Part shown: positions 1-64,000 of the stretch, piece by piece
Layout of the letters: each line of letters starts with the position of its first letter
How positions within the stretch are numbered: the first letter of the stretch is position 1
NCBI GenBank assembly: GCA_963708075.1
Contig: OY970194.1
Coordinates: 6,720,001-6,784,000, forward strand
Origin: Sedimentisphaerales bacterium
GTDB taxonomy: Bacteria > Planctomycetota > Phycisphaerae > Sedimentisphaerales > Anaerobacaceae
Length of the DNA stretch: 64,000 nt
Direction of reading: 5' to 3'
Program-made: the position numbers and the translations under genes
The notes under the pieces: generated by a model
The model's database searches: none
Told to the model about the DNA's origin: nothing
What the model saw: only the letters and a program-made list of their open reading frames with translations

Positions 1-403
1 ATCCCCGTCAATGAGGACGTGGAGCTGAATCTCGGGGCGGTCGCCGACGTGGTCGTCGAGCCGAAGCTGATGGACTACAGAACGGAGAACTACCGCTTCG
101 ACAACGACGGGCAACATCTCCGGCTGGGACGAGATCCAGACATTCACAGTCGAGGTCCGCAACACCCGCGAGGTGCCGGCCAAGATCGAGATCATCCGCG
201 ATCTTCCAGCCGCCCCAGTGGGACCTCAAGCGGAGCGGCAGCATCGAGACAGCTTCGAGAAGATCGATCTGGACACGGTCAAGTTCACGCTCGATCTGCC
301 GCCGCAGTCGAAAAAGGTGTTCGAGTACACGCTGACGACCTATCAGGGCGTCCGAGCCGAGGATTGGGGCAAGCGCCAGCAACAGAGAGGACAGGCCAAA
401 TGA
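1..403 (+). CDS. DUF4139-family protein, C-terminal part (runs in from the window edge; frameshift near 110)
   Basis: IPVNEDVELNLG...FEKIDLDTVKFTL...YTLTTYQG is a paralog of the C-terminus of the next gene (1588-1968); TGA at 401-403. Confidence 0.7.
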
Positions 404-1968
404 GAATCATGCACTGTTCATATCCGGGTGGCAGCGGCAAGGCCGAAGGCTTTGCCGATGGCGAACGGGCAAACCATCGGCAAGCCGCGCTTGCCGCTGC
501 CACCCGGCTGCCAGTATATCATTCCCGCGAAGGCGGGAATCCAGCCACCCATCGGATGATTCTGGACCCCCGTCCCCGATCAGGTCGAGGACAGGCTCTG
601 CGCAGGGGTGACATGTCCACAGGCATTCTACCGCGAGCTTTTCTGCTTCTCGTCCTCACGGCAGCGGCGTACGGCAAGATCGATCTGGTGACCCTGCCGC
701 CACGCGATGCGGTGCAGGTGACGATCTACAACTCCGCCGACCTGACGCTCGTGCGGGAGAACCGGGCGCTGACTCTGAAAGAAGGCGCGAATGCTCTGCA
801 ATTCTCGTGGGAGAACACGCTGATCGATCCCACGAGCCTGGAGATGCTGGCGAAGGGCCGGGCTGATGCGATTGAAATCGCCGAGCTGGACTTCCGCCGC
901 GCGTGAAGAACCTGGGCCTGTGGAACGTCCGCAGCGAGATCAGCGGCAAGGTCCCCGTCGAAATCTCGTATCTCACCAGCGGCTTATCCTGGCGGGCTTT
1001 CTACATGGGCACGCTCTCGCCGGATGAGAAAACGATGCACTTGCAGGCCTACGTTCGCGTGACGAACAACAGCGGCGAGGATTACGAGAACGCCCAGGTC
1101 CGCCTCATCGTCGGCCAGGTCCATATCCTCGATCAGATCGCCGAACTGGCCCGCCGCGAGTACCCCTATGGACGACCCGGCGAGCAGCGTGTGAGACGTG
1201 CGGCCGGCGGGGCTATCAAGAAAGAAATGGAAAGCCTGGAATTGCGCTCCCCGACAACTGCAGACGCGTTCCTTGTCGAACCCAAGCAGGTTGTCAAGGA
1301 GGGGCTCAGCGAATACTTCCTTTACACGATCGAGGGGACTGAGACGATTCCGAACGGCTGGTCGAAGCGGCTCCTGAGCTTCGACGTCGAGGATGTGCCC
1401 GTGGTCAATCTGTACAAGTTTGAAGAGGAGCGGTACGCCGGCGACGTTGTGCGGTTCCTGAGCTTCAAGAACGACGAGGAGCACAAGCTCGGGGCCACGC
1501 CCATCCCGGATGGCACGCTCACGGTCTATCGCCGGGCGGACGCCGAGGGACATCTGTCCCACGTGGGCGCACTCGTCCTTCAAATATATCCCCGTCAATG
1601 AGGACGTGGAGCTGGACCTCGGGCCGGTCTCGGATATCGTCGTCGAGCCCACGCTGATGGATTTCAGGACGGGCAACTACCGGATGGACAACAATGGCGA
1701 CGTCGCGGGCTGGGACGAAATCAGCACGTTCGAGGTCAAAGTGAAGAACACCCGCGAGATTCCCGCGAAGGTGGAAATCCGGCGCAACTTCGACACGTCG
1801 TACTGGACGATTCAGCAATCCGGCGAGTTCGGCCGGTTCGAGAAGGTCGATGTGGACACAGTCAAATTCACGCTAACCCCGGCGCCAAGATCGGCGCAGA
1901 ATTTCCAATACACCCTGACCACGTACCAGGGTACGCGAGCACAAGATTGGACGCCGCCCACCAAGTGA
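400..1968 (+). CDS. DUF4139-family secreted protein (frameshifts near 895 and 1570; alternative start at 613)
   Basis: Signal peptide, then VTIYNSADLTLVRE, SYLTSGLSWRAFY and VTNNSGEDY motifs spread over ORFs 19-906, 903-1601 and 1510-1968; ATG 400 overlaps the upstream TGA. Confidence 0.75.
424..507. repeat. REP-like palindrome, family A (GGGTGGCAGCGGCAAG)
   Basis: Perfect 18-bp inverted repeat 424-441/490-507 with inner TTGCCGATGG/CCATCGGCAA arms; second copy at 3823-3920. Confidence 0.85.
519..612. repeat. dRS3/RPE-like palindromic element (TCATTCCCGCGAAGGCGGGAATCCAG...CTGCGCAGGGGTGAC)
   Basis: ATTCCC-N8-GGGAAT core at 521-540 with a degenerate inverted partner ending at 612. Confidence 0.75.
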
Positions 1969-1979
1969 CGTACGGGTCC

Positions 1980-2942
1980 TTACGGCACAGGCGGTGCGGC
2001 CGGTGGAATCGCCTGTGACGCAAAGGCAAACGCGTTGAATTCGGGTCCGTATTGTGCCAGGTAGAACAGCGAATAGGATCGCTGGAATACATAGATCGGC
2101 AGCATGAGCACCGTGCCGACGAAGGGGATCGCCAGCAGACAGCACGCGCAGCCGCAGGTCAGGCACATCGTTGCGATCACGATACTGCCGATGGCGATAC
2201 TGATAATGATCTGGAACAGGATGTAGAGGACGAACCGGCCTTTGTTGAATCCGAGGATATCCAGCAGGATTCGCCATGCGGCAACGGCGCTGGGCGTCCG
2301 CAGGTACATGATCGGCACGACGAAATCCCGCGTGAATTTCCCAATAATGGCCGCAACAATCATGGCCACGACAAAGAGCAGGGCGCATCCGGTCATCACG
2401 GAAACCGTGACAGCGTTGAGGCCGGAGCCATCTCGGGCCATGAAGAACGCCGCAACGCCAAGGCCGATGAATGTGAGCGTCACCAGAGACACGATGATCC
2501 CAAACACGATCTGGAAGGCGAACAGGCTGTTGCCGTGTCTGCGGAACTGGTGCCAGGGGTTCTTGACTTCTGCCTTGTTCTGGGCCACGCAGTAAAGGAA
2601 CATGAACTGGCCCCGGCTCTTCAGCCATGTAATGACCAGGATGAAGGCGATGACGGCAACCACGATGATAACCGCGACGGGGATAATCCAGTACATGTTG
2701 GCCGTCAGCCACTCTCTCGCCTGATCCATGCTTTGCTGGACGCCCGGGTGCCCGCGGCCGGAGCTATCCGGCATGCCGCCGCTACCACCGCCGCCGCCTT
2801 CAAACATGTGAGTCAGCCAGGCGCAGAAGCCGATGACGATCCACCGCTCCAGGCTGAAGGGGCGGAACAGGATCATCTTCACTCGCTCGATAGCCGGGCC
2901 GATGGGATCGACCACGCTCACGTAAGGCGCTCGCGACATCAT
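1980..2942 (-). CDS. Multi-pass membrane protein of unknown function
   Basis: 320-aa ORF with several hydrophobic segments and a Cys-rich TCGCACC stretch. Confidence 0.8.
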   Translation of the reverse strand: MMSRAPYVSVVDPIGPAIERVKMILFRPFSLERWIVIGFCAWLTHMFEGGGGGSGGMPDSSGRGHPGVQQSMDQAREWLTANMYWIIPVAVIIVVAVIAFILVITWLKSRGQFMFLYCVAQNKAEVKNPWHQFRRHGNSLFAFQIVFGIIVSLVTLTFIGLGVAAFFMARDGSGLNAVTVSVMTGCALLFVVAMIVAAIIGKFTRDFVVPIMYLRTPSAVAAWRILLDILGFNKGRFVLYILFQIIISIAIGSIVIATMCLTCGCACCLLAIPFVGTVLMLPIYVFQRSYSLFYLAQYGPEFNAFAFASQAIPPAAPPVP

Positions 2943-3372
2943 ATGATCAGTCCTTCAAGGTACAGAAACCAGTTGCACGCGATCGCGGCACAGAGGAGAG
3001 CCGCGAGACCGCAATGCGCTTTCACTACTCTGCGATCGATTGTCCCCGGCTGGACGGTCAGGGCGTACAGCCGGTACGGAATCTGGAGGCAGAAGAACGC
3101 GAACAGAAAAGGCCCGAGGCGATGGAATCCGAGGCTCGCCCAGACGTCTCCGTGCGCCAGCGAGCAGAATGATCGTGACATCCCGCACAGGGCGCACTGG
3201 ACGCCGAGGGTCTTGTGAAGCCAGCAGTGGAAGGGCCAGCGAAAGCCCTTCCTCTTGCGACTGCAGGAGGAACGACGCGGCCAGGACCCCCGCACACATC
3301 AGTAGCACGATCAGGTGGTACTCTCTTTGATTCGCGTGGGTGTTCTCACCCGCCGCCGAGCGGGCCTGACAT
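2939..3372 (-). CDS. DUF2752-family membrane protein (frameshifted; start approximate)
   Basis: CALCGMSRSF...HGD...FH motif in ORF 2939-3295; N-terminal TM segment lies in another frame (2955-3404). Confidence 0.65.
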
Positions 3373-3416
3373 GGCCAACAGGTTGTATCGCTTGTTCGGG
3401 GCACATCGACTCCGAG

Positions 3417-3707
3417 CTATGCCGGCACTGTGCCGAATTGCTGTCTCAGTTGACGCAATTCCCTGTGGATCGGCCAGTCCGCAAAGGCCAGGTAGAACAG
3501 CATGACGACATTCGCGACGGGAACCAGCATCAACAGACCCAGGGCCCAACTGAAGCCCGCCTTGGAAAAGACTTTGCAGTACACCAGCGCCACGATGATG
3601 CTGATCACCAAGGATACAAGAACCGAAATAGCCACAAAGACGAATACAAACGTTGCGGCAAGTTCGGTAGAAGCCTGCGGTTCCATCTCGCTGCCTTTCC
3701 AAAACAA
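3417..3707 (-). CDS. Small membrane protein (DUF805/DUF5684-like)
   Basis: TM helix followed by KVFSKAGFSWALGLLMLVPVAN...LAFADWP. Confidence 0.7.
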   Translation of the reverse strand: MFWKGSEMEPQASTELAATFVFVFVAISVLVSLVISIIVALVYCKVFSKAGFSWALGLLMLVPVANVVMLFYLAFADWPIHRELRQLRQQFGTVPA

Positions 3708-3822
3708 TGATTCTCTATGCCCCAGCAGCCTGCACAGATACAGACGCCTTCAGAGTATATTTCATCACGCCGGGGACACAAGGAAAATCCCGCTACGGAT
3801 CTCTGTGAATGCTCTTGGTAAG

Positions 3823-3920
3823 GCTGGGTGGCAGCGGCAAGCGCAAGCTTGCCGATGGCTGTCAACACTCGCAGCACCATCGGCAAGCTCCGCAGGCTCC
3901 GCTTGCCGCTGCCACCCAGC
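3823..3920. repeat. REP-like palindrome, family A (second copy)
   Basis: 21-bp perfect IR 3823-3843/3900-3920; inner AGCTTGCCGATGG/CCATCGGCAAGCT. Confidence 0.85.
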
Positions 3921-3948
3921 GTGCGTTCTTGTTTGGCACTCTGCTCCT

Positions 3949-3973
3949 GGGCGAGCGGGGACGCTCGCCCTAC
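3949..3973 (-). repeat. GTAG-type REP hairpin overlapping a stop codon
   Basis: Minus strand reads GTAGGGCGAGCGTCCCCGCTCGCCC; related hairpin at ~61980-62008. Confidence 0.6.
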
Positions 3974-6270
3974 GGGAGGCTCTGGATCACCGCAATCGCC
4001 CGGGCCACGCGGTCGCGATGCTGCTCGATGGGGGCCGGGGCCTTCGTGAAAGTTGTCATATCCTTGGTGATGTCCGCGGGGACATCGAGCAGGGCGGCGA
4101 ATTCCTTCTTCTGAGCGGCGCCGAGCGAATCGGCTTTGACTTCGAGCAATCGCTGCAGCGTCGCCAGGTACTCGTAGTCCTCGATGCCGTCGCGGAGCAT
4201 TTCCCAGCGGATGCTGTCCACGGGGCCCTCAAGGACCGGCTCGCCTGGGTGTGCGTCGGCGGCCGCGAGAGGCGGATAGATGAATCGCCCGTCGCCGTTG
4301 CCCCATTGTCGCTTCTCGCCCTTGGGCGTGCTGTAACCGGACACCCAGCCCATGGGGTCCTCGTACGGATTCTGCGGATGGTCCGGCTCGGGGTACGCGG
4401 CGGAGCTGGTCCAGTAGTTCGTCTCCCAGACGAGGATTCCCGCGATCTTCCGCTGCCACGTCTGCCAGAGCCACACGCGAAGCTCCGTCGCCGGGTGGTC
4501 GATGAACAGCGTGCAGTAGGGGGCCTTCGGGCCGGTGCACACGTACCACCAGAATTTCTCGCCCTGGGTCCGCCTCTGCTCCGCGGGCTCGGGCCTGTAC
4601 TGGTCGGAGATGGCGCACCAGATGTTCGGCCCGCCGATCAGCGCCGGTTCGACCTGTTCAGTGAGCATGCGGCTGATGTCAGGGGCGGCCGCCTTGAGCT
4701 TCGCGAAACCGTTGCTGACGAACGCGTAGTCCTTCGGGTCCGGCTCGTCGAACCAGTAGACGAACGCCTCATCGAGCCAGCCCCGGGTCCGCAGGTGTTC
4801 CTGGACCTGGGAGCAGTAGCTGTGGAAGAGCGTTTTGTAGTGGGGCGTGTTCTCGCCGAAGCCGAGCAGCTCGGGCTCGTTGCGGGAGTGGAAGGTCCCG
4901 CCGCCCATGCCGGGGATGTCCAGCCGGAACGAGTTGAAGTGATAGTGGTCAATTCCTCGCTCCATGGCCTTGTCCCAGGCGGTGAAGTCGAGCTTCACCT
5001 GGAGTTTCTCTCGCTCGACCTGCGGCAGCTCCAGCGGCTCGAACCCGCCGCCCTCGATCAGCTCCTTGCCCGTCGCCGCGTCAGCCAACGATACATCGTC
5101 GAACCACATGAGACCTGTGTGCTCGCCGCTCTCGGTCCAGCTCGCCGCCCGTAAGCGAAGCTGAGCGGATTTGGCGCCATTGGGGAACTTGCGGATGGTA
5201 CGGTCGAACTCCTGCCATTGGCCATTGCCCTCCAGGCCGATGTCATTGTTACCGCCGGAGATCCACTTGCCCGAGGCATCGTGGTGATTCAACGTCACAA
5301 GGAACACCTGCCCGGGAATCGCCGTGCGGTACCAGAATCGCAGTCGCAGGCCGCCCTGCGGAATCTCCACCAAGGGCTCGTAGGATGCCTCCACGTTCAG
5401 GTCGCTGCGGTCATCGAACACGAGCAGGGCACGCTCGCCACTATGCTTCTCGTTTGTGACCTCCTGCCCGCCTTGCCATTTGCGCTTCGGCGGCTTGATG
5501 TCCGGCCATGCCGCCCGTATATCATCGAGCGGCGCGGGATCATACGGAGAGATATGATGCGCTCCAAAACTCGCCCAGTACTTGTCTATTACCTCTCGCC
5601 TCTGCTGCGGTTGGGAGATCTTCTGGTAGCGAAAGACGTTGCCCGGGCTGAAGCCGAAGGCGCTCGTGCACGTCATGCGGTCGGGCAGGACGAAATCATA
5701 CACCTCTACACGGATCGGCACGGCCGTACTGAACCCCTCCGCCGCCAGGTTGATCTTGCCCTCATACACGCCGGCCTTCGCATCGCGCGGCACCTTCACG
5801 CGAATCCAGAACGGCTGATTCTTCCCTGCCTCCAGGTCCATGGCCCCCTTCAATGGCGGCAGGGGATCAGGCCAATACCCCGCCACGGCACTGCGATCCG
5901 TCGGCCGCGTGGCATTGACATACCGCACCTCGAGCACTTCGATATTCGACGCAGCTATCGTCGCCCCCGCCGGCCCCGCCAGCGTCCCCGCCTTGATGGT
6001 CAGCCCCTTCACAGCCGCCGCCGGCCGAACCACCAATTGCACCGCCTCCACCTCATTCTTCGCCGTGCGGACTGTGATCGCCTCGCCTTTCTCGCTCGGC
6101 AGCCCCTTGTCACGCCCTACCTTCCACCCCGACGACGCCCACCACAGCCCGATGGCTTCCCGTGACTGTGGCAACGACTGCCCATATTCGGTGAGGGAGG
6201 ATTCGTCCGCACTCGCATGAACGACGGCAAGAGCCACAACCATAAGCAAGACAACACCGTTTCTGCCCAT
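3970..6270 (-). CDS. Secreted glycoside hydrolase-like protein (GH123/DUF4091-type) with an inserted carbohydrate-binding-like domain
   Basis: Signal peptide MGRNGVVLL..., AKNEVEAVQLVV, WPDPL, YWFDEP, WWYVC, GNGDGRFIYP, SIRWEMLRDGIEDYEY. Confidence 0.8.
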   Translation of the reverse strand: MGRNGVVLLMVVALAVVHASADESSLTEYGQSLPQSREAIGLWWASSGWKVGRDKGLPSEKGEAITVRTAKNEVEAVQLVVRPAAAVKGLTIKAGTLAGPAGATIAASNIEVLEVRYVNATRPTDRSAVAGYWPDPLPPLKGAMDLEAGKNQPFWIRVKVPRDAKAGVYEGKINLAAEGFSTAVPIRVEVYDFVLPDRMTCTSAFGFSPGNVFRYQKISQPQQRREVIDKYWASFGAHHISPYDPAPLDDIRAAWPDIKPPKRKWQGGQEVTNEKHSGERALLVFDDRSDLNVEASYEPLVEIPQGGLRLRFWYRTAIPGQVFLVTLNHHDASGKWISGGNNDIGLEGNGQWQEFDRTIRKFPNGAKSAQLRLRAASWTESGEHTGLMWFDDVSLADAATGKELIEGGGFEPLELPQVEREKLQVKLDFTAWDKAMERGIDHYHFNSFRLDIPGMGGGTFHSRNEPELLGFGENTPHYKTLFHSYCSQVQEHLRTRGWLDEAFVYWFDEPDPKDYAFVSNGFAKLKAAAPDISRMLTEQVEPALIGGPNIWCAISDQYRPEPAEQRRTQGEKFWWYVCTGPKAPYCTLFIDHPATELRVWLWQTWQRKIAGILVWETNYWTSSAAYPEPDHPQNPYEDPMGWVSGYSTPKGEKRQWGNGDGRFIYPPLAAADAHPGEPVLEGPVDSIRWEMLRDGIEDYEYLATLQRLLEVKADSLGAAQKKEFAALLDVPADITKDMTTFTKAPAPIEQHRDRVARAIAVIQSLP

Positions 6271-6387
6271 ATCTGGACCTCCCAAACCCGGCCTTTTTCG
6301 AATTCCCTGGCTGATGATTGTCCGGCGGAAGGGCCGATCCGTCAAGAAAATGGCATGCCGAACCCCGAGAATTCGCGTCTGCATCTA

Positions 6388-6416
6388 TTGACTTCATGAG
6401 CGGGAGCGGTTAGGAT
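6388..6416 (+). promoter_or_regulatory. Putative sigma70 promoter
   Basis: TTGACT-17 bp-TAGGAT. Confidence 0.5.
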
Positions 6417-6700
6417 TATCGTATAGAGTTGGACCGAAATCCTAAGGTTGGACGTGACGTCTGGAGGTTGGGTCCTGTGGATGTGAGGGCAGTGGATGAG
6501 ACTTCTGGCGGGATGACTGTGTCCCCATCCACCCATCGCATACATACACGACTACTCTCCAGCCACGCGCCGCCTGAACTGCCATAGCATCTGTTCCAGC
6601 CCGTGTTTGGTGGGCGTGTGCCCGGCTGGGACAAGCAGCATTCGGGCGAATGAAATGGTGATGAGAACAGCTCACGTCATTATGCGAGGAGGTACGAGTC

Positions 6701-8122
6701 ATGCTGATGAGCAAGAAGACCAGGTGGACCTGTTGCATCGCAATCATGGGACTTATCGTCTCACAGGGATTCGCGGCCACGCTCCACGTGAACCCCAGCG
6801 ACACAACGGCTTTCAAGAGCATCCAGAAGGCCATTGACAGTGCGAAGGCGTTCGACACCATTATTGTCCATGCGGGGGTCTACAAGGAGAACATCAGTTA
6901 CAAAGGCAAACCGATTACGATCATGAGCGTTGACCCGAACGATCCTAACGTGGTCGCGAATACCATCATCGATGGCAATGGGGCGAACGCTGTCCTGTTC
7001 CAGAACGCAGAGACAGATCGTTCCGTTCTCCGCGGCCTGTCCGTGAAGAACGGCAAGAATGGAATCGACTGCGTTGCTGATAGTCGGCCCTCGATCACAC
7101 AATGCGTGATCTATGCCAATAGCGCCTCCGGCATCTACTCCGGATCTGCAACCATCAAGCAGTGCCAGATCCACAGCAATGGCGATCATGGAATCACCTC
7201 CTGCACAGGAGTGATCCGCGAGTGTACGATCAGCGAGAACCATGGCCATGGTCTTTCCAGCTTTGGAGGGAAGATAGAGGATTCGGCCGTCATCAAGAAC
7301 AGCGGCTTTGGCGTATATTCTCACCAGGGTTCCGCGACAATTACCAGGTGCACGGTGTCCGGGAATGGCGGCTATGGAATCTACTGGCTGAATACCGGCA
7401 CCACGGGCGAGGTGAAGAACTCGATCCTCTCGAAGAACGGCAACCCCGGCATCTACGTGAACGGAGCCTCTGTCGCCGTCACGAACTGTACAGTGGTCGG
7501 AAACACTCTGGCCGGTGTACAGGTCCATGGGGGTGCAAAGACGGCGGTGACGAACAACATCATCGCGTGGAACCAGGGACATGGTATCACGGGGACTTCG
7601 CCGGCGGCATCCCTGACGACATCGAGGTACAATGATGTTTTCGCCAATCAGGTGGCCAACTACGGTGGAGGGGTTGTCCCCGGCCAAGGCGATATGCGTG
7701 AGCACCCCTGGTTTGCCGTGAATGGCTACTGGGATACAGATGGCTGGCATGAGGGTGACTATCACCTGTCGTCGACGGCAGGTCGGTGGGACCCCGTGGC
7801 CAAGGTATGGGTGGACGACCCTGTTGATAGTCCCTGCATCGACAAGGGCGACCCCAACACCCCGGCTGGGGATGAGCCTTATCCGAATGGCGACCGAATC
7901 AATCTCGGCGCTTATGGCGGCACGGCAGAGGCGAGCCTGTCGGTAAGTAAACCAGAGTGCGTTGAGTACCCGGAGATGGATTTCAACCAGGACTGTAAGG
8001 TCGATCAGGCCGATCTGGATATATTCATGCAGCAGTGGCTCGAATGTGGTATGGACGATCCCAACGCCTGCTGGCCGGATGAGCCTCCGGCCGAGCCGCC
8101 AGTGTTACCTGTGCTGCCTTGA
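6701..8122 (+). CDS. Secreted right-handed parallel beta-helix protein with a C-terminal dockerin-like motif
   Basis: Signal peptide, SIQKAID, repeated N..GI turns, DYHLSS..GRW...SPCIDKGDP, DFNQDCKVDQADL. Confidence 0.85.
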   Translation: MLMSKKTRWTCCIAIMGLIVSQGFAATLHVNPSDTTAFKSIQKAIDSAKAFDTIIVHAGVYKENISYKGKPITIMSVDPNDPNVVANTIIDGNGANAVLFQNAETDRSVLRGLSVKNGKNGIDCVADSRPSITQCVIYANSASGIYSGSATIKQCQIHSNGDHGITSCTGVIRECTISENHGHGLSSFGGKIEDSAVIKNSGFGVYSHQGSATITRCTVSGNGGYGIYWLNTGTTGEVKNSILSKNGNPGIYVNGASVAVTNCTVVGNTLAGVQVHGGAKTAVTNNIIAWNQGHGITGTSPAASLTTSRYNDVFANQVANYGGGVVPGQGDMREHPWFAVNGYWDTDGWHEGDYHLSSTAGRWDPVAKVWVDDPVDSPCIDKGDPNTPAGDEPYPNGDRINLGAYGGTAEASLSVSKPECVEYPEMDFNQDCKVDQADLDIFMQQWLECGMDDPNACWPDEPPAEPPVLPVLP

Positions 8123-8223
8123 TTCCGACCATGCCTGGTGCCGGAAGCTTCCGGCGAGCGTGCTGTCTGGACGCAACACCGGACGAGTCATGGCACACTC
8201 TTCTGATTTTGGGCGCGTGAGGC

Positions 8224-8907
8224 TCAAGCCTCTTGATTCCAAGCGACGTCGATCGTGTGCGAAAGCTTGTCGAGGGGGCAGGGGGCGCAGCGGGGGTTGG
8301 GCTTGCAGTAGTCTTTGCCGGTCATGACGAGCAGGGCGTGGAACTCGTTGAAGAGAGCCACGTTGGGCTCCAGGTTGGACATGAACAGGTCCTGCAGTTG
8401 GGTATAGTCAAGTCCTTCCGGGCTGATCAGGCCGTGGCGGACCATCACGCGGGCGGTGTAGGTATCCACGACGAAGACGGGGCGGTGGAACGCGTAGAGC
8501 AGGATCGAGTCGGCCGTCTCGGGGCCGATGCCGGAGATGCTGAGCAGCTCGTCGCGCAGACGCAGGGTGCTGACCGGTTCGAGGTTCTGCAGGTCGCCAT
8601 CGTACCCATCGCATAGCCAGTTGATGAAGTTCTTGAGGCGCTTGGCTTTCACACGGAAGTAGCCGGCGGGGCGGATCAGCTTCTCAAGCTCGGCCGTGTC
8701 GATCTCGTGCAGCCTGGCGGCATCAAGGCATCCGGCCGCTTTCAGATTCGCGATCGCCTTCTCGACGTTGGCCCAACTCGTATTCTGCGTCAGGATCGCT
8801 CCGACGGCGACCTCGAAGGGCGTCTCGCCCGGCCACCAATGCTGCGGGCCGAAGAAATCCAACAGCGTCCGGTAGATCTCAAGCAACTGTTCCCGCGTCG
8901 TGCTCAT
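8224..8907 (-). CDS. Endonuclease III-related HhH-GPD DNA glycosylase
   Basis: WWP.ETPFEV.VGAILTQNTSW, HhH LLSISGIGPETADSILLYA, VVD, C-terminal C..P.C..CP. Confidence 0.9.
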   Translation of the reverse strand: MSTTREQLLEIYRTLLDFFGPQHWWPGETPFEVAVGAILTQNTSWANVEKAIANLKAAGCLDAARLHEIDTAELEKLIRPAGYFRVKAKRLKNFINWLCDGYDGDLQNLEPVSTLRLRDELLSISGIGPETADSILLYAFHRPVFVVDTYTARVMVRHGLISPEGLDYTQLQDLFMSNLEPNVALFNEFHALLVMTGKDYCKPNPRCAPCPLDKLSHTIDVAWNQEA

Positions 8908-9012
8908 GCTCTTGTAATCTCAATTCATGTTCAGTACACTCTGGGCACTCCGGCGGCAAATGGATTTCCGCCGGCACTGTGCAACAGACGACCCGAAAGG
9001 TGGTATCCCTGG

Positions 9013-9941
9013 ATGGCCGGCCGAAAGAACGGAAAGCTCGGTTTCACGACAAGCCAACTGTTCAACTTCACTCGGGACTCCTACCTGGAGCGGACGAGCC
9101 GGCCGATGTACGCCATCGCCTTCCTGCTGCCGTTCATTCTCTTCTACGAGATCGGCACCATTTTGATCAATACCGATATTTTGAACCGCACGCAAGTGCG
9201 AGTCGTGGCATTCGTATGGCTGCAGGATCTTTTGCTGTACCTCGGGACCGGCAACAAGCTCGCCTGGCTCGCTCCGCCGCTGGTGGTGGTGGTCATTCTG
9301 CTCGGCCTGCAGATCGCCTCGCGGAAACCCTGGTGGTTTTGCCTCAGCGACTACACACCGATGGTGCTCGAATGCACCTTGCTGGCGGTGCCTCTGATCG
9401 TTCTGAGCCTGTTCTTCAACAGCCCGGTCGCTCGCCCTGCAGAGGGCGCCCTGTTGCCTCATTCGGCGGCGATCCAGCCGTGCGCGGTTTCCGTGGCGGA
9501 GCAGCCGCCGCTCCCGACGAGCCAGTGCCGGCTTCAGCACCCCCAGCCCCCGGCGAGCCGGTGCATCAGTCTCTGATGGCCGATGTTGTGACCGGCGTTG
9601 GGGCGGGCATTTACGAGGAACTGGTCTTTCGGCTGATCCTGATCTGCGCCCTGATGGTGCTCCTTCAGGACGTCATCGGGATCGACCATAAGAACGCCGT
9701 CATTTTATCGGTACTGATCTCGGCAGCCCTGTTCAGCGCCCACCACCATCATATCGCCTTCATCAACGGCCAGCTCGGGCGGGGGGCTCCCTTCAGTTGG
9801 ACGGAGTTTGTGTTTCGCACGACGGCGGGGGTGTATTTTGCGGCCCTGTTCGCCATCCGCGGCTTCGGAATCGCCGCCGGGACCCACGCTTTCTACGACA
9901 TCATCGCCACTATTATAAACGCTATTTTCTTCCACCCATAA
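9013..9941 (+). CDS. CPBP (Abi/CAAX) family intramembrane metalloprotease (frameshift near 9520)
   Basis: GAGIYEELVFR, FSAHH and HAFYD motifs in ORF 8979-9941; N-terminal TM segments in ORF 8707-9576. Confidence 0.8.
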
Positions 9942-10077
9942 TCCCCAGGGATTGCGCGAACTTTTTGTCGCCCGCCAACGAAAATTCTCTATGGCGCTTA
10001 CTCATTGGCACTCCTGAGTTTGCGGAATAATCGTCCCATAAGCGTCCCGAAGGGCCCTATCAGTGCTGATATTGCAC

Positions 10078-10106
10078 TTGAATCGGGCGGCCGGTTGTTG
10101 TATAAT
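10078..10106 (+). promoter_or_regulatory. Putative sigma70 promoter
   Basis: TTGAAT-17 bp-TATAAT, 40 bp upstream of ATG 10146. Confidence 0.6.
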
Positions 10107-10145
10107 ACCGGAGAAGATAGAAACGTGTTTTCAGGGTTTCTCGTT

Positions 10146-10692
10146 ATGGAATCGCCGCAAATCAATGTTGCCATCGACCAACTGACGTTCAGTCTGTTCC
10201 AGAGACCGTTGCATCCGGAGCTCTTCCAGATCTACGCCACCCGGCAACTGAAGACCGAGAAGTACGAGGCTCTGATCTGGGTCACCGGTTGCACGCACGT
10301 GGTGAGCATTTTTGCGGGGGACGTGTGCCTGAGCGAGGTGGTCAGCACACCCGGTCAACAGCTTCCGCATCGCGGCCTGGTCGAGCGGTTCCAGTTCCGC
10401 GGGCCCCGCACCCACAAGTGCACACTCAGCCGGGGCGTCAGCTACATGACCGATTTCCAGATCGAGAAGATGAGCCCGAATCTCTATCGGCAAAGTCACA
10501 CGGACCTGGAGCGGTTCGCCCGCAGCCGCGGGCGTGTTCGTGAAGTTCCCCGAGCTCGAAGTGGACAGCCTCCAGCCGTTCTGCTACATCGATTTCGAAG
10601 CGCGACGCAACGAGCTGCACATCCACACCTTCGCCGCCTATCCCGACCAGGTGACGATGGTCAAGACGCAGTCGCTGTTCGACTTCCAGTAA
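10146..10692 (+). CDS. DUF2617-family protein (frameshift near 10530)
   Basis: LFQRPLHPELF...GCTHVV; C-terminal HTFAAYPDQVTMVKTQSLFDFQ in a shifted frame; TAA at 10690-10692. Confidence 0.7.
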
Positions 10693-10806
10693 GACAGGGC
10701 GCGTACGAGTGCCGCATCCCCGAAGTCGTGCGCTTGGAATCACTGCGCCCGGTTACGCCTCGCTCCCGGTGAAGCAACGCTTGCCATGCTGAACGAAGTG
10801 AAACGC

Positions 10807-10882
10807 GGGTGCCATGTCCGTGCTTGCATGGACATGTTGGTCCGGTGGTGAACATGCTTACGCGAGCGTAAGCATGGCACCC
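10807..10882. repeat. REP-like palindrome, family B (GGGTGCCATG...CATGGCACCC)
   Basis: Outer 10-bp IR enclosing two internal hairpins; lies between convergent genes. Confidence 0.75.
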
Positions 10883-11014
10883 AGACTTGTAGCCGGTTTT
10901 CTTCCCGACACCAGCCGCGCAGCGGCCCAGCGACTCGCAGGGACAGAAACGCAGCGTCGAAGGCAACGACGGGCGAGGCAATCTTGGCCGCAGGATTTCT
11001 GAGAAGCGGTACTG

Positions 11015-12002
11015 TCAGTTCTGCAACTGCACGTTTTGCTGGAGGACGTGGATCTTCTCGCGGATCTCGCTGGACATCCGGCTGTTCGGGAAATCGCGGA
11101 TGATCTGCTGACCGACCTCCAATGCATCCGCCCACTGCTTGTCCGAGATGGCCATGGCAAACCGCACGCCGAGGTTGTGCAGCTTCGTCCGGAACACGTC
11201 CTTGGCCGCCTCCTGCAGAGCCAGGGCCTCGTTCGGCGTCAGGTACATGTCCAGCTCCCGAAGGATCTCCAGGCTGCGGTCCGTCTCCTGCCGCTTGATC
11301 GCACTGTCCCAGGCGGCCAGCAGAGACCCGCTTGTGCTGCTCTTTCTTGTCCACCAGTTGCCGGCGCATGTCCTTGGCTCTTTCGGAATCCGGATAGGCT
11401 CGGATCAGCGATTCGATCTGGACGCTGGCCTTGGCCCACTGGGAACTTTCGAACAGCGTCTCGATGTGCGCGATCGTCTGGTCCAGGCGCTCATCCTCCG
11501 TAGAGTCACGGTACTGGTCCACCTCGCGCCGCAGTTCCTCCGCCAGGCTGCGATAGCCGGCGTGGCCCGCGATCTCATCGACGATCTCGTACGCGCCGTC
11601 GAAATTCATCTCCTTGAGCTTGTCAAACACCGCTTCTCGCAGGGACTGCTTCTCCTCATCGCGGAAAGCAATCGTCTTGACGACCTCGCTGACGCGCGTG
11701 CTGTGATTGATTTGCTGAAGACCCCGGTAGATGTTCTCGAGTGCCTTGGCGGCCTCTTCCATCTTTGTGCTGTTGTCCCGCAGCGTGTTGACGATGCCGG
11801 AGACCTGCGAGAGCATGGTTATCAGAGCGCCGAGGAGGACGAGTGAGCCGAACATGAACAGGGCGTCGCGCACGGCCGCGGTATTCTCAAACACCCGTGT
11901 GAATACGACCAAAACTAAGACAATGACCGTGACCAGAGCGGCGATGATGATTGTGATGTGCCACTTGAACTGCCGTACCTGGCTGTCTTGATTGGAGTCC
12001 AT
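11015..12002 (-). CDS. Hypothetical protein with two N-terminal TM helices and a helical cytoplasmic region (frameshift near 11330)
   Basis: ORFs 10740-12029 and 11015-11248 join into one coherent protein; upstream promoter present. Confidence 0.7.
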
Positions 12003-12047
12003 GGGCTCTTTCTCCTGGCGAGCAGACAACTCTTCACAGCCAATCCT

Positions 12048-12076
12048 ATTATAGGCGTTGGCAGCCGCCGAGTCAA
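12048..12076 (-). promoter_or_regulatory. Putative sigma70 promoter
   Basis: Minus strand TTGACT-17 bp-TATAAT. Confidence 0.65.
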
Positions 12077-12245
12077 CCGTGCGGCTGGCCCCTCACCTAA
12101 TATGACGTCCACCCGGGGGGATTTATTCCTGCCCTGCGCGAAATTCCGTGAGAACAGGTGGACCCGATGGCTCGCCTTGCCTGCATCCTCAATGCCTGCT
12201 GACGGCGCAGTTCCCAGATTGACAAGCCCCCGCAACAGTGCGCAC

Positions 12246-12277
12246 AAAAAAGAGCCGAAGTCTGGCAACCTCGGCTC
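12246..12277 (-). terminator. Rho-independent terminator
   Basis: Minus strand GAGCCGA-loop-TCGGCTC followed by T6. Confidence 0.75.
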
Positions 12278-12385
12278 CTGTGAGACAGCTTTTCATTAGC
12301 GAATAGAGAGCAAGCTTATGATCTACACAGCCGTCCCACAAACCAAAACACCAAGATATAAGAAGAAAAGAGCACCTGACTTGAC
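12246..12385 (-). ncRNA. Candidate small RNA or micro-peptide transcript (~140 nt)
   Basis: Bounded by the promoter at 12392-12420 and the terminator at 12246-12277; U-rich; contains only a 19-codon GTG ORF. Confidence 0.45.
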
Positions 12386-12391
12386 CCTTGT

Positions 12392-12420
12392 ATTCTACCT
12401 CCAATCGGCTTTTTTGGCAA
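12392..12420 (-). promoter_or_regulatory. Putative sigma70 promoter
   Basis: Minus strand TTGCCA-17 bp-TAGAAT. Confidence 0.6.
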
Positions 12421-12603
12421 GCCTTTTCCCGTGGAAAACCTCTCTTTCTTCGCACTGCCCGTCTCGCAGAGCAGCGGTGCTGCAAGTCCTGTGACTTCCT
12501 GTACTTAAGAACATTTCAGTCCAGCCGATGCGTGCCCGGATAACACGTATGCCTGGAGAGTGCTCCGCCTTGTGCGTGCCAGTGGCGGGGTATTCCCCCC
12601 GGA

Positions 12604-12945
12604 CTACGCCTTGGCCCCGGTGGCGGGGGCTACACAGTAGACGTATGTCAGGGCCCCCGAGCCGGTGTTGCGGACATCGTGCAGGGTTTCGGGCGGGATG
12701 TACACGGTCTTTCCCGCTCCGACGGCAAAATGGTCATTTTCTCCGATCTGCAACTCGCCCTGGCCGGTGAGGAACACGAGCAACTCCTCGTGATGCTTGG
12801 TGCTGTGTTGTCCACAGGCCTCTCCCGGCTTGAGATAGACCCTCCCGGACCGCATTCCATGGGTCTGGGGCTGGCCCTCCAGGATTCTCTGGTACTCCGG
12901 CTTGTCGTTCAGACTGACCACCATGACTTTTTGCGGTGACGCCAT
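12604..12945 (-). CDS. Cupin-domain protein
   Basis: QHSTKHHEELLVFLTGQG and YIPPETLHDVRNTG cupin motifs. Confidence 0.9.
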   Translation of the reverse strand: MASPQKVMVVSLNDKPEYQRILEGQPQTHGMRSGRVYLKPGEACGQHSTKHHEELLVFLTGQGELQIGENDHFAVGAGKTVYIPPETLHDVRNTGSGALTYVYCVAPATGAKA

Positions 12946-13107
12946 GAATTCTCCTTGCAATGTCCGTGCCGTTATTTAATATCGGGTCCGTAATACGGAT
13001 TCGGAGCCTCTGTGTCAACCATCTGTGTTGATTCGTCGTATGGAATCATGTACATTCATCTGTGATTTGCCGGGCAAAACCGGACCACTGTGGAGTATGC
13101 AAGGGCA

Positions 13108-13827
13108 ATGACGCAAGAACTCAGGGCACTGATAATTGCCGCCGCCTCAATCGGCTTCTTTCATACGCTGTTGGGACCCGACCATTACCTGCCGTTTATC
13201 ATGATGTCCTGGGCCCGCAAGTGGTCCACCGCCAGGACGACGGTGATCACGCTCCTGTGTGCGCTTGGGCATATCGGCAGCTCGGTGGTGCTGGGCCTGA
13301 TCGGCGTCATGCTGGGCCTGGCGGTCGAGAACCTGACGGGGGCCGAATCCATGCGTGGCCGGATTGCCGCATGGCTATTCATCGCATTCGGCCTGGTCTA
13401 CCTGATCTGGGGGATTCGGCATATCTATCGCGGCCGGCCTCACCAACATACCCACTGTCATGTGACGGATGAGCCGCGTAGCCACGTCCATCCGCACAGC
13501 CATTTCGGCGAACACGCACATGTTCACGACGTCCAGTCCATCAAGAGCCTTACACCGTGGATTCTCTTTACAATCTTCGTTTTCGGGCCGTGTGAGCCGC
13601 TGATTCCGTTCCTGATGTACCCCGCCGCGAAGGGCAGCCTCTTCGGCCTTATCACCGTGACTTCCGTCTTCGGCATTACTACGGCAGCCACAATGCTTGC
13701 CACAGTCCTCCTCGGCAGGGCCGGCGTCGACTTCCTGCCCCTGAGAGGCGTCCAGCGGTACAGCCATGCCGTCGCAGGCGCCACAATCCTGCTGTGCGGC
13801 CTGGCCATCCAGTTCCTGGGGTTGTAA
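13108..13827 (+). CDS. His-rich membrane protein, probable nickel/cobalt transporter (UreH/DsbD_2-like)
   Basis: HTLLGPDHYLPF, GHIGSS, His-rich loop, FGPCEPLIP; about six TM segments. Confidence 0.8.
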   Translation: MTQELRALIIAAASIGFFHTLLGPDHYLPFIMMSWARKWSTARTTVITLLCALGHIGSSVVLGLIGVMLGLAVENLTGAESMRGRIAAWLFIAFGLVYLIWGIRHIYRGRPHQHTHCHVTDEPRSHVHPHSHFGEHAHVHDVQSIKSLTPWILFTIFVFGPCEPLIPFLMYPAAKGSLFGLITVTSVFGITTAATMLATVLLGRAGVDFLPLRGVQRYSHAVAGATILLCGLAIQFLGL

Positions 13828-13991
13828 GCCCGGGCGACACCCTGTAGTTCGCATGCCCGCCACAGAAGTCACCCACATTATGCCGCCATTTTCGTGGTCA
13901 AAGGACCATGAATCCTCTTGTACGCGGGTGTAAATGGGCTTAAAATCCACTCACGTATGGTGGTCCTGCGTAAAACCTGGAGAGAAAGACC

Positions 13992-15521
13992 ATGTTGGCG
14001 AGGCTGCATAGTGTCACGCTGGAAGGTATCGAGGGTGTCATTTGCGAGGTGGAAGTGGACGTCGCCCGGGGCGGCCTGGAGAAGTCCATCGTCGTGGGCC
14101 TGCCCGATGCGGCGGTCAAGGAGAGTGTCGAGCGGGTCCGAAGCGCGATCGTCAACTGCGGGTACAGGTATCCCAAAACCCAGTCGCTGATCAACCTGGC
14201 GCCGGCGGATGTGAAGAAGGCCGGTCCCGCGTTCGATCTGCCGATCGCGCTGGGAATGCTCATTGGCGAAGGTGTCCTGACCGGGCCAGCCGTCAAGGAT
14301 TACGTCGTTGCAGGGGAGTTGGCCCTGGATGGGCGGGTTCGGCCGGTCAACGGAGTGCTCAGCATGGCCCTTACGGCTGCGGCCAACGGCTTTTCCCGGA
14401 TGATCGTCCCGCTGGACAACGCCAAAGAGGCCGCTGTCATGCAGAATATCGAGGTGTTCGGGGTCGGCTCACTGTCACAGGCTGTGGATTTCCTGGCTAG
14501 CCGGCTTCCGCTCGACACGACCATCACGGATGTCGATTCGCTATTCGATATCGCGTCACACTACGAGATCGACTTCTCCGATGTGAAGGGCCAGGAAAGC
14601 GTCAAGCGAGCCCTGACCGTCGCAGCGGCAGGGTCGCACAATATAATGATGATCGGGCCACCTGGTGCAGGTAAGACGATGCTCGCCCAGCGATTGGCGA
14701 CAATTCTGCCGCCGCTGAGTCTGGAGGAGTCATTGGAAACCACGCGCATCTATTCGGCCGTGGGACTTCTGAAGAAGGATCAGGCATTGCTGGCCACGCG
14801 GCCGGTTCGTGCGCCGCACCATTCGGCGAGCGGCCCGGCTCTCATTGGCGGCGGGTCTTCGCCCCGGCCGGGAGAACTCTCGCTGGCCCACTTCGGGATT
14901 CTCTTCCTCGATGAGTTCGTCGAGTTCCCGCGGCACGTGCTGGAGATGATCCGCCAGCCGCTTGAGGACGGCTACGTCGTCGTCTCCCGCGCCAAGAAGA
15001 CGATTCACTTCCCCGCCCAGTTCATGCTCGTGGCGGCCATGAATCCCTGTCCATGCGGATACTTCGGGAGCAATCTTCGGGCCTGCAAGTGCGCGCCGGG
15101 ACAGATCGCCCGCTATCTGGCCAAGGTGTCCGGGCCGCTCGTGGACAGGATCGACATTCACATCGACGTTCCCGCCGTGGCCTTCAGCAAGCTGCGGTCC
15201 AAAACGCGCCAGATTGACTCCGAGACGTTGCGGGCGACCGTCACGGCAGCCAGGCAGGTGCAGAAACGACGCTTTGGCGGAAGCAAAATCCTGACCAACG
15301 CGCACATGACGCACAAGCAGTTGGAGCAGTTCTGCCAACTCGATTCGGCCGGCGAGTTGCTGCTCAAGGAAGCAGTGCTGGAACTGGGGCTCAGCGCTCG
15401 TGCGCACGACAAGATCTGCAAGGTGGCCCGGACCATCGCCGACTTGGATGGCAGCGAAAACATCCGGGCCGAGCATGTCGCGGAAGCCATAGGTTATCGA
15501 AAGCTCGACAGAAAACTCTAA
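13992..15521 (+). CDS. comM: ComM/YifB Mg-chelatase-like AAA+ ATPase (intact)
   Basis: VGLPDAAVKES, NLAPAD..K.G..FDLPIA, GPPGAGKT, PHHS, GELSLAH.GILFLDE, AMNPCPCG, SGPLVDRID. Confidence 0.95.
   Translation: MLARLHSVTLEGIEGVICEVEVDVARGGLEKSIVVGLPDAAVKESVERVRSAIVNCGYRYPKTQSLINLAPADVKKAGPAFDLPIALGMLIGEGVLTGPAVKDYVVAGELALDGRVRPVNGVLSMALTAAANGFSRMIVPLDNAKEAAVMQNIEVFGVGSLSQAVDFLASRLPLDTTITDVDSLFDIASHYEIDFSDVKGQESVKRALTVAAAGSHNIMMIGPPGAGKTMLAQRLATILPPLSLEESLETTRIYSAVGLLKKDQALLATRPVRAPHHSASGPALIGGGSSPRPGELSLAHFGILFLDEFVEFPRHVLEMIRQPLEDGYVVVSRAKKTIHFPAQFMLVAAMNPCPCGYFGSNLRACKCAPGQIARYLAKVSGPLVDRIDIHIDVPAVAFSKLRSKTRQIDSETLRATVTAARQVQKRRFGGSKILTNAHMTHKQLEQFCQLDSAGELLLKEAVLELGLSARAHDKICKVARTIADLDGSENIRAEHVAEAIGYRKLDRKL
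14670..15521 (+). repeat. 852-bp direct repeat, copy 1 (3' part of comM)
   Basis: Aligns without gaps to 57734-58585 starting at GGTAAGACGATG. Confidence 0.95.
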
Positions 15522-15804
15522 GTTTCAGCCTTTGGCGTTGTTCCAAGCACTATTCCCCGATGAGAGATAAGGTTGGCAAGCCACACGAAAGGCCCAGCTG
15601 GCTTGAAGGGCTGGGGAGGGCAACGGACTGGTTGTACTATTCTCCCCTGGAAGAGTGGCTTTTTTACGCTTGACAGTGGTTTTCTGGGAGGGACAATTCG
15701 ATAGAAATGAAGGTGCGTAGTGACATTTTGGCGACATGAATCTGGTGAGACTTGAGCCTTGCGCCCGGCACCTTCTGGTCGGGCCTGATTGATGATGTCC
15801 GTAT

Positions 15805-18800
15805 CTACAACCGCCCGCTAAAGCCGTAGGACCCAATAGTCGATTTGGGAGCCACTTTCTGAGGGCCCCGCGGCGGGACCGTCTCGCCGGCCGCAATCTC
15901 CGCAAACGACATGGCTCGCCATAGCCTCAGAGTGCCATCGCGGCTGCCCGAGAGGATGGCGTTGCCGTGCTCGGCGAAGGCGACGCACCAGACCCACCCG
16001 GCATGCCCGGTCAGAATGGCCACTTCCTGGTCAATCTCGGGGTGCCACAGCCGGATCGTGTGATCCATGCCGCCGCTGGCGAGGGTGCAGCCATCCGGAG
16101 AGAAGACCAGAATGTTGACCGCACCGGCATGCCCAACGAGCTTGCGCAAGGGCCGTTGGCCACGGAGGTCCCAGAGAAAGATCACGCCGCGCTCGTCGGC
16201 GAAGGCCAGCAACTCGCTGTCGGGCGAGAACACCACGGAATCCAGAAAACGCACCTTCTGCGGGCTGCTGGCCACGACGCGGTGCTGCGCGATGTCCCAG
16301 ACGTGCACCCATCCTTCCGGGCTCCCGGTGGCGAGTCGTCTACCATCGCGCGACACTGCTAGGGGCTGCATTGGAGAAGAGCCCACCACGCCGCTGAAGT
16401 TCGCGATCATCCGCCCGCTCGCCACGTCGGTCAGCTTGATCCCCGTGCCAAATCCGCCCCCCGTCACCATGACCGTCCCGTTCAAGGCGTAGGCGATGTG
16501 AGTGATCAGGCCGTCGTGAAGCTTCAGAGGCTCCTTCACCCTCTCCAAGGTGTCCGCATCAAGGAAGGCGACCCTTCCGTCGCTGCTCCCCACGGCCAGT
16601 TCCCGGCCATCCGGCGAAAACGTAAGCCTCCCGAACCCCCACCCCGGGTCTCCGACCTTGAAGACATCGGTCATGGCCACGTGGGCCAGGATGGTTCCGG
16701 TTCCCAGATCGCACAAGATGAGGCTGTAATTCTCGGCAGCGACGGCCCGGTCCTGAGCGGGAGATACGGCGACTCCAAAGATCACGAGTTGTTCACGCTG
16801 CGGTGAAGGCATGTCCCTGGGAGGAAACAGCGTAGTGAACTCTTCGCAGGGCGGAAGGGAGGACGCGAAATCCGCCGTCTGCAGAGACCAGAGCCGGCCG
16901 GTGCCGTCATCACTGGCCGAAGCGAGCGAACGTCCGTCGGGTGCAATGACCAGTTGATTGACGGCTGCGCTGTGCCCAGGCAAGAGATCAGTCTGCGCCG
17001 GTTCTTCGACATTCCAGGAGCGAATGTTCTGGTCGAGACTGCCGGCGAACAGGGTCCGGCCGTCCGGCGTGAAAGCGACCGAGTTGACGTGGATAAAGTC
17101 GCTTCGCTTGGTGTACATGGTTGCCTGCCGTTTCACGTCCCACAGCACGACGCGTTCATCCGCGCCACCCGTGGCCAGCGTGCTTCCATCCGGCGAGAAA
17201 GCGGCAGACATGATGAAATCGACATGGGCTATGGGAAGATTCGTCAGGACGCCGTCAACCAGATCGTACAAGGCAACATTCATCGCTGGCGTGTCCTTCG
17301 TCTGATTGCAGACAGCCATGGTTCGCTCATCCGGCGAGAACGCCGCCGGCCCCAAGAAGCCAAGGTTCGTCCTCAACGCGAGCGTGGGTGTCGCGCCGGC
17401 TGAGCCGGTATGCAGTTCCCAGAGGTCAATCGATCGGGTATCGGTTGCCCGTGTGGCCAGAAACCTTCCGCCGGGACTGAAGGCGAAGTCGACAAACGCC
17501 CCCCGGCCCACGCTGGTCGAGAAGAGGATGCGCTCGCGGACGATGTCCCACATCTTCAGGGTGCCGTCGTCGCCGCTGACCGTGGCCAGCCATGTGTTGT
17601 CCCGGGGGTAGAAGGCCAGGTAATCGATGGTGCCCTCGTGGGCTTGCCAGCGTCTGATGCGTTGTCGCGTTTGCGCATCGAATAGCTCTACAAAGCCGTC
17701 GCCGGCGCCGAACGCCAGCGTGCGACCATCCGGCGAGTAGTCGACCGATTGAAAGCCGCCAGCGTTGGTGGCCAGCACGTCTGCCCGGCTGCTCGAGCAG
17801 AGCCGATAGAGATATCGCCAGTCGAAGCCGCGAAAGTCCGGCTGGCCTGGTGGCGGTCTCTGCGCCTTGAGCAATTCCAGCGCACCCCCAATCTTGCCCG
17901 CCTTGTAGGCCGCATGCGCGAGCTTCATCTGCGCGGCATAACGGCCGCCTTGGGCGATATGGCCCAGGCTTTGGGCCTGTGTGCGAGCCGCCGTCTCTCT
18001 CTGGCGTGCCTTCTCCGCTCGGAAGTACATCGTGGTGCTCACGACGAAGCCCAGCATGATCACCGCTGCCATAAGCACGACCGTGGCCACCGCGCCGGCG
18101 TGTTTCTGCACGAACTTCTTGACTCGATACGTGGTCGTCTCGGGCCCGGCGATCAGAGGATTGCCGTACAGATAGTTCCTAATATCATCTGCAAGCTCGG
18201 AGGCCGACCGATAGCGACGGGTGCGGTCCTTACGCATCGCCTTGAGTGGAATCCACTCCAGTTCCCTGTGCAAACGTCTAGCCAACGAGGCAACATCCGT
18301 GCGGCGACCTTCGGCGATAGTCCTGGCCTCTTCACCGAGGGCTGTAAGACGCGTGCTGGGTGTCTTAGGCTCCTCTTGGCAGATCACCCTGCGGGTCTGG
18401 TCAGGCCCGCCTTCGCGAAGGGTCTTGGGGTCAAACGGTAGTACGCCCGTCAGCAGTTCGTAGAGCACCACACCGAGCGAGTAGATGTCCGAGCGGGTAT
18501 CGACGTCCTGGGCGGTCAGTTCCGCCTGCTCCGGGCTCATGTACTCCGGCGTGCCGACAAACTGACCCTGTTCCGTCACGAGTGTTCGCTCGGTCAAAGG
18601 CTGGCTCACCGCCTTGGCGATCCCAAAATCGATCACCTTAGGCGTCGCCTTCTCACCCTCAATCAGAACTAAGATGTTCGACGGCTTGATGTCCCGGTGT
18701 ATAATGCCCTTGGTATGGGCATGCTGAATGGCCTCACAGACCTCCAGGAACAACTGGAGGCGTTCCTCGATCGTGAGCTTTTGGCGGTCGCAGTGTTCAA

Positions 18801-19210
18801 TGATAGGCACGCCTTTGACGTATTCCATCGCGAAATAGGGCCGCCCGGCCTCCGTTGTCCCGGCGTCGTGGACGTGAGCGATACTCGGATGGTCCAAGAG
18901 GGCCAAGGCCTGACGCTCGGCCTCAAAGCGGGCAATGACCTGCTTGGTATCCATGCCCGGCTTGATGATTTTCAAGGCGACCTGGCGTCTGATGGGGTGT
19001 TCCTGGTCGGCCAAGTAGACGATGCCCATACCCCCTTCGCCGAGCACGCGAACGAGCCTGTAGGGGCCGATCCGACTACCGGACGTCGCAAACAGTTCCA
19101 ACGAGACGGTAGGAGTCCCTTCGTCTTGCGGGCTTCCCTCTTCGAGAACCGAAGGATAGAAGCTCCCGCAACTGTTCGGGTTCAGCGCCAAATGCCGAGT
19201 CTCTGTCCAT
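15805..19210 (-). CDS. Hanks-type Ser/Thr kinase with a hydrophobic segment and C-terminal WD40 repeats (probable N-terminal frameshift; ORF 15805-19191)
   Basis: LGEGGMGIVY, VALKIIK, HRDIKPSN, DFG, GTPEYMSPEQ; many FSPDG...W repeats. Confidence 0.92.
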
Positions 19211-19332
19211 TCTCAAACCGCCTGAACTGACGAATGACGCAAACGCCGTCGGATTCGACGGGCATCCGCTCCCTGGCCCGGACGCCACTTTGCGGAAGGA
19301 GCAACTTCGTGCTCCCCAGATAACTCCACTCT

Positions 19333-20106
19333 TTATTGGGAATGTTGCGCGTTTTGCGGAAGAAATCCCATGATTTCTTTCAGTTCTTCATCCATTTCGC
19401 TCTCGCAAGCCACCGTACGGCGGAGATGTTGCCTCAGTGTGGCCTGGAAGCGCCTCTTGACCGTGATCATCATGTTCGAGGCCTGCTTCTCACTTTGAAT
19501 GCCATATCTCTCACAGATTTCCGTCAACGATGGAGGCTTTACGCTGTTCAGCAGAGGCTGGACGATCCTGTCATGGAAGACCTGCCAGTGGGTCTCCATC
19601 ACCTGCTCACGGCAGTCGGCTTTCACTTCCGAGAGGACCTGATCGAGCAAGGCGGAGACCCAGGCGTAGTTGTACAAATCCTCCAGACTGGACTGCGCGA
19701 CGCTTTCCGGCAGAACAGGCGGCTCAATGGCATCCAGCGAGACGATCTTGTCCTTGGGAATCTGTCTCTGAGCAGCTTCTCTCCGTCGCTCATTCAGAAG
19801 ATACATGTTCAGGGCGTGCAACAGGAAGGAGCGAAACCGTCCCTTGGATGAATCAGCCCGCTGGATCAGGTTGCGGTTCAGGACCACTTCGTGAAAGAAA
19901 CCCTGGGTCAGGTCCTTGGCCTGCTCGTTGTCGTAGCCCTTGCGACGTAGGTAGCAATACACCGGCTTCCAATACCTTTGGAGCAACAGGCCGATCAGCG
20001 CTCGCTCTTTGTCCTCATGGGCTTTGACGTCTTCGATCTCAGACCAATGCGTGGTGAGAAACGCTGCCCCCGTTCCCCCCATGTCCGTCTGATCGCGGCG
20101 TTTCAT
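19333..20106 (-). CDS. ECF-type sigma factor, kinase-associated planctomycete type
   Basis: FLTTHWS, YWKPVYCYLRRKG...AKDLTQGFF, KGRFRSFL; lies directly upstream of the kinase. Confidence 0.85.
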   Translation of the reverse strand: MKRRDQTDMGGTGAAFLTTHWSEIEDVKAHEDKERALIGLLLQRYWKPVYCYLRRKGYDNEQAKDLTQGFFHEVVLNRNLIQRADSSKGRFRSFLLHALNMYLLNERRREAAQRQIPKDKIVSLDAIEPPVLPESVAQSSLEDLYNYAWVSALLDQVLSEVKADCREQVMETHWQVFHDRIVQPLLNSVKPPSLTEICERYGIQSEKQASNMMITVKRRFQATLRQHLRRTVACESEMDEELKEIMGFLPQNAQHSQ

Positions 20107-20419
20107 ATTCGCTACCCCATCGACTACGGCTTGGCGCCTCCACGCCATCGGACTGACCCTGCTGGAGCCTATGGTAGCGAGCCCAGTGAGTATCCGCAAG
20201 CGATAAACCAGGGTGTGTCAAGGACTTGCACGTCTCCACAGATCTCCCGCAAGAGAAATTCTGGAATTCGCGCAGCATCCAAGATTTTCAGGTGATTGGA
20301 TTACAGAGGCATGGCTGTGAACCAGCGTTCCAAGGTCGCTCTTCGCAGCTCCTGAAATAGGCGAATCAGCGTTCCAGTGTCGCAAGTGCTTTGGCCGAGG
20401 AGCCAGAAAGGGCAGAACC

Positions 20420-22942
20420 ATGAAAGCGACGACCAAGAACCACACAGCCCGGAGGCCGGGCCAGGATGTTCAGACTGGCGGAACAGGTACGCACGGGAAA
20501 ACGGCGACCCACGTGACTGCTGTCGCGTTGCTTGCCATCCTGTGCTTCTTGCCAGCTGCTTGGGCGGAGGTCTACACGATCACAGTTGGGAACGAAGAGT
20601 TTCGTTTCACCCCTCAGCCTGAGCGAGGATACGTGGTCAAGTGTGCCGAGAAGGCCGGCGGCATTACCGCGTCGAGCGACATCTCAGCCCTCGATCCGGA
20701 CCATACGACGCCGGTCGGCGGGACGGATTGGCACGGCATCTACATGGTGGAGAATGCCGGTCCCGCGGCCGAGAATGAACGGGCCATCACAAGACTCAGA
20801 CAGCAGGGACGGGTCGCTTTTGCGGCTCTCCTGTTCTCATCCAACGGGCAAACGGTGGCGATCATCCCAGAGATCGTCGTACGAATGGTGCCGGGCGCGG
20901 AGATGAAACAGCTTCAACGCCTTTGCGAGAAGGTGGATTGCCGGCTCAAGAAGCGGATGGAGTTCACGGAGCAGGAGTATCTCCTGGAGGTCCTGGGGCC
21001 GGACGCCGAGGCTGTCTTTGCTGCCCTTGAGGCATTCAACCACTGCCCCGAGGTCGAGTGGGCATGCCCGAATACTGCATTCCAGCCGAAGCTCGGTGAC
21101 CAAGTTGTGCCGGACGGCGCTGTTGTTGACCAAAGGGTTGGGATTGCATCGGCGGGAGAAGATCCCAATAACCTCGGCGTGTTCCCGAACGACGAATACT
21201 TCCCCATGCAATGGCACCTGCACAACACGGGCCAGTCAGGTGGGACACCCGGTGCGGACATTCGCGCGCCGGAGGCGTGGGAGATTACGACGGGAGACCC
21301 GAACATTGTGGTTGCCGTCCTCGACTGCGGCGTTGACACCAGCCATCCTGACCTGATCGACAACCTGGTCGCAGGATACGATTTCTACGAGAATGACCCG
21401 TTTCCAGACCCCACCCTTGTTGGGGAGACAAACCTCCACGGCACAGCTTGTGCGGGTCTTGTCGCGGCTCAAGGCAACAACTCTATTGGCGTCACGGGAG
21501 TTACCTGGAACTGCAAGGTGATGCCCATCCGACAAACACAGATACAATCCAACCCCGCCACGGAAGACATCGGGGCGACGGCACTCCGTTGGGCTGCGGC
21601 ACATGGCGCCGACATCTTAAATGGGAGAGGGGCCACTAACTACCCAACTCCCATCATTCACTCGGCGATAGTGGATATCACAAAACCAGGAGGAATCGGT
21701 CGAAACGGCAAAGGATGTGTTCTTGTGTACCCTGCGATCAACGCCAACGCGTTGGTGTATTACCCCGCGAGGTATCCGGAGGTTATCGCTGTTGGCGCCA
21801 CGGACCACAGGGACCTGCGCTGGGGCTATAGTAATTACGGGCCGGAGTTGGACATTATGGCTCCGGGCGGGCCATATCCGCCCGGCTCGGCCGGGGACGT
21901 ATTCGCCATCTGGACCACCGATATTGCCGGAAGCCCCGGCGGTAACGGGATCATCAGGGGCCTCCGCATCACAGACTACATCCCATTTGGTGGGACTTCT
22001 GCTGCCACTCCAATCGTAGCCGGCGTAGCGGCCCTGATTCTGTCCGTGGAGCCCAATCTCACGAACGACGAGGCTCGGCACTTCCTGGAGCGGTCTGCAA
22101 AGGACCTCGGCGATCCGGGGAGAGATGACTACTATGGTTGGGGTCGAGTCGATGCGAGGGCGGCACTGGATATGGTCCTGGCCAAGCGGGCGGACCTGAA
22201 CAACGACTGGAAGGTGGACGAAGAGGACCGGGCCATTCTGATGAAAGCGATAGAGGCCAATGACGTCTCGGCCGATATCGCTCCTGCGGCCAAACGCGAC
22301 GGCGTCGTCGATGCAAAGGACCTTGAGCTTTTAACACAGTATTTGGGAACGGTCATCCCGGAGTTGGGCTTGATCGCCCACTGGAAGCTGGATGACGTGG
22401 AAGGTGACATAGCCCATGAGAGTATCAATGACCACGACGGCACTCTGCATGGTGGCGCTGTATGGCAGCCGACCGGCGGCAATCTCGGCGGCGCCCTACA
22501 GCTCGATGGCGTGGATGACTGTGTGAAAACTGAGTTCATTCGCGATCCAGCAGAAGGCCCCTTCAGTATCTTTGCCTGGGTCAAGGGCGATGCGCCGGGG
22601 CACGTGATCCTCTCTCAGGAGAAGGGGGCCAACTGGCTGGTGGCGAGTGCGCCGGACGGCACGTTGGCCACAGAACTCAAGAGCTCCGGGCGTACCGGGA
22701 AGATGTTGAAGTCTACCATAATCATCACGGATGGCGCATGGCACCGCGTTGGCCTTGTCTGGGATGGCACCAACAGGATTCTCTACGTGGATAACGTCGA
22801 AGCAGTCAGGGACACACAGACGACGCTGGCGGGAACCTACACGGGTTTGCACGTCGGGGCCGGTAGTACGCTCGCCCCCGGCACCTTCTGGTCCGGCCTG
22901 ATCGATGACGTGCGAATCTATGATCGAGCGGTCAAACCGTAG
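20420..22942 (+). CDS. Secreted S8 subtilase with dockerin-like and LamG domains
   Basis: Catalytic triad motifs VLDCGVD, HGTACAG, GGTSAATP; ADLNNDWKVD; IAHWKLD...GLIDDVRIY. Confidence 0.92.
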   Translation: MKATTKNHTARRPGQDVQTGGTGTHGKTATHVTAVALLAILCFLPAAWAEVYTITVGNEEFRFTPQPERGYVVKCAEKAGGITASSDISALDPDHTTPVGGTDWHGIYMVENAGPAAENERAITRLRQQGRVAFAALLFSSNGQTVAIIPEIVVRMVPGAEMKQLQRLCEKVDCRLKKRMEFTEQEYLLEVLGPDAEAVFAALEAFNHCPEVEWACPNTAFQPKLGDQVVPDGAVVDQRVGIASAGEDPNNLGVFPNDEYFPMQWHLHNTGQSGGTPGADIRAPEAWEITTGDPNIVVAVLDCGVDTSHPDLIDNLVAGYDFYENDPFPDPTLVGETNLHGTACAGLVAAQGNNSIGVTGVTWNCKVMPIRQTQIQSNPATEDIGATALRWAAAHGADILNGRGATNYPTPIIHSAIVDITKPGGIGRNGKGCVLVYPAINANALVYYPARYPEVIAVGATDHRDLRWGYSNYGPELDIMAPGGPYPPGSAGDVFAIWTTDIAGSPGGNGIIRGLRITDYIPFGGTSAATPIVAGVAALILSVEPNLTNDEARHFLERSAKDLGDPGRDDYYGWGRVDARAALDMVLAKRADLNNDWKVDEEDRAILMKAIEANDVSADIAPAAKRDGVVDAKDLELLTQYLGTVIPELGLIAHWKLDDVEGDIAHESINDHDGTLHGGAVWQPTGGNLGGALQLDGVDDCVKTEFIRDPAEGPFSIFAWVKGDAPGHVILSQEKGANWLVASAPDGTLATELKSSGRTGKMLKSTIIITDGAWHRVGLVWDGTNRILYVDNVEAVRDTQTTLAGTYTGLHVGAGSTLAPGTFWSGLIDDVRIYDRAVKP

Positions 22943-22997
22943 GACGCATACCGATCAACTCCGAGTGAGGATGCGTGAAGAGAAAGGGAGGTGCAAC

Positions 22998-23405
22998 ATG
23001 AAATCGCCTCAGTCTTGTAAGGCTAGTTTTGCGGCCATCGCCGTCTTGGGCCTTGCCGGTATTGTGGTCGCTGCAGGGGATACCTGGACGTACAAAGCCA
23101 TTATGCCCACGGCGCGAGGTTTCGTGTCCGGCTGTGTCCTGGATGGAAAACTCTACGTCATCGGAGGGTTCCCGAGTCATTACTCGGTGACGGCCGCGGT
23201 AGAGATGTATGATCCCGCTACCGATGCATGGACCAGGAGGGCTGACATGCCAGCAGCGCGGTGCGGTCATGCCACCTGAGCTTGGGACGACAAGGTGTAT
23301 GTGTTCGGGGGAACGAGTCCGGACCCATACGATACGGTGCGGCCGAGAAGAACGTTTACGCGTATGACCCACACACCGACATTTGGACACAGAAAGCTGA
23401 TCTGC
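22998..23405 (+). pseudogene. Kelch-repeat secreted protein, truncated
   Basis: GKLYVIGG, YDPATDAWT; in-frame TGA at 23277-23279, then DKVYVFGG; frameshift; similarity ends after WTQKAD. Confidence 0.75.
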
Positions 23406-23424
23406 ACCTGCATGTGTGTCTAAG

Positions 23425-23665
23425 GGTAGATAAACTGTCTGACAAAACCATCGGGCTACGGTCGCTATCTTCCTCGTGGTGCTGGCGCGGCCGTTCGGCC
23501 AAGCAAGCCACTGCGGCACTCGATGCGCTTGTCACTTTGCGTGGCTCAATTGCCCACGGTGTTTCAGTCGCCAATAGTGTTACGCTCTCAGATGTTAAAG
23601 ATGCCCGCAACTTCATCAGGCGATTGGCGACGAAGACTCACAACCGCGTATGCAGTTACCTTCAA
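23425..23665 (+). pseudogene. HEPN-domain C-terminal fragment
   Basis: LDALVTLRGSIAHG fits the HEPN RxxxxH motif; no start or N-terminal part. Confidence 0.5.
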
Positions 23666-23767
23666 CCGGCATTGTCCTTCGGATGTCACGCCGCAACAAT
23701 ACCTTCACATTCTGATGGGACCGTGGATGGGCGATCCCTGTCGTGCTAAGACAGAACCAGTCGGCCG

Positions 23768-26700
23768 TCACTCCGTGTGCCATGCGGCCGCCCAATGCCA
23801 ATTCTTACTGAGGATGGCAAGGTCCACGGCATCGATGCGGCCGTTGTGGTTCGCGTCGCCATTGGGCTTTCCCTCGGAATCACTGCCGCTGCCGAGCCAT
23901 TGCTCGGAAAGCACCATCAGATCGTCGAAATCGACACTGCCATCGTCGGTGATGTCTCCCCTCTTGCTCACATGGACCAGACACAAGCTCGTGTTGTTGT
24001 GCTCGTCCGACTCGGTGATTGAGTTGCCTCCATCGGCCACCACATACAAGACGGCGTCAGGATCGTTGAAGTCCACGGCCGAGATGTCCCAGTCAAAACT
24101 CACCTCTTGGGAGGAATTGGCGTCGATCACAGGGATGGTGAAGCTCTTCAGCGCTTGGCCATCGAGGGAATCCCTGCGGATGGTCGCGCCCACATTCTGA
24201 GCAGCCACTACCCCTGCATTCGCGATCGTCGCCGTGATGCTGCGGGCCTTGTATCCGATCTTCTCCACGGAGACAGACTTCACGATGAGGTCCGGGGCCA
24301 TCAGCGAGATGTGGGCGATGTTGTTGGTCTGATTCCGTTCCTCCAAGCCGATCTGGGAATTCGTCGCGACGGAGGCCGTTACGTAGATCTGCTGTGGGCT
24401 GTTGACCTTTGGAATCGTCCAGGAGACCGTGACCGTAGCCGTGCCCCCGGCGGGGATGGGTCCTGCGATGGTTTGGAAACCGCCGATTCGCACGCCGCCC
24501 TCGTGTGGGTTGCCGTGATAGAACGCCACGGGCACGTTGGCTTCCGCCACATCTCCCAGGTTATGAATAACGGCGGCGATCTGGATCTTGCTGCCGGGCT
24601 TTGGATTGGCCGGGCTCACAGAGATGTCCTCTGCCGCCACGGCCAGATCCCTGCCGAGTCCATGGCGCAGCACGCACAGATCCGTCTGGTATATCTCCGG
24701 CACTCCCTTGGCGTGGCTCCTGATCCTGTCCTTGTTGTAGGCCAAGGCCAACTCATCAGAGTCCACGTACGTGACAGCGAGGGCTTTCTCCACATCGCTG
24801 TCCGACGTCAGCGGATAGGCACTGCTCCAGACACCGAACGCCGGATCATACGTGGCGGTGAAGACATCCGTGCCCTTCGACGCGGTCGAGAAGCTGGTCC
24901 AGACCAGCGAGACTCTCCCCGTCGGGCCCTTGGCCAAGCGGAAGTCCCTGGCACCCACGCCCGTGATTTGCACGATGTGCTGGGGCATACTCGTATCCAA
25001 GCCACGACAACTAACGATGCTCCCGTCCCTGTACCAGACCAGCAGCGGCTCACCTTGATCGAACACGACCTGCGGATTGACATCGGGAACCTTGTCGTTG
25101 GTCAGTCGCAGTGGCTTGGACCATTGGGTGCCCTCATAGACCAGGGCATAGAGTTCCTTGTCCTCGTCTGTCCCCGTGTCCCAGTCGGCGTCTGCGGCAT
25201 AGACGTACACCGCCTTCGTGCCGTCGTAGGCCAGTGTGGGGCGCAGCAAAGACCCGATTCCCGTGCCGGCGACGCTCGGCTTGGACCAAGTCCTGCCATT
25301 CCAGAAGCAATACCGGATCGTATTGGGGGCGTTGGGGTCCTGGCCGAAGATATCATCCTTTTCATTGGAGACCCACGTGACCAGAGCTGTATTGTTGGTC
25401 GCCGCTGCGATCTGCGGCATATAATCCAGATGGGAGTCGTTGGTCAGCGCCGTTGTCCTCCACAGTCCTGTGGCGCTGTCATACGAGGCCACGGCAATAT
25501 CCATCGCGGCGGCCATGCCTGCCAGATCCACACTGTCAGGCAACGACCGGTTCACATTTTGCCAGGCACAGAGAACCTTTCCCGCCGGCAGCACGGCCAG
25601 TTGGGGCGAGAAGTCCGCTGTCCCGTCGTCGTGGATCGCGACAGGCGGGGTCCAAGTACCCTCATGAGACGTGCTAAATACGACCTGCGTGCAGTTGACG
25701 CTGGAGCGGGCGGGGTTGTCGTAGACCCAGGCCAGCAGCAATTCGCCCTTGTCGGCTGCGACAGCGGGTTCCGAATACTCAAAGACCTTCGTTTGTAGCA
25801 CCTGTTCCGCTCCACCTTCACCTTGTGCGCCGGTGGTGGCCGAGAGGACAGTCAGATCGGCCGTACCCCCCTGATGGTCGGTCGTGGGCGGCAGCCACAC
25901 GCCGTAGTCAGGCCCGAGGTAGTCACGCCCCATCAACTTCCATCCTTCACTACCTACGTCCAGGGGGACTTGGCCTGTAGCAGATGCGATGGAGAGGCTT
26001 TGCTGGGCTTGACTGCTCAGCGATCTGTCGTACGGGCAATACTCCCAGGGGCCGAAGGTTTTGGACGCGTCCCAACGCCAAATGTGTGCCGACACCTCCA
26101 CACGGAAGTCGAGGCAGAACTCCAGAAGCTCATGGCCAGGTTCGGTCCACTCGATGTTGAGTCCAGCACCTTTGGCTTCTACCTCGAGGCCGGCCACATA
26201 TGCATCCGCCACCCCCTCAGCCCAAGCCGGGATCCAAAGGGACACCGTGCCAGCCCAAGCCAGAGTATTCCCCTGTGCCTCCGGGAGGAGAATGTTAGCC
26301 ATGTGAGACTCCACCCCCACCGTGAGCGACAAACCAATTCCCTCCAGCGAGTAACCCCAACTCCAGATAGGCACCCGAGTGTCATTCCAGAAGCGTTGTT
26401 GGCCAGACGTAACCCAGGAGTTCCCGTCGAAATAGAAATTGGCGTAGCCAGTCAGGCCGAATTCCAGGTCCACGCCCGCGACCCACAAGACGCAACGATC
26501 TACAAGACCAATCTCAGCAGGTGCATCGACAATCATCGTGAGTATGCCTACGCCTTGCGAGTTCACCGTTAGCTTGTCTACACCCTGGACTTTGGTCGTG
26601 ACATCATTCCCGCCGAACATCGGAACGGCATTGGGAATGCTGAGTCCATAGTAGAGGCTCATATCCGCGTCTAGAACCTGTACGAGATATGGCCCGGAAT

Positions 26701-29700
26701 CATACACCAGGCTCGCTACCTCGTCGCCTCCGTACGGAGACACTACGGGTCTTAGCACCATGCCCGAGGGCATCGGTGGCTGCGGGATGACCGTGAAGTT
26801 GGCGGCCACCCAGAGCGATTCCTTGCCGTCCGGCCCGCTGGAGGTCGCCCTCACCTGGAGCTTGCCGCCTGCGCCAAACTCCGTACCCACGTCGAAGGAG
26901 CGGGATACCTTGGTCTGGCGTGCTGAACATGTCTCCTCGTACGTTTTCCTCGGCGTTCGCCACTGGACCTTGCCTGGCACGAGTCCGTTCCAGTTGATCC
27001 TGACTGTGATCTGTTCAGTCAGGGAGATCCCATCCAGGAAGTAGACGCCCTTCTTGATACGAGTGAAATACGTGCCATAAAGATCCGTGATCACAGGGGC
27101 GGCGAGAGAGCGGAAGGTTACCTCATTGCCCCAGTCACTCTCGCCTGCGGAGTTCATCGCCTGTGCGGCCACGCGGTATTCTATGTTAGGAGTCAGCAAT
27201 CCAGATAAGACCTCGCTGAAATTGGGAAGGGTCTCCTGCACAGACCCTCTCCAGGAAGTGTACTTCTCGGGCCAGCCTAACTGGATAGGGCCGCTAACCC
27301 CACCAGAGACCGTATTCTCGCTGGCCTCATGGATCGAAGGGACTCCGTCAGAGGAGTCTTGTTCGCGGGCGACCGACTGGATGGACGTGCTGGGGAGCAG
27401 AGGAATCAGGGGCTCAATCGTCCATCGATATCTGAACCGATACTGGCACGGCTCGTTACCATCGTCCACGATCTTGCCGGCCAACGTGGCGCTCATCGCC
27501 TCTATGTTAGTCACATCCAGGGTGGATACCGTGGGCTTCTCAATGGCCAGGGTGGTGAAACTCAGATCACTCCCCCAGGCCCCTTCACAGCCCGCATTCC
27601 TAGCCTGTGCGGCAAAGAAGTACTTCGTGCCCTGATTCAATCCCGATATGGTCTGGCTACAGGTCTCGCCAGTCCGCTTGGAGCCGGTCCAGGGGGTTTC
27701 GGTATACGCCCCACCTTCCTTCTTGTATCGGAACCGATACTCACACACCGCGCCCCCATCGTCGGTGAGCTTACCATTGAGCGTAGCCGTGGCCACTTTG
27801 ACGGGCGTGGCCGCTTGGGTCGTGACGACTGGTGCTCTAAACGTCGTGAATGTCAACTCAGTGCCCCAGAGGGTTTCGCAGGTGGAGTTCCTGGCCTTGG
27901 CGGCGAAGTAATACTTGGTCCCCGGACTCAATCCCGTCAGCGCGTAGCTGAAGGACTCATTGGTTCGCATGGCGCCAGTCCAGGTCGTTTCGATGTAGGT
28001 TCCGCCCTCTTTCTTGTACCGGAACTTGTACTGACACGCCTCGCCGCCGTCGTCGGCGATCCTGCCGTTCAGGGTGGCGGTGGTACATTTGACATCGGTA
28101 GCGGCCCGCGTCTCCGCTCGCAGGATTGTCATGAAGCTTAGCTCGATACCCCAATCGCTTTGGCAACTGGAATTCTTGACCTGGGCGGCAAAGTAGTATC
28201 GGGTCCCCGGATCCAAGCCGGTGATCGCCTGGCTGAAGGTCTGGCCGGCCGTCTTGGAGCCCGTCCAGGCGGTTTCGGTGTAGGTTCCACCCTCCTTCTT
28301 GTACCGGAACTTGTACTGGCACGCCACGCCCCCATCGGCGGTGACCTTGCCGTTAAGCGTGGCCGAACTGCACTTGATAGCTGTGGCCGCCTGCGTATCG
28401 GCCTGGATTCGCACCGTCGTGAAGCTCAGCTCGGTGCCCCAGGCGCTTTCGCACGTAGAGTTCTTGGCCTGAGCGGCAAAGTAGTACGCAGTCCCCGGGC
28501 TCAATCCCGTCAGCGCCTGGCTGAAGGACTCATTGGTCCGCTTGGAGCCGCTGTAGTTGGTATAGGTATAGGACCCGCTCGCTGTCTTATACCGGAACCG
28601 GTACTGGCATGCCTGGCCTCCATCATCCACGATCTTGCCATTCAGTGTAGCCGAGCTGCATTTGATGGTTGTGGCCGCCTGGGTCTCCACCGTGACCCCA
28701 GCCGTCGTGAAACTCAGCTCGTTGCCCCAGGCGCTTTCCCCAGCAGAGTTCTTGGCCTGGGCAGCAAAGTAATACTTGGTCCCCGAGCTCAAACCCGTCA
28801 GCGTCTGGCTGAAGGATTCACTGGTTCGCTTGGAGCCAGTATAGCTGGTGTAGACGTAGGATCCGCCCTCCATCTTGTACCGGAACCGATACTGACATGC
28901 CTCACCCCCATCATCGACAATCTTGCCGTTGACTGTGGCCGAGGCACACTGGACGCCTGTGGCCACCTCCGTCGTCACAGATGGGATGTGAATCGAGGGG
29001 ATAGCATATTGGATAACGAGTTTCAGACGTGTCAGGCAGCCGTAATTGGAGCCGCTTACCGTGTCGTTCACACGGAAGTACCAGTTCTGGTTGACCGGCT
29101 GGCCGTTGAAAGCGTTTGTCACGTGGCCTGAAGCCGCGCTTCCCAACGCTATATCGTTATCGTTTTCCGCGTCATCGTCCAGATTCTGATCCGTGTCTCC
29201 CCCCAAGTTGTCCCACGCAAGCAAGTAGTTCCCTGTCCCGCCACGCGTCGCAGAGGAAAGACCTATCTCATAGTCACTGCACCGGAAAGGTGAGGGGCCC
29301 CCAACTTCACGCACTACAGGGCGGACCTCGATCACGTACGAGAATCCTGTTACAGAGGCTCCGGCCGGCGCGCGGGTGACCGACCATGATTGGGCCACTT
29401 GGCCCGGGTTCTGGATAGGCATTTCCGGGCCCCCAACAAGACCACCACCGTACCAACTCTCATCCACAACCACAATCTCGCCAGCCTGGTCCGTCCCTGA
29501 TGTCTCCGCCGTGACGTCGTCCACGTAGAAGGTGCCGGCACCATCGTTCCACTGTGCAAAACTGATATGGGTGACGCTGTCTTTCGGGTTTCTTGCGGGC
29601 CATGCGGCTGCGACTTTGTTGTTATCCACATACACATCGTACGCGTCAGCGGCAAGGTCCAGATCTACTCTGATGGTGTACCATTGTTTGAGGGACAGGT

Positions 29701-30256
29701 TCGTTGCTATGGGGGTCAGCGTCGTACTGCCTCTCTCCATCGCGACCAAATCCATCGTGCCACTTGTGCCGCCGCCATCCTTATGGAAGGCCATATAGAC
29801 GAATCGCTCACTGTCGTTCGCGTTCGGTCCTCTGCTACTGGGGTTTGAATCGTCTCCGATCAGCATCCAGCCGGCACAGTCGGGATGGCCGGAGATATTG
29901 AGTATGGAATCCACGTAAATACGCCACTGCACCGAAAAACGCCCCGTTTGCGCGGAGCTGAATTCCTGCGTCAAATAGGCATTGCCGCCGGTGGCGGCAG
30001 TGCTTCCGGTCAGTTTGGCCTTCTTCGTAGCGTTACCGCCTACAGAAGCAGTGTCGAGGGTGAGAAGAGTTGGGCCAGCCGTGCCATCCTGGCGGCTTTC
30101 ATACCAGTCCTGACCCGCTGAATTCGTTCGCAGGGCTGTACTGTCAGAACTGGCGTTGAAGTCCGAATCGACAAGCAACTGGGCGGAAGCGAGTTGGCTG
30201 CCGCCAAACACGGTGAGCACGAAACCCAACAGAGCTGCCACTCGCATCGTCTTCAT
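23768..30256 (-). CDS. 2162-aa secreted/surface protein: beta-sandwich N-terminus, six FN3-like repeats, two CARDB-like domains, dockerin-like C-terminus
   Basis: Signal peptide; repeats ATLNGKI.DDGG..CQYRFRY...YYFAAQAKNS; ESDEHNN; GDITDDGSVDFDDL / GDANHNGRIDAVDL. Confidence 0.88.
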   Translation of the reverse strand: MKTMRVAALLGFVLTVFGGSQLASAQLLVDSDFNASSDSTALRTNSAGQDWYESRQDGTAGPTLLTLDTASVGGNATKKAKLTGSTAATGGNAYLTQEFSSAQTGRFSVQWRIYVDSILNISGHPDCAGWMLIGDDSNPSSRGPNANDSERFVYMAFHKDGGGTSGTMDLVAMERGSTTLTPIATNLSLKQWYTIRVDLDLAADAYDVYVDNNKVAAAWPARNPKDSVTHISFAQWNDGAGTFYVDDVTAETSGTDQAGEIVVVDESWYGGGLVGGPEMPIQNPGQVAQSWSVTRAPAGASVTGFSYVIEVRPVVREVGGPSPFRCSDYEIGLSSATRGGTGNYLLAWDNLGGDTDQNLDDDAENDNDIALGSAASGHVTNAFNGQPVNQNWYFRVNDTVSGSNYGCLTRLKLVIQYAIPSIHIPSVTTEVATGVQCASATVNGKIVDDGGEACQYRFRYKMEGGSYVYTSYTGSKRTSESFSQTLTGLSSGTKYYFAAQAKNSAGESAWGNELSFTTAGVTVETQAATTIKCSSATLNGKIVDDGGQACQYRFRYKTASGSYTYTNYSGSKRTNESFSQALTGLSPGTAYYFAAQAKNSTCESAWGTELSFTTVRIQADTQAATAIKCSSATLNGKVTADGGVACQYKFRYKKEGGTYTETAWTGSKTAGQTFSQAITGLDPGTRYYFAAQVKNSSCQSDWGIELSFMTILRAETRAATDVKCTTATLNGRIADDGGEACQYKFRYKKEGGTYIETTWTGAMRTNESFSYALTGLSPGTKYYFAAKARNSTCETLWGTELTFTTFRAPVVTTQAATPVKVATATLNGKLTDDGGAVCEYRFRYKKEGGAYTETPWTGSKRTGETCSQTISGLNQGTKYFFAAQARNAGCEGAWGSDLSFTTLAIEKPTVSTLDVTNIEAMSATLAGKIVDDGNEPCQYRFRYRWTIEPLIPLLPSTSIQSVAREQDSSDGVPSIHEASENTVSGGVSGPIQLGWPEKYTSWRGSVQETLPNFSEVLSGLLTPNIEYRVAAQAMNSAGESDWGNEVTFRSLAAPVITDLYGTYFTRIKKGVYFLDGISLTEQITVRINWNGLVPGKVQWRTPRKTYEETCSARQTKVSRSFDVGTEFGAGGKLQVRATSSGPDGKESLWVAANFTVIPQPPMPSGMVLRPVVSPYGGDEVASLVYDSGPYLVQVLDADMSLYYGLSIPNAVPMFGGNDVTTKVQGVDKLTVNSQGVGILTMIVDAPAEIGLVDRCVLWVAGVDLEFGLTGYANFYFDGNSWVTSGQQRFWNDTRVPIWSWGYSLEGIGLSLTVGVESHMANILLPEAQGNTLAWAGTVSLWIPAWAEGVADAYVAGLEVEAKGAGLNIEWTEPGHELLEFCLDFRVEVSAHIWRWDASKTFGPWEYCPYDRSLSSQAQQSLSIASATGQVPLDVGSEGWKLMGRDYLGPDYGVWLPPTTDHQGGTADLTVLSATTGAQGEGGAEQVLQTKVFEYSEPAVAADKGELLLAWVYDNPARSSVNCTQVVFSTSHEGTWTPPVAIHDDGTADFSPQLAVLPAGKVLCAWQNVNRSLPDSVDLAGMAAAMDIAVASYDSATGLWRTTALTNDSHLDYMPQIAAATNNTALVTWVSNEKDDIFGQDPNAPNTIRYCFWNGRTWSKPSVAGTGIGSLLRPTLAYDGTKAVYVYAADADWDTGTDEDKELYALVYEGTQWSKPLRLTNDKVPDVNPQVVFDQGEPLLVWYRDGSIVSCRGLDTSMPQHIVQITGVGARDFRLAKGPTGRVSLVWTSFSTASKGTDVFTATYDPAFGVWSSAYPLTSDSDVEKALAVTYVDSDELALAYNKDRIRSHAKGVPEIYQTDLCVLRHGLGRDLAVAAEDISVSPANPKPGSKIQIAAVIHNLGDVAEANVPVAFYHGNPHEGGVRIGGFQTIAGPIPAGGTATVTVSWTIPKVNSPQQIYVTASVATNSQIGLEERNQTNNIAHISLMAPDLIVKSVSVEKIGYKARSITATIANAGVVAAQNVGATIRRDSLDGQALKSFTIPVIDANSSQEVSFDWDISAVDFNDPDAVLYVVADGGNSITESDEHNNTSLCLVHVSKRGDITDDGSVDFDDLMVLSEQWLGSGSDSEGKPNGDANHNGRIDAVDLAILSKNWHWAAAWHTE
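27120..28985 (-). repeat. Six tandem ~285-bp FN3-like coding repeats
   Basis: Visible at both DNA and protein level; the sixth repeat carries a ~55-aa insertion. Confidence 0.85.
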
Positions 30257-31375
30257 TTCTACCCCTCTCAGTTGTCTGCCACAGGTGCATTCCGGGTTCG
30301 TCTGCCTCGACTCCCTGCTGTTGTGCCTTTACGATTGACAGCCGCTACAGGTAGTGACATGCGAGAAGGTCACGAGGTCGTTGGCACGCGACCCATATGC
30401 TGTGCGCACGTCACTTTTGCACCCTTTGAACAAGGCCTCACTACGGGACTTCGGCGTGTGTCAGGGCGACATTGGCAGCATGTGCCGGTGCCGCCGCCTG
30501 CACATGAACCCACAGGAAGCTCGACGCCCTTAGCTGATATTTCCCATATAACCTCTGCCCGGCAACGGTGCCAATCTCCTAACATACAAATATACCGCCA
30601 TCCCCGGGGGAATTCACGTGCAAAATGCTTCCTTGCAAGACAATCGACGGGGAATAGAGACAAAATCGGCATTCAGAGCGCCCAGACAGGCGGTTTGTCC
30701 CCAGGTTAGCGATAGTCACAGCGGTGCCCCTTCCGCTTTCGTTGGGTTGTCGCCGCCTGCACCGGGTCATATCGGTGCCGCCCTCGGCGGAACGATCATC
30801 CAAGTCATATGGTCAATCCGCGAAGAAGAGGACTATGCCCAACTGTGGCGGAGGCCGGCTGAACACGTCGCGATGCGGCAATCTAACGGCCGCGACCTAC
30901 AGTTCACTCTGACGACGATGCAATGATCTCCAACAGTGCTTGACGCCGTTGGCGAGCCGCAGGCACGATGACCCAGGGAGACCGACACTGTGATGCGGGT
31001 ACTTCTTGTCACTGGATAGACTCGGGGACCAACCCAAGCCGTGAAGCGCGCAACAGGCGCGCCACAAGCGGATTCGTTTCGCCTTTGGCGCGGCTTCGGT
31101 TCTGCTTCGGCCAGCATCATAAGTCCTGTAATGACAATCATTAGTCGTTTTACTGCAAGCACTTACAGACCCGGGCAACGGACTGGTTGTCCGGTCGCCT
31201 TAGTCGGAGGCGCAACGGATCGGCCCCATGCATCGCTCATCAGGCGAGACACAGCCTGAAACCGCACATGGGCAACGGACGCAGAATCCGTTTCCCTCTT
31301 AAGCTCCATCGCCCGTAATCCTCTCTGCTCGGCTGCAGCCTCGTCGCTCGTCCGGGACGGCCATGGCCGCACACA

Positions 31376-31578
31376 TCACCTTCCATCATCGACCATCCCT
31401 ATCAACTCATCGAGGATGTCCATCGTGCGACGGCAGAGTTCCCGACCCCGGTCGGCCCAGAGCCCTTCTCCCCAGTACCGATAGCAGCTGGTCTGGCTCA
31501 CGAGCAGATGGTAAAGAGCGTTGCGGTAGCGAGGATCGGATGAGGAGATACCGCGGCGCAGCACCCTCTCTCATACCT
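31376..31578 (-). pseudogene. C-terminal fragment of a GH57-like protein
   Basis: RYRNALYHLLVSQTSCYRYWGEGLW...GRELCRR with no upstream gene body. Confidence 0.55.
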
Positions 31579-31942
31579 TGAGGCCGGGCCCCCAGCCTCG
31601 GCTACGCCTCCGTTACTCGTTGCACGGCAGACGAGGAGCCATTTTCCCGCAGGGGTGATCGGACAACCAGTCCGTTTTCCGGACCGATAAATGTTGAAAG
31701 CCGCGTTTTTTGCGATTGACAGGGGGTTCCGGCGTGCCGGTTTCTGCCGAAATGGATGGGGGTGGAGACAAAATGGAGACATGATTCTCAGGACAGCCGC
31801 GGCGATTCTTGGCACCGCATCTGGGAACGTCTACTGGTACTGTGATTGCATCTTGCTCCGCTCAGACACGATCAATTCGAACGACGCCGGTTCGTACCCT
31901 GCCGATGTCAGCGTGGAGATCGAGTCAATTCTCTAATCTACC

Positions 31943-32611
31943 TCAGATCCGGTGGTCCTGGCGCACGATGAGGCGTTGGCCACCGTCGAGGCTGCGGCTC
32001 CAGTTCTTGGGCGGCGCGATCCGGCGAAGGCGGTCGAGCTGTCCTATTTCCTTGAGGCGTGCGTAGATAAGCTGCCAGGCGCAGGGGACGTCCGGCCGGA
32101 CCTCACAGCGGTCCTCGCAAGACCCACCGCACGGACCGTTGAGCATCCGCTTCGCGCACCGGGTGACGGGGCAAATGCCGCCGTACTCGTGCAGCACGCA
32201 TGCCCCACAGGCGGCACATTTCTCCGTCCAGATGCCTTGCTCCTCCAAGATGCCGATGAACGCCGTGTCCAGACCCGCATAGACGGGCGTGTTGTGATAA
32301 CGTTCCGCGACGGCTTGAACGCCGGCGCCACAGCCCAGCGAAAGGACCGCCTCATTCCTCTGGATGGCATCGGCCGCCTGCTCAATGAAGACGTTGTCGC
32401 ACTGACGCTCGATGGTCAGCTCCTCGACTGCCAGATCGACGCCCTGCAGCCGCGATGAAATGCGCAGGGCTGAACTGATGATGCCGACCTCACGTTCGCC
32501 ACCGGCCAGACAGACCGTCACGCACGTTCCACAGCCCAGCACGAGCAGCTTCTTGTGCCCCTTGACGATATCCAACAGCTCCGGGATCTTCTTTCTTTCG
32601 GCAACGATCAT
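31943..32611 (-). CDS. metV: MetV, Fe-S/Zn small subunit of methylene-THF reductase
   Basis: GCGTCVTVC, RQC, CGAGVQ, CAACGAC...GICPVTRCAK.MLNGPCGG...CAW. Confidence 0.88.
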   Translation of the reverse strand: MIVAERKKIPELLDIVKGHKKLLVLGCGTCVTVCLAGGEREVGIISSALRISSRLQGVDLAVEELTIERQCDNVFIEQAADAIQRNEAVLSLGCGAGVQAVAERYHNTPVYAGLDTAFIGILEEQGIWTEKCAACGACVLHEYGGICPVTRCAKRMLNGPCGGSCEDRCEVRPDVPCAWQLIYARLKEIGQLDRLRRIAPPKNWSRSLDGGQRLIVRQDHRI

Positions 32612-33129
32612 GAAGTCTTCTCCACTTTCTTCGATCGCGGCTTGCGAATTGCGGACTGCGGATTCCAAGTCGACGCATCAATCTGCGATTCGGGCTGTTT
32701 AGCCTTGTGGCCGTTGCGGGTGACGGGGCTGGGGCCGAGCTTGCGAACGGTCTCGACCATGTCAGTGATGGCGTCTGACAGAGGTCGCGCCATAGCCGCC
32801 GAGATATTGACCATGCGCAGGCGTTCCTTCCCCAGGCCCATCTCCTCCAGCATGTCGCGCATGTACTGGACTCGCCGCTTGGCGTAGAGGTTGCCACTGG
32901 TGTGGTGGCAGCCGCCTTCGAGGCAGCCGGCCACGAGGACACCGTCCGCGCCGGTCTCGAATGCCTTGATCAGGAATTCGGTCTCCAGCCGCCCCGTGCA
33001 GGGCGTGCGGATGATGCGGACGTTCGGCGGATACTGAATCCGCATCGTGCCCGCCAGGTCCGCCGCCGCATAGGCACAGTAGTGGCAGCAGAAGGCCAGG
33101 ACTCTCGGTTGGAATTCGGGTTCTTCCAT
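32608..33129 (-). CDS. mvhD: MvhD-type [2Fe-2S] subunit
   Basis: FCCHYCAYAAAD, PCTGR, GADGVLVAGC..GGCHH..GN. Confidence 0.92.
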   Translation of the reverse strand: MEEPEFQPRVLAFCCHYCAYAAADLAGTMRIQYPPNVRIIRTPCTGRLETEFLIKAFETGADGVLVAGCLEGGCHHTSGNLYAKRRVQYMRDMLEEMGLGKERLRMVNISAAMARPLSDAITDMVETVRKLGPSPVTRNGHKAKQPESQIDASTWNPQSAIRKPRSKKVEKTS

Positions 33130-33134
33130 ATGAT

Positions 33135-36100
33135 TTATGATACCTTAACCGCTACCTTCTCCTTTGATACTCCGGCGCCGTCGTCGAAGAGCGTGCGGAT
33201 CATCACTCGGAACTGGTCGGTCTCAAAATGGTTCAGTTGGATCGCCCGTGCTGGGCACTCGGAGGCGCAGATGCCGCAGCCCATGCACTTCGCCGCTTCG
33301 ATCTGGCCCTTGCCATCCAGGTTGCAGAACGGGGCGCCGTATGGACAGACGTGCACGCACGTCATGCACGAAATGCACTTGCTCTGATCGACGCGAGAGA
33401 CCTGCGGGCTGACGTCGAGGTGTGTCTTGGATAACACGGTCGCCGCCCTGGCCGCGGCTGCTCGCGCCTGGGCGATGCTCTCGTCGATGAACTTCGGCGA
33501 GTGCGCCAGGCCGCACAGGAAGATACCTTCGGTGGCAAAATCCACCGGCCGCAGCTTCATATGTGCCTCGACGTAGAAGCCATCCGCATTGAGCGGCACT
33601 TTGAGCATATCGGAGACTCGCTTATTGTTCTGGCGGTCAGCCTCAATGCCCGTGCTCAAGACGACCAAGTCCGTCTCGATATCGATCGGCTCGGGGAAGT
33701 CCGGACTGTTGACGCTGACCTTGAGCCCACCAGTCTCGGACACGACCGGCGGCCGCTCCGGCGTATATCGAAGGAATACCACCCCTGCTTCGCGGGCCTT
33801 CTTGTAGTAGATCTCCCGGAAACCGTAGGTCCGGATGTCGCGATAAAGGACGAAGACATCGGTGTCGGGCGATATCGCCTTGATGGCCAGTGCGTTCATG
33901 ACGGCCATCGAGCAGCAGATGCGGCTGCAATAGGGCCGCTCCTCATCACGCGATCCGGCACACTGAATCATGACAACGTTCTTGAGCCCCGCCAGCAACC
34001 GCCCCTCATGAATTTGCTGGTCCAGGTCAACCTGGGTGGTGACGTTTGGTGATGAGCCCCCCAGGAACTTCGTCGTCTGGGCCTTCTCGGCACCGGTCGC
34101 GACGATCACGGCGCCAGCACTGACTTCGGATTTCCGGCCGTTGCAGGACAGAGTCGCATGGAACTCGCCGATGTGGCCTTTGACCTCCGCCACGTCCGTC
34201 GCGAGGAACACATCGATATTCTTGTGCTCCTGCACTTGTTTGATCAGGCTCGCCGTCAGGCCGGCGACGTCGGTGTCTTCCAGCGTGTGATGAATGTCAT
34301 AGAGATGTCCGCCCAATCGCTGCGTTCGCTCCACGAGGTGGACCTTGAAACCCTGATTGGCGAGGGCCAGCGCCGCGGTCATGCCAGCCAGGCCGCCGCC
34401 GATGACCAGGCCTTTCTGATCGACGGCCAACGTGCCTGGCTCCAGAGGCGACAACAGGTGCGACCGTGCCACCGCCATCTTGACCAGCTCCGTCGCTTTC
34501 TGCGTGGCGATCTCGGGCGAGCCGGAGTGCACCCACGAGCATTGGTCGCGGATGTTCGCCATCTCGAAGAGGTATGGATTGAGGCCCGCCTCGCGCATCG
34601 TCTCGCGGAACAGCGGCTCATGTGTCCGCGGCGTGCAAGAGGCGACCACGATGCGGTTGAGCCGGTGCTCCACGATCTGCTGGCGGATGTTCGACAAGCT
34701 TGTATCCGAGCAGGTGAACATGGTGTGGGTCGCGAAGACCACGCCACGCTCGGCCTCGATGTCCTTGGTTACGCGCTCCACATCGATCACCGAGCCAATG
34801 TTCCGGCCGCAGTGGCACACGAAGACACCGATACGCGGCTCTTCGTCCGTGACATCGTGCTCATCAGGGTACTTCTTTGTCACCGTCCGCGTGTTGCGCG
34901 CCGACGCCAACAGTTCCATCGCCATGGAAGCGGCGCCGCTGGCCTGCATCACGGTCTCGGGAATGTCCTTCGGCTCCTGGAACGCCCCACCGACGAACAC
35001 GCCCGGCTGGGACGTGGACAGAGGCTGCGAACGCTGCGTCGCGCAGAAGCCGTATTCGTTGAGCTCGATGCCGAGCCGTGAAGCAAGTTCGACGGCGGTG
35101 GCGGAAGGCTCCAAGCCGACGGCCAGCACGACAAGGTCGAAGTCCTCCTCTCGCAGCTTGCCGGTCTCGTCCACGAAGCGGGCACGCGGATTCATCGTCC
35201 CCGGCATCTGGACAATGCGCGATGGGATGCTCTTGACATAGCGGACGCCGTTTTGATTCTTGGCCCGCTCGTAGTATTGATCGAAATCCTTGCCGTGGGC
35301 GCGGATATCCATATAGAAGATCGTCGCTTCCAGGCCCGGCGTGTGGTCCTGGGCCACCATGGCTTGTTTCGTCGAGGCCATGCAGCAAATCGACGAGCAA
35401 TATTCGTTCCCGCACTTGGAATCGCGCGAGCCGACGCACTGAATCCACGCCACCCTCTTGGCCTCGCGACGATCCGAGAGCCGCACGATGTGTCCCTCGA
35501 ACGGCCCGGCGGCCGACAGCATCCGCTCGAACTGGACGCTCGTGACCACGTTCGGATATCGTCCCCAGCCGAACTCGCCCTTGCGGCTCGCGTCGAATTC
35601 CTCGAAGCCGGTGGTCAGAACGACCGAGCCGACCTCCAGCTCGACCGTCCGCTCTCCCATGGTGTGATCGATCGCATTCTGCTTGCAGGCCTCCACGCAC
35701 TCCTTGCACTCCGAGCACAGGGCGCAGTTCAGGCACCGTTCCGCCTCAGCCAGTGCCTGCTCCTCCGTCAGACCCGTCTCCACTTCCTTGAAGCTGCCGA
35801 CTCTCTGGGCCACGGGCAGCTCGCCGGCCTTCGCGCGAAGCTTCTCCTCGATATCGTCCGGCGGGGGAAGCAGTTCCTCCGGAACCGGCTTGACCGTGCC
35901 CTCGAACCGCTGAGAGACCATGTCCTTGCCGTTCAGATACCGCTCAATGGACTCCGCCGCTCGCTTGCCGGCCGCCACCGCTTCAATCACCGACTTGGGC
36001 CCACTCACTGCATCGCCCCCGACGAAAATCCCGTCCAGCGATGTCTGGAGGGTCACCGGGTCCGCTTTGAAGTATCGGCCCTGGGTCTGCGCTCCGACAT

Positions 36101-37619
36101 GGCTCATGAATGCATCGTCGCTGGTCTGTCCGATGGCGGTGATGATCTGATCGGCTTCGATGGACAGCCACTGCTGCTCGTCATAGACTGGATTGAATCG
36201 CCCGTCGGCGCCAAAGACCTGCGTGCATTTCTTTAGCTCGATGCCGGCGACGCTGCCGTTGCCGAGGATTCTGCGAGGTCCCCAGCCGTTTCGGAACGTG
36301 ATGCCCTCTTGCAGGGTCGCCTCGACCTCTTCGGGATAGGCGGGCATTTCGTGTCGCTGTTCGAGCGACACCATCTCGACACTCTTGGCCCCGAGCCGCA
36401 AGGCGGTGCGGGCTACATCCACGGCGACGTTGCCGCCTCCGATGACGACGACTCTCGCCTTGACCTCGGGCTTGCTGCCCGTCGAGCCGGCTTGACATAG
36501 GAAATCGACGCCCTGGAGGACGCCCGGCTTGTTCTCCCCTTCCACACCGAGCAGGCGGCCCTTGGCGACGCCAGCGCCGATGAAGACAGCGTCATTGTCT
36601 TTACGCAGCTTCTCGATGGTAGTGTCTTTTCCGACGCGGCAGTTGAAGACAAAACGCACGCCCTTACGCCGGATGAGCTCGACCTCGTGATCCAGCACCT
36701 TCTTCGGCAGTCGATACTCCGGAATGCCATAGCGGAGCATGCCGCCCGCCGCCGGTTGGGCCTCGTAGACCGTCACGGCAAAGCCCTTGTCGGCAAGATC
36801 GCTCGCGACAGTCAATCCTGCCGGGCCGGCTCCGATGACGGCCACCTTCTTGGCGCCGGCTGCGGGCTTCTTCTCCGGAGGCAGGCTCAGTTTGCCCGCC
36901 TCCAGCATTTGCACTTCCTGATCAGAGGCGAAACGCTTGAGCAGCCGGATGGCGATCGTGTCGTCAGCCTTGCCTCGCGCGCACTTGCTCTCACAGGGAT
37001 GGGTGCAAATCCGGCCGCAGATCGCCGCCAGCGGGTTGCGCTCGCGGATCAGGTTCACCGCCTTGAGGTATTCCTTCTTCTTGATGAGCTGCACGTAGCC
37101 CTGCACGTTGACATTCGCGGGACAGGCCACTTTGCAGGGCGAATGGCCGTTCTTGAGAATGCCGAAGATGTTCGGCGTCGCCTGGGCGTAGTGCTTGGCG
37201 ATGGCCTTGCGCTTGCCGAGCTCGCGGTCAAAATGATCCGGAATCTGCACAGGACAGGCATTGGTGCACTCACTGCAGCCGTTGCACTTGGTCTCATCCA
37301 CATACCGCGGATACCGTTTGACGGTGGCTTTGAAGTTGCCCGGCTCGCCCTTGAGGTCGGTCAACTCGGACATCGTCAGGATTTCGATGTTCAGGTTGCG
37401 GGCACACTCGACGAGCTTGGGCGACACGATGCACGTGGCGCAGTCGCCGGTCGGGAAGGTCTTGTCGAGGTGGGACATCATGCCGCCGATGGCCGCCTCG
37501 CGCTCGACGAGATAGACCTTGAAGCCCGCGTTGGCCAGATCGAGCGACGCCTGCACGCCGGCGATTCCGCCGCCCTGCACGAGCACCGCACCTGTTTTCT
37601 TCTGACCGTTGTCACTCAT
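33135..37619 (-). CDS. hdrA: Large HdrA-like flavoprotein (HdrL-like) with an inserted GltD/NfnB-type module
   Basis: GGGIAG, LDKTFPT.DC..C, inserted SPCKVACP/CGRICTHPCE..C/GAGPAG/GGGNVA, two QC.GSR...YCS.ICC motifs, terminal ferredoxin. Confidence 0.9.
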   Translation of the reverse strand: MSDNGQKKTGAVLVQGGGIAGVQASLDLANAGFKVYLVEREAAIGGMMSHLDKTFPTGDCATCIVSPKLVECARNLNIEILTMSELTDLKGEPGNFKATVKRYPRYVDETKCNGCSECTNACPVQIPDHFDRELGKRKAIAKHYAQATPNIFGILKNGHSPCKVACPANVNVQGYVQLIKKKEYLKAVNLIRERNPLAAICGRICTHPCESKCARGKADDTIAIRLLKRFASDQEVQMLEAGKLSLPPEKKPAAGAKKVAVIGAGPAGLTVASDLADKGFAVTVYEAQPAAGGMLRYGIPEYRLPKKVLDHEVELIRRKGVRFVFNCRVGKDTTIEKLRKDNDAVFIGAGVAKGRLLGVEGENKPGVLQGVDFLCQAGSTGSKPEVKARVVVIGGGNVAVDVARTALRLGAKSVEMVSLEQRHEMPAYPEEVEATLQEGITFRNGWGPRRILGNGSVAGIELKKCTQVFGADGRFNPVYDEQQWLSIEADQIITAIGQTSDDAFMSHVGAQTQGRYFKADPVTLQTSLDGIFVGGDAVSGPKSVIEAVAAGKRAAESIERYLNGKDMVSQRFEGTVKPVPEELLPPPDDIEEKLRAKAGELPVAQRVGSFKEVETGLTEEQALAEAERCLNCALCSECKECVEACKQNAIDHTMGERTVELEVGSVVLTTGFEEFDASRKGEFGWGRYPNVVTSVQFERMLSAAGPFEGHIVRLSDRREAKRVAWIQCVGSRDSKCGNEYCSSICCMASTKQAMVAQDHTPGLEATIFYMDIRAHGKDFDQYYERAKNQNGVRYVKSIPSRIVQMPGTMNPRARFVDETGKLREEDFDLVVLAVGLEPSATAVELASRLGIELNEYGFCATQRSQPLSTSQPGVFVGGAFQEPKDIPETVMQASGAASMAMELLASARNTRTVTKKYPDEHDVTDEEPRIGVFVCHCGRNIGSVIDVERVTKDIEAERGVVFATHTMFTCSDTSLSNIRQQIVEHRLNRIVVASCTPRTHEPLFRETMREAGLNPYLFEMANIRDQCSWVHSGSPEIATQKATELVKMAVARSHLLSPLEPGTLAVDQKGLVIGGGLAGMTAALALANQGFKVHLVERTQRLGGHLYDIHHTLEDTDVAGLTASLIKQVQEHKNIDVFLATDVAEVKGHIGEFHATLSCNGRKSEVSAGAVIVATGAEKAQTTKFLGGSSPNVTTQVDLDQQIHEGRLLAGLKNVVMIQCAGSRDEERPYCSRICCSMAVMNALAIKAISPDTDVFVLYRDIRTYGFREIYYKKAREAGVVFLRYTPERPPVVSETGGLKVSVNSPDFPEPIDIETDLVVLSTGIEADRQNNKRVSDMLKVPLNADGFYVEAHMKLRPVDFATEGIFLCGLAHSPKFIDESIAQARAAAARAATVLSKTHLDVSPQVSRVDQSKCISCMTCVHVCPYGAPFCNLDGKGQIEAAKCMGCGICASECPARAIQLNHFETDQFRVMIRTLFDDGAGVSKEKVAVKVS

Positions 37620-38477
37620 AGACAGCCTTGACCACCTTTTCCGGCGAGATCATGAGCTTGTTCAAGCCGAGCCTCTGGGCGCGATGCCGAGGCACAGCCC
37701 CAGCAGTTGCGTGATGTAGAGGACCGGCATGTCGTAGCGGTTGCCTTTGCTCTTGGCGATGTCGAGCTGCCGCATGTCGAGGTTGATCTGGCACATGGGA
37801 CAACTAACGGCGATGCAATCGGCGCCGGCCAGCTTCGCCATCCCGACGATCGAGTCCGTGAGATTCACGACCACATCGGTCCGCGACATGGACAGGCCGC
37901 CGCCGCAACATTCCACCTTGTGGGGCCATTCGAGGGCCGTGCCGCCCAGGGCCGAAACCAATCGATCCAGCGAGCTTGGGTTCTCCGGGTCATCGAAACC
38001 CGTGACCTCGCTGGGCCGAACCAGGAGGCAGCCGTAGTAGCTGGCCACCTTCATCCCGGCCAGCGAGCCGTGCAGGGCCTCTTGAATCGTATCGGCCCCC
38101 ACGTCATCCAGAAGGACTTCGAGCAGGTGACGCACGTTCACCGAGCCGTCATAATCCCGGCCCACCGCCTCGGCCACTCTGGCCCGCATCTGCCTGCTCG
38201 CGGCGATCTCGTGATTCGCCACTTTCATCCGGTTGTAGCAAGCTGCACAGTTGACGACCAGGTCGAGGCCCATGTCCTTGGCCTTGACTAAGGTCGCCAC
38301 GGGCAGGGCCGCCGCCAGAACGTGGTCAGTCTGATGCCCCGCCGTGGCTCCGCAGCACGTCCAGCCTTGCGGCTCGATCAGCTCGATGCCCAGCGCCTCG
38401 GCGACGGCCAGTGTCGATTGGTGCATGTCCCGCGCGGTGGACTCCGCAGAGCAACCTGGAAAATACGCGTATTTCAT
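37612..38477 (-). CDS. hdrB: HdrB-like subunit (C-terminal frameshift near 37680)
   Basis: YFPGC, two CCG motifs, CAAC, YYGC, CPMCQ.NLD. Confidence 0.9.
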
Positions 38478-39040
38478 TTGCCCGCCCCGTCCTCTTTCGT
38501 CTTCTTGAAGATTCGACACACGGTCTTGCGATCCGCCCCGCGAGGAGGCAGCAATGCGATCTTGCGTTTCTTCAGCATGGTGGGGAACTTCTCGGTGTCG
38601 GCCATGAGCTTGCCGCTGCCGAGCTTGTAGCCGGCGATCATGGCGACGTCGTACGTCCGGCCGAAGATCTCGACGGTCTTGAGGAACGCCCGATTGAACA
38701 GCGGCACGTTGCCCTCGGGCCTGGCGGCGCCGCGATGGACCGCCAGCTTCCGAAGGGCGTCCATAACCGCCGCGACGTCGATCCCCATCGGGCATCGCGT
38801 CGAGCAGGTCTCGCACGAGACGCACATCCAGAGGATGTCGCTGTTGAGAAGCTCATCACCCATGCCCAAGTGCAGCCGCCGCACCATCTCCGAAGGCGGG
38901 CACTGGGCCATGCCCGACACCGGGCATCCGCTCGTGCACTTCTTGCACTGGTAGCACACGCTCAGGTCCACCCCCGAGATCTCCTGCACCTGCTTGAGAA
39001 TGCCCCGAGTGGACTTATTCTTTGAAATCGTTATCGCCAT
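38474..39040 (-). CDS. hdrC: HdrC-like ferredoxin subunit
   Basis: CYQCKKCTSGCP and WMCVSCETCSTRCP. Confidence 0.92.
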   Translation of the reverse strand: MAITISKNKSTRGILKQVQEISGVDLSVCYQCKKCTSGCPVSGMAQCPPSEMVRRLHLGMGDELLNSDILWMCVSCETCSTRCPMGIDVAAVMDALRKLAVHRGAARPEGNVPLFNRAFLKTVEIFGRTYDVAMIAGYKLGSGKLMADTEKFPTMLKKRKIALLPPRGADRKTVCRIFKKTKEDGAGK

Positions 39041-39070
39041 GTCTTGGATTCACCCACACGAATCGATGTC

Positions 39071-41725
39071 TCAACTCTTTGCCGCCACCTGTTTCTTCTC
39101 TTTGCCGGGTAGGGCCGCCACTTGGGCCAGCGCCTTGAGTGCGACCGGCGCCACCTTGCGATAGACTTCCTCCGGCTTGCACACCCGGCCATCGATTGTC
39201 ACCAGATCCTCGACCCTGATCCCGAACAGCTGCTCGTTCTCCTCCAGATAGGGCAGGATCAAGTTCCAATCCGCCTGTGTGAGCGCCGTGAACTTGCCGC
39301 CGTTGAGCTGTTGATCGACCACTTTGTGGTGCGGGTCGCGGACATAGATCGCGCCGCCGGAAGCGAGCGAGAACAGATTGCTGCCGGGGTACGGCTCGGG
39401 CAGCGGAACGACTTTGCCGTCCTCGTCGATCCGGATTCCGTTGAGGATCACGAAGCCGCCGCCGGCGAGCGGATCGCCCGCCATGAAGGACTCCGCCAAA
39501 AAGTCCAGGCACGTGCCATTGATGACGACCTTCGGCCGGCCAACGGAATTGATCAGAGGCCGGCCCGCCCCGTTGCCGAGGATGAAGATGGTGCCGCCTT
39601 TGGCCCCGTACATGAAGGTCTGGCCGAAGTCACCGTGAACGACGAGCTTGCCGCGTTTGATGATCTGGCCCAACTGGTCCTGGGCGTTGCCGTGCACGGT
39701 GATGGTCAGGCCGTCGATGCCGGAGGCGAGGTAGTCGCCGGAGCTGCCGTAGATGTCGATGGTCACGTCCTCGGTGTCGGGTCCGAGCCCGCAGCCGTGG
39801 AACCGCTGCCCCCGCAGGTCGAAGGTGATGAACCGTCGCCAGCCTTTGAGAAACGCGTCGCACAGGAGCGTCGAGTCGCAGCCTTCGCCTTCCGGCGGGA
39901 AGCCCAGCGCATCGATGACCAGCGTGGTCTCGCCGCGGGCAGGTCCGCGCAGGTCGCCCTTCGTCTTGAGATCGATCAAGCGATAGGGTCCGAGGCTGGG
40001 GTCGTCCGCATTGATCTTCGGCAGCGATCGCAGGAGCCGGAACAATTCGCTTCGAACGAGATGCAGGATGTGGCTGCGTCTCTTGCCACCGGTGGGGTAC
40101 TTGCGGTCGTTGAGCAGCGTATAAGCCGCGATCACCGTCGCCGTGTTCTCCCGCGTGGCCCCCAGCTCTGCCAGGGTCCGGCACACCGCCCGAAACACGT
40201 CGAAGGACCACGCCTTGGCGCCGTCGCGGACAAACTCGTACAAGCCGACCACGCTACCGGCCCGCAGACATCCGTCCAGCTTCTCTTCCACTGCTTTGTC
40301 CCCGCAAAGGGAAGCGGGGTCCGCCGAGAAGTCACAGGACTGGCTCCATTTTGGCATCGGCACAGGCTGGCCGAACTTGTCCGTACAAGTCATACGAAGC
40401 GTACCACCGGCGTCCTTCTCGAGATTGAAGAGGAAGGCGCCGCCGTCCGTGTAGCTGCCGCCGCGGGCGTTCCAGTAGCGGTCGGCGACCGGGCAGATTC
40501 GCTCGTCCTCCTTGGCTAGGCTCTGTAGCGTCGCGTCGATCGCCTGCTTTTCTGAAGCGATCAGGCCGACCTGGACCTCGCCCTCGGACAAGGCGAACAC
40601 CTGCGGCCGGAGCATCGCGGTATCTGTAATGCCGATAAGCTGGAACTTGTTTTCCCTCGCCACGTTGCGGGCGATGATGAAGAACCACGGGCCGTCGGGC
40701 GAGCCGTGGATGTGCGTCGTCTGGATGGCCTTGTAGATCCGCTGCTTCTCCTCTGGCAGCCGGTCGAAGTCCAGCTCGGTCGTCGGGGCCAGGGCCTCGA
40801 TGATGTATTCGAGCGGGTAGTGATACGTCCGGTCCAGCAGATCGAACAGCAGGGCCGAGACCTCTGTGTCGGTGAGGAACTGCGGATAGATGTTCCGCTG
40901 CTTGAGGTACTCGCTGACGGAGTGATAGTTCGCGAAGTCGCCGTTGTGAACGAGTGCCATGTTCATCGCGGCAAACGGATGCGCCCCGCCGGGGTGCCAG
41001 ACGCGGCCCTTCGTCGGGTAGCGCTGATGCGCGATCCAGGCGTGTGCGCAGAGGCCCTCGATTTTGTAGTACTTGACGATGGCCTCGGCGTAGCCGACGA
41101 CCTTGAGAATCATGATGTTCCGGCCGTGAGACAGCACGAACGCCCGCTGCTTGCCGAGCGAGGCGTAGAACTTCTGGTTCAGCTTGAAGCTGTTCTGGCT
41201 TACGTACTCATCTTCGGCCGCCCGCCGGTCCATTGTCTTGAGACCGTTCTTCTGAACGAAGTCATCGAGCACCGTCGGCTTGACGCGGACGAAGTAGCGC
41301 CACACGTCCGGCGGCTTGACCTCCAGGTCGCCCACCGCCTGCCAGTCGTCCACCTTGTCCAATGCGGCGGATGCGGCCACGTCGAAATGCGGCGTGATGA
41401 ACTCCTTCTCGACTTCCGCCCGGACATTCGGGTCCAGCAGCGCGACGTGCAGCATGTAGTGCTCGTCGAGCACCTGCCGGCTGACGCCCAACTGCTCGGG
41501 CAGCAGTCCAACTGCCGCAATGCCGCCGCCTTTGCCGTTGCCGCGATTGTGCATCTGCTTGGACGGCTCGTAGATGTGCCGACCGGGCACCGCCTTCGTG
41601 CAGCAGAAACCGACAACCCCGCAGCCCCCCTCATCTTCCGCCTTGCGCACCATCTGAGGCCACCCGCACGCGTCGGCCAGGGTCTTCCTCGAATGTGACA
41701 ACTGTTGTATCAACTGCTCGTTCAC
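39071..41725 (-). CDS. Glutamate-synthase-like subunit: class II glutamine amidotransferase fused to a GXGXG beta-helix
   Basis: Propeptide then CGVVG, HQRYPT, AHPF, HNGD, DTEV, DGP; C-terminal GCGLG, GSSGDY, HGNAQDQ, YGAKGG. Confidence 0.88.
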   Translation of the reverse strand: MNEQLIQQLSHSRKTLADACGWPQMVRKAEDEGGCGVVGFCCTKAVPGRHIYEPSKQMHNRGNGKGGGIAAVGLLPEQLGVSRQVLDEHYMLHVALLDPNVRAEVEKEFITPHFDVAASAALDKVDDWQAVGDLEVKPPDVWRYFVRVKPTVLDDFVQKNGLKTMDRRAAEDEYVSQNSFKLNQKFYASLGKQRAFVLSHGRNIMILKVVGYAEAIVKYYKIEGLCAHAWIAHQRYPTKGRVWHPGGAHPFAAMNMALVHNGDFANYHSVSEYLKQRNIYPQFLTDTEVSALLFDLLDRTYHYPLEYIIEALAPTTELDFDRLPEEKQRIYKAIQTTHIHGSPDGPWFFIIARNVARENKFQLIGITDTAMLRPQVFALSEGEVQVGLIASEKQAIDATLQSLAKEDERICPVADRYWNARGGSYTDGGAFLFNLEKDAGGTLRMTCTDKFGQPVPMPKWSQSCDFSADPASLCGDKAVEEKLDGCLRAGSVVGLYEFVRDGAKAWSFDVFRAVCRTLAELGATRENTATVIAAYTLLNDRKYPTGGKRRSHILHLVRSELFRLLRSLPKINADDPSLGPYRLIDLKTKGDLRGPARGETTLVIDALGFPPEGEGCDSTLLCDAFLKGWRRFITFDLRGQRFHGCGLGPDTEDVTIDIYGSSGDYLASGIDGLTITVHGNAQDQLGQIIKRGKLVVHGDFGQTFMYGAKGGTIFILGNGAGRPLINSVGRPKVVINGTCLDFLAESFMAGDPLAGGGFVILNGIRIDEDGKVVPLPEPYPGSNLFSLASGGAIYVRDPHHKVVDQQLNGGKFTALTQADWNLILPYLEENEQLFGIRVEDLVTIDGRVCKPEEVYRKVAPVALKALAQVAALPGKEKKQVAAKS

Positions 41726-41728
41726 GGC

Positions 41729-43302
41729 CTATTGCCCCACGTCATTCGTATAGTCAAGATGCATCAGGAGGTCGGTCCGGCCGCGCAGCTCGCTGACGCT
41801 TCGCATCCCGAATCGCCGCAGAATATCGATCAGCTCGTCATGCCATGCGTTGTACAGATTGATCATCCGCTGCGTGCCCCAGTCGAGATCCATCTTGCCG
41901 CAGAGTTCAGAGTCCGTGGTGGCGATTCCGCGCGGACAGCCCCGGCCGCTCTCGCACCGGCTGCACCGAACACAGCCCAGTGCGACCAACTCCGCCGTCC
42001 CGATCACGACGCCGTCGGCGCCCAGGGCAATCGCCTTGGCCACGTCATGAACGGTCCGCACGCCGCCGCTGGCCATCAATGTGACTTTGTCCCGGACGCC
42101 TTCGGCCTTGAGGAACCCGTGCACCTTGCCAATGGCGTATTCGATTGGCATGGCGATGTTCTTCTTCGCGATGTCGGGCGAGGCGCCGGTGCCACCGTAA
42201 CCGCCGTCGATGTGAATGATGTGCGTGCCGGCGGCATAGCTGCCCACCGCGACCATGTCCACATCCGTTGGGGTCGAGACCTTCGTCGAGAGCAGGGCCC
42301 GCCGGTTGATGTGCTTGATCCAGTCGAGGTGCTTCATGTGGTCCTCGATGGAGTAGACACTGTGGAACGGGAACGGCGAGAACAACGAGATCCCGAGCAC
42401 CGCCTCGCGCATCCGGGCCACGGCAGGGGTGTTCTTGTCGCCGAGCAGGTGGCCGCCAAGCCCCGGCTTGGCGCCCTGGGCATATTTGAACTCGACGATC
42501 GGCACGCGTTGGATCGTCTCTTCGCGGACGCCGAACAGGCCCGTGGCGACCTGCGTGATCACGTGGTCGTCATAGGGCCGCATCCGCTCCATGTAGCCAC
42601 CTTCACCCGTACAGGTGAAGGTGTTCCACGCCACGGCGCATCGGGCCTTCGAGAGCTGCGTGACGTTACTGACGGAGCCGAACGACATGCCGCCGCCGTA
42701 CCAGGGGACGTCGATCCGGATTTGAGGCCGGCCGTCGCCCCGGCGGTTGAGCTTGATGCTCGTGTCGATCTGGTCCTTCGACACGCCATTCGAGGGCTTC
42801 TCCGGGAACTTGAACCGCAGCTTGTCGAACCCGCCGCCGGAATTGCCGCACTGGTAGTCGAAGCCGTACTCTGTCGCGGGGACGCTTCCCGTCTCGGCCA
42901 TCATCCAGGTGGCGAGGATCATGTCGGCCGTCCAGCGGTAATCGCCCAGGATCTGCATCATCGGGTTTTCGACGATCTGCAGCGCCGACTTGGGACAGGC
43001 GGCCACGCAATAGTGATTCGTCTCTTCGCACGCCGCGCCGATGCAGTGGTACGACTTCGGCTCGCAGAAGTACTTGTACCCCGGCTTGCGGACGTGCACA
43101 CCGTACGGGCAAAGCTGGGCACATTTGCCGCAGTGGATGCAGTCGTGGTTGCGCCGGATGATGTATTTCGAGACTTCGTTCCGGTAGCGCGGCGGGGCCG
43201 GCGCGACTTGCGCTCCACTACAACCTGCGGCACACGCGTCTTCAGTGTGTTGGCCGGCAGGATGTCCCGAAGATCACTTTCTTTTACCGAAAAGCTTGCC
43301 AA
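41729..43302 (-). CDS. Ferredoxin plus FMN-binding glutamate synthase domain, catalytic motifs intact (frameshift near 43210)
   Basis: CIHCGKCAQLCP, GGMSFGS, TGEGG, QVATGLFG, EFKYAQGAKPGLGGHL, DGGYGGTGAS, C..C..C..G.CP; TTG 43302 preceded by GAGGAGG. Confidence 0.88.
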
Positions 43303-44674
43303 ACGTTTCCTCCTCGAGGTCCTCGAAGAACATCGCGCGGCCGATGTCGCCGCGCAGCCGGCGGACTTCGCGCATGCCCATCGCCCCCATGACCTCGATC
43401 AATTGATCGTGCCAGGCGGCGATCAGGTTCACCATGCGCCCGACGGCATAATCAAAGGGCACATCATCCAGCCTGGCGGGACATGGCATGCCCGCCTCGC
43501 AGCGATCACAGAGGTGACACTCCAAGGCGATCATCAGCGGCAGGTCGATGCTGACTAAGTCGGCGCCGCAGATGATGGCTTTGGCCATGTGCTCGGGCAG
43601 GGCAATCCCACCGCCAGCGATGAGCGTGACTTCGTCCCGAATTCCTTTTTCGATCAGCGCCGTATGAATCCGGCGGATCATGTCCCTCAAAAACAAAGGC
43701 TTTTCTACGCCGATCTGGTTGCCGTTGAGGTCGGCCACGACGTGGATCGCCTCTGCCTCGGCCAGAGTAGCCAACTCAATGGCCCGCTGCACACCTTTGG
43801 CATCCAGCGGTACGCGCACTGAGACAACGATTCCGGGATGCTTGTCCTTGAGCCGCTTGATGCGGTCGATCACGTCGGGGCCGTCATAGGTCTCCACCAG
43901 CCGGGTCTGGGCCAATGATTCCGGTGGGACAACAGGCTGCTCCGGGTTCAAACAGAACGCCATGTGGGGTGCCAGACGATCTACATCCTCCCCGACAAAG
44001 GGCCAGTCGGATGGGCCGGCCAGGGCAATGATGTCCGTGCGTACGGCGGCCTCGCGAAGGGCGGGACCCAGCTTGGGCAACGTGTGACGCGGCGAGGACA
44101 GATTCAGGATCAACGGCATCTGGATCGACAGGCACGAGGCGTCGATTCGGAACGACTGGTCCTGGAAGTTCAGATAGGCGGGCTTGCGACCGATGTCCGC
44201 CGCCGTGCTGATGTACTCGCGGCCGTGGATGCCGTCGCGTGTGGGCCGAACGATCTCGGACATGTCGGTCCACATGCTGTCGAAACCCGGCCCGCTGAAG
44301 GGGCCTCTGTACCCGGCGCCGGAGACGGGAATCTTGGCCGTCTCCGCCTGGGTCCACGTCGTATGAATGATCTCGGGCGTCCAGTAGCTGTTGCCCAGGG
44401 CCTCGTAGATCGGATTGACGACCAGCCGCAGCAGGCCCTTCGTGCAATTCTGAACGCAGGAGAAACAGCCCATGCACTCGAAGAACAGAGCATCGACCGC
44501 CTCCAGTGTGCGGATATACTCTGCTTCTTGCCGATAGCGATCGTACACGCAGGCCTTCTTGACGCAGTTGTGACACCGGGCACAATCTTCGCGCCAATCG
44601 ACCACGCCGAACTTGCCGATGCGAGGTCGGCGCGGCGGCACGGGTTTCGTTTCAATGTGGTATTTCTCAGGCAT
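43274..44674 (-). CDS. Ferredoxin plus degenerate glutamate-synthase FMN-barrel subunit
   Basis: CARCHNC and CMGCFSC; EVTLIAGGGI, KAIICGAD, CHLCDRC; lacks GMS.G and QGAKPG.GG. Confidence 0.8.
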   Translation of the reverse strand: MPEKYHIETKPVPPRRPRIGKFGVVDWREDCARCHNCVKKACVYDRYRQEAEYIRTLEAVDALFFECMGCFSCVQNCTKGLLRLVVNPIYEALGNSYWTPEIIHTTWTQAETAKIPVSGAGYRGPFSGPGFDSMWTDMSEIVRPTRDGIHGREYISTAADIGRKPAYLNFQDQSFRIDASCLSIQMPLILNLSSPRHTLPKLGPALREAAVRTDIIALAGPSDWPFVGEDVDRLAPHMAFCLNPEQPVVPPESLAQTRLVETYDGPDVIDRIKRLKDKHPGIVVSVRVPLDAKGVQRAIELATLAEAEAIHVVADLNGNQIGVEKPLFLRDMIRRIHTALIEKGIRDEVTLIAGGGIALPEHMAKAIICGADLVSIDLPLMIALECHLCDRCEAGMPCPARLDDVPFDYAVGRMVNLIAAWHDQLIEVMGAMGMREVRRLRGDIGRAMFFEDLEEETFGKLFGKRK

Positions 44675-44689
44675 AGCTCTTCTTGCACC

Positions 44690-45595
44690 CTACAGGCCGG
44701 CAGCCGCACGCAGTTTCGACACGATCTTCTCTCGGCCTCCCGAGAGGATGTGAATGCCCCGGACGCCCTTCATACCTTTGAGCTTGCCAATGATCTCGGC
44801 ACAAATCTTCAAGCCTTCTTTCTCTTGAGCGTCTGCGTTTCCGGCGGCCTTGAGTCTTGCCACCAGGGCATCGGGAATTCGCAACTCCGTATGAGCCTCG
44901 CGGAGCTTCTCGGCCTCTTCGGCACTGCTCAGGGGCAAGATGCCCACCAGGATCGCGGTCTTGTCCACCAGTTCCTCTTTGCGGGCTGCATCAAGCCAGA
45001 TGGCAAACTCATCTATGTCAAAGACAGGCTGCGTCTGAATGAAGTCCGCCCCGGCCCCGACCTTCTTGGCGAGCTGGATCATGTTCAGCTCCAGCGGTCG
45101 AAGGTACGGGTTCGCCACCGTCCCAATCAGCATGGAGAACTTGCCCGAGACGGCAGTCCCATCCAGGAGCGTACCTTTGTCACGCATCTGCCTGATGGTC
45201 CAGATAACCTGGATCGCATCGAGGTCATACACATTGGCCGAGTCGGAGCACCCGGTGAGGGTCTGGTGATGGCCCGACGTACACACGATGTTCTTGATTC
45301 CCAGCACGGCGGCGCCCAGCAGGTCCGACTGGATCGCAATGCGGTTGCGGTCGCGGGTGACTACCTGATAAATGGGCTCACGTCCCAGCCCGAGAAGCAC
45401 CGATGACGCGGCGAGACTTGACGTGGCGATGCCGCTGTGATTGTCAGCCACGCTGACAGCAGCGAGACTGTCGCCCATCGCATCCGCCGCCGCCTTGATC
45501 GCGGCCCCCTCGGCCGCCGGAGGCGGCAGGATTTCCGCTGTCACGACAAATGCGGCCGACTGAAGGGCACTGGCCAACTTGCTGTCTGGTTTCAT
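44690..45595 (-). CDS. metF: Methylenetetrahydrofolate reductase, MetF-like
   Basis: VVTAEILPP, VADN, TRDRNRIAIQSDLLGA, KKVGAGADFIQTQ, GIHI. Confidence 0.88.
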   Translation of the reverse strand: MKPDSKLASALQSAAFVVTAEILPPPAAEGAAIKAAADAMGDSLAAVSVADNHSGIATSSLAASSVLLGLGREPIYQVVTRDRNRIAIQSDLLGAAVLGIKNIVCTSGHHQTLTGCSDSANVYDLDAIQVIWTIRQMRDKGTLLDGTAVSGKFSMLIGTVANPYLRPLELNMIQLAKKVGAGADFIQTQPVFDIDEFAIWLDAARKEELVDKTAILVGILPLSSAEEAEKLREAHTELRIPDALVARLKAAGNADAQEKEGLKICAEIIGKLKGMKGVRGIHILSGGREKIVSKLRAAAGL

Positions 45596-46053
45596 GCGGC
45601 ATTCTCCCGACGGGTGCCCGTTCGCGCATCTGCCAGAACAGTCCGGGCCGGCTTGGTCCTGACAGAATGCACTCGGTCAAGCTTCGTTTGGAGTTGCTGG
45701 ACAGCGTCGATCAACGGCTCGCTCTGTCCCTGTTCTTTTGTCGCGACAACGACGCGACCCTTGCCAAAACCGATTTCGTCCAACAACTCCTCCACGGCCT
45801 CGGCCCGCTTGGACGCCCGGAGATTGCCCTCCAGATGCTTGCACTGGGACTCGGGACAAACACACAGCACCACGCCATCGGCGCCCTTTTCAAACGCCTT
45901 GAGCAGGTATGGAATCGTCGCTTTGCCGGAGCAAGGCAGGCTGAGTGTCTTAAGCCCGTCCGTGTCGAGCCGGGTTTGCAACTCCTGGAGCTCGGCATCC
46001 GTCACACTGTTGGCACAGTAAAAGAGATGGATCGTTGGAGCTTGTTTATCCAT
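45592..46053 (-). CDS. Second, divergent MvhD-like subunit
   Basis: LPCSGK, AFEKGADGV..C.C....C.H.EGN; N-terminal motif reduced to FYCANS. Confidence 0.8.
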   Translation of the reverse strand: MDKQAPTIHLFYCANSVTDAELQELQTRLDTDGLKTLSLPCSGKATIPYLLKAFEKGADGVVLCVCPESQCKHLEGNLRASKRAEAVEELLDEIGFGKGRVVVATKEQGQSEPLIDAVQQLQTKLDRVHSVRTKPARTVLADARTGTRRENAA

Positions 46054-46239
46054 AGCGCACTTGACCCAAACGGCCTATACAGGCATAATAGTCTGAGAAG
46101 CAGCCCGAGCTGCTTCGGCCACCGATTCGGACATCCGACTCGGTCATCGAAAATCAAAACAGGAGGGGCGGGGCTTGCCGTTTCCGGCTGCCGCTAAACA
46201 GCTTGGCAAGCCTCGCCCACAACCCAATGCCCTAAGTCA

Positions 46240-46329
46240 TGGAATAATGGAACGATGGAACAATGGAGTATTGGGGCACGCACCGGCCGCTTCCCCATCA
46301 TTTCATCATTCCGATATTCCGTCATTCCA
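46240..46329. repeat. Inverted array of 8-bp units (GGAAYRAT/ATCATTCC), MITE-like
   Basis: Four 8-mer units face four complementary units. Confidence 0.75.
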
Positions 46330-46347
46330 ATCTCCCGTCGTACATCT

Positions 46348-46650
46348 TCACTGCCGGCTGAACCGGGCGACGAACTCCAGGTGGCCCCTGAGGACCCACA
46401 TCTTCTCCAGAAACTCCGGCCAGCCGCAGGAGGGCTGGAAACCTTCCGGGGCCTCCGAGTCAATCACAGTGCCGGAGACGACGACCCCTTCGAGTTCTCC
46501 CCAGAGGTCCGCCCAGACACTCAAGGCATCCTGCACAACGTTGCCGGTGACACCTCGAAAATGGGCCAACTCGGCCTGGGGCAAGGGTGCTTTGGCGATG
46601 ATCTGCGATTTCTCGCCCTCAAACTTGACCAGCTTCACACCCTGATTCAT
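46348..46650 (-). CDS. Hypothetical protein (~100 aa), first gene after the sigma54 promoter
   Basis: ATG 46650 with GGAAG RBS; co-oriented with the operon. Confidence 0.6.
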   Translation of the reverse strand: MNQGVKLVKFEGEKSQIIAKAPLPQAELAHFRGVTGNVVQDALSVWADLWGELEGVVVSGTVIDSEAPEGFQPSCGWPEFLEKMWVLRGHLEFVARFSRQ

Positions 46651-46717
46651 ACTTCCGGTCCAATATGTGTCCACCCAGCGCCTGGGTACTCACATTGCCC
46701 AGGCCGCTATCGATCAG

Positions 46718-46734
46718 TGCAAGAACCGTTCCAG
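46718..46734 (-). promoter_or_regulatory. sigma54 -24/-12 promoter
   Basis: Minus strand CTGGAACGGTTCTTGCA with exact GG-N10-GC spacing; IHF-like TTTCAATGGTTTA at 46772-46784. Confidence 0.7.
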
Positions 46735-46926
46735 CGTGTCCGAACCATCGATGTGTCTGTATCTCCTGATATTTCAATGGTTTACGTGGAATGATCGGGA
46801 ATGCACTCTCAGACCTGCCCGGGGAGAATTGGCACAGAAAGTGGGCCACGGATCAACAAATGAGCCACAGTAGATGGAGAGGCTGCCTGCTGGTGCTTAT
46901 GGTGGTGCTTGTACTTGTGGGCCGAA

Positions 46927-49246
46927 CTAAAAGCTTATGCCGTATTCCTGAAGGCGACTGCGAAGGGTGGTCCGGCTGAGTCCGAGCTTGGCGGCGAGGG
47001 TTCGCTGGCTCATGCCGTCGGAAAGCGCACGGGAAATGATGATCCGCTCAATCAGTCGCTGGAGGCTCTTCCCTGGCCCCGGCTGATTCCTCTGCCGTCT
47101 TGTAGTACCGTTCCAAGAGCACCTGAAGGTCGCCCTGCAAACCGTCAAGACTGAGCGGACCGCGATGAGCAGGTCCATCTGATGCACCATTGAGGACTTC
47201 GGCAGTCAGCAGACTTATCGATAGTGTCTTGCCGGGGCTCATCACAACAGCGTGCTCGATGCAGTTCTCCAACTCACGCACGTTGCCGGGCCACGAGTAC
47301 GCCAGAAGATGATCCAGGACCTCACGAGAGATCTTCGTCACTGTCTTGCCGTTCTCCCGGTTGTATTTCTCCAGGAAGTGGTCCACGAGCATGGGAATAT
47401 CTTCGCGCCGCTCGCGAAGCGGAGGCAGGTGGATTGGCACGACGTTCAGCCGGTAGTAGAGATCCTGGCGGAACCGGCCTTGGCGGATGACCTCTTTCAA
47501 ATCCGTGTTCGTGGCGGCCACAACGCGGACATCCACGCGAACCGTCTGCGTGCCGCCGACCGGCTCGAACTCGCCCTCTTGCAGTACCCGCAGGAGCTTG
47601 ACCTGGAGACGCGGGCTCATCTCCGAGACCTCGTCCAGAAAGAGCGTCCCCTGATGGGCCAGCTCGAACCGCCCCTTGCGGTTCTGGATGGCGCCGGTGA
47701 ACGCTCCCTTGACGTGGCCGAACAGTTCTGATTCGAGCAGCGTCTCCGGCAGTGCTCCGCAATTGACTTTCACAAGGGGCCCCTTCGAGCGGGGGCTGTT
47801 ATAGTGGATCACGTTGGCCACCAGCTCCTTGCCCGTGCCGGTCTCGCCATTGATGAGGATAGGAGCGTTGGACTTGGCGGCCGTGGCGGCTGTCGCCAGG
47901 ACCTGCTGGATCGACTTGCTCTGGCCGATGAGATTCTCCAGGCGATAGCGGCTGCGCAGCTCGCGGAGCATTTGTTCATCCCGGATGAGAATCTCGTCTT
48001 TTTCGACCTGAAGCAGGCGGTTGATCTTGAGCACCTGGGAGGCGAGTGAGGCCACAATTGACAGAAGCCGCAGGTCCTTGTCGAGGGTAGATTCCACCGC
48101 GAACGGCCGATCCACGCTCAGCGCGCCGACCGTTTCATTGTCCACCTTGAGCGGCACACAGATGAATGCGATTGGCCATGCCGAATCCGTCTGGCGTGCT
48201 GAGGTACGGTTCAGGAATCTCGCGTCCTTGGAGATATCCGGCACCGCCTCGGGCAGTCCGGTCTTGACGACATGACCCGTGATGCCTTCGCCGATATCGT
48301 ACTCGCCCCGCGCTCGCTCGGCGCTCGAAAGCCCATGAGCAGCCACGATGCGAAGTTTGCCTACTGTCCGGTCAAGGAGCACGACGGTGCCGCGGATCAT
48401 CCCCAACTCGCTCGCCAGCACGTTCATGGTCTCTTCGAAGAAGGAATTGGGGACCAGGGCCGTGCCCAGCGCCTCGCCCATCCGTGTCAACAAGCTCAGC
48501 TCGCGATCTTCCCGCGACTCGGCGGCAATCGCCAGCTTGCCATCGACGATCCGAAACCACTGGGGCACGCCGATGGCCGTGCTACGCCGGTTGGCCGCCT
48601 TTCGCAAGGTCAACGTGCGAATCCCCCGGGAGATGCCGATCTCCAGCACGACTTGCGTGATATGCCGCACCTTGGCGAGAAATCGTGATGAGTGAGCTTC
48701 CGTCTCCAACAGCCAGTATGCGATTGTGCGGAGGTCAAAGAGCCGCGGACAGATGTGTCCGAAGAACCGCAGGACGACATCCTCATCGCCCCAGAGGTCC
48801 AACATCCCCGTCAGGCTGTCAAACACATAGCGCGTCTTGGTTCTCTCGGCCGATCCCGCTTCAGTCAGTGCTTTCTCCAGCTCGGCGGCATCGGAGGGAT
48901 TCTCTACACGCACCACGGCCTGGTGCGACTCCTTCTCCGAGGATTCGTAGAAATCGAGGAAGACTCTGTCGTTGTTTCCCTTTCCCGACGAGAAGCAGTC
49001 GATCAGTCGGAAGGCGCCCTGCGACATGAGCCCCGTATACGTGCGGCTGATCGTTTGCGGCGAGCGATTGAAACTCACGTAGGCGATGGGCGAACCCTCG
49101 GCCTCACTGGCCGCCAGAAAGCTCGAAACGAACTTGTCCACCGGCGCGCCGGAGTCCACTTCCAATACAATGTTGTCGCCGGGTAAGACGCCACCTACCA
49201 GGCGGTCAATCTCGGCAATACCGGTTGTCAACACAGGTTCACTCAA
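46927..49246 (-). CDS. sigma54-dependent activator: degenerate KaiC/RAD55-like domain, NifA-like GAF, AAA+, Fis HTH (frameshift near 47075)
   Basis: [72 protein letters not shown] in a shifted frame. Confidence 0.9.
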
Positions 49247-49825
49247 CTCATGCCCCTTGAATCATCACAGGCAGTCCTCGCTATTGCCGTAAGTGTGCGC
49301 ACGCGGTCACATTGTTAGCGGTCGAGCATTCCAGCGAGAACGATCTTCAGCAATACAGCCCCATTCTACCACACAGCGCACTTCCCCGGGGAAGAAAACC
49401 ACATGTGCACCTGGTGAGTACGGCAGGCATGCTCGGCCTTGTTCGACGAAAAGTGCTCGCCCTGAGAACATGCCGCCCAACAGCATATTCACGGCAGCGC
49501 CCCGTTCTCAATCTTCTCGCAGTACTGCCCGCGTGCCCCGTCCATCACAACTGGTCGGGCGACGACATCAAGGCCCTCCGTCGCGAAGTCTCGATGTATA
49601 GTCCGCGCGAGGCTTCTTCCACAAATTTGTAGATGACAATGCCACATTCTACGAATGTGTGGCCATGAGGGCCCTGTCTGTGGAGCCATGGGTTAGCTGT
49701 AACCGGCTGCTACTCAGCGAGTTATGCCTTTTTCTCCTCTTCTCACGTCGTTGGGTATGGGATTTGCAAGATCAATCAGTCAGGGACGGCGTCGGCCGGC
49801 GAAACGGTCTTGCAGGGCAGGGGAT

Positions 49826-50239
49826 ATGAACCTGTTCACTTATGGATCGCTGATGTTTGTGGAGGTCTGGTCGCAACTCGTGCGAGGCGACTACGTGAAG
49901 CGTCCTGCGCGTCTGCACGGGTTCACCCGTCGGCGAGTGCACAAAGACGTCTATCCGGTCATCTTCAAATCGAACAACAGCGAGTGGGTGGATGGTTTCA
50001 TCTACTTCGGCGTTAGTGATGAGGACTTGCGCCGGCTCGATGCCTTCGAGGCCGACGCCTACGACCGACAAGCTCACACCGTGGTTGTCGAAGGCTTTGA
50101 GAAGCACGTAGCCGAAGCCTATGTCCTGAAGGACTGCTACAAGTACCTGGTCAACAACAGCGAGTGGGATCCGCAGTGGTTCGCCCGCGAGGCCCTGCCG
50201 TTCTTCATCCACACCTATCGGGGCTTCACCGGACGCTGA
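49826..50239 (+). CDS. Gamma-glutamylcyclotransferase (AIG2-like) family protein
   Basis: LFTYGSLM, YP, LDAFE...Y.R. Confidence 0.85.
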   Translation: MNLFTYGSLMFVEVWSQLVRGDYVKRPARLHGFTRRRVHKDVYPVIFKSNNSEWVDGFIYFGVSDEDLRRLDAFEADAYDRQAHTVVVEGFEKHVAEAYVLKDCYKYLVNNSEWDPQWFAREALPFFIHTYRGFTGR

Positions 50240-50641
50240 GCACGCACTCCGCCAAACTCCAATGCGCATCGGTGGCCTCTCGACGAAACCGACAACTACA
50301 AAAGTGTATCTATCGGGCCGATGATCTACAAAAACGTGCGCAGCCGCGTGCCTCGGAGCGAACCGAGGCGATGCTGTAACTATCGGAGCAAGCGGGCATT
50401 AAGCAGTTTTCCCCCTCGGCCGCACGTCTGGCACGGGGTTTGTACGTCTGGATAGAGGCCAGTTGACATTTCAGCCTTGGATTTCGGGCGGATGAGATGT
50501 AACGCCGTTGGCCCGTGACGATTTGGAGACACGGAGATGTTGGCGATGGGGTATTGGTATGTCCTGACGTTGTCCAGGACACGGCTTGTCGTCTTAGCTG
50601 TAGCGGGTTTGTTGATCCTCTTGGCTTTCGGTGGTAGTGTG

Positions 50642-52217
50642 TGTGCCTGTCAAGCGGGCGTCGGACCGCCTTGCGTCGACGAAACTCGGCATCAGAACGC
50701 GTTCCGGAGATGGCGTGTGTGGAGACCGGAGTGGGATGGGGGCAGGGGGGCGAGTGGGTTCGGCGTACCGGGGAAGGGCAATCAGGACGCGTCATTCGAG
50801 CCATTGGCAGACTCTGGGCGTGGCAAGAGTGCGAAAGCCAGGGAACAGCAACTACGCCGCGTTCTTCAGGCGGTACGCGGTGAGTCGGGTCTCGATGAAC
50901 ACGTGACGTTCGATATTGGAGGGCACAGTCTTCGCATTGCGCTTCGGCATCTCGGGCTTATGGCTGTAATAGAGGTCATCTGGGCGGCAACCCTCCAGAG
51001 TCATATGCGGTCGCCACGTGTTATACCAGCTTTCGAATTCGATGCACAGGGACGTGAGGTGGTCGAATCCCTTGATGAGGGGCACGCAACGCAGCCACTC
51101 GTATTTGAGGGTCTTGATGACCCGCTCAGTTACGGCGATAGACCCGTGTTTGCCCACGGCTCCCAAACGAGGCTTGATGTTCCATTGTTCCAAGAGTTCG
51201 GCAAAAGCATCTCCGGTGAAGACACTGGCTTGGTCGGAGATGATGTGCTTCGGTGCCCCATGCTTTTGCATAGCCAGCTCCAGGGCCTCGATGATCCAGC
51301 CGGCGTTGGGGCCTTCCACAGGAGCGACGCACATGACCTTGCGGGAGAAATGGTCGATAGCCACGCACACGTGAATAGGCCACAGGCCCCAACGCAGGAC
51401 CTTCGTGGTATCGACCGACCAGACGTGATTGGGATGCGAGGCCGGAATAGCACGAGATTCAGCTTTCTCTACGTTCTCAGCAGGGGCTGCCGTTGTGGGG
51501 AGCTTGCGAGGTTTCGGCCTCTGCAGGATGTTTCGCACGCTGGAGGCGGAGAGGAAGATGCCGAGCAGTTTCAGCTGGTTGGCGATGCGGATCCGGCCCC
51601 AACTGAGGTTGGCCTTGGTGATCTCCCAGACGAGCGCGGCGATCTCTGCTGGGGTCTTGTTGACTGGACTGCTGGAGGATTTCTGGTCTTCGATCTGGTG
51701 CAGCCAGCGGTAGAGCGTGGATCGGGCGATGCCGAAATACCGGGAGACTCTGCGTCTGGGGATCTGGAAGGCCTCCACGTGCCAGAGGATAAGGAGTCTT
51801 TCACGAACGGCGTATCGTGGGCTCTTGCCCTTCCGGTTGACGTGCTTCTGCAGGATCGACACCTACATTTCGAGCTGGTAGATCCGGTCTTTGAGAAAGA
51901 GGATTTCCTTGGCTTTGGCATCAGTATCCTTGGCCGCCAATCGTTTGAGGCTTTGCCTGCGAACCCGCCCCGAGAATCGAGCGGCCAGCAGGGCGGCTCG
52001 GATGAGCAGTGAGATAGCGGCATTAATAATGTCAAGATTCTCTGCCATGCCACCTCCTCCAAGGCTCCACAAAACGATGCCAGCGAAGCGAATTGGAGTG
52101 ACAGTATAGCCTTCGACGGGGGCAGAAAGCCAGCCAGAAGGCAGGGTGCCTAAGTGTTGGTCATGCAAAGGGATAGGTACGTATCCAGAATGGTCCCGCC
52201 GGCGCTTGACAGGTACA
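50642..52217 (-). mobile_element. IS-like element (IS481-like ends) carrying an integrase-core gene
   Basis: 15-bp IR TGT(G/A)CCTGTCAAGCG at 50642-50656 and 52203-52217; no target duplication seen. Confidence 0.55.
50852..52048 (-). pseudogene. HTH plus rve-type DDE transposase with an in-frame TAG at 51863-51865
   Basis: FGIARSTLYRW HTH; WSVD, ISDQ, TERVIKTLKYE; both ORF parts share one frame. Confidence 0.8.
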
Positions 52218-52410
52218 GGCAGACCTGACATCAGAGCGGTGAATTCTGCCCGCCGTCCTTCATTGATCATAGCAAGGAATCGGTTATGGCTGGTTTCACC
52301 CGATTCTTGACATTGTGGCCGTGTTCAAGACGGATGCAATGTTCAGGGATAGGAATTGACTTATGGCGAGGAGTCCTCTTGTGTGCACGCTATTGTCAGT
52401 TTCTGTCCAC

Positions 52411-52749
52411 TCACAGAGCCAAGTGTAACCAGTTGTTTCTTGCTATCTGCCCTTCAGAAAGAGCAGTACTTCCGACTCCAGTGACTGCCGTGGTGAGGCC
52501 TGCCACTGGCGGCAGTCCGCAGAACGCTTCTACTACTCCAATTGGAAGCGAAAGATAAGTGCACCAACGGCTAACGCCCCCCAGTTTCAAGCCACGTCTC
52601 AAATCCCTACTCGCTTTATTGATGGCCTGTACTGCACGGGCTGCCGCTTTCTCTCTACTTTCCCGCAAGGACTCCTCGACTTCGCTAACCACATCTCGCA
52701 GCGCTCGAATCGCTCCCTCACGTTTTTCCTTCAATCTGAAAACATCATC
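52411..52749 (-). pseudogene. C-terminal fragment of an unknown protein, interrupted by IS630
   Basis: Removing the IS restores ...YIENLLDDVFRLKEKRE..., but a stop lies ~13 codons upstream of the insertion site. Confidence 0.5.
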
Positions 52750-53899
52750 TAAGTAGGTAGCCAAAAGTTTTCACAGGAACGATTCTCTTCGCGTGTATGA
52801 TGGGGTACATGCGAAGAACGAAGAGCGCCTCAGAACGTGGTTTCGATCGATATGATAAACATCGTCTTACGCGGGCCTTACAGGGGGTCGCTGACATTCG
52901 CACCTACCGGCGTATCGAAGCGATCCTGTTGGTGGCCCAGGGTCGGACGGTTCCGGAAGCAGCGCAGATCACCGGGACCCGGCCGTGGAGCGTCTATCGC
53001 TGGGTGCGGGCCTATCTGCACACCCATTGTCCAGACCGCCTGCAGGACGCACCGCGTTCCGGACGGCCTCCGGTCGCCACGCCGATCACGGACGCCCGTC
53101 TGGTACGCGAGTTCCGCCGGGACCCGATGCGTTTGGGCTATCGCGCCACGGGTTGGACGGTGTCCTTGCTGGCAGATCACCTCCAGCAAAGGTACGGGTG
53201 TGCAATCTCGCCTCGTACCCTGCGGCGGCGGATGCGGGACTTGGATCTGCGGTGGAAACGTCCCCGGTATGTCTATGCGACCAAGGACCCGAACCGAGCC
53301 CAGAAAAAGGGGGCCTGGTTCGCCGCCTGAAACGGATGCCGGCGCTGGCGGTGCTGTTGTTTTCGGATGCGACCATCCTCCGCTGGTTTCCGCCCTTGCG
53401 CTATGTGTGGGCGTTTCGCGGCGAACAGGCGCAGGTCAAGATCACGGGTCAAAACGACAAACGGGTTCTGTTCGGCACGATCAATCCACGAACCGGACAC
53501 CGGGTGGTCCTGCGTCGGCCCCGCCAGCGGCAAGAGGACTTTCAAGCCTTCCTGCGGGAGTTGCGGCGACGGTATCCCGGACGCCCGATTTGGCTGTTGC
53601 TGGACAAGGCCTCTTTTCATCAGGCGATCAAAAGCCAACGACTGGCCACCCACTTGGAGGTGACCCTCTTGTGGTTGCCGAAGCAGTGCCCGGAACTGAA
53701 CTCTCAGGATCATCTCTGGAAGGAGTTGAAACGGTTGATTGCGGCCAATCGCCAGTTCCAAACGATTGATGATGAGGCGGCCTACGCGGAACAGTGGCTC
53801 TTGGGACTAACTGCGACCCAGGGCCTCCGCAAAGCCGGTGTCTTGTCGGCGGATTTCTGGCTCAAGGCTTTTGTGTGAAGACTTTTGGCTACCTACTTA
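52750..53899 (+). mobile_element. IS630-family insertion sequence (coordinates include both TA copies)
   Basis: Inverted ends TAAGTAGGTAGCCAAAAGT(T/C)TTCACA with one mismatch; reconstructed empty site CTAG. Confidence 0.92.
52797..53878 (+). CDS. IS630 transposase in two ORFs joined by a probable programmed -1 frameshift
   Basis: HTH ORF 52797-53330; AAAAAGGGGG at 53304-53313; catalytic ORF with FSD, LDKASFH, LPKQCPELN. Confidence 0.88.
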
Positions 53900-54471
53900 G
53901 CAGATTCTCTATGTATTGCCCATACGAGCCGAGTAGTCAATCCGCCAGGGCCCCCACGTCCCTTCTGAGCCCATGCCAACATGGCGTGCCTGCCAGTTGG
54001 TACTCTAAGCCATGGGCTATGATCATTCATCCGGCTGGCTGCGGCCATGTGGGGTTCAGTGAAGCCGGCCCCCTACCTGGCAGGGATTTGTAGGTTGACA
54101 ACCCCGGGACCTGCTACGGTCTTTTCTGGGCGTTGCTGTCGACCATATCCTGTTCCGCCCGTGATTCCGCTCACTTGCTGAAGCTTGATGTAAGGGCCGA
54201 CCATCGACATTTGCTCCGACAGCTTTGATTCCTTGCAGAAGATGCCCTCTGTACTTGCGACCGAGAATGCGTAATTTGCTGATTGTCCGGTTGCTGCCTC
54301 TGCAATACAGTTGACTCAAAGGGATAGGCGAGAGGTTGCGTCTCTCGCCGCCTGCAGACCGACCTGTCCAGTAACCATTTGCGTACGATCTTCCCGAAGA
54401 CGCTCGAGCACAGACAAGGTGTGGGACTATAGATCACGACTTCATGCGCATCTATTTCAGGAGGTTTTGAG

Positions 54472-57228
54472 ATGTCTGCACTACCGCTACTACCCAGCAA
54501 ATCGCTCACAATACTCCATATTTCCGATCTGCACTTGCGTACCCGAGATCTCAAGGAAGCAAGTCTCTGGAAGAGACTGTGGAAGCGGTTGTTCACTAGG
54601 CTCACTCCCGAAGAGAACGGCTGGAAGAAACTGTGCAAATCGCCCATACTCAAGGAGGCTAATCTTTGCGTGATCAGCGGCGACCTCCCTCGCCGCTCAC
54701 CAGCAAAAAGACTATACCGGGCCTTGCGAAAGGAGTTGGATGCACAGTTTCCTTGCCTCAACGGAAGACGACACTGGATTGCCGTTCCCGGGAACCATGA
54801 CCGAAGATTCCTGGGGAACTTCATTCTGGGTGAGCGCACCTTCGAGCAAGGTCTGGACATGAATTGGAAGCAGCCGTGGTGGGATCCAGATTATCCATGC
54901 ATAGTGATCCCACTGGACTCAAATCCCCGAAAGGCCGGCCTGCTGAGAACCAAGCTCGCTCTGGCACGTGGCGTGCTTGGGGATGAGTGTGACCGAATAG
55001 GCATTGAATTCCAGAATGTAAGGGAATCAGTTAAGAAGCATTTCTTTGAAGTCTTGTCTGAGAAGCCCGCCAAAGAAGTCGCATCCTATGCGATGAACCT
55101 TCGCGCGGCCTTCAATGTCGACGAAATTGAGAAACTCCGGCGTGTCGCCTACCCCAAGGTGAGAGAGCCACCCTATGAGGGTTTGGCGTCCAAATTGATC
55201 GACCGTACGGCAGAGGTTCTGGCATGTCTCTACATGGCGTGCGCCGTCAGGTGCGTCGTCTTTCATCATCACCCAATAGGCGTGCGAAGCGATGACAACA
55301 TCAGCATTTTCCATCAGGACACTTATCTGCTGCTAATCGACTCAGGAGCCTTTCTGGAGTCGGCCCGGGAGAACCAAATCAGCCTGGTTCTACATGGCCA
55401 CAAACATGTCCCGCATCGGATCGCAGTCCATCTGCCGGAGCAAGATATTGAAGAGGTGGGCATCGTGGGTGCGGGTAGCTCGACACGGAGGTCAAAGCAG
55501 GCAAGCGCAACAGCCAATGTGATCGGCGTTAATGAGGCGGGTGAGGTAGATGTCAAGTTGTTTGACCCTTGGGCCAATGACTGGTCCCGCCAACCGTCGC
55601 CGGTGCACCTGCGGAAGTGGTCGGAAGTTCGTAAGCATCTCAACGCAGAAGCAAATGACTGCGCTCGGTTCTCGTCGAAGGATACTCAGGTTGATGTGAG
55701 CATGCTCCCTTATGGCGATGCGATCATGACGGTAGAAGAGCATGGCTTATCGGTCAATCCAAAACTAGGTCAGGGAGCGCCAGCCATCTTCGAAATCCCG
55801 ATTAGTTACAAATCCACTACCCAGATCGGACCCGTGCAAGTAACATGCCAGATAGAGAAGCAGGGTTCTCAATGGCAACAGGTTGTCTTTCATTGCCATC
55901 AAGAGCCTGGCTATGGGCCTGGCGAGTGGCACGGGTTAGTAAGAATAGAACCAACGGCTCCTGAGCAGACAACTTCATTCACTTTAACAACACGCTTCAT
56001 CGCGTTCACCACGTTCGCGATGAATTCTTGGCAAGCGAGTTTTATGTACGCGAACAGGGATGTTCCACATAAGGAACACTGGTACTGGCGTTGCGGAATC
56101 CCAGTTAGGAAGCAACTCTTTGTCGCTCTTGAAACTACAGGCAACAGAGCCCTCGCGCCCACCTTCGAGAATCTGTATTCCAGATACTACAGGATTGACG
56201 GCTATGTTGACCAGAAAGAGCGTGACGAGATAATTATGGATCGAGCCGCGTCCAGCCAACGTGTCGCATTCACGGTACCGACACCGCTTTGGGGCTCCGA
56301 ATACGGTATCGGCTGGGAATGGGGAAATCAATCGCCTGCGACGTGGCAGAACACTCCTGTTTTTACAGGTCTTCGAGAGCAACTCGATGTCGAGGCGCGT
56401 GAGGCTCGATCATGTGCTACCTCGCTACTACGGTTGATGTTAACAAACGCCCTCCGAGAAATAGGCAAAGAACTGGAAGCTACGCTCTATGTTTTGACAC
56501 GGCCCAGTGGTGACGATCCGGGTAAGCTGATTCAAATAGCATGGAACCAACTTGTGGAGCGATCCACAGCCCGCGGGTTCGAGATGAACTTTGGAGCCGG
56601 AGTGGCGGGTAGGGCGGCATCACTGCAAAAGACCGTGGCATGGGTTCAACAGAACTCTGGCGCGACGGCTGAGGACAGATTGGTTGATTTTTATCTTCCC
56701 GAGGCAGAACGCAGCGGACATACGGGAATCCTGGCGGTTCCAATTCCACGTAGTCAGCCTTTAGTGATTCTTTCCATTGCCAGCACACAGGAGGACGACG
56801 CCTTCTCGTGCACGCTACGGCGGATTCTTGGGTGGGGAGGGCGGACGCAAATGAAAGACTATCCCAGATTTTCCGATTGGATTGGTCGGTTGTACCAGAG
56901 GATCAATGGTGTACTCATGCAGGCGCAGTCCAATCTCAGCGGTGAGGGTGCAATGCCCAAGCTAGATCGCATTCCGCTAAACCCCGCGTTCGATGATGTG
57001 GATGAGCAAGAAGTCGTTATCGCCGAGGCCGAACAAACCGAGAATGGACAATGGGATGATGCAATACGCTCAATAAATCCGGACAAGATCCAACGATCCT
57101 TAGAGAGGTTTGAGATCGCCCTTCCCCTGAAGATGGGGAGTGGACGCTCCTCCAAGGCACAGCAGAGGATTTCCCGATGGGTACCTAATCCCGGTAAAAA
57201 GAGTAAATCAACGAGACAAAAGAAATGA
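54472..57228 (+). CDS. 918-aa calcineurin-like metallophosphoesterase with an unknown beta-rich middle domain and a GAF-like C-terminal domain
   Basis: HISDLH, SGD, PGNHD, FHHHP, LHGHKH; GAGVAGRA...ILAVPI...ILSIAS; AGGAGG RBS. Confidence 0.8.
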   Translation: MSALPLLPSKSLTILHISDLHLRTRDLKEASLWKRLWKRLFTRLTPEENGWKKLCKSPILKEANLCVISGDLPRRSPAKRLYRALRKELDAQFPCLNGRRHWIAVPGNHDRRFLGNFILGERTFEQGLDMNWKQPWWDPDYPCIVIPLDSNPRKAGLLRTKLALARGVLGDECDRIGIEFQNVRESVKKHFFEVLSEKPAKEVASYAMNLRAAFNVDEIEKLRRVAYPKVREPPYEGLASKLIDRTAEVLACLYMACAVRCVVFHHHPIGVRSDDNISIFHQDTYLLLIDSGAFLESARENQISLVLHGHKHVPHRIAVHLPEQDIEEVGIVGAGSSTRRSKQASATANVIGVNEAGEVDVKLFDPWANDWSRQPSPVHLRKWSEVRKHLNAEANDCARFSSKDTQVDVSMLPYGDAIMTVEEHGLSVNPKLGQGAPAIFEIPISYKSTTQIGPVQVTCQIEKQGSQWQQVVFHCHQEPGYGPGEWHGLVRIEPTAPEQTTSFTLTTRFIAFTTFAMNSWQASFMYANRDVPHKEHWYWRCGIPVRKQLFVALETTGNRALAPTFENLYSRYYRIDGYVDQKERDEIIMDRAASSQRVAFTVPTPLWGSEYGIGWEWGNQSPATWQNTPVFTGLREQLDVEAREARSCATSLLRLMLTNALREIGKELEATLYVLTRPSGDDPGKLIQIAWNQLVERSTARGFEMNFGAGVAGRAASLQKTVAWVQQNSGATAEDRLVDFYLPEAERSGHTGILAVPIPRSQPLVILSIASTQEDDAFSCTLRRILGWGGRTQMKDYPRFSDWIGRLYQRINGVLMQAQSNLSGEGAMPKLDRIPLNPAFDDVDEQEVVIAEAEQTENGQWDDAIRSINPDKIQRSLERFEIALPLKMGSGRSSKAQQRISRWVPNPGKKSKSTRQKK

Positions 57229-57733
57229 AGGCAGACCCGTGGTTGCGGGCTATTCGGAGAGGCTCGCTGGATGGATGTGTCTGATGAGCCATTAGACGCT
57301 GGTCCGCCATCGCTGATGCGGCTGATAGTTTCTCGTCCGCCGTTACCCGCCCAAGCTACTGTGAGAACACCGTCTGCAGATTGGCGGGGTGCAGAGTACG
57401 ATCTCGACTCCGACTTCTGACGGTCGAATATAGCCCTCGGCGTGGTCAGGAAAGTATCTCCTTTGCCTTCCGTTGGCCCATAACCATATACATAGCTACT
57501 TCGGTACCCCCTGGTCTTCACCACACGGAAGCGTCTTCGGCGACACACTTCGGGAGACGAGTTCGTCTGACATTCCTTCACTGGCCTTGCTCCACTACGT
57601 CAGGCAGGACCACACGGAGCCCTCGGGGCACCCAAACCCACACGATGACAGGTGCATTCCAAGTAGTGCGGAATACCGTCCAGCGGGGGCGGCAAATCCG
57701 TTGCCATGGATACTGACTATGAACACCCTTTCG

Positions 57734-58585
57734 GGTAAGACGATGCTCGCCCAGCGATTGGCGACAATTCTGCCCCCGCTGAGTCTGGAGGAGTCATTGG
57801 AAACCACGCGCATCTATTCGGCCGTGGGACTTCTGAAGAAGGATCAGGCATTGCTGGCCACGCGGCCGGTTCGTGCGCCGCACCATTCGGCGAGCGGCCC
57901 GGCTCTCATCGGCGGCGGGTCTTCGCCCCGGCCGGGAGAACTCTCGCTGGCCCACTTCGGGATTCTCTTCCTCGATGAATTCGTCGAGTTTCCCCGGCAC
58001 GTGCTGGAGATGATCCGCCAGCCGCTTGAGGACGGCTACGTCGTCGTCTCCCGCGCCAAGAAGACGATTCACTTCCCCGCCCAGTTCATGCTCGTGGCGG
58101 CCATGAATCCCTGTCCATGCGGATACTTCGGGAGCAATCTTCGGGCCTGCAAGTGCGCGCCGGGACAGATCGCCCGCTATCTGGCCAAGGTGTCCGGGCC
58201 GCTCGTGGACAGGATCGACATTCACATCGACGTTCCCGCCGTAGCCTTCAGCAAGCTGCGGTCCAAAACGCGCCAGATCGACTCCGAGACGTTGCGGGCG
58301 ACCGTCACGGCAGCCAGGCAGGTGCAGAAACGACGCTTTGGCGGAAGCAAAATCCTGACCAACGCGCACATGACGCACAAACAGTTGGAGCAATTCTGCC
58401 AGCTCGATTCCGGGGGTGAGCTGCTGCTCAAGGAGGCTGTGCTGGAACTGGGTCTCGACGCACGTGCCCATGACAAGATCTGCAAGGTGGCACGGACCAT
58501 TGCCGACCTGGATGGCAGCGAGAACATTCGCGCCGAGCACGTCGCGGAGGCCATCGGCTACCGCAGACTCGACCGGAAGCTCTGA
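57734..58585 (+). pseudogene. comM: 5'-truncated comM (repeat copy 2), open frame, in-frame ATG at 57719
   Basis: Begins at the Walker-A GKT codons; three amino-acid differences from copy 1 by manual comparison. Confidence 0.9.
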
Positions 58586-58602
58586 TCCTGGCTGCTGGTC
58601 TT

Positions 58603-59034
58603 TCAGCCGGCGCGTTGGAGTCTCGCGCAGGCTTCATCAATCACATGGGAGTAGACCTGCTGGTAGCGAGGGGGGCGTCCCTCGGCGAGTTTCTGCCTGG
58701 CCTCCTCCGGCGAGAACCAAGTCGGGTCTCGTCCGGGCTCGGGTGCGTCGGATTCCGATTCCACGTGCAGGAGAAAAGCGGCGACTGTCAGTTCCACACG
58801 TCGGCCATCCGGTTTACGCTTCTCGTGAGGGAAGATAATGAGTGGTTCCGACACGACGGTGCCGCGTACGCCAGCCTCCTCAAGAGCCTCCCGCTGCGCC
58901 GTTATCCACGGCTCCTCACCTGCTTCAATATGGCCCTTTGGAAACACCCAACGTCCACCCTTGGTGGTCCGCACGAGCTTGAACTCCACCGATCCACGTG
59001 TGCGGCGGTAGCAGATAGCGGCTGCCTGGTTCAT
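58603..59034 (-). CDS. NUDIX hydrolase
   Basis: WVFPKGHIEAGEEPWITAQREALEEAG Nudix box. Confidence 0.9.
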   Translation of the reverse strand: MNQAAAICYRRTRGSVEFKLVRTTKGGRWVFPKGHIEAGEEPWITAQREALEEAGVRGTVVSEPLIIFPHEKRKPDGRRVELTVAAFLLHVESESDAPEPGRDPTWFSPEEARQKLAEGRPPRYQQVYSHVIDEACARLQRAG

Positions 59035-59077
59035 GGGCTTACCGGATTCGCCACGAACAGCCATCGTGCGGGAACCC

Positions 59078-59539
59078 TTACTTGCCGAGCCTGATTTTGA
59101 ACACAACCTTGTGGACGGAGGCGGGGCAGGTGATCTGGCAGGAGGGCAGGTGGGCGTCGTGCGGGTAGAGGAGGCAGAAGAGTCCCGGCTCAAGCCTGGT
59201 CTGGGCGATGATCGTGCCCACGCGGTAGAACATGATGTCCTTCTGCTCGTCATACGGCTCGACGATTTCGAGACCCGTCGTCGGCGAGTACCCCAGCAAT
59301 TCCTGCCCACCCAGCAAGACCTGGATGTCGATGTACTTCTTGTGCGATTCGAACCTGCCCTGGTCAATCGGCTTGGTCGTATAGTGCTGCACGATGTAGT
59401 ACACATCGTCACCATCGACGCTGTACCGGCCGTCGGGCTTCTGCACAAGCCCCGGCTCCGCAAGGACGGCAAAGGCCCTCTCGAATCCCTTGTGCAGCGG
59501 AAAATAGAGACGCCCATTTTCGATTCGATCAACAATCAT
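59078..59539 (-). CDS. YhcH/YjgK/YiaL family protein
   Basis: FESHKKYIDIQ, YDEQKDI.F, YPHDAHLP, KVVFKI. Confidence 0.9.
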   Translation of the reverse strand: MIVDRIENGRLYFPLHKGFERAFAVLAEPGLVQKPDGRYSVDGDDVYYIVQHYTTKPIDQGRFESHKKYIDIQVLLGGQELLGYSPTTGLEIVEPYDEQKDIMFYRVGTIIAQTRLEPGLFCLLYPHDAHLPSCQITCPASVHKVVFKIRLGK

Positions 59540-59578
59540 CGTTCATAGCTCCATCTTCTACGCCAAGAAAAGAATTGG

Positions 59579-59652
59579 GCCACAGAGGACACGAAGAGCA
59601 CAGAGATTGGCGAGTGAATCGTTCTCTCTGTGTCCTCTGTGCACTCTGTGGC
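59579..59652. repeat. Inverted 9-bp-period element (GCCACAGAG...CTCTGTGGC), MITE-like
   Basis: Three CACAGAG-type units face three CTCTGTG units. Confidence 0.7.
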
Positions 59653-59695
59653 AAGAGACTCATTTGAGTTCTTTCGTCTCTTTCGGCTGTCTGTC

Positions 59696-61176
59696 TCACA
59701 GGTCCAGCTTGTCGCACAGGTAGGTGCGGAGCTGGCTGGTGGCGATGCGGACCTGGTCCATGGAGTCGCGCTCGCGGACGGTGACGGTCTGGTCCTGGAG
59801 GGTCTGGCCGTCGACGGTGATGCAGAATGGCGTGCCGGCCTCGTCCTGGCGGCGATAGCGCCGGCCGACCGCGCCCTTCTCGTCATAGAAGCAGTTGAAT
59901 CGCTTCTTCAGGTCGTCGTAGATGTTGCGGGCGATCTCCGGCATACCTTCCTTCTTGACCAGCGGGAAGATGGCGGCCTTGATCGGGGCCAGGGTCGGGT
60001 GGAATCGCAGCAGGTTGCGCGTCTCGCCGCGGACCTCTTCCTCGTCGTAGGCGTCCACCAGGAAGGCCAGCGTGCTTCGATCCATGCCAGCGCTGGGCTC
60101 GATCACATAGGGGATGTAGCGCGCCTTCTTCTCGTCGTCGAAGTAGGACAGCGGGCCGGACTGGTAATCCTCGGCCTCGTCGGCAAGCTGGACCTTCGTC
60201 AGGTCCCGGCCGTTTTCGTAGCCACCTGCTGACGGTCCGCATGCCTCGCTGATGCTGGCGAAGATCGTAGTCGGTGCGGTTGGCGATGCCTTCCAGCTCC
60301 TGCCAGTCGCCGCTGCCGAACGGGAACCGGTACTCGACGTCCACACACGCCTTGGCGTAGTGGGCCAGCTCGTCCTTGTCGTGGTCGCGGAACCGCAGAT
60401 TCTCCTTCCTGAGTGCCCAGGTTCAGGTACCAGTTGCACCGCTGCTCCTTCCAGTGCTCATACCAGTGATCGTCGGTGCCGGGCTCGCAGAAGAACTCCA
60501 GCTCCGCCTGCTCGAACTCGCGGGTACGGAAGATGAAGGCCTTTGTGGTCACCTCGTTGCGGAAGCTCTTGCCGATCTGGGCGATGCCGAAAGGGATTTT
60601 GACCCGGGTCGTGTCCATCACGTTGCGGAAATTCGCAAAGATGCCCTGGGCGGTTTCCGGCCGCAGGTACACGATCATCGAGTCCTCGACGTTGGCGCCC
60701 ATCTGGGTCTCGAACATGAGCTTGAAGGGCATGGGGGCGGTGAACTGTCCGACGGCTCCGCAGTTCGGGCAGACCTTGTTGCTCAGGTCGTGCGGTTCGG
60801 CCTCAACCGTGTTGATGTTCACGTGTTCCGTATGCTCCTCGGCCTTTTTGGTGTTGGCGTCCTCCAGGTGGTCCACGCGCGTCCGCGTGTTGCACTTCTT
60901 GCACTCGGAGACGAGGTCGGCGAACTTGTCGGCGTGGCCGGAAGCCTTCCAGACCAGCGGGTGCATGAAAATACTCGCATCGAGGCCAACCACGTCGTCG
61001 CGCATCTGGACGACGTTCTTCCACCAGGCCCGTTTGACGTTGTTCTTCAGCTCGACGCCGAGCGGGCCGTAATCGTAGCAACTCGCCAGACCGCCGTAGA
61101 TTTCGCTGGACTGGAATATGAACCCGCGTCTCTTGCACAGAGAGACGATATCATCAAGCTTCGTCAGTTTTGCCAT
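59696..61176 (-). CDS. glyQS: Glycine--tRNA ligase, homodimeric type (two apparent frameshifts near 60415 and 60220)
   Basis: [72 protein letters not shown]. Confidence 0.92.
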
Positions 61177-61509
61177 CGTTGTGGTCTCCAGAGAGTCAGA
61201 ATAAACCCTGATTATACAGAAGGAGGGTGGGATATCAAGGTCCCATTCACGTCCGTTTTGCCGTGCATTCCGGATGAGTGAATGGGCTTGCCAGGCTCTG
61301 GTTGGGTCCAAGAGCAAGCTCTCGCTGGAAATACTACAGTTGCACGCAGAATTTTGTTGCACGGGTGATATTTTGTATACTTTGAGAAACGGAGGGCTCC
61401 CCCGTGGCAGCCCTTTGGAGGGTATCAAACACAAGAACTGTCGGAACGGTTGGGAGGAATTTGTATGCATGGGGTCGGAAGCATAACGAATCCGGAAGGA
61501 GCAACCCAC

Positions 61510-61806
61510 ATGGCATCCAAGCAAAACGACTCACCGTCTGCACCCGGCGCTCTGGCCGCCGGCAGGGAAGAGATCGCCAAGGCCCTCGGCAATACCGGCT
61601 TTGTTCACATGGTCGGGCCATCGAGCGAGAACTTCCAGACCTATCTCAGTCGCGAGCCATTTGAAATCGAGGTCGGAGAACTCAAGCCGGGCATGCTGGT
61701 GGAACTGGCAGAGTGGGTAACCAGGGAGTTCTCAGGAGACCCGGATGAAGTCCTGCAGATACAGGCGAACGTTGAACCTGAAAGGGCTGTGGCGCTGCTC
61801 ACCTAG
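61510..61806 (+). CDS. Hypothetical protein (~98 aa)
   Basis: AAGGAG RBS before ATG 61510; plausible codon usage. Confidence 0.55.
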   Translation: MASKQNDSPSAPGALAAGREEIAKALGNTGFVHMVGPSSENFQTYLSREPFEIEVGELKPGMLVELAEWVTREFSGDPDEVLQIQANVEPERAVALLT

Positions 61807-61819
61807 CGGCCCGTCCTGG

Positions 61820-61849
61820 TTGCGGATTGATGATTTCGGATTTCGGATT
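61820..61849. repeat. Heptamer tandem repeat (GATTTCG-type)
   Basis: TTGCGGATTGATGATTTCGGATTTCGGATT; related units at ~32640-32694. Confidence 0.55.
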
Positions 61850-62148
61850 CGCGCCGCGTCCCAGAGCCACAATTCGCGATTGAGATGCCGGAGCTGACGT
61901 CTCCTATATCCCCAGCAATTTGTGCCGAATGTGCTCTTTCCCGAGGCATGATATACCGGGTCGGCCCACGGTTTTTCTCGTGGGGCGAGCGAGCATCCCC
62001 GCTCGCCTGACGCAGTCACACACACACCGGTGCCACACATGCAGCATTGCAGTTCCAGGCGACATATTGTATCCTGTTGCCGGCGGTGTTTCGCCGTGCA
62101 GGCATCATGCGATGCTGCAAAGCAGCGGGTACTGTAAGGAGGCATGAC

Positions 62149-64000
62149 ATGGCGTCGGGCATCTTCAGAGAGACAATCGTTCCGGTCCTTTTCGTGTGCT
62201 TGGTGGGTAAGATGAGCGTCGCGCAGACAACATGGGAGGTCAAGTCACCGGACGGTCGCGCTGCAATCTCAGTCAAGCTGATCGATCCCGGTCAAGCGGC
62301 GGACTACCCCGCAGGCAAGACACGGCTGTACTACGAAGTCAAGTACGACGGCACGGTCGTGTTGCCGCTGTCACCGCTGGGCATCACTCGCAAAGATCAA
62401 GACTTTGTGGATGCCGTTGGATTCCTAAGGGAGGAAGGACTGCGCAGCAGGTTTGAGGCCTATCCGATGATGCATGGCAAACGGAGGGCTTGTTCCTATG
62501 AAGCCAAGGAACGGACGCTGGTCTTCGGCAGTCCGCGGGGTGGCAACGTCGAATTGATCGTCCGGGCGCAGAACGGTGGCGTGGCCTTTCGCTACCGGTT
62601 CCCTGAGAGCAGCGGTGAAAAGTACGTCGTGACAAGCGAGGCGACCGGATTCCGGCTGCCGGAAGGTGGCAAGGTCTGGGCTCATCCCTATGACAGACCC
62701 AGCAAGTACACGCCGGCATATGAGACGTATTACGTTAACGGGGCGGCCGTGGGCACGCCTTCGAGCAGCGAGGCGGGCTGGGCGTTTCCGGTGCTCTTTT
62801 GCACGGCCGACCGCAGCCGATGGGGCCTGGTGACCGAAGCGGGGTTGGACGAGTCCTATTGCGGGTGCCGGTTGGAGCAGAACGCGCCGCAGGGTGTGTA
62901 CCGGATTCGATTTCCCGAGCCGGGTGATGGTGACGGCACGGGCGAGGTGGAACCCTCGTGGACCTTGCCTTGGGCGACGCCCTGGCGGGTGATCATGCTC
63001 GGTGACTCTCCGGCGGATATCGTCGAATCGACGCTCGTGACGGATGTCAGTCCGCCGTCTGTCGTGAAAGACACGAGTTGGATCAAGCCGGGGCGGGCCT
63101 CCTGGAGCTGGCTGTTCGATCACGACAGCCCGCAGGATTGCACGAAGCTCAAGGCCTGGGTCGATCTGGCGGCCCAGATGGGCTGGGAGTATTCGCTCGT
63201 GGACGCCAACTGGGACCGGATGAAGAACGGCACGATTCACGACCTGATCGCCTACGCCAACGGCAAGGGCGTCGGCCTGCTCCTGTGGTACAACTCCGGC
63301 GGTCCGCACAATCACGTCTCCGAGAAGCCTCGCGGCCTGATGGACAACAGAGAGATTCGCCGTGAGGAATTCGCCACGCTCAAGAAGTGGGGCATCAAGG
63401 GCGTCAAGGTCGATTTCTTCCAGAGCGACAAGCAGAACATCATCCAGTTATACCAGGAGATTCTGAAGGACGCCGCCGATTTCCAGATCATGGTCAACTT
63501 TCACGGCTGCACGCTGCCTCGCGGCTGGTCGCGGACCTATCCGCACCTGATGAGCATGGAGGCCGTCCGCGGTGAGGAGTGTTACAGCTTCGACCGCAAC
63601 TTCACAACCGAGGCCCCGATCCACAACGTGATCACCCCATTCACGCGGAACGCCGTCGGGCCGATGGACTACACGCCCGTGATGTTCCAGGACAACGTAT
63701 ACAAGCATCTGACAAGCTACAGCCACGAGCTGGCTCTGCCCATCATCTTCGAGTCCGGCTGGCTCCACTTCGCCGGCGGCCCCAAGGAGTACCTCGACCT
63801 GCCCGAAGCCCCGAAGGACTTCCTGAAGAGCGTTCCCGTAGCGTGGGATGAAACGCGTCTGCTGATGGGCGAGCCCGGCCAATTCCTCGTCCTGGCCCGC
63901 CGCCACGGCGAGCAGTGGTACATCGGCGGTATCAACGGCGAAAAGGCCGGCCGCGATGTCGATGTCCCGCTATCCTTCCTGGGCCAGAGCCGCTGCACCG
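62149..64000 (+). CDS. Glycoside hydrolase family 97 protein (runs off the window end; absent from the ORF track)
   Basis: AGGAGG RBS, signal peptide, SPDG, WIKPGRASWSW, GVKVDFF, NFHGCTLPRGWSRTYP, EAVRGEE, PFTR.AVGPMDYTP. Confidence 0.92.
   Translation, partial: MASGIFRETIVPVLFVCLVGKMSVAQTTWEVKSPDGRAAISVKLIDPGQAADYPAGKTRLYYEVKYDGTVVLPLSPLGITRKDQDFVDAVGFLREEGLRSRFEAYPMMHGKRRACSYEAKERTLVFGSPRGGNVELIVRAQNGGVAFRYRFPESSGEKYVVTSEATGFRLPEGGKVWAHPYDRPSKYTPAYETYYVNGAAVGTPSSSEAGWAFPVLFCTADRSRWGLVTEAGLDESYCGCRLEQNAPQGVYRIRFPEPGDGDGTGEVEPSWTLPWATPWRVIMLGDSPADIVESTLVTDVSPPSVVKDTSWIKPGRASWSWLFDHDSPQDCTKLKAWVDLAAQMGWEYSLVDANWDRMKNGTIHDLIAYANGKGVGLLLWYNSGGPHNHVSEKPRGLMDNREIRREEFATLKKWGIKGVKVDFFQSDKQNIIQLYQEILKDAADFQIMVNFHGCTLPRGWSRTYPHLMSMEAVRGEECYSFDRNFTTEAPIHNVITPFTRNAVGPMDYTPVMFQDNVYKHLTSYSHELALPIIFESGWLHFAGGPKEYLDLPEAPKDFLKSVPVAWDETRLLMGEPGQFLVLARRHGEQWYIGGINGEKAGRDVDVPLSFLGQSRCT

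Follow-up and report, generated by a model that had tools for sequence, protein, structure and literature searches.

A displaced Walker-A half of comM downstream of an intact copy: a probable relic of an LSR insertion in a sediment planctomycete

How does a bacterial chromosome come to carry a complete comM gene and, some 43 kb downstream, a second copy of its 3′ half? The question is raised by a window of 64,000 nucleotides (the whole stretch of DNA analysed here) from a Sedimentisphaerales bacterium, whose genome, G000, is a single contig of 7.5 Mb. Positions 14670-15521 and 57734-58585 form an ungapped 852-bp direct repeat at an offset of 43,064 bp, with 41 mismatches (95.2% identity). Similarity ends exactly to the left of the Gly-Lys-Thr codons on the 5′ side and at the stop codon on the 3′ side, and these two repeat copies are the only comM matches in G000. 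Copy 1 is the 3′ half of a complete 509-aa comM (TIGR00368, 592 bits against a cut-off of 362). Copy 2 keeps an open frame for residues 226-509 and stops 17 bases ahead of a convergent NUDIX gene. Both the repeat, starting at the Walker-A GGT AAG ACG codons, and the completeness of the gene in copy 1 had been recognised in the initial annotation of this DNA, and both were confirmed. The features of the locus are collected in Table 1.

Table 1 Features of the comM locus and of the DNA between the two repeat copies, in window coordinates
Feature	Position	Strand	Basis
comM/yifB, intact, 509 aa, with copy 1 as its 3′ half	13992..15521	+	repeat alignment, TIGR00368
GG of the Walker-A Gly226 codon, putative LSR crossover dinucleotide, attB restored	14670..14671	+	centre of mirrored arms, split comM of G525, G575 and G468
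Repeat head, 7 synonymous differences from copy 2	14670..15314	+	alignment, dS 0.044
Repeat tail, 34 differences from copy 2, different functional allele; switch between 15216 and 15316	15315..15521	+	
Post-stop spacer, resembles the sequence after comM of relative G013	15522..15560	+	
Genus-typical accessory genes: Ser/Thr kinase-WD40, ECF sigma factor, S8 peptidase, large fn3 protein	15805..30256		
MetV(DUF5981)-MvhD-HdrA-like-HdrBC-like-GATase/GXGXG-two GltB-like-MetF-MvhD-like operon, sigma-54 regulator	31943..49246	-	
IS481/IS3-like element, 15-bp terminal inverted repeats, candidate right-hand repair junction	50642..52217	-	
Foreign remnant of the element's right part, incl. 918-aa metallophosphoesterase at 54472-57228	52218..57733		
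IS630, 1 of 15 near-identical copies in G000	52749..53900	+	
attR of the comM-specific LSR family: element arm ending ...TATGAACACCCTTTCG, then GG core	57689..57735	+	
Displaced comM 3′ half, residues 226-509, open frame, no indels	57734..58585	+	
NUDIX gene, native right-hand neighbour in this lineage	58603..59094	-	

The repeat is a mosaic. Seven differences fall in its first 645 bp (1.1%) and 34 in its last 207 bp (16.4%; best-split Fisher p 6e-16, uncorrected for the choice of split), and all five between-species comM pairs that we compared diverge evenly over head and tail. The differences in the head comprise 7 synonymous and 0 non-synonymous changes (dS 0.044), a pattern with a p of about 0.002 under neutral drift of one copy. 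In the tail, dS is about 1.2, dN 0.026 and dN/dS about 0.02; between the complete copies, 36 of the 40 codon-level differences are synonymous, with no indels. Judged by divergence, the head lies at a within-species distance and the tail at a between-species distance. Since the differences in head and tail alike are mostly synonymous, both halves descend from working comM alleles. When placed in a tree with the comM tails of 26 relatives, the tails of copies 1 and 2 cluster together against all the others (support 0.98), and none of these relatives emerged as the donor of the foreign tail. One of our candidates, G013, was rejected as donor because its comM tail is 79.7% identical to both copies; it was also rejected as a case of the same layout, its 22-kb insert having no displaced half.

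The sequence ahead of copy 2 had been taken to be unrelated, with the suggestion that 57700-57745 be compared with serine-recombinase att sites. This comparison proved positive, and the sequence is a recognisable att arm: the 45 bases to the left of copy 2 match the right-hand arm of large-serine-recombinase (LSR) elements that split comM in related genomes, at the same Walker-A Gly codon (Gly226). The first lead came from G048, which alone among 60 relatives had a comM fragment beginning at this codon with similar bases ahead of it. A class-wide pattern that fixed the comM codons downstream of the site (GKTMLA), excluded Pro at the codon upstream and left the arm letters free matched 8 of 401 class genomes. 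The arm is common to G000, G048, G468, G525, G561 and G575, degenerate in G517, and absent from G648. A metagenome scan with a pattern that included two arm letters returned 19 loci, most with the arm at Gly226. With a profile of five other genomes, among them G048, where the motif was first spotted, a fraction of only 1.5e-5 of 200,000 random genome 45-mers reaches the score of the window arm, and intact comM scores -10. It is identical to the arm of locus L156 at 27 of 45 positions and to that of L151 at 31 of 45.

The left-hand side of the family is readable in G525, G575 and G468, in each of which the comM 5′ half stops at the same codon and is followed by the inverted att arm. These left arms mirror the right arm around the GG of Gly226 (33 of 45 bases in G525), so that three of three readable left junctions run into a mirrored arm and none into a comM replacement half. 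The contigs that hold the junction in G048, G468, G525, L149 and L156 also encode an LSR composed of Resolvase, Recombinase and Zn-ribbon domains, and primase-polymerase or PolA-like genes adjoin it in two of these. As far as can be read from sequence, the arms, the GG core and the adjacent LSR are the att architecture of an LSR element. A Tn7-type end with a 5-bp duplication was rejected, as ACA is followed by non-host bases and the two arms mirror each other.

Compact LSR elements were also observed in comM of Phycisphaerae-like genomes (L031, 10396-17091; L156, 1150-7199; L166; L149). They carry primase-polymerase or PolA-like genes, and their LSRs have a C-terminal HTH_17 and are 48-61% identical to the G048 protein. 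Other searches returned little. A narrow junction motif gave 22 loci among all GTDB representatives, one of which is comM, two matches in 401 phylum genomes and none in viral contigs, and an order-level search matched 3 of 401, the new one, G023, being a short stub without the arm. Among phage records there were 32 comM matches, none with a Walker-A replacement half, and a search of viral sequences for related loci gave two, both uninformative. A protein search for a free-standing half-ComM yielded matches of 280-291 aa that are indistinguishable from contig-edge calls at internal Met codons.

The opposite end of such an element was sought in the window and throughout G000. The expected left att arm is absent from the window (3 mismatches) and from G000 (2 mismatches). 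No recombinase gene had been visible in the initial annotation, and this holds: Pfam identified none in the 54 ORFs of the window, and tblastn with four family LSRs found none there and had no match in G000, nor did PF07508 match anywhere in that genome. A 578-aa serine recombinase 1 Mb away in G000 is unrelated to the family LSRs (25% over the catalytic domain), and the four matches to PF00589 (tyrosine recombinases) each lie more than 200 kb from the locus. The locus has the fixed core in comM and the related attR arm of a comM-targeting LSR element; it lacks the mirrored attL, the cognate LSR and the disrupted target. With attL and LSR missing and comM at full length, it is a relic of the family and not a member.

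The DNA between the repeat copies had been read as one element, a reading that its mixed contents do not bear out. By gene content and composition, the 43 kb is not one element: about 35 kb are accessory genes of host type, followed by an IS and by a foreign remnant of 5.5 kb. The accessory genes at 15.8-30.3 kb are rich in paralogs and show no synteny in 23 genus genomes. Within or at the edge of this stretch we also observed five to six diverged 288-bp fn3 repeats (27429-28976) in a 2162-aa surface protein, and an orphan LamG-domain C-terminus (15758-15835) of the kind that ends many kinase/ECF-associated genes of the genus, which suggests tail shuffling in kinase/ECF modules. The operon at 31.9-49.2 kb has a host-like composition and a patchy presence in the genus, with multi-kb matches at about 78-91% identity in 10 of the 23 genomes. 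Its position differs between relatives, and the flanks in 11 genomes never place it beside comM or the neighbours found in the window. The HdrA-like protein of the operon has 1494 aa and a fused oxidoreductase, and its MetF, MetV and HdrBC-like proteins are the only close homologues found in G000. We take the set of MetF, MetV, MvhD-like, HdrA-like and HdrBC-like genes to recall MetFV-Hdr-Mvh complexes, and the GATase/GXGXG gene with two GltB-like genes presumably recalls N-methylglutamate synthase; the operon is possibly an anaerobic methylamine or C1 module. A literature search on the operon gave no "methylglutamate" among the matches listed.

The remnant itself has an atypical composition and, IS630 aside, no match in the 23 genus genomes, and only these 5.5 kb look like the inserted element. 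Its 918-aa metallophosphoesterase gave a weak, below-cut-off match to an anti-phage phosphoesterase family, and PADLOC gave no match on six remnant or cargo proteins. At the border between host-type genes and remnant lies the IS481-like element, which has no target duplication here or in relatives. IS630 was considered as a repair junction and rejected, because the reading frame that it interrupts resumes on its other side.

We consider it the best explanation, with a probability of roughly 0.6, that an LSR element split comM and that copy 1 was later rebuilt by recombination with the DNA of a relative, which removed the left end. Copy 2 is then likely the native 3′ half of comM, displaced by the insertion at the Walker-A codon, given that an att arm stands beside it and that the left ends of the family carry no replacement half. 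The LSR element would first have inserted at this codon, splitting comM and displacing its native 3′ half. A double exchange with a relative's DNA, anchored in or upstream of the comM 5′ half, would then have had its other end within the element, at a shared IS or by illegitimate joining, possibly by homology-facilitated illegitimate recombination. In this exchange attL and the LSR would have been swapped for the donor 3′ half and about 35 kb of following genes, and the right-hand repair junction would lie at or near the IS at 50642-52217. A mirror event, in which a split haplotype recombined in from the NUDIX side, would give the same product. The order of events and the route of uptake are conjectural; uptake by transformation is possible, and G000 carries comEC and dprA. 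That recombination restored comM at a later stage, removing the recombinase, had been one of two proposals in the initial annotation; it agrees with the matching att arm and with the absence of attL and LSR from G000, and stands as a fitting, if conjectural, account. Against the repair reading, a further and earlier exchange between species, or else a later gene conversion of the head, has to be assumed to account for the foreign tail. The donor haplotype, comM followed by the cargo genes, occurs in 0 of 23 genus genomes, and recombination salvage of comM in A. baumannii was no commoner than chance (PMC11472951).

Considerably less likely is a circle from a sister species, formed by imprecise IS-driven excision, that held the remnant, attR, the donor 3′ half and 35 kb of the donor's chromosome, and that entered an intact comM by one RecA crossover, followed by homogenisation of the repeat head. 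This single step would account for the foreign tail, for the absence of the left arm and LSR, and for the IS where host-type genes and remnant meet. Yet one crossover should leave donor-host divergence along the whole repeat, of which the head is 99% identical; moreover, the block has no replication or transfer gene, and the composition of the operon is host-like. Neither a circle nor an empty site was seen directly.

The layout could also have arisen on the computer, if a strain with intact comM and cargo and a strain with split comM had been joined at the repeat, although we regard such a chimera as improbable. The genome is of single-contig metagenome type with a contamination estimate of 3.8%, glyS holds a probable one-base error, and none of the contig pieces listed crosses the attR junction (46-64 kb compared with 4 of 20 runs). 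However, run X1, which may be the source sample, covers the parts of the locus to similar depths, 1.7-4.3 for the cargo (leaving aside two conserved-domain bins), 1.2-2.9 for the remnant and 0.2-4.2 for the right flank, and the flank that both strains would share is not doubled. The flanks of IS630 form one reading frame, and a split strain should have left the left arm and the LSR, both absent from G000. Contigs of other studies contain pieces of the locus. X2 record 16 holds a 150-base piece identical to copy 2 over the head-tail switch. X4 record 20 follows the window for 295 bases with 6 differences (5 to copy 1) and diverges from it exactly at 57734, and X4 record 22 links the end of comM with NUDIX, the identity being about 90%.

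The right-hand border has a history of its own. A STAS gene follows comM in 17 of the 23 genus genomes (12 by gene match, 5 by leader) and NUDIX does so in none, NUDIX-YhcH-glyS usually lying near asnS. In G000 a reciprocal junction at 6.344 Mb (C1:6344250-6344460) joins the asnS/paralog cluster to STAS, so the adjacency of comM and NUDIX (window 58585-58603) comes from a rearrangement in the lineage itself. Three further observations concern the surroundings. The glycine-tRNA ligase gene (59699-61176, minus strand) has a frameshift near 60415, probably an assembly error since runs X1 and X4 have one base fewer there, and a second frame change near 60220. A 4-5 kb cluster between the cupin/DsbD genes and comM in about nine relatives is missing here (13827-13992). 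Short palindromic intergenic repeats at 417-619, 3796-3928 and 10772-10979 recur in many dozens of copies genome-wide and are REP/MITE-like.

The other proposal of the initial annotation, that the element carried a long replacement 3′ half and so kept comM intact on integration, is very unlikely. A serine integrase requires its att arm directly after the core, and all three left junctions that could be read in the family enter the inverted arm, not comM, leaving the gene split. The arrangement of whole gene, insert and displaced fragment does correspond to that of icd/icdC as described for e14 (PMC13626634), and comM is also intact in three of the seven arm-bearing class genomes (G000, G561, G517), the remaining four (G048, G468, G525, G575) having no intact copy; fragmented assemblies limit these counts, and the comM 5′ half of G048 is cut by a contig end. 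But the three intact genes stand in three different geometries, 43 kb upstream in G000, directly after a 28-codon stub in G561 and on another contig in G517, which favours case-by-case host repair over element design. A duplication within the cell, with excision from one sister chromosome, copying of the 3′ half by unequal recombination and later drift, is just as hard to credit: the two tails do group together, but a dead copy should gain non-synonymous changes and indels and the divergence is stepped rather than uniform, all of which disfavours it unless copy 2 is itself expressed and selected.

Stray 3′ fragments of varying length were also observed in other genomes with a whole comM, namely G021 (L037, 10444-12336), G006 (L034, 10101-10436), G060 (L032, 9185-9660), G051 (L038, 5670-5795) and G648 (L169). 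In G021 comM is inverted next to its own tail, and in G648 the second comM half lies 1.1 kb downstream, without an att arm.

This is a known kind of element at a known target, and no new mechanism is involved. According to the text of Durrant et al. (PMC10083194), 12.4% of predicted site-specific integrases target the Mg chelatase/comM gene family, and LSR-type elements in comM are also described among sr1WO prophages (PMC9203015) and alphaproteobacterial pipolins (10.1101/2024.05.22.595293). The family described here has in common with the comM-targeting LSR elements of PMC10083194 the target gene, a Resolvase/Recombinase/Zn-ribbon LSR, a short core and mirrored arms. In those elements, as presented there, comM stays split, with attL and attR at the two breaks and the LSR between them, whereas in the window comM is whole and attL and LSR are gone. 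The Walker-A position is not stated in the text of PMC10083194 that was compared, and its supplement may list it. With e14 in E. coli icd/icdC the locus shares a whole gene at one end and a synonymously differing C-terminal fragment at the other (PMC13626634). As that paper describes, e14 brings its own C-terminal replacement and excises on SOS induction, whereas the comM LSR family brings none; at comM the displaced fragment measures 852 bp and the cognate recombinase is absent. The e14/icd type is thus matched in the whole gene and displaced 3′ fragment, and is not matched in a replacement fragment within the element's att or in an integrase next to the restored gene. Tn6022/AbaR and Tsy elements also target comM, but are described as using TnsF and a site in the Walker B region, a 5-bp duplication of the target being described for Tn6022 (PMC10293859, PMC11014353). 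In contrast, the junction in the window lies at Walker A (residue 226) and has an LSR-type arm, and the 54 ORFs of the window include no Tns or YRec/TnsF genes. An intact comM with a displaced Walker-A half was not described in the openly accessible paper listings and text passages searched.

The att arm offers an in-frame start five codons ahead of Gly-Lys-Thr, which is ATG here; an ATG, GTG or TTG start occupies this place in 10 of 24 distinct arms. It is conceivable, if improbable, that insertion yields an N-truncated ATPase subunit that damps the ComM ring, that hosts repeatedly re-acquire a whole comM and that both forms are kept.

The element now appears stranded, and the block can plausibly leave only by RecA-type recombination between the repeats. 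Recombination of this kind between near-identical repeats can delete the intervening DNA. For icd/icdC, loss between gene copies offers a RecA-type precedent, and loss of the insert is described as giving a chimeric functional gene (PMC13626634). A deletion through the 645-bp stretch of near-identity could leave comM whole beside NUDIX, and 645-bp repeats of 99% identity around a single-copy redox operon are a substrate for deletion or amplification. Losing the block would remove the only close MetF homologue of G000 with the rest of the operon, and the loss of its sole MetF, MetV and HdrBC-like homologues may hold the block in place.

A current view, set out in PMC11441513 and PMC12378983, is that by disrupting comM such elements weaken the capacity of the host to purge them by transformation. 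The locus resembles the host-side outcome of this conflict, with comM mended, the element immobilised and a scar left behind. It extends the conflict over comM to uncultured sediment planctomycetes, and the analysis supplies reconstructed att arms and LSR sequences for a Walker-A-specific integrase family.

Follow-up and report, generated by a model that had tools for sequence, protein, structure and literature searches.

Gene organization of the locus

Ten co-oriented and abutting genes span positions 31943–46053 of the minus strand in the window (the whole stretch of 64,000 nucleotides analysed), as judged from Pfam, NCBIfam and the list of open reading frames. Their order is mvhD, metF, degenerate Fd-FMN, Fd-FMN, GATase-GXGXG, hdrC, hdrB, hdrA, a second mvhD and metV, and on the 5' side of the block lie a small open reading frame (orf), a sigma54-type site and the gene of a NifA-like activator:

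47048..49246, minus strand: NifA-like sigma54-dependent activator with GAF, AAA+ sigma54-interaction and C-terminal HTH domains (Pfam Sigma54_activat 4.5e-74, GAF 7.1e-14)
46718..46733, minus strand: sigma54-type -24/-12 element TGGAAC-N5-TTGCA (one mismatch to TGGCAC-N5-TTGCW)
46348..46674, minus strand: small orf, start GTG 46674 or ATG 46650 (no family)
46054..46350, minus strand: structured spacer of 297 nt from the small orf to mvhD (folding and conservation)
45592..46053, minus strand: MvhD-like protein 1, 153 aa, putative [2Fe-2S] adaptor (Pfam FlpD 2.8e-21)
44690..45595, minus strand: MetF-like flavoprotein of the MetVF type, 301 aa (Pfam MTHFR 4.7e-25)
43274..44674, minus strand: degenerate Fd-FMN paralogue, 466 aa (Glu_synthase 7.5e-14, profile positions 183-368 only)
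41729..43302 (41729-43099 as listed), minus strand: Fd-FMN, ~524 aa after one-base correction (Glu_synthase 3.8e-86)
39071..41725, minus strand: GATase-GXGXG fusion, Ntn-type, 884 aa (GXGXG 1.3e-14, GATase_6 3.9e-07)
38474..39040, minus strand: HdrC-like protein, 188 aa (NCBIfam CoB_CoM_SS_C 5.5e-21, under cut-off)
37662..38474, minus strand: HdrB-like protein, 270 aa from MKYAYF (CCG domain 5.8e-22 in two stretches; NCBIfam HdrB 2.3e-58, under cut-off)
33135..37619, minus strand: large HdrA, 1494 aa, with two HdrA/TrxR-like flavin domains (Pfam and NCBIfam)
32608..33129, minus strand: MvhD 2, 173 aa (FlpD 1.9e-50; NCBIfam VhuD 8e-45, under cut-off)
31943..32668, minus strand: MetV, likely start ATG 32611 (DUF5981, MTHFR C-terminal, MetV, 6.5e-37)

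All eleven genes listed in the initial annotation were recovered in the order given there and on one strand, and its description of them as mostly overlapping or abutting agrees with junctions of 1–4 nt overlaps or 3–42 nt gaps (the hdrB start and the hdrC stop overlap by 1 nt). Its remark that a separate gltD is missing also holds within the cluster; a canonical GltB (1553-aa frame) is present elsewhere in the same genome. An apparent gap of 174 nt 5' of Fd-FMN is spurious because the assembly misses one base: the A run near 43207 is one base short in the window, and the contigs of all four public runs aligned to it have one extra letter there. The true start of Fd-FMN is TTG 43302, which gives an overlap of 29 nt with the preceding gene.

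Glutamate-synthase subunits

Judged from its motifs, the glutamate synthase has its catalytic features intact and apparently works. The GATase-GXGXG protein has a leader of 34 residues followed by the nucleophile Cys35; the motif EGGCGV[VIT]GF, with a leader of about 34 residues before the nucleophile, was found in 64 of 65 loci, and a start codon abutting the nucleophile cysteine in none of the 55 loci with start codons listed. For its structure model (pLDDT 80.9), Foldseek ranks glutamate synthase alpha chains first, with 1ea0_A at E 1.5e-11 over 758 columns. Fd-FMN aligns to residues 882–1170 of the Azospirillum GltS alpha subunit (7e-52) and shares with it the lysine of QGAKPG and the arginine of ARxR; its best NCBIfam match is the glutamate synthase large subunit, its mean column identity across phyla is 76%, and 34 of 35 loci have an N-terminal extension with CxxCxxCxxxCP. 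Among 50 cluster-bearing genomes, 28 have as their sole Glu_synthase match (E <= 1e-20) a split-type Fd-FMN with a score like that of the cluster protein, a count that takes single matches genome-wide, not by cluster position, in incomplete MAGs; a canonical glutamate synthase of ~1500 aa was found in only nine of the 50. Rare giant proteins carry the same type of glutamate synthase fused to GlcD-like FAD-linked dehydrogenase and Fe-S domains, and dehydrogenase input modules for such cores therefore exist.

The degenerate paralogue, 43% identical to Fd-FMN over the C-terminal 118 aa, has an eight-Cys ferredoxin domain and a cluster motif near the C-terminus without the substrate-site motif, and no glutamate synthase is among its matches to PDB sequences. 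Its Cys31/34/37/42, 67/70/73/77 and 386/389/398 are invariant, as are Cys13, 41, 66 and 71 of MvhD1 (28 rows). The complex modelling proposed in the initial annotation docked MvhD on this subunit: a three-chain model of degenerate Fd-FMN, Fd-FMN and MvhD1 reached an ipSAE of 0.65 (runs 0.63, 0.65 and 0.69), the best of three controls being 0.00. Of 157 solved complexes 116 attain this ipSAE mark, as do 2 of 215 mismatched pairs; both counts serve only as a rough guide here, because own alignments and three chains were used. With at least 95% of contacts agreeing between runs and a partner pLDDT of at least 78, the model, which probes this one contact, places MvhD1 on the Fe-S domain of the degenerate subunit, the predicted contacts being in the eight-Cys ferredoxin domain (residues 23–29, 51–63 and 83–92) and around MvhD Cys41. 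Solved Mvh-Hdr structures place MvhD against Fe-S domains, and the result may therefore partly mirror this likeness.

The Hdr and MetFV components

The first flavin domain of HdrA is interrupted at approximately residues 155–665 by a GltD-like FAD/NAD(P)H module; HdrA matches PDB 5odc_A in four stretches (2.7e-185), and NfnA/GltD-type chains match residues 159–641. This module, already seen in the initial annotation, is present but not peculiar to the cluster, the HdrA of Moorella thermoacetica (1487 aa) having the same build with a GltD-like module (PMC9430772). The nucleotide motif of the insert, GXGXXA, suggests NADPH as the donor. Residues E698 and K751 occur in all 33 sequences compared. 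In the second flavin domain the window has D1200 and M1241, where 29 of the 33 sequences have E and 31 have K, a point against the reading proposed below. According to PMC9430772, Moorella-type HdrA is without the inserted ferredoxin-binding domain, which leaves no evident site of ferredoxin reduction and likewise counts against that reading. Both CCG motifs of HdrB are intact, which suggests a disulfide-type or other substrate, and HdrC carries two Cys-rich ferredoxin motifs in its sequence.

The glutamate aligned with Glu28 of E. coli is invariant in the 34 cluster MetF sequences (mean column identity 65%), and both TQ and the RDRNR motif common to MetVF-type MetFs are kept. At the position of E. 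coli Asp120, histidine is found in the window, and the 34 sequences have Y (19), D (6), H (4), N (2), T (1), F (1) and L (1). The aspartate is absent from 28 of the 29 clusters that have Hdr-type genes, a set made up of 28 clusters with hdrCBA and of L069, which has an HdrA-like gene only; the residue is kept in E. coli MetF, in the four canonical MetVF-type MetFs examined and in five Hdr-less variants (L056, L059, L065, L066 and L068). The cluster MetF probably does something specific beyond what our best reading accounts for. At least two MTHFR matches occur in 46 of 50 genomes, the cluster MetF being an extra paralogue there. Separate MetF/MetV or Hdr-type sets were found in all three genomes checked, i.e. 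that of the window (a MetF-MetV fusion beside formate dehydrogenase/CODH/ACS/Fhs genes, with a third MetF at another site), ORM2a (two more hdrCBA-mvhD-metV-metF clusters and a GltD-metV-metF cluster) and one Dehalococcoidia; judged from this gene content, the cluster Hdr/MetFV set is not the catabolic reductase.

Probable upstream control region

A NifA-like sigma54 activator probably controls expression in the lineage of the window. The NCBIfam nifA model matches the activator with 5.8e-151 and 503.9 bits, under the cut-off of 528.85, and an orthologue occupies the same position in seven related Planctomycetota loci (L001, L005, L007, L008, L009, L050 and L072). The sigma54-type site alone is weak evidence, because seven such sites were seen in the window and 2.3 expected; a similar site lies 5' of the small orf in seven of the eight related loci having that orf (no shuffle control). 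The small orf has no match in Pfam, NCBIfam or Atlas, and its relatives found by tblastn (43–61% identity) are all in Planctomycetota loci. The spacer folds strongly (MFE -123.2 kcal/mol, z -4.2, equalled by 0 of 200 shuffles) into a long stem rich in G+C with a T-rich run behind it, resembling a terminator or attenuator; it has conserved blocks in all five aligned loci, both sides changed in 10 of 54 predicted pairs, and no match in an Rfam search. The "sigma54 operon" first described has its one-mismatch site, but this stands before the small orf and not directly before mvhD, and the intervening folded spacer may end transcripts coming from it.

Conservation across genomes

Seventy-five loci were found via the GATase-GXGXG protein. 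The full gene set is present in 32 of them (30 all on one strand, two in a permuted form ending at the sequence edge), hdrCB is absent in six, three have the glutamate-synthase trio alone, and 34 are cut or incomplete, with nothing contradicting the gene order. The operon is kept in uncultured anaerobes of several phyla, the host groups in the records being Planctomycetota, Dehalococcoidia/Chloroflexota, Thermodesulfobacteriota, Syntrophaceae, Spirochaetota, Leptospirales and Acidobacteriota. Co-occurrence of the two gene types elsewhere had been named in the initial annotation as a check on the idea of a complex, and since they co-occur widely the idea is not refuted. Moreover, the genes are interleaved, with metF and one mvhD on one side of the glutamate-synthase genes and metV and the other mvhD beyond hdrCBA, an arrangement common to several phyla and including the permuted form. 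The distance matrices of GATase-GXGXG, degenerate Fd-FMN, MetF, HdrA, HdrB and MetV correlate with r of 0.89–0.96 (19 loci; 0 of 999 permutations matched the observed value for any pair), which can also come from common host ancestry; MetV identity is 64–90% among related full-cluster loci. A literature search found no account of a glutamate synthase combined with Hdr/MetFV.

Among the trio-only loci, L051 and L064 have no Hdr, MetF or MvhD partner, and L045 has MvhD with neither Hdr nor MetF; in the five Hdr-less variants MvhD, MetV and MetF still accompany the trio. The neighbours of variant loci are glnE (L056), amtB-glnA (L066), asnB-amtB-glnB-glnA (L045) and glnA (L064), so that their setting is ammonium assimilation.

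Proposed function and alternatives

The operon is, by a modest balance of probability, best read as encoding one multi-subunit glutamate synthase that draws its electrons from an Hdr-type redox module, possibly with electron bifurcation. Of the complex first proposed, the co-occurrence, the co-varying distances, the MvhD docking and the unreported combination hold, whereas its methylene-THF link became doubtful and neither methylamine chemistry nor glutamate oxidation found support.

A single complex with two catalytic ends, in which a true methylene-THF reductase (MetFV) and the glutamate synthase share a bifurcating Hdr core and couple C1 and nitrogen redox, is unlikely. The cluster agrees with the Moorella type (PMC9430772) both in its MetF/MetV/HdrCBA/MvhD set and in how HdrA is built, MetF keeps the Glu28 equivalent, RDRNR and TQ, and two MvhD together with two HdrA flavin domains could supply two acceptor arms; AcsB, present in 40 of 50 cluster-bearing genomes, fits a Wood-Ljungdahl tie and hence C1 chemistry, but it was not found in six of seven related Planctomycetota genomes searched. 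The C1 link is doubtful because MetF is an extra paralogue lacking the aspartate, at a position that varies, and because the three genomes checked hold separate MetF/MetV sets.

It is quite unlikely that two separate, co-transcribed enzymes are encoded, of which one would be a split glutamate synthase of the archaeal type that depends on ferredoxin and the other a paralogue of the Hdr-type MetFV reductase. The trio-only loci and the ferredoxin domain in each Fd-FMN subunit agree with such a pair, as does Sporomusa ovata, whose MetVF was not purified as a stable complex with Hdr proteins (PMC9430772); the genes are, however, interleaved across phyla rather than juxtaposed, MvhD1 docks on the degenerate subunit in the model, and MvhD, MetV and MetF stay with the trio where Hdr is missing. 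Since L051 and L064 have the trio without partners, the core may be able to run on free ferredoxin, and the Hdr module may be a separate entity or one that it can do without.

The reductive amination of 2-oxoglutarate has a potential above that of methylene-THF/methyl-THF. The latter, at -200 mV (PMC9430772), could allow MetF to be the donor, oxidising methyl-THF or another hydride donor and feeding the glutamate synthase via MetV and MvhD, while Hdr would bring in NAD(P)+ as a second electron acceptor or donor. The Hdr-less variants, which have no NAD(P)H module except MetF and keep the aspartate, and the GlcD-like fusions accord with this; nevertheless, it is very unlikely, given the loss of the aspartate in the window and nearly all Hdr-type clusters and the awkward stoichiometry between a catabolic intermediate and nitrogen assimilation.

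N-methylglutamate synthase also has split GltB-like subunits, in a pathway that ends in methylene-THF. An N-methylglutamate synthase or other amine-handling enzyme tied to methylene-THF (methylamine/C1) is nonetheless extremely improbable, since the best Fd-FMN match is to glutamate synthase, the genes flanking the cluster in the window include neither an N-methylglutamate dehydrogenase-like family, also missing beside the variants, nor one of the glutamine-synthetase type, as expected for gamma-glutamylmethylamide synthetase, and the variants adjoin amtB, glnB, glnE, asnB and only ordinary glnA.

We infer for the Hdr-fed glutamate synthase that all parts sit in one complex. Its core would comprise the Ntn-type glutaminase–GXGXG beta-helix fusion, the Fd-FMN synthase subunit and the degenerate paralogue acting as an Fe-S wire, producing two glutamates from glutamine and 2-oxoglutarate. 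Electrons would come not from free GltD or free ferredoxin but from the Moorella-type module of HdrCB, the large GltD-containing HdrA, two MvhD adaptors and MetV/MetF; NAD(P)H would be oxidised at the GltD-like insert, and electrons would pass via the HdrA flavin bearing the signature of bifurcating flavins to MvhD1, the Fe-S chain of the degenerate subunit and the FMN site. MetF, without the conserved aspartate, is more likely a flavin/Fe-S accessory than the methylene-THF reductase of the cell. Because the glutamate synthase reaction is strongly exergonic, the Hdr part may split the electron pair, sending the second electron to a low-potential carrier such as ferredoxin.

Gene organization and correction of the Fd-FMN gene

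On balance, the ten-gene operon is read here as an Hdr-wired glutamate synthase, possibly bifurcating, in which MetF and MetV are co-opted parts. The ORF listing and the family scans showed the gene list and gene order of the initial annotation to be correct.

Features of the operon region (window positions)
47048–49246, minus strand: sigma54 activator (ORF listing and family scans)
46348–46674, minus strand: small orf (ORF listing and family scans)
46054–46350, minus strand: structured spacer from the small orf to mvhD, 297 nt, z −4.2 (folds far better than shuffles)
45592–46053, minus strand: mvhD-like gene (mvhD1), 153 aa
44690–45595, minus strand: metF, 301 aa
43274–44674, minus strand: degenerate Fd-FMN, 466 aa
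41729–43099 as listed, minus strand: Fd-FMN, 456 aa as listed; ~524 aa after base correction, start 43302
39071–41725, minus strand: GATase-GXGXG fusion, 884 aa
38474–39040, minus strand: hdrC, 188 aa
37662–38474, minus strand: hdrB, 270 aa
33135–37619, minus strand: hdrA, 1494 aa
32608–33129, minus strand: mvhD (mvhD2), 173 aa
31943–32668, minus strand: metV, 241 aa as listed

The genes of the operon join by overlaps of 1–4 nt or gaps of 3–42 nt. Among the flanking genes, all unrelated, are those of a glycoside hydrolase, a subtilase, a NUDIX protein and a 2162-aa dockerin/fn3 protein; the ten-gene block is thus a self-contained island. The 2162-aa protein (23768–30256, minus strand; fibronectin type III, CARDB and dockerin domains) is encoded ~1.7 kb downstream of the operon.

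An apparent gap of 174 nt precedes the Fd-FMN gene, with equal spacing in every related locus. In the window as assembled, both Fd-FMN genes lie in one frame across a single TGA and Fd-FMN appears truncated, and the sequence 3′ of the TGA codes for a ferredoxin motif, CxxCxxCxxxCP, that is conserved. At the protein level, 34 of 35 related loci conserve this N-terminal extension, and in 31 of the 35 its frame differs from that of the upstream gene; in the window, its first portion (KESDLRDILPANTLKTRVPQ...) is found in another frame, opened by TTG at 43302. Contigs from all four public runs aligned there carry one extra letter at 43206/43207, and a 408-nt contig of run X1 is identical to the window save for this letter. 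The window lacks one base of the A run at 43200–43215, in the 5′ part of the Fd-FMN gene, as a result of an assembly error; Fd-FMN therefore has ~524 aa, a 29-nt overlap with the preceding gene and a full N-terminal ferredoxin domain. Read-through or selenocysteine insertion at the TGA, fusing both Fd-FMN genes, is ruled out by the differing frames and by the base added in the four runs. Elsewhere in the same genome, the gene of a formate-tetrahydrofolate ligase falls into two neighbouring ORFs (contig C1:772777–774736; 10778–12737 of locus L087) matching profile positions 2–321 and 329–556, probably another indel error of the single-contig assembly.

Regulatory features

A sigma54-type site with one mismatch, TGGAAC-N5-TTGCA, is located at 46718–46733, 68 nt ahead of the ATG of the small orf, and next to this orf lies the gene of a NifA-like activator with GAF and AAA+ domains (503.9 bits with the nifA model, cut-off 528.85). 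No match to the exact sigma54 consensus was found in the window, and since seven one-mismatch sites were observed against 2.3 expected, the argument for this site rests on its position and its conservation. A similar site occurs upstream of the small orf in seven of the eight related loci with this orf and in 11 of 54 loci overall, these counts having no shuffle control. Other one-mismatch sites are situated at 31835–31850 (plus strand, thus opposite to metV and just past its 3′ end) and at 55835–55850 (minus strand). Of the sigma54 operon initially annotated, the site and the adjacent activator were found, while membership of all ten genes appears only plausible.

The small orf had no family in Pfam or NCBIfam and no Atlas neighbour. 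The spacer behind it has equivalents in four related loci (L001:5034–5317, L007:5417–5691, L008:5324–5604 and L072:5246–5565), with blocks conserved in five loci and some paired changes, and consists of a long G+C-rich stem with a variable insert in the loop and a T-rich run after the main stem. In Rfam searches, the whole window gave nothing at the gathering score, and 45900–47100 nothing at E ≤ 1. Possible roles of the spacer are attenuation, termination or stabilisation of transcripts. Among 20 listed runs, none was an RNA data set containing the stretch. A terminator scan of the operon revealed no excess (8 found, 10.8 expected), and sigma70 promoter-like matches in the operon scan were mostly on the opposite strand.

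Conservation of the operon

A protein search with GATase-GXGXG yielded 75 loci, one genome per species, on which the twelve proteins of the window were mapped by tblastn. In 30 of these, metF, both Fd-FMN types, GATase-GXGXG, hdrC, hdrB, hdrA, metV and an mvhD are all present on the same strand. Two represent a circular permutation whose sequence stops at the fetched end; in some permuted loci the Fd-FMN match at that end may be a cross-match to the degenerate paralogue. Six loci lack hdrC and hdrB, three contain the glutamate-synthase trio alone (both Fd-FMN types and GATase-GXGXG), and 34 are cut by contig ends or otherwise incomplete, none contradicting the gene order. According to database records, the carriers belong to Planctomycetota, Dehalococcoidia and other Chloroflexota, Thermodesulfobacteriota, Syntrophaceae, Spirochaetota, Leptospirales and Acidobacteriota. 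The conservation search proposed in the initial annotation thus finds glutamate-synthase-like and hdr/met genes co-occurring in several phyla; the gene combination is conserved and the observation real.

Pairwise distance matrices of six proteins, from 19 loci with complete single-piece matches, correlated with r of 0.89–0.96, to which shared host ancestry could contribute; none of 999 permutations reached the observed value for any protein pair. Among 1.84 billion representatives, 305 relatives of the GATase-GXGXG fusion were detected at E ≤ 1e-30, many of them fragments. A full-text search of the literature outside subscription journals found no paper on glutamate-synthase genes within a metFV-hdr cluster.

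The glutamate synthase part

Judging from its motifs, the glutamate synthase part looks functional. The Ntn-type glutaminase sequence EGGCGV[VIT]GF was found in 64 of 65 loci behind a leader of ~34 residues, a start codon directly at the nucleophile cysteine in none of the 55 loci with listed start codons, and the fusion also contains the HQR and HNG motifs. A leader followed by an internal cysteine is the pattern of Ntn amidotransferases in which Cys1 is exposed by cleavage, as predicted here, and the numbering offset of 36 in Azospirillum entries indicates the same pattern for bacterial GltB. The structure model of the fusion (pLDDT 80.9, pTM 0.83) was nearest to glutamate synthase alpha chains in a fold search (1ea0_A, E 1.5e-11, 758 columns), followed by the GlmS and PurF glutaminases, and its C-terminal part is the GXGXG beta-helix domain (PF01493, 1.3e-14).

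Fd-FMN contains the FMN synthase domain (PF01645, 3.8e-86), has a mean column identity of 76% across phyla, and matches residues 882–1170 of Azospirillum GltS alpha (7e-52). The QGAKPG lysine and the ARxR arginine, presumably residues of the 2-oxoglutarate site, are retained and are invariant in 26 sequences. Cys376, Cys379, Cys382 and Cys388, forming the motif of the FMN-adjacent Fe-S cluster, are likewise invariant, where Azospirillum GltB has three cysteines. Three elements are retained in the degenerate Fd-FMN: a ferredoxin domain with eight cysteines, the cluster motif at the C-terminus and the C-terminal barrel half. It has no substrate-site motif, and no glutamate synthase was among its PDB sequence matches. 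We read it as a putative Fe-S wire.

As initially noted, the cluster contains no separate gltD, the GltD-like module being located within HdrA; this module is one candidate for electron donation, and ferredoxin domains on both Fd-FMN subunits make a ferredoxin route possible as well. In three giant single-copy metagenome proteins, P0025 (3016 aa), P0042 (3152 aa) and P0088 (2526 aa, additionally with Fe-S domains), a GlcD-like FAD-linked oxidase (FAD_binding_4 and FAD-oxidase_C) is joined to Glu_synthase and GXGXG domains of the operon's type. Their domain composition suggests hydroxyacid-driven glutamate synthases, and these rare fusions imply that this core accepts various electron-input modules.

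The Hdr and MvhD part

Pfam and NCBIfam identified MetF, MetV, HdrA, HdrB, HdrC and MvhD, the Hdr-type reductase set, on one strand. HdrA matched methanogen HdrA (5odc_A) with 2.7e-185 in four stretches, its residues 159–641 being a GltD/NfnA-like insert. According to PMC9430772, the HdrA of M. thermoacetica (1487 aa) contains an additional TrxR-like domain into which a GltD domain is inserted. The window's HdrA, with ~1490 aa and a second TrxR-like domain interrupted in the same manner, corresponds to that description. The GltD-like module pointed out initially is therefore present, but it was inherited from the Moorella type and is not special to the cluster.

The same paper uses a Glu/Lys pair as a marker of bifurcating flavins (PMC9430772). 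In the first flavin domain of HdrA, Glu698 and Lys751 are invariant in all 33 sequences; in the second, Glu occurs in 29 and Lys in 31 of the 33, the window having Asp1200 and Met1241. The NAD(P)H motif of the insert, GGGNVA, fits the GXGXXA rule for nucleotide preference given in PMC12054007, which suggests NADPH. Both CCG motifs are intact in HdrB, and each MvhD protein retains its four cysteines. A PDB sequence search returned neither a solved complex of the Hdr-type MetFV kind nor any close MetF.

A bolder version of the Hdr-wired reading, possible yet doubtful, is that the operon encodes the first flavin-based electron-bifurcating biosynthetic aminating enzyme, with MetF and MetV as a relic no longer reducing folate. 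The Hdr core would oxidise NADPH; one electron would run downhill to the site of glutamate synthesis, and this drop would be used for ferredoxin reduction; the MetF/MetV pair would have been co-opted from an Hdr-type methylene-THF reductase with loss of folate reduction.

MetF, MetV and the C1 question

The alignment of cluster MetF included, as references, the E. coli protein and four canonical MetFs of the MetVF type, the latter from operon-carrying genomes. The glutamate at the position of E. coli Glu28, which we take to be the acid catalyst, is retained in 34 of 34 cluster MetFs. Cluster MetF also has the RDRNR motif of MetVF-type enzymes. Asp120, which presumably acts in folate binding and catalysis, is conserved in E. 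coli and in all four canonical MetFs; its position is occupied by His in the window and, over the 34 cluster MetFs, by Tyr (19), His (4), Asn (2), Thr (1), Phe (1), Leu (1) and Asp (6), the aspartate thus being absent in 28. The six Asp-bearing proteins are those of the five Hdr-less variants and of locus L048.

At least two MTHFR matches were found in 46 of 50 cluster genomes, the others usually scoring above cluster MetF. The window's genome has a MetF-MetV fusion within a formate dehydrogenase/CODH/ACS/Fhs region and, as a third copy, a MetF-MetV-pterin-binding fusion; the complete ORM2a genome has two more clusters of the form hdrCBA-mvhD-metV-metF, of which one is near acsB, as well as a GltD-metV-metF cluster. 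With these other sets in the same genomes, cluster MetF does not appear as the organism's Wood-Ljungdahl methylene-THF reductase but as an extra copy, which is the weak point of the initial proposal that the complex couples nitrogen metabolism to C1 metabolism through methylene-THF. AcsB occurs in 40 of the 50 cluster genomes, so that a looser tie to Wood-Ljungdahl organisms is real; it was not seen in six of seven related Planctomycetota genomes searched. Given the loss of the aspartate and the additional MetF copies, C1-nitrogen coupling is considered unlikely.

The window's own genome, Planctomycetota-like, carries at C1:742000–782000 (loci L086 and L087) a Wood-Ljungdahl region with the MetF-MetV fusion, FdhD, a NuoG-type formate dehydrogenase, a NuoF-like subunit, DUF3786, CODH, AcsB, CdhD, Fhs and an ADP-forming acetyl-CoA synthetase. 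At two loci, L092 (G015:C1:2730000–2745000) and L094 (G014:C2:695000–714999), metV and metF come after the gene of a free-standing GltD-like protein. These clusters look like another way of linking MetVF to NAD(P)H in carriers of the ten-gene operon. A search for fusions of MetF with glutamate synthase yielded, among 365 longer MetF relatives, only P0153 (595 aa), which joins MetF to degenerate Fd-FMN; its linker and tail resemble frameshifted read-through, and it was not counted as evidence.

One complex or several

The glutamate-synthase and hdr/met genes are interleaved rather than side by side, even in the permuted form, which argues against two enzymes that are merely co-transcribed and leaves that explanation quite improbable; still less credible is MetF as the electron donor. 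The Hdr-less variants retain MvhD, MetV and MetF with the trio, and locus L045 combines the trio with MvhD alone.

The structure prediction suggested in the initial annotation was run with three chains, the degenerate Fd-FMN, Fd-FMN and MvhD1, and docked MvhD1 on the degenerate Fd-FMN with an ipSAE of 0.65 (runs 0.63, 0.65 and 0.69; best of three controls 0.00), a score that likeness to solved Mvh-Hdr complexes may help. Of 157 solved complexes, 116 attained this ipSAE mark, as did 2 of 215 mismatched pairs; both counts are only rough for this model. Contact agreement between runs was at least 95% and partner pLDDT at least 78. In the model, MvhD1 contacts the degenerate subunit at its eight-Cys domain, and the Cys41 region of MvhD1 lies at the predicted interface.

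Nitrogen context

Shorter variants of the operon adjoin glnE (L056), amtB and glnA (L066), asnB, amtB, glnB and glnA (L045) or glnA (L064), a gene context that points to ammonium assimilation. These neighbours speak against methylamine or N-methylglutamate chemistry, the other option raised initially, and no glutamine-synthetase-type or matching dehydrogenase family of an N-methylglutamate-synthase neighbourhood was found among the window's flanking genes; that chemistry is very improbable.

Glutamate synthase is the main entry of nitrogen into biomass. A canonical form (~1500 aa) was detected in nine of 50 cluster-bearing genomes, and the window's genome also has a canonical GltB. In 28 of the 50, the sole Glu_synthase match (E ≤ 1e-20) is a split-type protein scoring like cluster Fd-FMN, identified by score, not by cluster position, in genome bins that are incomplete. 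The operon may thus serve ammonium assimilation in many uncultured Dehalococcoidia, Desulfobacterota and relatives.

Comparison with known systems

The Hdr-type methylene-THF reductase MetFV-HdrCBA-MvhD was reportedly described by Mock et al. in 2014. This type, known from Moorella thermoacetica and Sporomusa ovata (PMC9430772), has the same six protein families and a common hdrC-hdrB-hdrA-mvhD-metV order, and the Moorella HdrA (1487 aa) agrees with the window's in size, build and E/K flavin signature. In contrast, the operon adds three glutamate-synthase-type genes and a second mvhD, its metF is apart from metV and its MetF is without the conserved Asp; each of the three genomes checked has other MetF/MetV or Hdr-type clusters besides, which makes the set a paralogue there, and variants are found in an ammonium-assimilation context, not among acs genes.

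With the NADPH-dependent GltBD of Azospirillum brasilense (PDB 1ea0, 2vdc, 6s6s) the operon shares the Ntn glutaminase with a cleaved leader (predicted here), an FMN synthase domain whose substrate-site motif is the same, an Fe-S cluster by the FMN, the GXGXG beta-helix and a GltD-type NAD(P)H/FAD/Fe-S module as presumed electron entry. However, its domains follow a different order and are distributed over three proteins, the central domain is missing, the cluster motif has four cysteines instead of three, there are additional ferredoxin domains and a second, degenerate subunit of the FMN type, and the GltD module resides inside HdrA, whereas in GltBD it binds the alpha subunit. In split glutamate synthases of the archaeal type, among them the proposed F420-dependent forms mentioned in 10.1101/2021.09.25.461819, glutaminase, Fd-FMN and GXGXG are likewise separate and the genes next door encode varying partners for electron input; the operon differs in fusing glutaminase and GXGXG and in having Hdr/MvhD/MetFV as partner, not an FrhB-type subunit. 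The methanogen MvhAGD-HdrABC complex (PDB 5odc) resembles it in the HdrA flavin domain with the E/K signature, in HdrBC with CCG motifs and in MvhD as the [2Fe-2S] adaptor from catalytic module to HdrA, whereas the operon lacks a hydrogenase, has a glutamate synthase as the attached module and encodes a tandem HdrA with a GltD insert.

The operon bears on the role of the Hdr part in Hdr-type MetFV complexes and on their second substrate. Its metF, metV and hdr genes are easily taken as Wood-Ljungdahl markers in metagenome bins, which on the evidence they should not be. If the Hdr part bifurcates, glutamate synthase would be a new acceptor class for flavin-based electron bifurcation and nitrogen assimilation would be cheaper for energy-limited anaerobes; were the bolder version true, energy-starved anaerobes would regain, as low-potential reducing power, part of the energy lost by ordinary GOGAT.
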